Source of the DNA: a virus
DNA length: 32,550 nucleotides
Direction: 5' to 3' (one strand)
Virus record (IMG/VR): IMGVR_UViG_3300017914_002709
Location: 84,698-117,247 of that record
Positions 1 through 32,550 of this stretch are shown in pieces. The position numbers and the translations under genes are program-made. Numbering within the stretch: the first letter of the stretch is position 1; each line of letters starts with the position of its first letter. Under the pieces are notes generated by a model. It had not been told where the DNA came from and did not search any database. It saw only the letters and a list, made by a program, of their open reading frames with translations.

Positions 1-210
1 ATCAATTTGTTAGAAAAAATAAAAGATAAAACCTTTTTTAATGGTCCGAAAAAACGTAATTTGCAGCATTTGATAAACATAATAAAAGATGAATGTGTAA
101 ATAACAGCACAGATTTGTCAAAGTTTTTTTCTACTAATGACATATTAGATTACAGTAGGAATACTAGTGTAATTAAAATGCATCCTTATATGGAGAAATA
201 TCGTGTTTAA
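1..210 (+). CDS. C-terminal fragment of a probable N-terminal-twitch radical SAM protein (starts upstream of the window)
   Basis: Frame is open from base 1. The tail KFFSTNDILDYSRNTSVIKMHP resembles the C-terminal motif of the downstream radical SAM paralogs (e.g. KFFDYTRKLDQSRKQNVYDVLP). Confidence 0.6.
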   Translation: MNLLEKIKDKTFFNGPKKRNLQHLINIIKDECVNNSTDLSKFFSTNDILDYSRNTSVIKMHPYMEKYRV

Positions 211-1315
211 ATGTGGATGGCTTGCAGGTGGAATAAACATTTCAGAAAACCCAGAACGGTCAGTTATGCCTTGCTGTCATGTTGATAAGTTGAATCAAGA
301 TAATAAACATTTAATTCATAATGGTAATGATTTAATAAATGGCGATACACTTAGACAAATGCGTAAAGATGCAGTAAATGGAAAAACACCAGAGCTGTGT
401 AAAAATTGTGTATCAAAGGAAGAAATAGGTATTGATACACCACGTTTGCGTAGTATTAGAGATTTTAAAAACAAAGGTATTGTTAAAGAAGTATTTTCTC
501 CTGAAGATGTAGAAGTATTATACTTAAAGTTCAGCAACCTTTGTAATTTTAAATGTGTTATGTGTGGGTCTGGTAGCAGTCATTTGATTGCCAAAGAAAA
601 TGGCATGAAAGATAGTTTGATTGAAATAAACGATTACTATGAAACACAATTATTAGATCTATTGCCACGTATGACTAACCTACGTCATGTGCAAATCACT
701 GGCGGCGAACCTTTGCTACACAAAAAGAAAAATTTAGATTTTTTAAGCAAACTCGATAAAAGTGTTAAAATACAGTATAGAACAAATGGTAGTATTCATG
801 ATACTGAAGTAATTGAATTTTTAAAAACATTTGATACTGTGCAATTTTTAATGTCAATTGACGGACAAGAAGATGTGCTACATTATCAACGTCCAAGGAG
901 TAACTGGAGTGAAATTAAAACAAATCTTGAAAAGTATAAAGGACAAGGTTTTGAAATTATTAATACTATGACTGTTACTGCTTTTAACATACATCAGATA
1001 CCTAAGTTTGCTTCTGAACACGGACACTTATTTGACTTTATGGTATTCACTCCAATTAGATTTCCTGAAGCATATAGAATAAATTTGATTAAGCAAGATA
1101 AGTTGTTGCAAATTGTAGATGAATTAAAATCTACTACGGTTACAGGCGACCTTGCCAATTATATAAAAGATATTGAAGCAAATCATTTGTCAGCGCCAGA
1201 CAATAAAATAGTTAGAAAGTTTTGGCAATCAGTTGATTATATGAAGCAGCATAGAGATGTTGAGTTAAAACAACTGATACCAGAAATGTACGATTTTTAT
1301 CTAAAAGAGCAATAA
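203..1315 (+). CDS. Radical SAM protein with N-terminal twitch (Fe-S) domain
   Basis: CNFKCVMC (CxxxCxxC), TGGEP, TNG and SIDG motifs. N-terminal C...PCC...CKNC. GTG start with GGAG upstream. Confidence 0.9.
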   Translation: MFKCGWLAGGINISENPERSVMPCCHVDKLNQDNKHLIHNGNDLINGDTLRQMRKDAVNGKTPELCKNCVSKEEIGIDTPRLRSIRDFKNKGIVKEVFSPEDVEVLYLKFSNLCNFKCVMCGSGSSHLIAKENGMKDSLIEINDYYETQLLDLLPRMTNLRHVQITGGEPLLHKKKNLDFLSKLDKSVKIQYRTNGSIHDTEVIEFLKTFDTVQFLMSIDGQEDVLHYQRPRSNWSEIKTNLEKYKGQGFEIINTMTVTAFNIHQIPKFASEHGHLFDFMVFTPIRFPEAYRINLIKQDKLLQIVDELKSTTVTGDLANYIKDIEANHLSAPDNKIVRKFWQSVDYMKQHRDVELKQLIPEMYDFYLKEQ

Positions 1316-1318
1316 TTA
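1312..1318 (+). promoter_or_regulatory. Possible late-promoter-like motif ATAATTA 5 nt before the ATG at 1324
   Basis: AATAATTACTATTATG resembles GATAATTACTACTATA (11613) and GATAAATACTACTATA (30498, - strand). No Shine-Dalgarno before 1324. AT-rich background makes a chance match possible. Confidence 0.3.
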
Positions 1319-1323
1319 CTATT

Positions 1324-2532
1324 ATGCAGTGTGTAATGCCTTTTGTACATATGAATATAAAGCCTGATAAAACTGCGACTGCATGTTGGAGATGTCACGA
1401 AAAGTTAGGCAATTACACAACAAACAGTTTAGAAGATATATGGTATAGTGAGGAATGGCAAGTGTTCCGCAAACAACATCTTACAGGTGAACAACCAGAC
1501 GGTTGTAAGAGTTGTTGGCAAATGGAACAAGCAGGTATCAAAAGCACTAGACTCACAATGCTAGAAGAATATAGTCATAAAGTCAATGACTTAAATCAAG
1601 TAGAAGATTTAACCAAGCCTCCGTTTCCAAAAGACATGGAGTTTAGGTTTGGAAATTTGTGTAACATGAAATGCAGACATTGCAGTCCAAAGTTTAGCAG
1701 TCAGTGGGTATCACAATGCAAGAAAGATAAAGACTTTTATAATGTTGTAAAAGATATCTCAGATGGCAATCTAAATTACAGTATCAATGAATTACCTGAC
1801 GACACAATGCAGCAGCTAAAAAGTTTTGCATCTAATCTTGAGGTAATACGTATTACAGGCGGAGAGCCTTTGATGCATCCTATGCACTACGAAATGCTAG
1901 ATGTGTTAGAACCATATGCACATAATATTACACTTGAATACAATACAAATTTGCATTATTTAAATGATGTAACCGAACAGTGGAAGAAGTACAAAAAAGT
2001 GATTTGTCGTGTAAGTGTTGATGCAGACACTAGCACATATGAATATATTAGAGAAGGTGCAAATCTAAACAAATTATTAGAAAACTGGAAGACAGTTAAA
2101 AGTGAAATGTCTGAACAAATACAAAACAAAACATTTGACTTACATGCTACTTGCACTGTAAATGTTTTGAATGTTGTTAAAATAGACAAGGTGTTAGAAT
2201 TATTTACAAAATTAGATTCAAGATTGCATGTAAGTTTTGTTCAATATCCAGCAGTAATGGATATATGTAATTTGCCAGAATGGCAAAAGAATGATGTAAA
2301 AAACAAGTGTGCTATAGGACTTGACTATGTAAAACACAACGGATCAAATCGTTTATATCATCATGCAACACAAAGTATAGATAAAATTTTACAATGGTTA
2401 AACAAACCTAGTAACACAGAATTTGATCACACATTTGCTAAATGGATGCAAGCACAAGATCGTGTGAATAATAAATCCATGTTTGATTACTATACCGAAT
2501 TTGATTATTTGAAGGAAATATACAATGAGTAA
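1324..2532 (+). CDS. Radical SAM protein with N-terminal twitch domain
   Basis: CVMPF...CWRC...CKSCW at the N-terminus; FGNLCNMKCRHC; TGGEP; YNTN; SVDA. Confidence 0.9.
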   Translation: MQCVMPFVHMNIKPDKTATACWRCHEKLGNYTTNSLEDIWYSEEWQVFRKQHLTGEQPDGCKSCWQMEQAGIKSTRLTMLEEYSHKVNDLNQVEDLTKPPFPKDMEFRFGNLCNMKCRHCSPKFSSQWVSQCKKDKDFYNVVKDISDGNLNYSINELPDDTMQQLKSFASNLEVIRITGGEPLMHPMHYEMLDVLEPYAHNITLEYNTNLHYLNDVTEQWKKYKKVICRVSVDADTSTYEYIREGANLNKLLENWKTVKSEMSEQIQNKTFDLHATCTVNVLNVVKIDKVLELFTKLDSRLHVSFVQYPAVMDICNLPEWQKNDVKNKCAIGLDYVKHNGSNRLYHHATQSIDKILQWLNKPSNTEFDHTFAKWMQAQDRVNNKSMFDYYTEFDYLKEIYNE

Positions 2533-3283
2533 AGTTTGGGCATTTGGATGTAGTCATACACTTGGTACAGAACTAGGTGTATCTAAATACATTGACACAG
2601 ACAAATGGATGATGGATAATGCTGGCACTACAAATATATGGCAAGTACCCGAAAAGCAATTAGCCAAAGTAAGAAACGATTGGGCAGATCTTTTACATGA
2701 ACTTTACAATAGTACAAATTTAGCAGAAGAAGAAAAGCATCTTTCTTATGCAGGACAAGTTGCTAAACAACTTGGATACGAATTATGCAATCGTGCAATC
2801 AAAGGCTCTGGTGCAGATAGATCATTACATGAACTTAGTGTTGTGTGTGAAAAACATATCGATTGGGATAAAGACATTGTGTTTGTTGGTTATACTCATA
2901 TATACAGATTTATGTTCAATGAAGAACAATGGGATGGTAATAGAAATCTCAACTGGATGAAAACACACAAGCAAAAACATTTGCAGCAGTTACACAAAAT
3001 GATGTTAGTAGACGGGCCATGTGATTACTTTTGGAGTGCAGCGAATGCAGGTATCTACTATATGATCAAAACTGCATTTCCAAAAGCACATATGATAGAT
3101 GTAATAAATACCACAAATACATTTAAACCAGGTGTATTTTTAAAAGACTTACGATATAACGACAAAACTTTACAAGATTTTTCAAAGCCAAGTGATATCT
3201 ATCCCCAAGGGCATTTCAAAGAATACACACATGTTGAACTTGCCAAACACCTATGTGAGAAAATAACAAATGAATCCTCCTAG
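2525..3283 (+). CDS. SGNH/GDSL-hydrolase-like protein
   Basis: Block I-like VWAFGCSHT, block II-like NRAIKGSG, C-terminal PQGHF histidine. Confidence 0.65.
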   Translation: MSKVWAFGCSHTLGTELGVSKYIDTDKWMMDNAGTTNIWQVPEKQLAKVRNDWADLLHELYNSTNLAEEEKHLSYAGQVAKQLGYELCNRAIKGSGADRSLHELSVVCEKHIDWDKDIVFVGYTHIYRFMFNEEQWDGNRNLNWMKTHKQKHLQQLHKMMLVDGPCDYFWSAANAGIYYMIKTAFPKAHMIDVINTTNTFKPGVFLKDLRYNDKTLQDFSKPSDIYPQGHFKEYTHVELAKHLCEKITNESS

Positions 3284-4445
3284 CAAAACATTTTGTAATC
3301 TACCTTGGATGCACATTGCTACAAATGCAAGTGGTAATATAAGACCCTGTTGCAATAGCACACCTGGTAAAAACTTTATAAAAGATCCAAAAACTGGACA
3401 ACCTTACAAACTAGGAAAAGCATCACTAGAAGAAATCTGGCATAGTCCTGATTATGTAAAACTACGACAACAAATGCTTGCAGGGGAAAGACCAGAAATG
3501 TGTTCTAGGTGTTGGAAAGAAGAAGATGCTGGAATTGAAAGTCTGCGCCAAGCATGGATGGATAGATGGTTAGAGGATAAGGAATACACAGATAAACCTG
3601 ATTTGCATATACAGTATGCAGATCTTAGAATGGGTAATATGTGTAATTTAAAATGCAGAATGTGTAATCCTTATGCAAGCAATCAATGGTTAGACGAATG
3701 GCATTTGATAAACGAACCTTTATCTGAAGCAGAACACAAGAGACTCGGTGGAGAATCTTGGCCTTGGTATAGATATACACAGTTTGAAGAAAATGTTGAT
3801 GCTATGATTGACACTGTTGAAGAAATTTATTTCACAGGAGGAGAACCTACAATTATCAAAGAACATGCATATATTCTTGAAAGAGTGATTAGATCTGGAA
3901 GAGCTAAAAAAGTTAAAATTAAATACAACACTAATTTAACAAATATTCCAAATTACCTTTTAGATATCTGGAAAGAATTCAAAGCAATAAAATGTAATGT
4001 TAGTATTGATGCTATTGGAGAATTAGATAGGTACATTAGATATCCTAGTAATTGGGATAAAATAGAAGAAAACTTTTTAAAAGTAAGACAGTTAGACAAT
4101 GTGGTAAATGAAATACATTGCACTGTGCAAATGTATAATATCACAAGGCTACATGAATTTTTAGATTGGGCAAAACCGTTTAATCATAAAATTTATTTAA
4201 ATATTTTAAATCATCCAGAAGAGTTAAACATACGTGTGTTACCTAATGAACTTAAGAATATTGTAACGGATACACTGTCTAACTACACAGATATTCCAAA
4301 AGTCCAAGGTGTTATTGATTATATGAATTCAGAAGAGTGGACTGATAAATTGCCCAAGTTTTTTGACTATACTAGAAAGCTAGACCAAAGCAGAAAACAA
4401 AACGTATATGATGTACTACCGGAGTTAGAAAAATATGAGTCGTAA
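3270..4445 (+). CDS. Radical SAM protein with N-terminal twitch domain
   Basis: FCNLPW...RPCC...CSRCW; MGNMCNLKCRMC; FTGGEP; YNTN; SIDA; YIRYPSNW. Confidence 0.92.
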   Translation: MNPPSKTFCNLPWMHIATNASGNIRPCCNSTPGKNFIKDPKTGQPYKLGKASLEEIWHSPDYVKLRQQMLAGERPEMCSRCWKEEDAGIESLRQAWMDRWLEDKEYTDKPDLHIQYADLRMGNMCNLKCRMCNPYASNQWLDEWHLINEPLSEAEHKRLGGESWPWYRYTQFEENVDAMIDTVEEIYFTGGEPTIIKEHAYILERVIRSGRAKKVKIKYNTNLTNIPNYLLDIWKEFKAIKCNVSIDAIGELDRYIRYPSNWDKIEENFLKVRQLDNVVNEIHCTVQMYNITRLHEFLDWAKPFNHKIYLNILNHPEELNIRVLPNELKNIVTDTLSNYTDIPKVQGVIDYMNSEEWTDKLPKFFDYTRKLDQSRKQNVYDVLPELEKYES

Positions 4446-5085
4446 GAGAATTGCTGTATTTGGTTGTAGCTGGTCGCAAGGCGTAGCAAGTTTAAATAAT
4501 TTTGATAATTGGGTTAAACATTTGGCTAAAAAACGCCCTGAACATGATTTTTATAATTTTGGTTGCGGCGGAACTAGCATAGTATATCATGCTTATCTTT
4601 TAGATTCAATAACAAGAAGAGAAGAGTTTGATCATATAATTTTCCAAGTTACAAGCCCTGGTAGATATTCATGGTGGCAACCTCACAAATTGAATGAAAT
4701 GATAGAACGCCAAGACGACAATTATTGGGCTGTTGCAAGAGGGTACGGAAAATATGTTCAAAGAGTTACTATGGGTAGTTTGCAAAAAGGTGCATTAGAT
4801 AAGAAAACACAAAAGTTTGCAAACGAATATTACAAAAGACTTAGCGACGATCAAAAAGATATTGAATATAAAGTTTATATAGAATTTGCCAAAGCAAGAT
4901 CTGATTTGGTATTTTTTCATAGAAAAGGTTTACAAGAAGGAGATCTTAGTGTAAAATCAATACTAGGAGATGATAAATTTTACAGTTTTGTAAGCGACGA
5001 TGGAGATCATTTTGGTGTTGAAGGTAACCAATGGACAGCCAATTGGGTGAATAAACGTTTGATAAGAAAAGGCGTAATGAAGTGA
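4435..5085 (+). CDS. SGNH/GDSL-hydrolase-like protein
   Basis: IAVFGCSWS, NFGCGGTS and C-terminal DGDHF (DxxH). Confidence 0.72.
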   Translation: MSRKRIAVFGCSWSQGVASLNNFDNWVKHLAKKRPEHDFYNFGCGGTSIVYHAYLLDSITRREEFDHIIFQVTSPGRYSWWQPHKLNEMIERQDDNYWAVARGYGKYVQRVTMGSLQKGALDKKTQKFANEYYKRLSDDQKDIEYKVYIEFAKARSDLVFFHRKGLQEGDLSVKSILGDDKFYSFVSDDGDHFGVEGNQWTANWVNKRLIRKGVMK

Positions 5086-6383
5086 AAGACACGTTTTGTC
5101 CGATACCTTGGCTATTTCAAGCAGTAAGAGCAAACGGAGATATTCGTATTTGCTGTCAAGCCAATGTGACAAAAAACAAAGGTGTAATAAGAAAATCTGA
5201 TGGAAGTGCCTACAATGCTGGCATTGATAATATTGAAGATGCTCGTAATGCTGAACTTATGAATGAAGTTAGAAACAACATGCTCAACGGTGTTTGGAGT
5301 GAAGAGTGTGGTCGTTGTAAGCGTGAAGAAGAGAATGGTTTAGTAAGCCGTAGAGAATTCGAGAACGAAGCATGGGATTTTGATATAGAAGCAGCAAAAC
5401 AGGTTACACATGCTAACGGAACAATCGATATGCCTGTGCGTTATTATGATTTACGCTTTGGTAATTTTTGTAATTTAAAATGTAGAATGTGTGGACCAAC
5501 AGACAGCAACGCATGGTACGAAGATTGGATAAAACTTACAGGTTCAAACACATTTCAAGAGTCAAGCAAACAAGTTGAGATTTACCAACAAGGCAACAAA
5601 CTACACGTAGATGGTTATGAGTGGCCTGAATATGAACCGTTTTGGCAGCAACTTGAAAACAACATCAGCAACATTGAGCATGTGTATTTTGCTGGCGGCG
5701 AACCTATGCTTATTGAAAGACATTATGATTTTTTAGAAAAATGTATAGAACAAGACGCTGCAAAAAATATACAAATTGAATACAATACCAACATGACAAC
5801 ATTACCAAGTCGTGTGCTAGAGTTATGGACACACTTTAAAAAAGTAATGATTGGTGCAAGCGTGGATGGTATGGGTGCTGTATTAGAATATCAACGGCAT
5901 CCTGTGAAATGGAATAAGGTATATAAGAATTTACAAAAAGTAGATTCGTTGCCTAATAACATTCAAAGTTGGCTTACTTTTACTGTTACTGCATACAATG
6001 TAAATCACATGATTGATTTTATGAAATGGAAATTGCAAGATAGTAATTTTAAACGTGTCAATAGCACTAAAAAACGTCCTATTATTTCTCCCCATGTAGC
6101 ACACCATCCTATGAATTTAAATGTGCGAGTGTTGCCAGATGCCCTAAAAGCAGACCTTACTGATAAGTTTGAAAACTTTGTGCAATGGTGTAAAGATGAA
6201 GATTATCCACATTGGGTTGTTGCACAAGCAGAAAAAATAAGTACAAGTGTTACCAGTTTTATGAACAGCGAAAGTTACTATGATGAACATTGGGCAGGTT
6301 TTGTTAGTTATACAAAAAGTTTAGATAAGATGCGTAATGAAAATCTACTTGACGTAGAGCCTATGTTTAAGGATTATATATGA
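5082..6383 (+). CDS. Radical SAM protein with N-terminal twitch domain
   Basis: FCPIPW...ICCQ...CGRC; FGNFCNLKCRMC; FAGGEP; YNTN; SVDG. GTGA start/stop overlap with the upstream gene. Confidence 0.92.
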   Translation: MKDTFCPIPWLFQAVRANGDIRICCQANVTKNKGVIRKSDGSAYNAGIDNIEDARNAELMNEVRNNMLNGVWSEECGRCKREEENGLVSRREFENEAWDFDIEAAKQVTHANGTIDMPVRYYDLRFGNFCNLKCRMCGPTDSNAWYEDWIKLTGSNTFQESSKQVEIYQQGNKLHVDGYEWPEYEPFWQQLENNISNIEHVYFAGGEPMLIERHYDFLEKCIEQDAAKNIQIEYNTNMTTLPSRVLELWTHFKKVMIGASVDGMGAVLEYQRHPVKWNKVYKNLQKVDSLPNNIQSWLTFTVTAYNVNHMIDFMKWKLQDSNFKRVNSTKKRPIISPHVAHHPMNLNVRVLPDALKADLTDKFENFVQWCKDEDYPHWVVAQAEKISTSVTSFMNSESYYDEHWAGFVSYTKSLDKMRNENLLDVEPMFKDYI

Positions 6384-7516
6384 GTTTTGATACAGTAGAT
6401 CTACTTACTGGAAAAGTATTCCAAGTAACTTGGGATTTAGGTAGAAGATGTAACTATGATTGTAGTTATTGCCCAGCACACAGACATGACAACTTTAGTC
6501 CTCATGCAAGTTTAGATGAATTAAAAAGCAGTGTTGATTTTTTGTTTGAATACATTGACACTTATATGAGTGTGAGAAACTTTAAAAATACAAGCATAAG
6601 TTTCACAGGTGGCGAGCCTACAGTGAATCCAAACTTTATTCCTTTTGTAAAATACCTCAAGGAAGAATACGAAAAACGTTATGCAGACAAATGGCAAGCA
6701 GGATTTGCACTTACAAGCAACGGTGCTATGAGTGCAAAAATGGCTCAAGGTGTTATAGACAATTTAGGACATATTACTGTGAGTTATCATGCTGAAAGTG
6801 ATAACAAACTAAAACAGCAAGTCAGAGATAGAATCAAACAGTTTCACGATGCAGGATTTAGCATCAGTTGTAATGTAATGTTTCATGCTGCTTATTTTGA
6901 TGAGTGTAAAGATTTATGTGATTACTTGCATGATTTGGGTGTAAAGTATGTGCCACGTATAATTGGTGAAGAGCCCGACAGTGCAAGTAATTTTGCACAT
7001 CAATACACAGAAGAACAACTTGATTACATGAAAAATTACTGGAAGTATAAAAACGAACAGTTGAATGATTCTAGAGAAGAAGCAAATATATTGAGTGCCG
7101 TTGGAGAAAAGACCACTGAGAAAAAGAAATTAGGTGCAACCATTGGCAGACCTTGTTGCGGTAGTAGGGAAATGTGCTTGAGTCTAAACGGTGAAAGTAG
7201 AAAAAGTACTTTTGTTGATTATAGAGAATTCAAAGGTTGGCATTGTAGTGTAAATTATTTCTTTTTGCATTTAGAACAACAAACAGACAGTGTTTTTCAT
7301 CATCAAACATGTCAAGCACGTTTTGATCAAACAAGAGGGCCTATTGGAAAAATAAGTGAAGGACAAAAGATTGTTGCTGATCTAAAAGAAAAATTAGCTA
7401 CCAATACCTTGCCCACGATAATTTGTCCTAAACAAACATGTGGCTGTGGGTTGTGTGCGCCAAAAAGTATGTATGCTGAAAATTATAATCAAGTATTGGA
7501 GAACCATTTGGTATGA
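6380..7516 (+). CDS. Radical SAM protein with Cys-rich C-terminal (SPASM/twitch-like) region
   Basis: WDLGRRCNYDCSYC; FTGGEP; TSNG; SYH; C-terminal RPCCG, FKGWHC and CPKQTCGCGLC. Confidence 0.9.
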   Translation: MSFDTVDLLTGKVFQVTWDLGRRCNYDCSYCPAHRHDNFSPHASLDELKSSVDFLFEYIDTYMSVRNFKNTSISFTGGEPTVNPNFIPFVKYLKEEYEKRYADKWQAGFALTSNGAMSAKMAQGVIDNLGHITVSYHAESDNKLKQQVRDRIKQFHDAGFSISCNVMFHAAYFDECKDLCDYLHDLGVKYVPRIIGEEPDSASNFAHQYTEEQLDYMKNYWKYKNEQLNDSREEANILSAVGEKTTEKKKLGATIGRPCCGSREMCLSLNGESRKSTFVDYREFKGWHCSVNYFFLHLEQQTDSVFHHQTCQARFDQTRGPIGKISEGQKIVADLKEKLATNTLPTIICPKQTCGCGLCAPKSMYAENYNQVLENHLV

Positions 7517-8673
7517 CACAGTTTGAATGCGGTTATATGTCATCTGCTGTGTGGATTGGTCCGGGTGCAACAAGCATATTACCATGTTGTTATACCAGTA
7601 AAGCGGCTGATAGAAACAAACACAGAGATATGGGTGATATATTAAATCACCAAAATTTATTAGATGTTCGTAGAGATGCAATGAAAGGCATTGCACATGA
7701 ATTTTGTTTAGACTGTGTTTATAAAGAAAAGAATGGAATGCGTTCTCCTAGACTTGAAGCAAATAAATTTTTTGCTAATAAAGGCAAAGTAAAAGAATAT
7801 ATCACAGAAGAAGACATAGAACATATTTACTTTAGTCTATCTAATTTGTGTAATTTCAAATGTGTTATTTGTAGTTCAGGTCAAAGTCATTTAATTGCAA
7901 AAGAAGAAAAAATTCAAAATCCGTTGATGCAAATATCAGATGCTGGATTTGATAAACTACTTGCTATATTAGATAAAGCAAAAAACTTGAAAAAATTACA
8001 AATTTCTGGAGGAGAACCATTTCAGCATAAAAAACAATTGAAAAAAGTTTTGTCTGCTGTTCCAAAGGATATAAATTTTTACCTACATACCAACGGAAGT
8101 ATCCTCGATGACGAAACTATTGAACTTTGTAAAATTATGGAAACGTTTTACAAGTCAAGTGTGTCATTTAGTATTGATGGCTGGAAAAACAGTTTTGATT
8201 ATCAAAGGACAAATGGAGAATGGTACAGTGTCAGGAATAATCTACAAAGATTCAATGATTTAATAGATATGGACAAAGTGTGGTCTGTGAATAACTATAC
8301 AGTCACTTGTTTTAATCTGCTAGATATTCCTGAATTTACACTGGAAAATAAAAAGTTTTTTAGACGTATGTATTATTATGAATTGAAAAAGCCTAGTGAA
8401 TACCATATAAGCATGTTAAAAGATGAATATTTAGAAAAAGCAAAAAAAGGCATACTTGAAATACAAAAAACTTTTACTCCACACGAGTTAAATTATAAAA
8501 TATTATTAAATGATATTGTAAAAGCAATTGATTTGGCTTTGGATAATCCGCCTAGTCAAAGTATGATAGATGCTTTTTGGAAAAAAACAAAATATATGGA
8601 AGTTGTTAGAGGTGTAAGCCTGCAATATAAATTGCCTGGTTTGATAGAATGTTTGAGAGGTTGGAATGGATAG
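7513..8673 (+). CDS. Radical SAM protein with N-terminal twitch domain, paralog of 203..1315
   Basis: FECG...LPCC...CLDC; SNLCNFKCVICSSGQSHLIAKE; SGGEP; TNGS; SIDG. Confidence 0.9.
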   Translation: MTQFECGYMSSAVWIGPGATSILPCCYTSKAADRNKHRDMGDILNHQNLLDVRRDAMKGIAHEFCLDCVYKEKNGMRSPRLEANKFFANKGKVKEYITEEDIEHIYFSLSNLCNFKCVICSSGQSHLIAKEEKIQNPLMQISDAGFDKLLAILDKAKNLKKLQISGGEPFQHKKQLKKVLSAVPKDINFYLHTNGSILDDETIELCKIMETFYKSSVSFSIDGWKNSFDYQRTNGEWYSVRNNLQRFNDLIDMDKVWSVNNYTVTCFNLLDIPEFTLENKKFFRRMYYYELKKPSEYHISMLKDEYLEKAKKGILEIQKTFTPHELNYKILLNDIVKAIDLALDNPPSQSMIDAFWKKTKYMEVVRGVSLQYKLPGLIECLRGWNG

Positions 8674-9442
8674 ATTTATTTTAATGGGCACCAGTCATTG
8701 TACCACAAAATGGAATCCAATGAGAACAGAATTTGAAAAAGTTTTTGATAAACCTTTTGCAAATAGAGCAGTGAGTGCGCTAAGTATGGAATCATATTTT
8801 CCACGTGTTCTTGCAATAATGGATGAATTTCCTAATGAAAAATTGTATTTTATTATGGAATATCCTACTTCAGGAAGATACGAAAATTATGTTTATAACA
8901 GATCAAAAGAATATCAACAGTATAGTATTTTAAAACATACTTTTTGGCCTAAGCAAAATGAAGATGGCACATATGAATCTGTTGGAAATTATCAAGACCA
9001 TATATTCTACTACAATGCAAATAAATTATTCAATTCAGATAAGTTTACCATGATTTCTACTAAATTTAAAAAAATGCTACTGAGATGGGTAGTATGGTAT
9101 GAAAAAACAATTATTGATGAACTATTATCAACTGATGCAATGTTTATCAATTCCTTTATTAAACATCAAGGACATGAAGTTGTATGGTTTAATACTAATT
9201 CTAGATGGCCTCTTAAACCTGAAATAATTGAATATAACGAAAGATACGGATTAGAATATATTACAAGGATAAATCTTTTTGAAGAAATTGCACATAAAAA
9301 ATATAGAACAGATTTGAGATCTCTCAAGTTGCGCCCTGAAATATTTCCAGACGGTACGCATTTAAACAAAGAAGATTGGAGATCTACTATACACAAATAT
9401 TTTATACCATACTTCAAAGAACTTGACATTCCTCTCAAATAA
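8666..9442 (+). CDS. SGNH/GDSL-hydrolase-like protein
   Basis: FILMGTSH at the N-terminus, NRAVSA, and C-terminal PDGTHL (DxxH). Confidence 0.6.
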   Translation: MDRFILMGTSHCTTKWNPMRTEFEKVFDKPFANRAVSALSMESYFPRVLAIMDEFPNEKLYFIMEYPTSGRYENYVYNRSKEYQQYSILKHTFWPKQNEDGTYESVGNYQDHIFYYNANKLFNSDKFTMISTKFKKMLLRWVVWYEKTIIDELLSTDAMFINSFIKHQGHEVVWFNTNSRWPLKPEIIEYNERYGLEYITRINLFEEIAHKKYRTDLRSLKLRPEIFPDGTHLNKEDWRSTIHKYFIPYFKELDIPLK

Positions 9443-9451
9443 AAGTATAAT
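9423..9451 (+). promoter_or_regulatory. Perfect sigma70-type promoter (phage early-type)
   Basis: TTGACA (9423-9428), 17 nt spacer, TATAAT (9446-9451). The ATG of the next gene is at 9457. Confidence 0.85.
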
Positions 9452-9456
9452 ATAGC

Positions 9457-10572
9457 ATGTCTGAAGATTTAAAATGGTCCAACTATGACTTTACTAAAAT
9501 ACCTTTTGACGATATTGTTAGTGTCGGGCAACGTACTCTTTTGTACCGTGATCTATTTACAGTATCATGGTTACTTGGCCGTTTCTGTAACTACCGTTGC
9601 TCCTACTGCTGGCCCTATGCCAGAAGCGATCGTAAAGACCACCGTCCTACCGAGCTCTGCTTGCTTACAGTGGATGAAATTAAACGTCAAGCCAGAGACA
9701 ACGGCTTCAATTCTTTCCACTTCTCCTTGTCGGGAGGAGAGCCTACTTTCCATCCTGGATACTTGGACATACTAAAACACCTAGCAGATGATGTAGAAAA
9801 CACAAACTATACCAGCATACACATGACAAGTAATTGTAGCAGACCTATGAAGTGGTTTGAACAATATGTAGAATGTGCAAAGCCATTTCATAGAGCTAGT
9901 ATCACAGCAAGTCTGCACACTGAACATTTAGACACAAAAGAGAAGATGCAGGAGTTTGCAGACAAGTTGATCCTGTGTCAAGAACACGATGTACAAGTTA
10001 CAATCAATATGGTTATGGTTCCTGAATGGTTTGAAAAAGATTGGGAGAATGCACTATTCTTTCATGAGCAAGGTATCAATGTTACATTAAAGCCGCAAAG
10101 TGATCCTACAGCAAGCCGTGTTGTTGATGGGTATAGTGACGAAATGCTTAAACGACTCTGGAACGGAATGCCTCAAATGGGTTATACAGAAACAAAACGT
10201 AAATGGGCAGATAGACCTAAACCAACATTTGAAATTCCTAAAGATATTGTAGGAAAAAATGATTGGGACGTTCCGTGGCATATGCAAGTTGAATTGAGAG
10301 ATTCAAATAACAAGCGTTGGTATATGGATCAAGCTGAAAGATTCAATGCGTTCAACTTTAATAAATTTAAAGGCTGGAATTGCAATGCTGGATATCAAGG
10401 CATTATTATACGAGAACCAGATGGAAGTGTAAAGCGTTCTTATAGTTGTCACGATGTTCCATTAGGTAATATTGAAACAGGATTTAGATTGTTTGATAAA
10501 CCTATGCCTTGCATTACAGAAAGTTGTGTAAGTTCAGCAGACAGTAAAATACCTAAGAGAAAGTATGCGTAA
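9457..10572 (+). CDS. Radical SAM protein with C-terminal twitch-like Cys motif, related to 6380..7516
   Basis: WLLGRFCNYRCSYC; LSGGEP; TSN; SLH; FKGWNCNAG...SC...PCITESCVSSAD. Confidence 0.9.
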   Translation: MSEDLKWSNYDFTKIPFDDIVSVGQRTLLYRDLFTVSWLLGRFCNYRCSYCWPYARSDRKDHRPTELCLLTVDEIKRQARDNGFNSFHFSLSGGEPTFHPGYLDILKHLADDVENTNYTSIHMTSNCSRPMKWFEQYVECAKPFHRASITASLHTEHLDTKEKMQEFADKLILCQEHDVQVTINMVMVPEWFEKDWENALFFHEQGINVTLKPQSDPTASRVVDGYSDEMLKRLWNGMPQMGYTETKRKWADRPKPTFEIPKDIVGKNDWDVPWHMQVELRDSNNKRWYMDQAERFNAFNFNKFKGWNCNAGYQGIIIREPDGSVKRSYSCHDVPLGNIETGFRLFDKPMPCITESCVSSADSKIPKRKYA

Positions 10573-11215
10573 GAAAGTATGGATATTTGGCGATAGCTAT
10601 GCACAATTAGAAAAGACACATCGTCCTTCGTGGCCTTTGTACTTTGAAAACGATCCAAAATATGATGTAACCAATTTTGCATTAGGCGGCACTGGTCCTA
10701 ATTATAGTTTAAATCTACTCAAAGAACAATTACAAAAAAACACAGAAGATGTCACAGTTATATTTTTTGTAAGTGCTATATGGCGGTTAGACCTAAAGTT
10801 TTTAGAAAAAGGACATCAACATATACTGGTGCATCTTGATGATGAATTGCATGATAAAAAATACAAAAGGTATAAAGCAGGTATAAGATTCTTTTTAGAT
10901 CATTATGTAATGGAAGATAGTTTTAGAAATGTAGAATTAGATAAAGTTATAGGTATTTTAAAATTATACAGTGAGTATTTTGAGAACATGCTTGTATGGC
11001 CTGTATTCCATGAAACTGATACAAATATAAGTAATACAAACAAATTTACTCTAAATAAAGAAATGTTATTTAAAGTCGAGCCATCTCCAAAAGATATGAA
11101 ACGTTATGATAAAAGAGTCAATCATTTATCAACACACAATCATGATAAATTGTACAAACAATTATGTAATTTTGTAGATAATGGTACTTCAATAAACATG
11201 GATGAATTCACATGA
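10565..11215 (+). CDS. SGNH/GDSL-hydrolase-like protein
   Basis: VWIFGDSY, NFALGGTG and C-terminal RVNHLS. Confidence 0.72.
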   Translation: MRKKVWIFGDSYAQLEKTHRPSWPLYFENDPKYDVTNFALGGTGPNYSLNLLKEQLQKNTEDVTVIFFVSAIWRLDLKFLEKGHQHILVHLDDELHDKKYKRYKAGIRFFLDHYVMEDSFRNVELDKVIGILKLYSEYFENMLVWPVFHETDTNISNTNKFTLNKEMLFKVEPSPKDMKRYDKRVNHLSTHNHDKLYKQLCNFVDNGTSINMDEFT

Positions 11216-11688
11216 ACTTTGTTATAACAGGACATACTAGCGGTATTGGTCAAGCAATATATGAACACTTTGGCGGAACAGGTTTAAGCACTTCTACAGG
11301 GTTTGATATTACAACAGATGATATTCGTCAATATATAACAAAAGACACTGTTTTTATAAACAATGCTTTTACACTTACTCAGTCCGATGCACAAACACGT
11401 ATGCTGTTGGAAACATATGATGTAGCAAAGCATGTAATAAACATAGGATCAAACACTATCTATCCCGGAGAATACCAAGATGCTAAGAAACACTTAGCAA
11501 ACACTATCACTGAGTTATTTTACGAAGGATATAATGTTACTAATATAAAACTAGGCAAAGTAGATACACCTTTTCAAAAAGATTACATGGGTGATAAAAT
11601 CAGCTTAGATACGATAATTACTACTATAGAGTATCTAATAACCGTTAAAGAAAGGGTGCATGAAATAAGCATTAGACCTTATGAATAA
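11212..11688 (+). CDS. Minimal short-chain dehydrogenase/reductase (SDR)
   Basis: ITGHTSGIG (TGxxxGIG), INNA, INIGS and YQDAK (YxxxK). Confidence 0.85.
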   Translation: MNFVITGHTSGIGQAIYEHFGGTGLSTSTGFDITTDDIRQYITKDTVFINNAFTLTQSDAQTRMLLETYDVAKHVINIGSNTIYPGEYQDAKKHLANTITELFYEGYNVTNIKLGKVDTPFQKDYMGDKISLDTIITTIEYLITVKERVHEISIRPYE

Positions 11689-12367
11689 TGAAGAATATAA
11701 AAAAATTTTATGGAATAGTCAAAGGTGTCAGCGTAATTGGGACCTAACTAAAACTATACCTAAACAAGATATTGAAACTATGTTACATGCTATCAGTAGT
11801 GCTCCGTCTAAGCAAAATGAAAAACATTTTGAGGTATTTGTTATAAATGATTATTCGGCAAGGAAGAAAATCTATGATGGTAGTAGAAACTTTGCACATA
11901 AAGGTGACGAATCACTTGATTTACATCCTGACGGAACAATAAATTATAAAAGACAAAGCCAACTCATGGCAAACACATTATTTGTATTTTGTAGAGCAGA
12001 AAATAATTTGTTTAGAAGCAGCGAAAGTCATGCTGTGAAATTAGATGTGAATGTAGCAGGACTACACGATATGAGCACTAATGAAAAACGTGATTTTGTA
12101 CGTAAGAAACATATTAGATCAGGATTGCACAGTATCGGAATTGCTGTTGGATATTTATTAGTCACTACTCATATGTTAGGATATAAAACAGGAGTTAGTT
12201 CAGGATTTGGTGCTGCACCTGTAAAAGAAGTTACTGGAAATAATTGGCCTGAAGTTATTGTAGGTGTAGGATACGAAGATGCAACTAGAGATCGTACAGA
12301 AGAGCATTTTGAACAAGGAAGATTTTTTCCAAGCTGGGATAAGGATATTGATGTAAAATGGATATGA
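11681..12367 (+). CDS. Nitroreductase-family flavoprotein
   Basis: SQRCQRNW...APSKQN FMN-binding motif; later IGIAVG...LGY...VGVGY. Confidence 0.8.
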   Translation: MNNEEYKKILWNSQRCQRNWDLTKTIPKQDIETMLHAISSAPSKQNEKHFEVFVINDYSARKKIYDGSRNFAHKGDESLDLHPDGTINYKRQSQLMANTLFVFCRAENNLFRSSESHAVKLDVNVAGLHDMSTNEKRDFVRKKHIRSGLHSIGIAVGYLLVTTHMLGYKTGVSSGFGAAPVKEVTGNNWPEVIVGVGYEDATRDRTEEHFEQGRFFPSWDKDIDVKWI

Positions 12368-13047
12368 TACTAGATAAAGATACACGTTTTGAAATGTATC
12401 CTAAGATACAAGAAGAAGCATATAGAAAATTACACACTGATAAATGTATTCCAACATGTCTCAAAATTGATCCTGGTAATTTTAAAAGCACTATAGAATC
12501 ATATCAACGTTGTTTTAAAACATGGAGTAATAATCGGTCAGATCAATTAGAAATTAGACAAGGACTTGCACTTGTAAATCTCACAGGCACAGTTTATCAA
12601 GATGAAGATTTAACAATAGGTCCTCTTGATTATTATAACAAATGTAACCCGAACAACGGGTTAAATGAAACTGACATTAGAGAAAAGACTGAACTGTACT
12701 ATGAATCTTGTTTTGATCCATTGCGTGTATTTGATGATACTATCATTAGAAGTAGCATCTTAAAATGGCAACCTGGTGCAAACTTTAAACCACATTGGGA
12801 TTTGCAAACACCAACGCCACATTTGAGATTGTGGGGCACCACTGATCCAGATAACATTCAATTACGGTTTGATAATAATGGAGTGTTCGAACCTGTTGAA
12901 AATATAGAAGCAGGCAGAATATATATTATTGATAGTGCAATTGTACATGATGCTGTATGTATCAATAATATTGGATATCAATTTTTTATTGCTGTTGCTT
13001 CAGAAGCATACAATACAATGCTAGAGATAAGAGATGAAATACTTTAA
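12358..13047 (+). CDS. 2OG-Fe(II) oxygenase / Asp-Asn beta-hydroxylase-like protein
   Basis: PGANFKPHWD (HxD) and distal GRIYIIDSAIVHDA histidine. Confidence 0.7.
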   Translation: MDMILDKDTRFEMYPKIQEEAYRKLHTDKCIPTCLKIDPGNFKSTIESYQRCFKTWSNNRSDQLEIRQGLALVNLTGTVYQDEDLTIGPLDYYNKCNPNNGLNETDIREKTELYYESCFDPLRVFDDTIIRSSILKWQPGANFKPHWDLQTPTPHLRLWGTTDPDNIQLRFDNNGVFEPVENIEAGRIYIIDSAIVHDAVCINNIGYQFFIAVASEAYNTMLEIRDEIL

Positions 13048-13588
13048 AACATTAGATCTTCCAGTATTTGATTTATATCAAACATTTAAAGATTTGAACT
13101 TAAAATGGACTAGCCACAAGCAAATATGTATCAATACAACTTTGCCTGATAATGACGATGTTGCTATTGGTGTAGGTAGCCTTACTTATGATTGGGATAA
13201 TGCATACACAGACAATGAAGGCAATAAAATTGTTCCAAAAAAAGATATTGTGTATGATGAAAGCGATTTTAAATATCTTTGTACAAGATTTATTGGCACA
13301 CCATTTGAAATAGTTTATAATGCACTTGCAGAAAAATATGTTTTGGGTAGAGTAAGACTTATGCGCAGTGATCCAAAGACTTGTTTGACTTGGCATGTGG
13401 ATACAAGTCCAAGAGTGCATTTTCCTGTAAAAACACATGAAGGCTGCTTTATGGTTATTGAAGATGAAATCATGCACTTACAAGAAAACACTTGGTATTG
13501 GACTGATACTACTGTACATCACACAGCATTCAATGGTGCTAAAGAAAGTAGAATACATCTAGTGGCTAGTGTGTTAGATCAAAAATGA
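13034..13588 (+). CDS. Aspartyl/asparaginyl beta-hydroxylase-like 2OG-Fe(II) oxygenase
   Basis: GRVRLM...WHVD...RVHFPVKT...HHTAFNG...RIHLV pattern. Confidence 0.8.
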   Translation: MKYFKTLDLPVFDLYQTFKDLNLKWTSHKQICINTTLPDNDDVAIGVGSLTYDWDNAYTDNEGNKIVPKKDIVYDESDFKYLCTRFIGTPFEIVYNALAEKYVLGRVRLMRSDPKTCLTWHVDTSPRVHFPVKTHEGCFMVIEDEIMHLQENTWYWTDTTVHHTAFNGAKESRIHLVASVLDQK

Positions 13589-14106
13589 TTGAAAAGTTAG
13601 AAGATAAACACATTCCTATGATAAAACAGTTTTGCAAAAAATGCAAAGCACTAGGATGGAAGAACAATCAAAGTATTGAAGCCATGCGTTATAATAGAGT
13701 AAATCGCACTGGCGGCGCATTTTTAGGTTTATTTGACGAAGAACTTGTTGGTGTGGCAGGATATTTGCCATTGCCTGAAATTGATTCAAATGCTTGGCGT
13801 ATATTTTATCGTAGTGCAACATTGCCTGGCAAAGGTCCAAACAAAGGACTGCACAGAGGTACAGGACCAAGAGGAAGAATGTTTATAGACAAGTTTATTG
13901 AAAACTTGCCCAATGCTGAATTATATGTTACAACTAATTTAGCAAATGATGAATATGAACATATACTAAGATATCACAAGTCTATGGAAATAGAATCTCG
14001 AATGAAGGACGCATATATAAGCAAACTTTGTGAAACAAGTATTGATAATGCAGTGCAAGCAGTATGGAAATTAGACGTACAAAAGTATTTGGATAAAACA
14101 AGATGA
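13585..14106 (+). CDS. GNAT-fold acyltransferase-like protein
   Basis: FLGLFDEELVGVAG...WRIFYRSATLP...LHRG...LYVTTN pattern resembles a GNAT core. Confidence 0.5.
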   Translation: MIEKLEDKHIPMIKQFCKKCKALGWKNNQSIEAMRYNRVNRTGGAFLGLFDEELVGVAGYLPLPEIDSNAWRIFYRSATLPGKGPNKGLHRGTGPRGRMFIDKFIENLPNAELYVTTNLANDEYEHILRYHKSMEIESRMKDAYISKLCETSIDNAVQAVWKLDVQKYLDKTR

Positions 14107-14732
14107 TAACACAAGAACACATTAAAGAAATCGACATTGAATACGATAGACAAGCACTAGAAGATTTTTATCACGAAATCAAACATAGAGCAAAACCTTA
14201 TATTGAAGTGCATACTGAATACTTAGAGGAAGATGCAGAACATAGTCCTTATTTTAGATGTATTTGTCCTAAATGTTTGCCTACTGGTAAACATCAGCAT
14301 AGTGGAGACAAACACAAATTTATCCGTAGATTAGACAGATTTAAAAATCCTGAAGTTGATAGAATTACTGAACAATTAGAAGAATACACCAAGTGTGATA
14401 CATCTAACAAACCTGTGATGTGGATATATGAACCAGGATTTGTGTTACCACCACATAAAGATTATCTAAGACATTTTAGTATAATGGTTCCAATTCTACC
14501 AGCAGAAGGCGGCGCAACAGTTGATATTTACAATGAAGATTTGCCTGTGATCGACAAAGGCACATATACAACTGTTGAACACAATGACGATTATTTAATA
14601 GGTACTCATACATACAAATTAAATTGCCCTACAGCATTAAATGCTAATAGGGCAATACATGGAGTAAGAAATCAAAACACAACTCGTGTTTTTATCAATT
14701 ACAGCGGTTACTGTAATTGGAGTGATGTTTGA
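14103..14732 (+). CDS. 2OG-Fe(II) oxygenase-like protein
   Basis: LPPHKD (HxD), IHGVRN and distal R (TRVF). Extra CICPKC motif. Confidence 0.7.
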   Translation: MITQEHIKEIDIEYDRQALEDFYHEIKHRAKPYIEVHTEYLEEDAEHSPYFRCICPKCLPTGKHQHSGDKHKFIRRLDRFKNPEVDRITEQLEEYTKCDTSNKPVMWIYEPGFVLPPHKDYLRHFSIMVPILPAEGGATVDIYNEDLPVIDKGTYTTVEHNDDYLIGTHTYKLNCPTALNANRAIHGVRNQNTTRVFINYSGYCNWSDV

Positions 14733-16090
14733 CGTAATTTATATCTTTGTATTTTACCAGTTGGTGTTTTAGGTAATTCATTTACAATATCTACATAATG
14801 CGGATAGTGATTCACTGGCAGTTCATCTATACAAAGTTTTTTAACTTCATTCTTTGTTGAATCAATATCTACTTTGGTAACAACAAATGCTTTGATCTTT
14901 GTAAGTTCGTTGTGATCTAAAGCTGTTACAACTGCACATTCTAGTACATTGTTGTGTTCCATAATTTTAGATTCAATATCAATTGGTGATACCCATACTC
15001 CACCAATTTTAATCATATCGTTACTACGTCCTTTGTAATAATATTTTGCTTTATCTTTGACAAACATATCACCGGTAAGGAACCATCCATCCTCGGCAAG
15101 ACTGTCACCTTGAATTTGCAAGTATCCTACTTCGCCGTCTGGAACTACTTCTCCGTTGTTATCTACAATTTGTGCTTTGTATCCAGGAACAATTCTGCCA
15201 CTGCACCCTGCTTCGCTGTATTCATGTCTGTTGCTGATAAAAATATGCAATGCTTCGGTTGTACCAATACCGTCAAAAATTGTAACACCTACTGTATCTT
15301 GCCATTTGTTATAAATTGGTGCTGGTAACGATTCGCCTGCACTCACACACATTCTTAAACTGGTCAAGTCACGTTTGCGATTTTTAATTGCGGATAATTG
15401 ATGTGCGTACAGTGTTGGCACTCCAAAGTAAATTGTAGGTTTGTATTTTTCTATTGCATCTAATGTGCTTTTTGCTGTGCTCGGTTCTTTTATTAGAACT
15501 GTGCTTGCACCTACAAACAACGGAAATGTCATGCTGTTGCCTAGTCCATATGCAAAAAATAGTTTTGCACTGCTGTATGTAACATCATATGCATTCATAT
15601 ACAATGTCTTTTTTGCATAATTGATAGCAGTTGGTGCTAGATCTTTATGCTTGTGTGGAATGCGTTTGATGTAACCTGTAGTGCCACTACTGAACAAATA
15701 AAAGCAAACATCATTCCTTTCAGCACCATACGGTTCAAAATCTGTGTCGTCTGTAGCACTTTTGTCAAAATGTTCAATATTATGATTTGTAAAAACACTT
15801 TTTGGATTGTGTTTTATAATAATATTTTTTTCATCTTCTTTTCTAAGCATGGTGCTCAACAACATTGGACGAATTCCTGCTTTGATTGCACCCCAAAACA
15901 AATAAAAATATTCTGGGCAATCATCGAGAATAATCATAATCTCATCATTGGGCTTAATTGTCTCTTTGAGTTTATTAGCATAACGATTTACATTGTTATA
16001 CAATTCGTCATAGCTAATAACCTTGTCCTCAAAGTAAATTGCAGTATGTGGAGATTTTCTAATAAAATCTTCTATTGCATTGTAGTGCAT
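14708..16090 (-). CDS. AMP-forming acyl/aryl-CoA ligase, benzoate-CoA ligase-like
   Basis: FSSGTTG P-loop, AKLFFAYGLGNS, SAGE, DGIGTTEALHIFISN, TGD, GRSNDMIK and PKTPTGKIQR. Confidence 0.88.
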   Translation of the reverse strand: MHYNAIEDFIRKSPHTAIYFEDKVISYDELYNNVNRYANKLKETIKPNDEIMIILDDCPEYFYLFWGAIKAGIRPMLLSTMLRKEDEKNIIIKHNPKSVFTNHNIEHFDKSATDDTDFEPYGAERNDVCFYLFSSGTTGYIKRIPHKHKDLAPTAINYAKKTLYMNAYDVTYSSAKLFFAYGLGNSMTFPLFVGASTVLIKEPSTAKSTLDAIEKYKPTIYFGVPTLYAHQLSAIKNRKRDLTSLRMCVSAGESLPAPIYNKWQDTVGVTIFDGIGTTEALHIFISNRHEYSEAGCSGRIVPGYKAQIVDNNGEVVPDGEVGYLQIQGDSLAEDGWFLTGDMFVKDKAKYYYKGRSNDMIKIGGVWVSPIDIESKIMEHNNVLECAVVTALDHNELTKIKAFVVTKVDIDSTKNEVKKLCIDELPVNHYPHYVDIVNELPKTPTGKIQRYKLRQTSLQLQ

Positions 16091-16938
16091 TGTTCAATCC
16101 AATCTTTGCTTTCTTTATTTAAGTACTTCAACGATACTTCTTCGTAAAGTTTGATATCTTCTGCATTTAGTACATTTTTCCATTTGTTGTTTGTGCCTGT
16201 GTGGAAAAAATTATTATTTCCTTCTTTGTATGTCCATTTACTGTTTGGTAAAATAATATCTGCATTATTTTTCATTTCGACAAAACTTGTTAGTTGTGAA
16301 ATATTTTTGTTATAATCTTTGATATCTAAAAATTCTGCTACACGTTTTATACCACTGTCTAAATCATTGAGCAAATCATTGTAGTGTATCAATAGTACAT
16401 TATTGCATTGAGATTTATTCCACCAAGTCTGAAAATGTCTTAAATTTGTCCAGTGAGGCCATCCTTCTGTATCCCATTCTGATGTTCCTACAGTAAGCCA
16501 TTTTTGCCAAAACTCTTTTATATCATTTGGACATGTTGGTAATTCTTTTACCATAGTGTAAAAATTGTCTGTGTAATTTTTGTATTGATTCCACATTGAC
16601 ATGAAAACATCACGTGGATCTCTTCCTACAAATATATATTTGACATTTTTATCAAAAAGCAAAGCATCCGCAGGTAAATGTGATTTAAAACAACGTCTAT
16701 GGTTTTGTGATTCTATTTGTTCTACAAGCACATCAATTGACTTGGTTTTATCTTCTACCCAATGCGAATATGATGTTAAATCGAAATGACTTTCAGTTTG
16801 TAGTATAAGATGCATTACAATATATTGCATCCATGTAGTTCCACTTTTGTATGGTGTAACAACAACTATGTCATTGTTACGTAATTTTACATGGTTCCAT
16901 CTTGTACTATCTAGAATAAAATTATTGTAGGTTTTCAT
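16072..16938 (-). CDS. PAPS-dependent sulfotransferase (Sulfotransfer_1 type)
   Basis: 5'-PSB motif TPYKSGTTW, FKSHLP, 3'-PB motif RDPRDVFMS, and C-terminal FFHTGTNNKW. Confidence 0.9.
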   Translation of the reverse strand: MKTYNNFILDSTRWNHVKLRNNDIVVVTPYKSGTTWMQYIVMHLILQTESHFDLTSYSHWVEDKTKSIDVLVEQIESQNHRRCFKSHLPADALLFDKNVKYIFVGRDPRDVFMSMWNQYKNYTDNFYTMVKELPTCPNDIKEFWQKWLTVGTSEWDTEGWPHWTNLRHFQTWWNKSQCNNVLLIHYNDLLNDLDSGIKRVAEFLDIKDYNKNISQLTSFVEMKNNADIILPNSKWTYKEGNNNFFHTGTNNKWKNVLNAEDIKLYEEVSLKYLNKESKDWIEQCTTMQ

Positions 16939-17671
16939 AGTTTTCAGCTATACACAATCTTGCAACGTCTTTACGCACAAAGTCAGCATACTGTTTGTCT
17001 GTGCTAGTAGCCATATAAACACTATCGCTAGGTACTAAGTTGTATTCGTTACATATTTCTTTTTGTTTATTATAAAACTTATTATGAATATAGTCAATAT
17101 CAAAATTTGTAATAATAGCTTCAGCAATGTCTTGTGCATAGTAATTATAGTAATGATTTTTATAAATCAAGTTGTGTAATTTATCAATACGTTTTTTACT
17201 AAAAAGCCAACCGGTACGAATAAAATTTACACCAAACGGTTTGCTTAAACTGTAAAAAACAGTATCTACACCATCGTGTAAATCAATCTGCTGAACTTTT
17301 GTTGTACCAACATATGCCAAGTCTAGTGCAACTTTAACGTGATTATCAACTGCACAATAATTACCATCTATTGCACTTGGAATAGTTTGATATACATAAT
17401 GCGGAGCCATTCCAGACATTTTGTAATCTACCCATTCGTATTCACCTACAGCTCTCCAAATCTTGTATTCTGATGTTCCGTGCCAGTAATTGATACCTTC
17501 GGTGATTCCGTTAATAGGATATACATAGAAGTCCTTTAACTCTATAACAGGAGCAAGCCATTTTTTAATGTTGGTTTTATATCGCCGTGGAGACAAGTCT
17601 AATTGAACACTATCAATTATTTTTTTCACTTCTGGTAGTAATGGTGTCCTAACTTGCTTGCTAAATTTCAT
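16922..17671 (-). CDS. Compact PLP-dependent (fold type I) aminotransferase-like protein
   Basis: NGITEG, PSAIDGN, LDLAY (DxAY) and SLSKPFG...RTGW (PLP lysine motif). Confidence 0.7.
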   Translation of the reverse strand: MKFSKQVRTPLLPEVKKIIDSVQLDLSPRRYKTNIKKWLAPVIELKDFYVYPINGITEGINYWHGTSEYKIWRAVGEYEWVDYKMSGMAPHYVYQTIPSAIDGNYCAVDNHVKVALDLAYVGTTKVQQIDLHDGVDTVFYSLSKPFGVNFIRTGWLFSKKRIDKLHNLIYKNHYYNYYAQDIAEAIITNFDIDYIHNKFYNKQKEICNEYNLVPSDSVYMATSTDKQYADFVRKDVARLCIAENYENLQ

Positions 17672-17826
17672 GCTAATTTAGCCCAATACTTTCCTTCTCC
17701 TGTAATTGTATAAGTTCTTGGATCTCCCCAAATGCTTTTTACAATTTCAATAGCATGGTTTTCATTATTAGCATATACCATATCTATGTGTAATCTACCA
17801 GAATAAACATTGTATGTTTTAATCAT
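17668..17826 (-). CDS. 52-aa hypothetical micro-protein (not in the ORF track)
   Basis: MIKTYNVYSGRLHIDMVYANNENHAIEIVKSIWGDPRTYTITGEGKYWAKLA. Its ATG overlaps the thiolase stop (TGATG) and its stop overlaps the next ATG (ATGA), exactly filling the gap. Confidence 0.75.
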   Translation of the reverse strand: MIKTYNVYSGRLHIDMVYANNENHAIEIVKSIWGDPRTYTITGEGKYWAKLA

Positions 17827-18938
17827 CAAAACACCTTTATAATCATTGCTGCACCTGTGTCCCCGCCGGCTGCACCTGTGATAAGTCCATAGCCACCTCC
17901 TATATCAACAAGCTCTTCAATTGCTTCAATTGTTAAACGTGATAGTACAGGACTTTGAGGATGACCATATACCAAAGGACTACCATAATTGTTCATGTTG
18001 AAAACGTTTATATCAAATGCATTTGCAAAAGCAATATCATTTACAACAAATGCATTATGCTGATTTATAACGTCTATGTTACTTATATCTAAATTTGCTT
18101 TTTGTAATGCCATTCGAGCAGCATTGATACTAGCTAATGGCATATAACTTTTTTCACATCTACTATATCCGTAACTTATAATTTGTACAAGTACTGTGCT
18201 GTGTGTAAGAGCAATTTCTTTATTACTAACAAGTATTCCGCAATGTCCGTCTGCAGGACTTGTTACATTACCGATACTGTGATATTTTTGTATCGGCTTC
18301 AATTTGCTCAATCTTTCGTAGGTTATGTTTTTGACACCTTCGTCATTGTCTAGCCCTGCAACATATTGCATATATCTTTTGTTTTTAACGCTGTTATATT
18401 GTTTATATCTATGAGCAGTAACTTCGTCCATATGTTGTGTGCTAACATTGATGCGTTCAGCAACTAGTTCGGCAGTCTCAAGCATACTTGTTTTACCCCA
18501 AGGGTCATACGCAAAGTTGTCTTCAATCCAGTTTTCTACCTTGTCATAATTTGGCCAAGTTACTATAGGACCGTTACTAGTCCTATCTGCTGTAAGGATA
18601 TATGTTTGGTTACACATACCCGTTTCCACGTGTGTAGCAGCGTTATACAGCGCCAATAAGCCCGTTGTACATGCTTGATTTATCATATGCCCTGTTGTGT
18701 GCTCACAACCCATAAGAGCTGCACTCCACGGTCCTGCCCAAAAACCATGATGCTGATGAACGCTGTTTCCGTAAATTACATAATCAATTTCTTTTGGGTC
18801 TATATATTTTATATCAAACCATTCTTTTGATGATTGGGCACTTAGCTCGATAGCGTTATAATCTTTGTATGTTTTACCATACCTACTAAATGGTGATGTA
18901 AAATAACCGCCCAAAGGTATATATGCATTTTCAAACAT
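17826..18938 (-). CDS. Thiolase-family protein
   Basis: INQACTTG (nucleophilic Cys), HNAF, YGHPQ and C-terminal TGAAGGDTG. Confidence 0.88.
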   Translation of the reverse strand: MFENAYIPLGGYFTSPFSRYGKTYKDYNAIELSAQSSKEWFDIKYIDPKEIDYVIYGNSVHQHHGFWAGPWSAALMGCEHTTGHMINQACTTGLLALYNAATHVETGMCNQTYILTADRTSNGPIVTWPNYDKVENWIEDNFAYDPWGKTSMLETAELVAERINVSTQHMDEVTAHRYKQYNSVKNKRYMQYVAGLDNDEGVKNITYERLSKLKPIQKYHSIGNVTSPADGHCGILVSNKEIALTHSTVLVQIISYGYSRCEKSYMPLASINAARMALQKANLDISNIDVINQHNAFVVNDIAFANAFDINVFNMNNYGSPLVYGHPQSPVLSRLTIEAIEELVDIGGGYGLITGAAGGDTGAAMIIKVF

Positions 18939-19239
18939 CTAAGTAGTGTCCTGTAAGTTCTTCTCCGGCTTTTACATTTTTTGTAGTTACCGCATGAAAA
19001 AATCTTCGCTTTCTTTTTAAAATTAGATTTGGATTATTAGAATGATTTACAAATCCTCCAAGAGGCATCCTTATTAATCCATCTTTGCATAGGTAATGCG
19101 CTTGTCCTAGATCTGTATTCGCAGGAATGTCCTCCACAGCAAACAATCCTAAGCCATGTATTGGAGATTCTTTTACAGTGACATTTTGTGGCAAAGGGTT
19201 ATAGTTATTCTTGATAGTTTGGTTCCATGAATCTGTCAT
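18931..19239 (-). CDS. Minimal SET-domain protein (lysine methyltransferase fold)
   Basis: SPIHGLGLFA...FVNHSNNPN...GEELTGHY. Confidence 0.88.
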   Translation of the reverse strand: MTDSWNQTIKNNYNPLPQNVTVKESPIHGLGLFAVEDIPANTDLGQAHYLCKDGLIRMPLGGFVNHSNNPNLILKRKRRFFHAVTTKNVKAGEELTGHYLDV

Positions 19240-20386
19240 ACATTTTCTTTTTCAGTTGATGGGCACTGTACGTTTTCATACCTTCTGGTACATATGTATT
19301 GATGTATCTACTCAATTCGTCAATATAGTGGTGTGCAGGTTGAATAGTTTTAGTGCTATTGATAAATTGACCTCTACGCCAACATAAGGCACTATTGTAT
19401 GATCCAAATTCTACTGTTGCAACCCATAGTTTAGGTTTGATGTAATACATTAGACAACATTGGTTACATTTTAGTCCAGGCACATTTAAACGTTTGCCAG
19501 CACCATTACTTGGATGAATGCCGTCACGAATCCAATGTAACGGTTTATTTGCTTCGGGTATGACAGTTTTAATATAATTGTTTAATTCAATTCCTGTATA
19601 TGAAGTTTGCTCGTCTTCGTTTTCGTATAGGTCTTCTACATATCTACCTTGCTTTGCTGCACAACGGAATCTAATGTTTGTAACAACACCGTCTGGTAGA
19701 GAATTTGCAATATCGTAAAACTCTTTTACAACACCTTCGTTCAAATTTTTTACAATAATTGCATTGATACACAGTCTTGTAAATCCTGCTTCAACGCAAT
19801 TCCAAAAACCTTTTACTTTCTTTTTTCTATGACTAATGTCGTGATCAATTGTTTTGTACCACTCGTCATTATAAAATCCGCCATTTAGAGATATTGATAA
19901 ATTTACTAGTTTTGGATTAGGGCAATTGTCAATGCAATCTTTTAATTTCTTAACAAAACTTTTTTGAGCAAGTCTAATACCGTTAGTAACAATTGCAATA
20001 CTATGCCCGTATTTTGTGCCAACATTGATAGCCTCAAATAAATGCTTCCAAAGCGTAGGTTCTGCACCTACTAGACGCATTTGTACTGGTCTAGGCAAAC
20101 TTGCACACAATTCTTCAAACACTTTAATATCTAAATCTTTGTAGTGTCTAATAGGAGTCATACAAAATCCACACTCCATATTGCACTTGTATGTTGTATC
20201 AATATACAAGAAACTAAAAGGATTCTTGTCCATTGTGTAATCAGGAACATTATGAAAAATAGGCGGCTGATGAGGTAACAATGTGATATTGTCATCATCG
20301 GGATTACCTGTCATAGGTGCATTCATACCAGCAGTTTTTGCACGTACTCGTTCTAGATTATTTGGATTGACAAGTCTGTCAGACAT
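19205..20386 (-). CDS. Radical SAM protein (divergent)
   Basis: TTYKCNMECGFC, VGAEPT, VTNG; C-terminal CNQCC and CWRRG. Shine-Dalgarno AGAGGAG upstream. Confidence 0.85.
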   Translation of the reverse strand: MSDRLVNPNNLERVRAKTAGMNAPMTGNPDDDNITLLPHQPPIFHNVPDYTMDKNPFSFLYIDTTYKCNMECGFCMTPIRHYKDLDIKVFEELCASLPRPVQMRLVGAEPTLWKHLFEAINVGTKYGHSIAIVTNGIRLAQKSFVKKLKDCIDNCPNPKLVNLSISLNGGFYNDEWYKTIDHDISHRKKKVKGFWNCVEAGFTRLCINAIIVKNLNEGVVKEFYDIANSLPDGVVTNIRFRCAAKQGRYVEDLYENEDEQTSYTGIELNNYIKTVIPEANKPLHWIRDGIHPSNGAGKRLNVPGLKCNQCCLMYYIKPKLWVATVEFGSYNSALCWRRGQFINSTKTIQPAHHYIDELSRYINTYVPEGMKTYSAHQLKKKMYDRFMEPNYQE

Positions 20387-20409
20387 ACTTTACTCCTCTT
20401 AGTATATAC

Positions 20410-20438
20410 AGTATATAGCAAAGATAAGTTTTTGTCAA
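20410..20438 (-). promoter_or_regulatory. Sigma70-type promoter driving the - strand enzyme operon
   Basis: TTGACA (20438-20433), 17 nt spacer, TATACT (20415-20410), in the intergenic gap. Confidence 0.8.
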
Positions 20439-20442
20439 GAAA

Positions 20443-22383
20443 TTAGTTAGCACCTGCTGGTGCTGCACCGCCTTTGAATTGAACTGGTTTTTCTTCATCC
20501 CACAATGGCGAGTATATTACTTTATTAGGACTATCACCGATACTGTCATCGTCGTCCCAGTCTTTTTCTGGTGTTACAATAATTTCACCATTCATTGCAC
20601 TGTGTGCACTACACTGATAGTAATATGTTCCTGGACGTCCTGGAGTCCAACTAACAGTGCCGCCTCCACTTGCACCTTGTCCTGTTGCTGTAGGATTATC
20701 TACTTGGTTGCCTGTTCCTGTACCTTGTGCACTTTTGAAATACAACGGATGTGAGCTGCTTGCATTATTTGTTACAGTTAATGTATCTCCAACTGCGATT
20801 GTAATTGCAATGTTATCTCCAGAAATATTACCAGTTCTGTCTTGAGCATTGCTTATTGTGTATGCACTTGAACCGTTGTTAGTCATATCTGCTGTGTACG
20901 TTGTTGCTGTTTGTTGTACTACACTATCAACAAATAATCCTTCTTGTGCATTGTTTTCCATGTAACGTTTGACAGCAGCTGGAGTCATACCAGGGTTTGC
21001 TTCTAACACACAGGCTATCATACCTGCTACTTGAGGAGATGCCATACTTGTTCCAGAAATTTTCATCAACTTGTAGTTGCTATCATCAGGATGGTCAGGA
21101 CCACCATTACTGGTATATTTGTCACTTGTACCTCCGTTGTCAGTGCTACCTACGCTGATAATTTCTGTTCCTGGTGCCCAGATAGTTACACCGGGTCCCC
21201 AGCAGCTTGTTTCAGCTTTCTGTTCTTTTGTCCCTGTGTAGGTTATATCCATGTTACCAACAATAAACGCTTCGTCGTCGTACGGTGAACTACCTCTGAA
21301 CGGGTAACGTGTACCAAATCTATCATTGTAATGATCGCCACTAGAACTATCAATATAGTAATAACTATTGCCTGCTGCAATACAGAAAATAATACCTTCG
21401 TCTATACATTCCTGCAAATCTGTATCAACACTGCTTACACGTACATTGTATCTGTATAAGCCGCCTACTGTAGGTACGTAACCGCAATTTGCCCAACGCA
21501 ATGTGTTGCTGGTAAAACCTGTGTCTGTATTGCTCCAGTTATACCCTGCATATTCACCTGATGTTTCTACAGTTGAAGTTGTGCTTTGATATCCCCAACT
21601 TGCATTAACCACTGTTGGTCTTTTGTATCCTGTGCGTGGATCTGGTTGTTTATTTCTGTGCCATAGTTTGATTACATCGAAACAATCACTGACAGCAATA
21701 CCTGTACCGCTGTCACCGCTACCTTCCAAACCTGCAACCTTAACACTAAATATATTAGCGTCCTTTGCCCATCCCATGTATTTGCCTGCTACTGTACCAC
21801 CACAATGAGAACCATGCCCGTCGTGATCTCTATCATGGTTAGCATTTTGTGTGCCTGATATTCCACTTTCAGCATACCAATCAATTTGCTGTAACCTTGT
21901 TACACCGGCTGCATTATTCCATTCGGGATGTCCTACTTGAAGTCCGCTGTCTTGAATCACAACATCAACGCCTTTACCTGTTAATGTGTACTTGAAATCA
22001 GCTGTGCGCAAACTGTTACCGTCTCCAAACGGATCGGTTTTGTTTGCTCCTCGCCACATTCCCCAGTTACGGTCAGCTGTTACACCCGAACCTGTCGATT
22101 TTCTAAAATCTCCTGTTTGAATTGCATGATGTCCAATTTCAATATCATCTCGTTGATCTGGAGGAATTTCAACACCTACAACCCTAGGATCATTTGCTAG
22201 AGCTGCTGCTTCGTCGTCTGATAATGAATAGTGTGTATTTCTTGCACTTGCTTCTCTTGGATTTGCAACATCTACACTTCTGTTTGGAACTGTTGCACTT
22301 CCTGCTGTTTGTGTCATTTCAGCTGCAAAACTTGCTGCATCTACGCCTTTTGCAAGACTAACAATATATTCTTTTTCAGACAT
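20443..22383 (-). CDS. S8 (subtilisin-like) serine protease with a cupredoxin-like domain, probably virion-associated
   Basis: Catalytic D (VIQDSG), H (HGSHCGG), oxyanion N (AAGN) and S (SGTSMASP). HPLYF...YYYQCSAHSAM domain near the C-terminus. Confidence 0.88.
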   Translation of the reverse strand: MSEKEYIVSLAKGVDAASFAAEMTQTAGSATVPNRSVDVANPREASARNTHYSLSDDEAAALANDPRVVGVEIPPDQRDDIEIGHHAIQTGDFRKSTGSGVTADRNWGMWRGANKTDPFGDGNSLRTADFKYTLTGKGVDVVIQDSGLQVGHPEWNNAAGVTRLQQIDWYAESGISGTQNANHDRDHDGHGSHCGGTVAGKYMGWAKDANIFSVKVAGLEGSGDSGTGIAVSDCFDVIKLWHRNKQPDPRTGYKRPTVVNASWGYQSTTSTVETSGEYAGYNWSNTDTGFTSNTLRWANCGYVPTVGGLYRYNVRVSSVDTDLQECIDEGIIFCIAAGNSYYYIDSSSGDHYNDRFGTRYPFRGSSPYDDEAFIVGNMDITYTGTKEQKAETSCWGPGVTIWAPGTEIISVGSTDNGGTSDKYTSNGGPDHPDDSNYKLMKISGTSMASPQVAGMIACVLEANPGMTPAAVKRYMENNAQEGLFVDSVVQQTATTYTADMTNNGSSAYTISNAQDRTGNISGDNIAITIAVGDTLTVTNNASSSHPLYFKSAQGTGTGNQVDNPTATGQGASGGGTVSWTPGRPGTYYYQCSAHSAMNGEIIVTPEKDWDDDDSIGDSPNKVIYSPLWDEEKPVQFKGGAAPAGAN

Positions 22384-22392
22384 TATTTTTCC

Positions 22393-24402
22393 TTAGTGTA
22401 AATCTACCCAAGAACCGTTTGCATATCCTTGGAACTTATTAGTAGTTTCGTTATAAATCATATCTCCGTTTTGACTTGCAAGTAAATTTCTTTCTGCGGT
22501 AGTGAAACTTGCCATACGTACCGGAGAACTTGTAATTACAACAGCATTACCTGCTCTCAAGTTTAAGTTTGTTGCTGCTTCAATTTCTGGAGTACCTGTA
22601 GTTGTACTTTCAAATCTTTCTGCATACACTGTATTTGTTACACGTAGATCGTTTTCTACTGTCAAATCACTTTGTATAGTCATTGCAGGTGTAACTGTAA
22701 TGCCACTTGAATCACTTGTGTCTAGTGTGCTTGATGTGAATGTAAAGTTGCCTAAGTCACTGTCAACAACTGCATCTGTAATGCCATATCCTGAAACTGT
22801 AGTTGGTGTACCTGTAATTGATCCCCATGCAAAATCTTGTGTAAAGTCATTGGTAATAGTGATATTACCTTCAGCGTCACTAGTTGTGCTGATATTGGTT
22901 CCACCTAGTATGCTGATGGTTTCGCCTTCATTTACCAATCTAATAGCACTGTCGTCTGCTGCAATACCGATATTTGTAAAGGCACCACCGCCTCCACCAC
23001 TGCCGCCTGTGTTGTTTGCAGGTGCCCAGTTTGTACCGTTCCACTGTAGAATTTGTCCAACATTGGGTGTTTGGAAATCTGTGTATTCCCATTCACTGTC
23101 AGTGTGATTCCATTGTAATAGTTGTCCATCATGTTCACCTGAATTTGGTAAACCAACCCAACTACCTCTTTGGAACATTTCAAATCTGTCAGTGTCTTCG
23201 TTGTAGGCAATAGCACCAGTAGCTAGGGTACTATCTTCATTGAACGCATCGATTTCGTCCTGTGTGTTTACCCCTAGTTTTATGCCCGCTGCTAAAGTAG
23301 TTAAGTTATTTGTTAAATTTGTACCAACCGTTTTATTCCAGTTTGTTCCATCATACCAAACAGGTGCAGATTCGTTAGGTTCGTATTTTATATCACCTGT
23401 TGTTTGATCTGTAATATCTGCAATTGCACGGCTATCAGTAAGTCTGATACTACCGTCGGCAATTGCGATACTACCTCTAACATCTAATTTTTCAGTTGGG
23501 GTAAATGACCCGATAGCAAGATCGCCTTCTACTAAAGACATGGCATCAGCTTCTACAGGGTTACCATTTGGATTAGCTGCCATGTAAATGCCTTTGTTAC
23601 CACCTGCAATATACGTAGGTGTTGCTAATCCACCAGAGTCATTTCTTTCAAAGTAAATTTGTCCAAGGAACACAGAACTAGCACTAATATCTGCTGCTGC
23701 ATCACGTCTCATTTTCATAACTGCACGATCTTCGTCAGCAGTGAATCTGCCGCTTGTAGTATTCATTTGCACAACTTGCAGTGTTTGTGTTGAAGTATCT
23801 AATATTAATCCACTATCTGAACCATAAATATCACCTTGAATATTGATATCGTAAGTTTGACCTTCTTGCAAACCAGATTCATCAGCATTAATCCATTCGC
23901 CACCTACATATTTTAATACTTGATTATTATCTGGATTTGTAAGATTCACATCTGATAATTGATCAATTGATAAATTTGTAATTAGACTACCATCACCTAC
24001 AAAGTCTGCATACACAATACCTGATGTTGAATCAACAATAAGATTACTATCTGCACCTCTAACATCACCTTGGATATCGATAGCATATTCTTGTCCGTCA
24101 ATAACTCCTGTACCGCCGCCACTTAGGTTAGCTGCACTAATATTACCAGAGATAGTAATATCACCTGTAATATCAATATCACCTGTGCCGTTAATTTCAA
24201 AACCGCCTAGTGCAAGGTTTCTTGTTAGTATTGATGGTGATGCATTTGAGTTTGCAGTAACGAGAATACCCCCGCCTGTAACTCCGTCACCGACATACAC
24301 TTCTTCTGTGTCGGTAATATAAACCAGTTCGCCTTCTGCAAAGACAATACCGCCACCTGCGGTACGTTCGGCGTCTGTTCCTCTTCTTAGCTGGAATGCC
24401 AT
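22393..24402 (-). CDS. Virion structural / tail-fibre-like protein
   Basis: N-terminal QLRRGT...GEL...VGDG motif typical of phage fibre N-termini; Gly/Thr/Asp-rich; repeated GQxLxW...W motifs; C-terminal GDMIYNETTNKFQGY...W. Confidence 0.75.
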   Translation of the reverse strand: MAFQLRRGTDAERTAGGGIVFAEGELVYITDTEEVYVGDGVTGGGILVTANSNASPSILTRNLALGGFEINGTGDIDITGDITISGNISAANLSGGGTGVIDGQEYAIDIQGDVRGADSNLIVDSTSGIVYADFVGDGSLITNLSIDQLSDVNLTNPDNNQVLKYVGGEWINADESGLQEGQTYDINIQGDIYGSDSGLILDTSTQTLQVVQMNTTSGRFTADEDRAVMKMRRDAAADISASSVFLGQIYFERNDSGGLATPTYIAGGNKGIYMAANPNGNPVEADAMSLVEGDLAIGSFTPTEKLDVRGSIAIADGSIRLTDSRAIADITDQTTGDIKYEPNESAPVWYDGTNWNKTVGTNLTNNLTTLAAGIKLGVNTQDEIDAFNEDSTLATGAIAYNEDTDRFEMFQRGSWVGLPNSGEHDGQLLQWNHTDSEWEYTDFQTPNVGQILQWNGTNWAPANNTGGSGGGGGAFTNIGIAADDSAIRLVNEGETISILGGTNISTTSDAEGNITITNDFTQDFAWGSITGTPTTVSGYGITDAVVDSDLGNFTFTSSTLDTSDSSGITVTPAMTIQSDLTVENDLRVTNTVYAERFESTTTGTPEIEAATNLNLRAGNAVVITSSPVRMASFTTAERNLLASQNGDMIYNETTNKFQGYANGSWVDLH

Positions 24403-24405
24403 TTA

Positions 24406-24456
24406 AAATCTCCTAGGTGATAGTCTTACTAGTGTATTTATCACCTAAGGAGATTT
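24406..24456 (-). promoter_or_regulatory. RBS-sequestering hairpin with a late-promoter-like GATAAATA at the arm/loop junction
   Basis: 17-bp inverted repeat with one bulge (24406-24422 / 24439-24456) and a 16-nt loop. AGGAG (24414-24410) lies in the 3' arm, ATG at 24402, ATAAATA at 24441-24435. Confidence 0.8.
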
Positions 24457-24765
24457 CTATTTGTTTAATTTCATAAACCTTGATACACGTTTACCTAAAT
24501 CTTTCTTTAAACTTTCCATATCCATACGGAAGTCTATGCTATCAATATCAGGTTCGTATTCAGTAAACAAGTCTTCTAATGTGCTTTCAATATCATCAAT
24601 AGATTGTTTCTTTTTACTATCGTGTATATCTACTTCCCATACGGTACCACTGTTGAACCGTATGATAACTTTATTCATATATTCTACTGGCAGGTAATCC
24701 ATTGTAATGGAATCAAAAATTTCCTGCCAGTATTGTTCTGTGTGTTTTGTATTCTTAGGACTCAA
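24457..24765 (-). CDS. Hypothetical phage protein
   Basis: 102-aa ORF overlapping the upstream gene in a co-directional run. Confidence 0.7.
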   Translation of the reverse strand: MSPKNTKHTEQYWQEIFDSITMDYLPVEYMNKVIIRFNSGTVWEVDIHDSKKKQSIDDIESTLEDLFTEYEPDIDSIDFRMDMESLKKDLGKRVSRFMKLNK

Positions 24766-25375
24766 CCGTTTCTGCTTTTTTTCTTGTGGTACGCTTTGTC
24801 GGTGCTAGTTCTTCTGCTTTTTCACGAAGTGCTTTCGCTTCTTTAAACAATGCGTCAGCTTGCGATCTGTAACTTGCTGCTAGTGCAGCATCGTCTAATA
24901 CATCGGGCTGTTCTTGTACAGGCGGTGTTGTTTCAGTTACATAGTCCGCTGCTGGATCAGTTACAGGTTCTTGTGGAGGTGTACCTTGTGCTCCTCCTAC
25001 TGAAAGATCCTCTAATGCAATACCTTGCTGTTGAGCAATCATCTTGTTTAGTTCATCTAGTGGAATTGAACTGTTGATGTTTGGAACCATTTCAATTTCA
25101 TTTGTTGCAAACTTTCGCAAGTTGCCACGCTGATGAAATCCAATAAGCATGTTTCGTCCATCAGGCAACGATGTACGTTGCATAACTTCAAAAAATTCGC
25201 CTGCTTGTTGTCCTGCTGCTGATTCAACAGCTTTCATTAATGTGTCGTGTTCATCAGCAGGTAAGTCAACTGTTGGTACAACCAGGCAACTGTATGGGTC
25301 ACCTGGAATAGTTCTATACGCAACAACCACTCTACTTCTGTTGTTTTTTACACGACCTACGTGTTTTAAAGCCAT
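24755..25375 (-). CDS. Hypothetical phage protein with acidic Pro-rich linker and C-terminal helical tail
   Basis: 206-aa ORF; TAATG coupling to the upstream gene; GGAGG upstream. Confidence 0.75.
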   Translation of the reverse strand: MALKHVGRVKNNRSRVVVAYRTIPGDPYSCLVVPTVDLPADEHDTLMKAVESAAGQQAGEFFEVMQRTSLPDGRNMLIGFHQRGNLRKFATNEIEMVPNINSSIPLDELNKMIAQQQGIALEDLSVGGAQGTPPQEPVTDPAADYVTETTPPVQEQPDVLDDAALAASYRSQADALFKEAKALREKAEELAPTKRTTRKKAETVES

Positions 25376-25650
25376 TATGCGGCCTCCTCTCCTTCTTCAG
25401 GAGCTGCTGGTGCTGGTGCAGCCGCTGCTGGAGCCGGTGCTGCATCTCCTGCTGCCTTTGCAGCTTCTGCTTGTTTCTGTACCTCTTCGAGGAACATTTC
25501 AAGTTTATTGTAAACGATGCCTACTGCTGCCATTTCGTTTGGCTTAAATGCACTGCGCTCGCTTGCAATATCAATAATACCTTTCATAGTAGCCAAATCT
25601 TGAATTGTTAGCTCATTTGGGTTTGACTGCTGTTGTTGCTGTTCTGACAT
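25375..25650 (-). CDS. Hypothetical phage protein with poly-Q N-terminus and Ala/Pro-rich tail
   Basis: 91-aa ORF with AAGGAG Shine-Dalgarno; ATAAGTA motif upstream. Confidence 0.75.
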   Translation of the reverse strand: MSEQQQQQSNPNELTIQDLATMKGIIDIASERSAFKPNEMAAVGIVYNKLEMFLEEVQKQAEAAKAAGDAAPAPAAAAPAPAAPEEGEEAA

Positions 25651-25686
25651 ATTATAATCTCCTTTGTAATACTTATTGCAACATTT

Positions 25687-25965
25687 TTAATGATATTTCA
25701 AATGTGGACAAGCCAACATGAAATAACTTAGTTCACTTTCTTTCTCAAAACCGATTCTAGTTACTTGAGAAATCTTGTTTTGTTCGTCAAGGTTTACTGC
25801 CTTTCCGATGTAGTATCTACCAGATAGGTTCTCGTCTATCCAAGAGACAATAGCATCTGATAGATTATATCTTGTGTTTATATAAACGTCTTCAAAGTAC
25901 ACAGGGCAAAAGTTTACTCTACGCACTCCAAAGACTTCTAAAGGATTTACTTTACCCTTCTTCAT
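25687..25965 (-). CDS. Hypothetical phage protein
   Basis: 92-aa ORF overlapping the end of the VWA gene. Confidence 0.7.
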   Translation of the reverse strand: MKKGKVNPLEVFGVRRVNFCPVYFEDVYINTRYNLSDAIVSWIDENLSGRYYIGKAVNLDEQNKISQVTRIGFEKESELSYFMLACPHLKYH

Positions 25966-27229
25966 AATGTGCCGTTACTCCAAACGGTGCTTCTAGTTCT
26001 TTGTTGTGATTGTTGTGTATAATAAACACTGTATCACACCAATCCGGATCGCCCCAACTGTCCCAAGCATATCCATCTGTAAACATGATAAACTTTTTAG
26101 GTTGGATGTCATTATCTTTCATATAGCGCCAGTTAGCCATAAAGTCTGTTCCGCCGCCACCTTTTAATTCATAATCTGTAATTGCACGACCGTCATCGCC
26201 GGAGAAGTTATCTTCATTGTACACTTCTGTATCAAAGCACCAAATTTTAATATTGTAGTCTTTGAACTCTTCCATGATACCATATACTTCGCCTAAGAAG
26301 TCTGCACCTTGCTCATTGCCAATAGAACCACTCATGTCTAATCCAATTGCAAGATCGATTGTATCCATAAAGTTCATACCTGGCAAAACTGCACTTAGAT
26401 GCCAGCCTTTACGGTTAGGACGCATGTAAGTAAAATCGCTTTTGATTGTGCTTTGGATTTGTTGACGAATTAGTTCACGCCAATTTATTTTAGGTTCTGT
26501 AATCTCTTTAATCAAACGTGCAACACCTGCAGGAACGTTTCCTGCACCTGCACTTTGTGCACTTTGAATCATTGCTTCTTTGATCTCGTCTTTGATTTGA
26601 TCAATCTCTGCTTTGGTGTATTTTGGACGTTTGCCCTTGCTTTCGCCTTCTTCGTCCTCGCCATCGCCTTCTAAGTCGAGGTGTTCATCTAGCATTTCAC
26701 CTAGTTGTTTAAGATACTCTTCGCCGTTCTTTTTTGCTTGTTCAAACAGATCATCGTACACTGCTTCTGACTGCCAACCGTCGTATTTGAAGTCTTGATA
26801 GCAATCTACAAGTTTAGGTTTTGTACCAATACGATCACGTACCAACAGATTGTTTACAATATAATCTGCTGCAATGTTGTATAACATTGGATCTCTATCT
26901 TCTCTACGTCCTAAGTGATCATATACCATGTGCAGGATTTCGTGTGCAAGAACAAACTCAATCTCTTTATTGTCCATAGCATTAAAGAATTGTGTGTTGA
27001 AATACAAGTTGCGACCGTCTACAGCCGCAGTCATTAGCCACTCGTCTGCTGCTTGGATCTTAAGACGTGTTGCCATATTACCAAAAAACGGATGACGCAA
27101 TAACAACCCGACACGGGCTGTGATAATACGTTCCATTACATCTACTCGCATAGACTCTAATTCAGACTCTGTAATATCTGGATCAGGTTGCCAATGCTTC
27201 AGTTTAGTTTGTGTATCTTTAGCAGACAT
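25952..27229 (-). CDS. HExxH metallopeptidase-like + VWA-domain protein (DUF2201-like), partner of the AAA ATPase
   Basis: AHEILH; MIDAS-type DMSGS, GGGGTDF and FTDG; strong GAGGAGGA Shine-Dalgarno. Confidence 0.85.
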   Translation of the reverse strand: MSAKDTQTKLKHWQPDPDITESELESMRVDVMERIITARVGLLLRHPFFGNMATRLKIQAADEWLMTAAVDGRNLYFNTQFFNAMDNKEIEFVLAHEILHMVYDHLGRREDRDPMLYNIAADYIVNNLLVRDRIGTKPKLVDCYQDFKYDGWQSEAVYDDLFEQAKKNGEEYLKQLGEMLDEHLDLEGDGEDEEGESKGKRPKYTKAEIDQIKDEIKEAMIQSAQSAGAGNVPAGVARLIKEITEPKINWRELIRQQIQSTIKSDFTYMRPNRKGWHLSAVLPGMNFMDTIDLAIGLDMSGSIGNEQGADFLGEVYGIMEEFKDYNIKIWCFDTEVYNEDNFSGDDGRAITDYELKGGGGTDFMANWRYMKDNDIQPKKFIMFTDGYAWDSWGDPDWCDTVFIIHNNHNKELEAPFGVTAHYEEG

Positions 27230-27254
27230 ATGTATTCCTCCTCAGTGCCCTAGT

Positions 27255-27283
27255 ATAATAACAATATTTACAACTATTGTCAA
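27255..27283 (-). promoter_or_regulatory. Sigma70-type promoter with extended -10
   Basis: TTGACA (27283-27278), 17 nt spacer, TG-T-TATTAT (-10 at 27260-27255). Confidence 0.75.
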
Positions 27284-27322
27284 GAAAAAAATAGAAAAAG
27301 TGAGCAGTTTCCTGCTCACTTT
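27284..27322 (-). terminator. Intrinsic (Rho-independent) terminator after the AAA ATPase gene
   Basis: AAAGTGAGCAG-GAAA-CTGCTCACTTT stem-loop followed by a T-rich tract on the - strand, 3 nt after the stop codon. Confidence 0.85.
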
Positions 27323-27325
27323 CTA

Positions 27326-28414
27326 TTATACCTGCTGTGCTGCTTTGATATACTTACCAAAGCGATTGTGGAACTCGTCAAAGCAATCAATCTCATCTGG
27401 ATCAATTGGCAGCGCATATTGTGTAAGTGCAAGTTTAATGCCCATAACAACTAGTTCTGTTTCAAAGTTATCCATTGAAAAGCGCAAGAAGTTATTGACT
27501 TTATCGTCAAACTTTTTATCACCTTTATCACATGCTTCTTTGAGTTCGTAGCAAAGAGAAACAGTAAGGGAATACTTGGCACTGATTTCTTCTGTCTTTA
27601 ACTCTTTTACTTTACCGGATAAGATATCGCTTGGGTTCGGAAGTTGCGATGCTACCTTACGGTGCGCCATAAACTTCACAGCAAGACCTTCTCCAACACA
27701 ACCTGCAACGAGATCCGTAGTTGCAGTTTCTTGTTCTTCGTCTTCTAATAGTTCAGAAACAAAAGTCCAAGAACGAGGTGTAGCAAAACTACGGCTTGCA
27801 CCTTTTGGGTCAAAGTCGTACAAGTCTTGTTTTGCAAATTGCAGATAACCAACAACATCTCTGTGGATTTTGTTTGTGTCATCTACTGCCCACGCAAACC
27901 AGTCGTTGAAATCAACGCCCATTTCAATGTGGACAAAACGGTTAGACAACGGAGCAGGCATACGATATGTGACACCTTTGTCTGCTTCGCGGTTACCTGC
28001 CGCAACAATAATAACATTGTCTGGCAGCTTGTATTTGCCTACACGACGATTTAGAATCAACTGGTATGCTGCCGCTTGCACAGCAGGTGCAGCTGAGTTC
28101 ATCTCGTCAAAGAACACAACAATGTTATCATATTGTGCTGCAAATTCTTCGTCTGGCAATTCTTCTGGTTCGCCCCAAACCATCTTGCCAATGTTGCTGT
28201 CAAAGTAAGGAACACCTTTGATATCTGTTGGATCCCACAATGACAAACGAATGTCAATAAGATGCGAATTTGGTAACTCACTTGTTACCTGTTCAACGAT
28301 ATCGGATTTACCAATACCTGGAGGCCCCCACAAAAAGATTGGACGCTTTTTCTTCATAGCAATGCGCATTGCGCTTTTTGCTCGACTTGGAGATAGTGTA
28401 CGTGCTTCTGACAT
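27326..28414 (-). CDS. MoxR-like AAA+ ATPase
   Basis: Walker A GPPGIGKS, Walker B FFDEMN, AAGN sensor, LSNRF and TPRSW. Confidence 0.9.
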   Translation of the reverse strand: MSEARTLSPSRAKSAMRIAMKKKRPIFLWGPPGIGKSDIVEQVTSELPNSHLIDIRLSLWDPTDIKGVPYFDSNIGKMVWGEPEELPDEEFAAQYDNIVVFFDEMNSAAPAVQAAAYQLILNRRVGKYKLPDNVIIVAAGNREADKGVTYRMPAPLSNRFVHIEMGVDFNDWFAWAVDDTNKIHRDVVGYLQFAKQDLYDFDPKGASRSFATPRSWTFVSELLEDEEQETATTDLVAGCVGEGLAVKFMAHRKVASQLPNPSDILSGKVKELKTEEISAKYSLTVSLCYELKEACDKGDKKFDDKVNNFLRFSMDNFETELVVMGIKLALTQYALPIDPDEIDCFDEFHNRFGKYIKAAQQV

Positions 28415-28447
28415 TGTATACCCTTTCTAATTCAGTGCCTATGTTTT

Positions 28448-28476
28448 ATAATAGCAAATACTGTAGTAAGTGTCAA
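28448..28476 (-). promoter_or_regulatory. Sigma70-type promoter with extended -10
   Basis: TTGACA (28476-28471), 17 nt spacer, TG-C-TATTAT (-10 at 28453-28448). Confidence 0.75.
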
Positions 28477-28479
28477 TCT

Positions 28480-28860
28480 TTATTTGTTAAAAAGATTGAA
28501 AATATTTTTGCGGTCATCATAACCGATACCTTGTTTCCAAAGGAAGTAGTCAAAAGTCTGACTATTTTCATCGATATCGTCGCCCTCTGCATCCGCAAGG
28601 AATCGTATGGCGTCTTTCCAGTTGCAATCACAGAACTTCATAGTAGCAGCTACTTGCTTGCGGAATTCGTCTAGATTCTCCGCTTCATGACGAGCTTCTT
28701 CTTTTTGGTTATACTCCATTGTGGAAACCAATGAATCCCAAACCTCTTGCTTTTCAGCAGGTGTGTATTCTGCCCAATCGTCAAAGAAACGCTGTCCGGG
28801 ACGGAAGCCATATGCATCTTTGTGAAGATCTGAAATAATATCATCGCAGTAAGTAAACAT
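28480..28860 (-). CDS. Hypothetical phage protein (probable start MFTYCDD at 28860)
   Basis: ATG at 28860 follows purine-rich AAAGGG. The ORF-track extension to 28914 is AT-rich and looks intergenic. Contains SDLHKDAYGFRP. Confidence 0.7.
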   Translation of the reverse strand: MFTYCDDIISDLHKDAYGFRPGQRFFDDWAEYTPAEKQEVWDSLVSTMEYNQKEEARHEAENLDEFRKQVAATMKFCDCNWKDAIRFLADAEGDDIDENSQTFDYFLWKQGIGYDDRKNIFNLFNK

Positions 28861-28926
28861 GTGTAAGCCCTTTTTGCTTTGTTTCATACTATTAATATAG
28901 TATATCTTTTTCAAATTACAAGAGGC

Positions 28927-29319
28927 TTAGTCATCTTTTTCTTGATTTTTTTGTCTACTCATTGCTTTTCTTAGACCGTACTTGCGTAGGTCTCCTGAAA
29001 ACAATGTTAGCTCAACTGCTTTCTTTTCGTTTGTGACAGTAATTGCACGGTTTGTTAGATAGTAAGGACAATCAATGAATTGATCTAAAAAAATTATCAC
29101 CTGCGTAGTTAGAGGCATATCCATTGGATATGGAATGTCATATGATGTAATACCTACCTTTGTCAACATTTCCATGCCTTGGTCAGTAAGTCTAAGTCCG
29201 CCTGATTCCTTGTCTCTGGTGTTGTACCACCAAATAGGAATCATAGCTTTGACATTTTCTTCTGTAACAGCCTGACCTAGTTGTTTGAGAAAAATCTTAG
29301 TAAAAACTCGTTTATTCAT
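28927..29319 (-). CDS. Hypothetical phage protein
   Basis: ATG at 29319 overlaps the end of the upstream gene; contains WWxNxR...GLRLT. Confidence 0.7.
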   Translation of the reverse strand: MNKRVFTKIFLKQLGQAVTEENVKAMIPIWWYNTRDKESGGLRLTDQGMEMLTKVGITSYDIPYPMDMPLTTQVIIFLDQFIDCPYYLTNRAITVTNEKKAVELTLFSGDLRKYGLRKAMSRQKNQEKDD

Positions 29320-29602
29320 CTGTAAGTTTTTCACCGTCTACTAATTTGTAAACACTGAACTCGTCTGTCTTAAACATTTCATTTAGTTTCTTGGCTAGAT
29401 TAAATGCGTGTCCTGGATTTGAAAAACTTGTCTTTTTATATTTCGGTCCAGGATAGTTTGTAATACTATTTGAACTTTTTAAATTGAATGGTTTGTCTTG
29501 ATAAAATACTGCCCATATAGCTTCGGCATCCAAAACCTGTTCGCTTTTGAATGTTTTTCTATCAACAAATTCACATAGTATTTTTGGCTTTGGCCTACTC
29601 AT
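29312..29602 (-). CDS. Hypothetical phage protein
   Basis: 96-aa basic ORF (MSRPKPK...YPGPKYKKTSFSNPGHA) with AAAGGA upstream. Confidence 0.75.
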   Translation of the reverse strand: MSRPKPKILCEFVDRKTFKSEQVLDAEAIWAVFYQDKPFNLKSSNSITNYPGPKYKKTSFSNPGHAFNLAKKLNEMFKTDEFSVYKLVDGEKLTDE

Positions 29603-29640
29603 ATGCGTATCCTTTAATATAAACTACGCATATATTTATC
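29601..29640 (-). promoter_or_regulatory. Late-promoter-like GATAAATA followed by a hairpin covering the start codon
   Basis: GATAAATA at 29640-29633; perfect 9-bp inverted repeat ATATGCGTA/TACGCATAT (29633-29625 / 29609-29601) whose 3' arm includes the AT of the ATG. Confidence 0.65.
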
Positions 29641-29654
29641 TTTTTATACGCCGT

Positions 29655-29900
29655 TTATTGCCAGTCCCCACCGCCGCCTATTTGAACTTGAATAACTTCG
29701 TCGCCGCCTGAACTTGCATTTTCTTTTACAAACTTTTCTAAATCGCCATTTAGTCTAGCCATTACAATGCCTAGTGTAAATGCAAGGTTCTTTGCTTGTG
29801 TAATCTCCATACGGATATCCTTGGCTCTACCTTGTTCGGCACTTTGTACTTGTTTTATAAATTGCTGTATTGGTGCTGTGTTAATTGGCTCGGTTGACAT
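29655..29900 (-). CDS. Hypothetical phage protein
   Basis: 81-aa ORF in a co-directional overlapping run. Confidence 0.7.
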   Translation of the reverse strand: MSTEPINTAPIQQFIKQVQSAEQGRAKDIRMEITQAKNLAFTLGIVMARLNGDLEKFVKENASSGGDEVIQVQIGGGGDWQ

Positions 29901-30351
29901 TGCTTAGTGCTGCCTTCATTTCTAATTCTGTTTTGTACGGACCCATATATTCGTTCCGTTCAATAGTAATTAGCTTTGGGCAAAAACTTTTTAACCAATT
30001 GACATTAAACTTTACTAGATAGTATCCTGCACAATAAACACTTTTACTTTTAGCACTTTTTGTAAACAATGGCAGTTTACGTTGAATATCATACATGCTG
30101 TTGTAAGGCTGAGTGCGTGTAGGAAATCCATGCACCACTTGTTCAGTCGATTCTTCTTTTGTAATTGTAGCAGTCAAAAAATCAGCACCAAAATTTTCTT
30201 TCAGTTCTTTTTCGTCATTATAAAACGTAACACTGCCTTTTCTGCTGTAAACAAAATTTTCATCGTCACGAGTAAGTGTACCGATACGTTGTCCACTATC
30301 TTCTACAATCCAAAATTTATTTTCGAGAATAGGTTTTGCTTTTACTGTCAT
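29881..30351 (-). CDS. Hypothetical phage protein
   Basis: 156-aa ORF with ATGA overlap to the nuclease gene. Confidence 0.75.
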   Translation of the reverse strand: MTVKAKPILENKFWIVEDSGQRIGTLTRDDENFVYSRKGSVTFYNDEKELKENFGADFLTATITKEESTEQVVHGFPTRTQPYNSMYDIQRKLPLFTKSAKSKSVYCAGYYLVKFNVNWLKSFCPKLITIERNEYMGPYKTELEMKAALSNVNRAN

Positions 30352-31328
30352 GCTTTATACCTTGCTTGTAATGGTTCACTATAGCCAGCTGCCTGATCTG
30401 CAATACGTTGTAAATCCCAACGTGCACAAAACTTCATAAGTCTCATACCAACTTGGCTAATGTTTTTGCTTTCTGTGGAAGTTATAGTAGTATTTATCTC
30501 GTTGCGGATATGGTCAGGTTGTGCAGTCAGATCACACAATGTAACATTGCGTGTGTAGTCATCTAACACACGATGTTCTACACCTTCATGATCTACCCAA
30601 CGTTGCAGCATCATGTTATTCCAGTTGAAGCCTTTTGTGTCTTTGTCAGCAAATGCTTCAATAAGACCTACTTTGTTTTTTGTGCCTTTCTTGCGCACAC
30701 CAGGGTAGGCACTAAAAACATTGTCGCTAGTGTCGCCACGCATACACTTCTCAAAAAGCATGAATGCGGGTTCAGGAGCAGGCTTTGGGTCTCCTGTCTT
30801 CTTATCGCACACGGGCTTGCCTTTGTCATCAAAATATCCTTCATGAGTAATAGTAGTGTTACTTACCCCATTGTATTGACGAACGTTAGGTGCAATCAGT
30901 TGTGCAAAGTCGCCATCTGTACTAATGATAACATGATCGTCATCTGGATGATTTTGTATCCAACCTGCAATAAGATCATCTGCTTCTAGCACAGGATTGT
31001 GCAATACAGTACAGTTAGTCTTGTCTGTAACAAACTCTTTGAACTCGTCAAAGATTTCCCAAAACACTTTGTCTTCTTCTGCTTCACGTGGTGTCATAGC
31101 ATCACGATGTTCTTTGCGATTGCGCTTGTATGGCTCATAAAAGTCTTTGCGCCAACTACGTCCTTCTAAACAGAAAACAACATGCGAACCGTTGAAGTCT
31201 TGCCATGCTTTTTTAATACTGTTTAAGGTGATGTGCATTGCCATGCCAACTTTTGTGTCAATATCACCACGTACAACATGACGTGCACGAAAGAATGTGT
31301 TAGCAGTGTCAATAAGAATATATGTCAT
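30348..31328 (-). CDS. rnh: T4 RNase H-like 5'-3' exonuclease (FEN/PIN fold)
   Basis: LIDTAN, SWRKDFYEPYKRNR, LEADD, STDGDF and RGDTSDNV...PGV motifs. Confidence 0.85.
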   Translation of the reverse strand: MTYILIDTANTFFRARHVVRGDIDTKVGMAMHITLNSIKKAWQDFNGSHVVFCLEGRSWRKDFYEPYKRNRKEHRDAMTPREAEEDKVFWEIFDEFKEFVTDKTNCTVLHNPVLEADDLIAGWIQNHPDDDHVIISTDGDFAQLIAPNVRQYNGVSNTTITHEGYFDDKGKPVCDKKTGDPKPAPEPAFMLFEKCMRGDTSDNVFSAYPGVRKKGTKNKVGLIEAFADKDTKGFNWNNMMLQRWVDHEGVEHRVLDDYTRNVTLCDLTAQPDHIRNEINTTITSTESKNISQVGMRLMKFCARWDLQRIADQAAGYSEPLQARYKA

Positions 31329-31522
31329 TAGAATGCCTCTATATAGCCTTGTTCAATAGCAGTATAGTACATTTTACTACCTTCGTCAAGCGAAAGTTTT
31401 TGTGTCATGTATTTGTAACAATCTTTATACATATCAACTTCTACAGTGTCTTTTTTACGTCTTACACTAAATGCCATGCTGTGTTCGCCTTTTTGTAAGA
31501 TCATGTTTTTAGCAATCTTCAT
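31328..31522 (-). CDS. Small hypothetical protein
   Basis: 64 aa, coupled at both ends (ATGA and TAATG overlaps). Confidence 0.65.
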   Translation of the reverse strand: MKIAKNMILQKGEHSMAFSVRRKKDTVEVDMYKDCYKYMTQKLSLDEGSKMYYTAIEQGYIEAF

Positions 31523-31902
31523 GATACTTCACTGCGTCCTTTATCAATAGGAACAACATTGATATAGCCTGCGCCACGATCTGTGTCCATATCCTGTTCA
31601 ACTAACATGTTATACACAATATCTTTGAACCAACGATCTACTACTTCTTCTTGCGGATCTGCTTCTGTACCATATCCATTTTGGATAAGTTCTTTGATAA
31701 AGTAATCATTCCAGTCAAGTTCAAAAAATCCATTGCGAATATTTTCTTCATTTACTTGCATGTCAAGCACATTGACCCAAGGCTCTTGTCGTCTTGTAGC
31801 AGCAGCCTTAGGATCAGTTTTTTGTAGAACCTGCAACTCTTTTTCTGCAAGTTCTTTTTCTTTTGCTTCAATGCCTGTAATGCGCTTTAACCATTGTTTC
31901 AT
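31519..31902 (-). CDS. Hypothetical phage protein
   Basis: 127-aa ORF (EPWVNVL...NGFFELDWN...VDRWF) with ATGA overlaps. Confidence 0.75.
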   Translation of the reverse strand: MKQWLKRITGIEAKEKELAEKELQVLQKTDPKAAATRRQEPWVNVLDMQVNEENIRNGFFELDWNDYFIKELIQNGYGTEADPQEEVVDRWFKDIVYNMLVEQDMDTDRGAGYINVVPIDKGRSEVS

Positions 31903-31985
31903 AGTTGCTTCCTTATCTTTTCATATTGCTCTTCGGTATGAATACCGTGGCTATACTTTTTAACTTTCTCAAGTTCCCCAGGCAT
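31899..31985 (-). CDS. Possible 28-aa micro-ORF (3' end of a longer alternative frame)
   Basis: MPGELEKVKKYSHGIHTEEQYEKIRKQL bridges the queE stop and the next start via an ATGA overlap. Confidence 0.4.
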   Translation of the reverse strand: MPGELEKVKKYSHGIHTEEQYEKIRKQL

Positions 31986-32550
31986 TTCCGAATAGGCTGA
32001 TGTGGAGTCTAGGCGAGAACCTCCACCCTTGTTCCATACAGAGGTTCGCCACCTCCTGTACCGTGATGTTGTATCCTTCGGAGCGACCACCAAGCGGCAT
32101 AAGGTATACAGGGCAGTCCACGCCTGCTTTACGATATTCCACAACAGCTCTACCAACTTCATCAACATCATCCATGTCAGCAACAACAAACTTGAGGTAA
32201 ACAGAACTACTGTCGCAACGAGCGTAATCCCGCAAGACATCAGGTTTGATAGCTGTTTCCCAAGTTTCTCCTGAGACGGAAAGTTTAGGAGAGCAGCTAA
32301 ATGTAAACTTGATTCTATCTTGATTGTTGATATAATCGAACAAGTCATCATGTAGAGTTTGTGTAGTGTTTGTTTCAAATGTAACATTTTTCAAATCCGC
32401 CATTTTAGGATGCTCAAATAGTTCTACATACAGTCGTTGCCACGCAAGTAACGGTTCACCGCCTGTAAGGATCAAATGAATATCCTGTCCATTATCCTGT
32501 GTCCACTTGCCTTCTGGCAGCAAACTGATCAAATGATCTACAACTTCATC
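31969..32550 (-). CDS. queE: 7-carboxy-7-deazaguanine synthase-like radical SAM protein (5'-truncated by the window edge)
   Basis: LTGGEPLL, FETNTT, SCSPKL, LKFVV, YLMP and RFSPRLH motifs; frame open to the window end. The CxxxCxxC motif is not within the window. Confidence 0.78.
   Translation of the reverse strand, partial: DEVVDHLISLLPEGKWTQDNGQDIHLILTGGEPLLAWQRLYVELFEHPKMADLKNVTFETNTTQTLHDDLFDYINNQDRIKFTFSCSPKLSVSGETWETAIKPDVLRDYARCDSSSVYLKFVVADMDDVDEVGRAVVEYRKAGVDCPVYLMPLGGRSEGYNITVQEVANLCMEQGWRFSPRLHISLFGNAWGT

Follow-up and report, generated by a model that had tools for sequence, protein, structure and literature searches.

Hypervariable islands beside tail-fibre genes have been described in other phages. 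In the host recognition cluster of pelagimyophages and cyanomyophages, as set out in the available portion of PMC7029224, such an island contains exchangeable radical SAM cassettes, GT8 is its commonest glycosyltransferase (GT) family, and modification of the host O-chain was proposed without a test. A T4-like uncultured marine viral genome carries 12 radical SAM genes, which were read as Fe-S-related metabolism; the accessible part of that paper states no link to glycosyltransferases, fibres or radical SAM subfamilies (PMC5332604). Virion glycosylation itself is known from mycobacteriophages, whose glycosyltransferases place glycans on capsid and tail tube, radical SAM or acyl tailoring not being mentioned in the passage of PMC12619734 that cites this work. 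Amino sugars and cyclitols are known substrates of radical SAM dehydrogenases and epimerases, as in BtrN, NeoN and HygY (PMC10991966, in extract).

The window analysed here is the whole 32,550-nucleotide stretch at positions 84,698 to 117,247 of IMG/VR record IMGVR_UViG_3300017914_002709, from a marine XacN1/RsoM2USA-like jumbo phage. Its positions 1–20438 form the final third of an island of 61 kb and 66 genes. The island type has precedent in print: as in the host recognition cluster, a hypervariable block on the fibre side holds glycosyltransferase-like genes and radical SAM cassettes. It differs from the cluster, as far as the extract describes it, in phage lineage, in its size, in its 23 radical SAMs, in its fixed enzyme anchors and in its location, between fibre genes and an Mtd_N/VWA/AAA block instead of between VrlC and the neck gene gp14. 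In the Ralstonia phage RsoM2USA, which is in culture, a minimal form of the island (fibre-h115-GTa1-GTa2-h190-GTb-radical SAM-GTb2-MT; ORFs 355–347) shows the same gene order and 28–45 % identity, but these ORFs are annotated as hypothetical, the genome has a single PF04055 match and accessory cassettes are lacking (MG752970; PMC8504454, in part).

Extent and distribution of the island

The 117 kb contig (~32 % complete) is viral, as an earlier note on this DNA had held. Mis-assembly of the window was rejected, contigs of three other studies being colinear with positions 1–20000 (30 of 30 bins in each of four runs). The note had set the left boundary at base 1 and had reported neither a scaffold builder nor a glycosyltransferase. 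The absence of PKS/NRPS was confirmed, whereas the absence of glycosyltransferases holds for the window alone: the plus-strand operon extends leftwards beyond the window edge, and the island begins ~40.6 kb further left, at contig position 44109, directly after tail-fibre genes, opening with conserved glycosyltransferase-like genes (two GT8-like, two GT-A-fold and three GT10-like). An NDP-sugar epimerase/dehydratase and a DegT aminotransferase are also encoded. No clear membrane helix was found in the island proteins (maximum 19-residue hydropathy 1.56).

The anchors are common to hundreds of aquatic phage contigs, among which cassettes are exchanged. In counts over 80 loci kept of 393, which are related and not independent, a GT8-like pair lay upstream of GTb in all 76 loci with enough flank, with fibre genes still further upstream (62 of 62), and the two genes after GTb included a radical SAM in 64 of 65. 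Islands of relatives add UDP-glucose dehydrogenase, carbamoyltransferase, FkbM methyltransferases and GT9- and GT32-like genes. The genes of the window do co-occur in related phages, but the single assembly line proposed earlier gave way to fixed anchors, exchangeable cassettes and, by comparison, at least one separate mobile module.

Gene content of the window

Positions 1–20438 contain 23 complete ORFs of at least 80 aa, one 53-aa ORF and a gene truncated at the left end (Table 1), arranged in two convergent runs, as previously described, that meet at 14708–14732. Most of the enzyme classes named in the earlier note were recovered: nitroreductase, CoA ligase, sulfotransferase, thiolase fold and SET by Pfam/NCBIfam, the SDR by its family profile against PDB (E 1.9e-12) and the PLP enzyme as fold-type I (E 1.5e-6), whilst the GNAT match was weak. 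One of the three 2OG-Fe(II) oxygenases was identified by Pfam and a second by HHalign; the third shows an invariant HxD..H, its HHalign to 2OG oxygenases being non-significant. An SGNH fold was found for one of the four SGNH-like proteins (4435–5085), whose model best matched a CE3 carbohydrate esterase, GDSL acylhydrolases and TesA in Foldseek; two others were assigned on aligned motifs, and the protein at 8666–9442, for which a family search gave no match, on motifs read from its sequence. The SGNH family was checked for the Ser of block I, the Gly of block II and the His of block V, and G10, S12 and H192 were invariant in 21 of 21 aligned sequences; for the block III Asn the alignments contained no conserved GxND, an invariant Arg77 lying nearby. 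No characterised pathway matched this composition, in agreement with the note.

Table 1. Features of the analysed DNA (positions in the window)
Position	Strand	Feature	Basis or remark
1..210	+	3' end of N-terminal-twitch radical SAM	complete at G000:C1:83750-84907
203..1315	+	radical SAM, NF033640	207 bits
1324..2532	+	radical SAM, NF033640	285 bits
2525..3283	+	SGNH-like protein (GCS, late His)	motif level, alignment
3270..4445	+	radical SAM, NF033640	398 bits
4435..5085	+	SGNH-fold protein	structure model, pLDDT 92.8
5082..6383	+	radical SAM, NF033640	377 bits
6380..7516	+	radical SAM, C-terminal Cys cluster	PF04055
7513..8673	+	radical SAM, NF033640	185 bits
8666..9442	+	probable SGNH-like protein	GTS and DGTH motifs only
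9423..9451	+	perfect sigma-70-type motif TTGACA-17-TATAAT	directly before anchor r941
9457..10572	+	anchor radical SAM r941	PF04055
10565..11215	+	SGNH-like protein	motif level
11212..11688	+	short SDR	YxxxK invariant in 30/30
11681..12367	+	nitroreductase-family flavoprotein	Pfam
12358..13047	+	2OG-Fe(II) oxygenase	H146-D148-H197 invariant 23/23; HHalign 98.8 %
13034..13588	+	2OG-Fe(II) oxygenase, module start	PF05118
13585..14106	+	GNAT-like protein, module member	weak, E 0.005
14103..14732	+	probable 2OG-Fe(II) oxygenase, module member	H118-D120-H186, R195 invariant 5/5
14708..16090	-	benzoate-CoA-ligase-family enzyme, module member	TIGR02262
16072..16938	-	sulfotransferase	Pfam/NCBIfam
16922..17671	-	short fold-type I PLP enzyme, module member	K144 invariant 23/23
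17668..17829	-	53-aa ORF	ORF list
17826..18938	-	thiolase-like protein, module member	Pfam/NCBIfam
18931..19239	-	small SET-domain protein	Pfam/NCBIfam
19205..20386	-	radical SAM, fourth type, heads acyl module	PF04055
20410..20438	-	sigma-70-type motif TTGACA-17-TATACT	heads minus-strand operon; island right end
20443..24402	-	right boundary: S8 protease + Mtd_N fibre-like gene	outside enzyme block

Radical SAM enzymes

All eight complete radical SAM genes passed the PF04055 cut-off and contain the CxxxCxxC motif, and the gene truncated at the window's left end is intact in the contig (385 aa, PF04055 E 2.7e-11), which bears out the earlier count of eight plus one partial. Membership of NF033640 (N_Twi_rSAM, twitch domain-containing radical SAM protein), a sequence family only, was defined as a score above 170 bits with an N-terminal Cys cluster; five of the eight passed (those starting at 203, 1324, 3270, 5082 and 7513) and three failed (6380, 9457 and 19205). 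Across the island the 23 radical SAMs are diverged, 12 having the N-terminal Cys pattern and the remaining 11 falling into three further types (7, 3 and 1). The text of the NF033640 model, to our knowledge, reads 'function unknown', and no assayed member was found in the literature searched; the island gives this family a testable context. In BtrN, NeoN and HygY the twitch domain is C-terminal. They gave no sequence match to the island radical SAMs searched and serve as a functional analogy only, and for the two radical SAMs searched against PDB (3270–4445 and the r941 profile) no sequence relative was found at E 0.01.

Conservation differed between the enzymes. Relatives of r941 were found in 290 IMG/VR stretches, with 68–91 % identity among the 80 kept and pN of 0.06–0.09 against pS of 0.84–0.90, whilst the enzyme at 6380–7516 is semi-conserved (orthologue of ≥50 % identity in 23 of 80 loci).

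Glycosyltransferase-like genes and a putative virion glycan

The GT identities of the island genes are assigned at the level of fold. The GTa2 profile matched glycogenin in PDB (E 3.5e-6 over 103 positions) and GTa1 is its paralogue by HHalign (99.8 %); the DxD is invariant in both, although PF01501 matches only two of 36 members. The predicted structure of GTb has a GT-A fold, with glycocin S-glycosyltransferases and the PBCV-1 capsid glycosyltransferase as top Foldseek matches (E 1.5e-4 to 8e-4; by VIA, a Z of up to 9.8 with an rmsd of 3.2 over 133 residues), but the fold also includes nucleotidyltransferases, which rank equally high for GTb. The PDB profile search gave no match for GTa1 or the GT10-like profile, and the GT10-like lead scores only 0.80.

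These genes narrow the four kinds of substrate offered earlier (virion proteins or glycans, a small peptide, nucleotides, a host molecule) towards a glycan. We favour, tentatively and with slightly more doubt than belief, the view that a glycan on the fibre proteins of the virion is built and tailored by the island enzymes. Its priming or extension, on the s299/s351-type virion protein encoded just upstream, would fall to the GT8-like pair; a homologue of s299 in phage PA5oct is annotated as detected by ESI-MS/MS. Exchangeable cassettes may then diversify the product through acylation (SGNH, GNAT), amidination, sulfation, methylation, carbamoylation and hydroxylation, giving a surface that varies from strain to strain and would serve in host binding or as a shield. 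Against this view, PA5oct-like phages keep the s299 homologue without a GTa2 match, and the nitroreductase, QueC-like, 2OG, desaturase, TauD and transporter genes of the window or of relatives' islands are not sugar-specific.

A core shared with Bdellovibrionota

Three radical SAMs (r802, r813 and r941), a GT-A-fold enzyme and a SAM-binding transferase form a core common to the phages and to Bdellovibrionota chromosomes, where r941 has 47–69 % identity and the three radical SAMs often stand among sugar genes. In Bdellovibrio sp. HCB2-146 the core lies amid four PF00535 GT2 genes, two UDP-glucose dehydrogenases, two epimerases, a DegT and an amidinotransferase homologue. In one Bdellovibrionales contig the virion-protein homologue s299 accompanies the GT8-like pair (s299-h115-GTa1-GTa2-GTb), beside r813/GTb2/r941 and after housekeeping genes. 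On the virion-glycan reading the core would make and transfer an unusual sugar, with its radical SAMs working, like BtrN, NeoN and HygY, as dehydrogenases or epimerases of sugars or in C–C bond formation. The island points to new radical sugar chemistry. Counted against that reading, of 33 Bdellovibrionota loci only 17 had GTb or GTb2 within 10 kb. A Bdellovibrio isolate genome and soluble enzymes bring the core within reach of experiment.

Promoters and the host surface

The island operons begin at consensus sigma-70 promoter motifs and most fibre genes have a late-type motif, which was also found at the fibre-like gene inside the island in 7 of 7 cases. In favour of a virion glycan, that fibre-like gene stands within the island, and the last copy of the s299 family often carries the sigma-70 motif of the GT operon (s351, 8/22; s299, 7/55). 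The main operons, however, start at early-type promoters (h115, 36 of 46 loci; r941, 30 of 57; background, 31 in 3000), and these fit modification of the host surface or of DNA at least as well as virion assembly. The island might accordingly remodel a host-envelope glycan (O-antigen or capsule) early in infection and so exclude competing phages, as proposed for the analogous pelagimyophage island (PMC7029224, in the portion available); of six perfect sigma-70 motifs in the contig, five head island operons, and the cellular copies sit among surface-polysaccharide-type genes. We nevertheless consider this unlikely, given that this contig's island contains no flippase, polymerase or membrane protein, that the GT block is fixed behind fibre genes from soil to marine phages, and that in RsoM2USA a TAAATA motif, but none of the sigma-70 type, lies upstream of the block.

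A mobile acyl module

Positions 13034–20386 are a separate mobile module, found in five other contexts. Its gene set (radical SAM, thiolase-like protein, PLP enzyme, aryl-CoA-ligase family, GNAT and 2OG oxygenases) was kept in all five distinct close contexts with flank, the radical SAM at 19205–20386 having 75–77 % identity in L248, L250, L251 and L252. The sulfotransferase and SET-domain genes were each present in two of the five other copies, an unassigned ~300-aa gene occupying the sulfotransferase slot in the other three. The enzyme at 14708–16090 belongs to TIGR02262 (404.8 bits; cut-off 375.25) and is a predicted ligase of a compact 447–487-aa subgroup, ~60 aa shorter than cellular members. 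The thiolase-like protein, aligned to 4c2j, keeps the nucleophile Cys and catalytic His, as do the 33 homologues listed, but has Ala in place of the second catalytic Cys (CxGGG); the 28 clusters ranked highest (P0121–P0148) have Ala or Gly here, and all five lower-ranked ones listed have Cys. On the virion-glycan reading the module would convert a carboxylic acid, aromatic or other, to its CoA thioester and hydroxylate or aminate it, the acid then being passed to a sugar amine or hydroxyl by the one-cysteine thiolase-like protein or the GNAT.

An insertion hot spot would account for the module differently, with only the GT block and core serving a glycan, and the module and other cassettes making separate small molecules or editing acyl chains. 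Some module copies do lie away from tail genes (none was seen in the flanks examined of L248, L250 and L251, which also counts against a virion glycan), the module has its own promoter motif in this contig, and relatives' islands gather transporters, desaturases, decarboxylases and ThyA/DHFR. Yet copies again adjoin sugar genes (an epimerase in L248; an NTP transferase, a cupin and a RuBisCO-like protein in L251; r941 in L252), and this contig's island has no product exporter; such a patchwork seems to us improbable.

DNA and peptides as possible substrates

Known thymidine hypermodification employs radical SAM, PLP, flavin and GNAT enzymes, and here oxygenases could make a base handle for the GTs to glycosylate and the other enzymes to elaborate. 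Early-type promoters, QueE within the window and a second, divergent thymidylate-synthase-like gene in RsoM2USA are in favour. We judge this very unlikely, however, as the four uncultured relatives searched have at most one PF00303 gene each (canonical score where present, 2/4), DpdA was not found in any of the five relatives' records searched, the core occurs in bacterial chromosomes among sugar genes and the island is linked to fibre rather than replication genes. PF18724 and PF18723, used to look for the hmU kinase-associated and amino acid:DNA transferase genes of thymidine hypermodification, matched none of five records, the control likewise matching none.

Cross-linking or modification of virion proteins or a short peptide by twitch/SPASM radical SAMs, AspH-like oxygenases, SET and GNAT is highly improbable: SPASM/twitch enzymes are often peptide maturases (PMC11002830, in part), PF05118 and SET matches occur in the window and, of 28 phage loci, 26 have a conserved 74-aa ORF ahead of r802, but every peptide-maturase model scored far under its cut-off, and the 74-aa protein is conserved from end to end, as a leader/core precursor would not be, and was found in none of 53 Bdellovibrionota-labelled loci carrying r941.

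A virion glycan remains our preferred reading. In its fullest form, which is possible but rather doubtful, an abundant and large lineage among aquatic jumbo phages would possess a combinatorial virion 'serotype' system, with a fixed glycan core, made by three radical SAMs of uncharacterised subfamilies and shared with predatory bacteria, and dozens of exchangeable cassettes, including an aryl-acylation module whose acyltransferase would be a one-cysteine thiolase-fold protein. If true, virion glycosylation, so far a matter of a few transferases, would come to include hypervariable, antigen-like decoration of common marine phages. Matches from non-Bdellovibrionota MAGs nest among phage sequences, so some 'uncultured bacterial' family members are probably mis-binned phage contigs.

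Extent and gene content of the island

The source record (117,247 bases, linear, virus, estimated 32 % complete) carries a block of tailoring enzymes of which an earlier note had flagged 20 kb; the block is real, and the unit is larger, spanning 61 kb with 66 ORFs. The window corresponds to G000:C1:84698-117247 of this record. On the left of the island are genes for the baseplate, the fibres and a T4-like late sigma factor; on its right come an S8 protease, a fibre-like Mtd_N gene and a VWA/AAA block. The first genes of the island are, in order, the small gene h115, the GT8-like pair GTa1 and GTa2, the small gene h190, the GT-A-fold gene GTb and a radical SAM. Further along lie a second GT-A-fold gene (GTb2), three GT10-like genes, an epimerase/dehydratase, DegT, a halogenase-family gene, a QueC-like gene and an amidinotransferase-like gene, the last labelled from its sequence and without a match in the Pfam scan.

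The gene inventory given for the window by the earlier note was right: all eight complete radical SAMs passed the radical SAM cut-off, five of them also that of NF033640, and the probable partial one is the end of a complete ninth gene. Assignments were firm for the CoA ligase, sulfotransferase, thiolase fold, nitroreductase, SDR, PLP, one SGNH fold and two 2OG enzymes, and at motif level for three SGNH-like genes, one 2OG enzyme and the GNAT. Window positions 1–20000 were colinear with contigs from four runs, each belonging to a separate study (one run from the same study as the possible source sample); no RNA run was among those listed as carrying the sequence. These contigs and the viral context rule out a cellular origin or a chimera.

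The 23 island radical SAMs were of four types: 12 have twitch Cys at the N-terminus, seven have one kind of Cys cluster at the C-terminus and three have another, and one is separate. Recent duplication or decay was excluded, the paralogues sharing a median of 25 % and a maximum of 42 % identity (87 aligned pairs); pN was far below pS in all three genes tested. PDB profile searches with two radical SAM queries gave no match. A 74-aa protein precedes the recurrent radical SAM r802 in 26 of 28 phage loci and in none of 53 Bdellovibrionota-labelled loci.

Positions of the island and of features in and around it, in the full record (G000:C1), the window or the compared loci (L)
Feature	Position	Strand	Remarks
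Structural protein, 4572 aa	G000:C1:22162-35880 (L002:2162-15880)		Upstream of fibre genes; CBM5/12 and FG-GAP matches
Island	contig 44109-105135		
Perfect sigma-70 sites heading island genes	contig 44061, 75504, 77626; window 9423, 20438		
Fibre-like protein rep519, 519 aa	G000:C1:76057-77616 (L005:6057-7616)	-	Repetitive; within island, divergent from GTb2
74-aa protein	G000:C1:80018-80242 (L005:10018-10242)		74–88 % identity among phages
End of ninth radical SAM gene	window 1-210		
Acyl module	window 13034-20386		
53-aa ORF	window 17668-17829	-	Between thiolase-like and PLP genes
S8 protease, 646 aa	window 20443-22383	-	Cupredoxin-like domain at C-terminus; directly behind Mtd_N fibre-like gene
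AAA ATPase and DUF2201 metallopeptidase/VWA pair	window 25952-28414	-	Near-consensus sigma-70 motif; strong hairpin at 27255-27324
QueE-like radical SAM	window 31969-32550	-	Truncated by right window edge; TIGR03963 match weak
Virion-protein homologue with h115, GTa1, GTa2, GTb	L210:11231-15642		Single MAG case
Cupin, RuBisCO-like protein, NTP transferase	L251:4926-6905		Inserted within acyl module
Second, divergent thymidylate-synthase-like gene of RsoM2USA	L267:3608-4444 (MG752970.1 7607-8443)		Near dCMP deaminase gene

Conservation in related phages

Confirmed stretches in IMG/VR numbered 393 for GTb and 290 for the radical SAM r941, and 80 of each were kept for comparison. The left end was fixed: the GT8-like pair lay upstream of GTb in all 76 loci with enough flank, fibre genes further upstream in 62 of 62, and a radical SAM among the next two genes after GTb in 64 of 65. 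In 31 of 80 loci the right-boundary genes lay no more than 10 kb from r941, and in 13 of 80 the S8 protease formed the right edge. The radical SAMs r802, r813, r910 and r941 recurred at high identity; the others, like the accessory genes, differed from phage to phage. Island genes co-occur in related phages, with fixed anchors and exchanged accessory genes.

Pfam matches among 146 representatives of 287 island protein clusters comprised sugar enzymes, methyl-, acetyl-, carbamoyl- and sulfotransferases, 2OG/TauD oxygenases, a desaturase, aminotransferases and solute-binding/transport proteins, and over half of the 146 had no Pfam match. Transport or solute-binding genes, TctA/B/C, DctP and OpuAC among them, were seen in islands of relatives (L144, L146, L148, L164 and L094).

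Among 50,697 phage records, GTb and GTa2 matched RsoM2USA only, a phage grouped with XacN1 as distant kin of Rak2-like phages in the available text of PMC8504454. PF04055 matches numbered 5–20 per contig in a selection of nine contigs, compared with one in RsoM2USA. GTa2 matches glycogenin, GTa1 is its paralogue, and the predicted structure of GTb has a GT-A fold. The GT10 assignment is a lead; PDB profile searches with GTa1 and the GT10-like family gave no match, and the core gene MT gave only weak class I SAM-fold matches (E 0.03).

Bacterial copies

Relatives of r941 were found at 72 GTDB loci, 65 of them strong (47–85 % identity) and the majority of these labelled Bdellovibrionota. Of 33 Bdellovibrionota loci of at least 18 kb, 29 carried r802, 27 r813, 20 MT and 17 GTb or GTb2. 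The core is an accessory trait in this phylum (18 of 301 genomes). The cluster of Bdellovibrio sp. HCB2-146 combines GT2, UDP-glucose dehydrogenase, epimerase, DegT, GNAT and fatty-acid hydroxylase genes with a homologue of the phage amidinotransferase-like gene (41 %); a fibre-like Peptidase_S74 gene and two flagellin genes lie near its end. A connection between the core in bacteria and fibre adhesins or flagellin, sought only among the longest unassigned neighbours, was set aside, as HCB2-146 and one further Peptidase_S74 gene (L217) were judged no more than chance.

One Bdellovibrionales MAG contig (L210), as assembled, carries ribosomal-type housekeeping genes, as read from the sequence, followed by r813, GTb2, r941, a homologue of the virion-protein-type gene s299, h115, GTa1, GTa2 and GTb; GC drops from 0.47 to 0.37 along it. 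In PA5oct, the s299 homologue bears the annotation ESI-MS/MS, which we read as presence in virions.

A quick r941 tree, built from 17 phage rows, 40 dereplicated genome rows and six paralogue outgroups, separated the phage group from Bdellovibrionota (SH-aLRT 95); it gives no direction of transfer because the outgroups are saturated and the root is unplaced. Matches in MAGs labelled Bacteroidota, Pseudomonadota, Chloroflexota and Actinomycetota (L167, L168, L170, L182 and L215) nested among phage rows and are probably mis-binned phage contigs.

The acyl module

The genes of the acyl module recur as a unit, with the radical SAM, thiolase-like, PLP, CoA ligase, GNAT and 2OG3 genes together in all five of the distinct close contexts whose flanks were long enough (L248/249, L250, L251, L252/253 and L266; L254 begins at a contig edge and was not counted). 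The sulfotransferase and SET genes were variable (two of five contexts each), and a DUF6356-like ORF, checked by Pfam for one context, occurred in four of five and is absent from the window copy.

Scanning IMG/VR with the CoA ligase as a single protein gave no match; an alignment-based scan gave 14 loci, seven close (53–63 %) and seven distant (24–29 %), and the two distant ones inspected (L255/L256) lack the module. The ligase falls in a compact subgroup comprising about 33 clusters, set apart from 526-aa cellular enzymes at 43–46 %. In the thiolase-like protein Cys and His are kept, and the second Cys is replaced by Ala or Gly in the 28 top-ranked clusters. A thiolase with Cys and His and no second Cys is still expected to form the acyl-enzyme and to condense poorly, and the protein is therefore a putative acyltransferase. 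No description of such a phage module was found in the literature searched.

Promoter motifs

Six perfect TTGACA-N16-18-TATA(A/C)T sites occur in the contig, five heading island genes and the sixth preceding the late sigma gene. A loose consensus scan was at chance level (75 versus 70.6), so only near-perfect sites carry weight. With at most one mismatch, the motif lay upstream of h115 in 36 of 46 relatives, GTb in 20 of 46, GTb2 in nine of 26 and r941 in 30 of 57 (background 31 of 3000 random windows); rows were deduplicated on identical upstream ends only and are related. It was absent upstream of h203 (0/12), collar (0/23), fib2 (0/37), fib3 (0/37), Mtd (0/11) and rep519 (0/7), the exceptions among structural genes being s351 (8/22) and s299 (7/55).

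TAAATA, a late promoter in T4, was found upstream of h203 (12/12), fib3 (36/37), Mtd (9/11) and rep519 (7/7), against a background of 222/3000, and likewise of nitroreductase (20/33) and 2OG2 (15/30). h115 of RsoM2USA has TAAATA and no sigma-70 motif. By analogy with T4 and from its position, TAAATA would be a late promoter in the island phages as well. We infer that the core enzymes are early, and the fibres and part of the tailoring late.

Precedent and likely target

The island is a new form of an island type with precedent in print. The available texts report a T4-like marine genome carrying 12 radical SAM genes (PMC5332604), host recognition islands bearing GT and radical SAM genes (PMC7029224), and cyanophage GT clusters with amidinotransferase and radical SAM (PMC12801897). 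That of a jumbo-phage overview (PMC7824862) lacks the term 'radical SAM', and that of bioRxiv 10.64898/2026.10.24.761521 mentions glycosyltransferases in general terms only; moraphages (PMC12619734) belong to a different lineage. The island resembles glycan-tailoring host-recognition islands in manner of working and belongs to no characterised pathway tested. The literature searched held no description of it; subscription journals and supplements (including those of PMC5332604 and PMC7824862) lay outside this scope and may list these genes.

Building and tailoring of a glycan, with virion and host-envelope targets taken together, is the probable common thread. We tentatively place first a glycan built and tailored on virion fibre proteins, every catalytic step being a predicted one, because the block keeps a fixed place, contains a pair of glycogenin-like genes, has a virion protein travelling with it and exists in minimal form in RsoM2USA; rep519 is a candidate acceptor. 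A host envelope glycan as the target instead is unlikely; early-type promoters of the core enzymes speak for it, and the early/late pattern favours a host-surface or DNA target as much as a virion glycan. A patchwork, with separate small-molecule or acyl chemistry, seems just as improbable as the envelope target.

DNA modification, to which the early-type promoters also lend support, is very unlikely. QueC-like genes turned up repeatedly in the islands, at 41 of 80 loci, and DpdA was not found in five relatives; searches for TET/JBP, ADDT and HMUDK_hel were blank, as were their controls, and carry no weight. Modification of a peptide is the least probable target of all.

The second thymidylate-synthase-like gene of RsoM2USA may encode a base-modifying enzyme.
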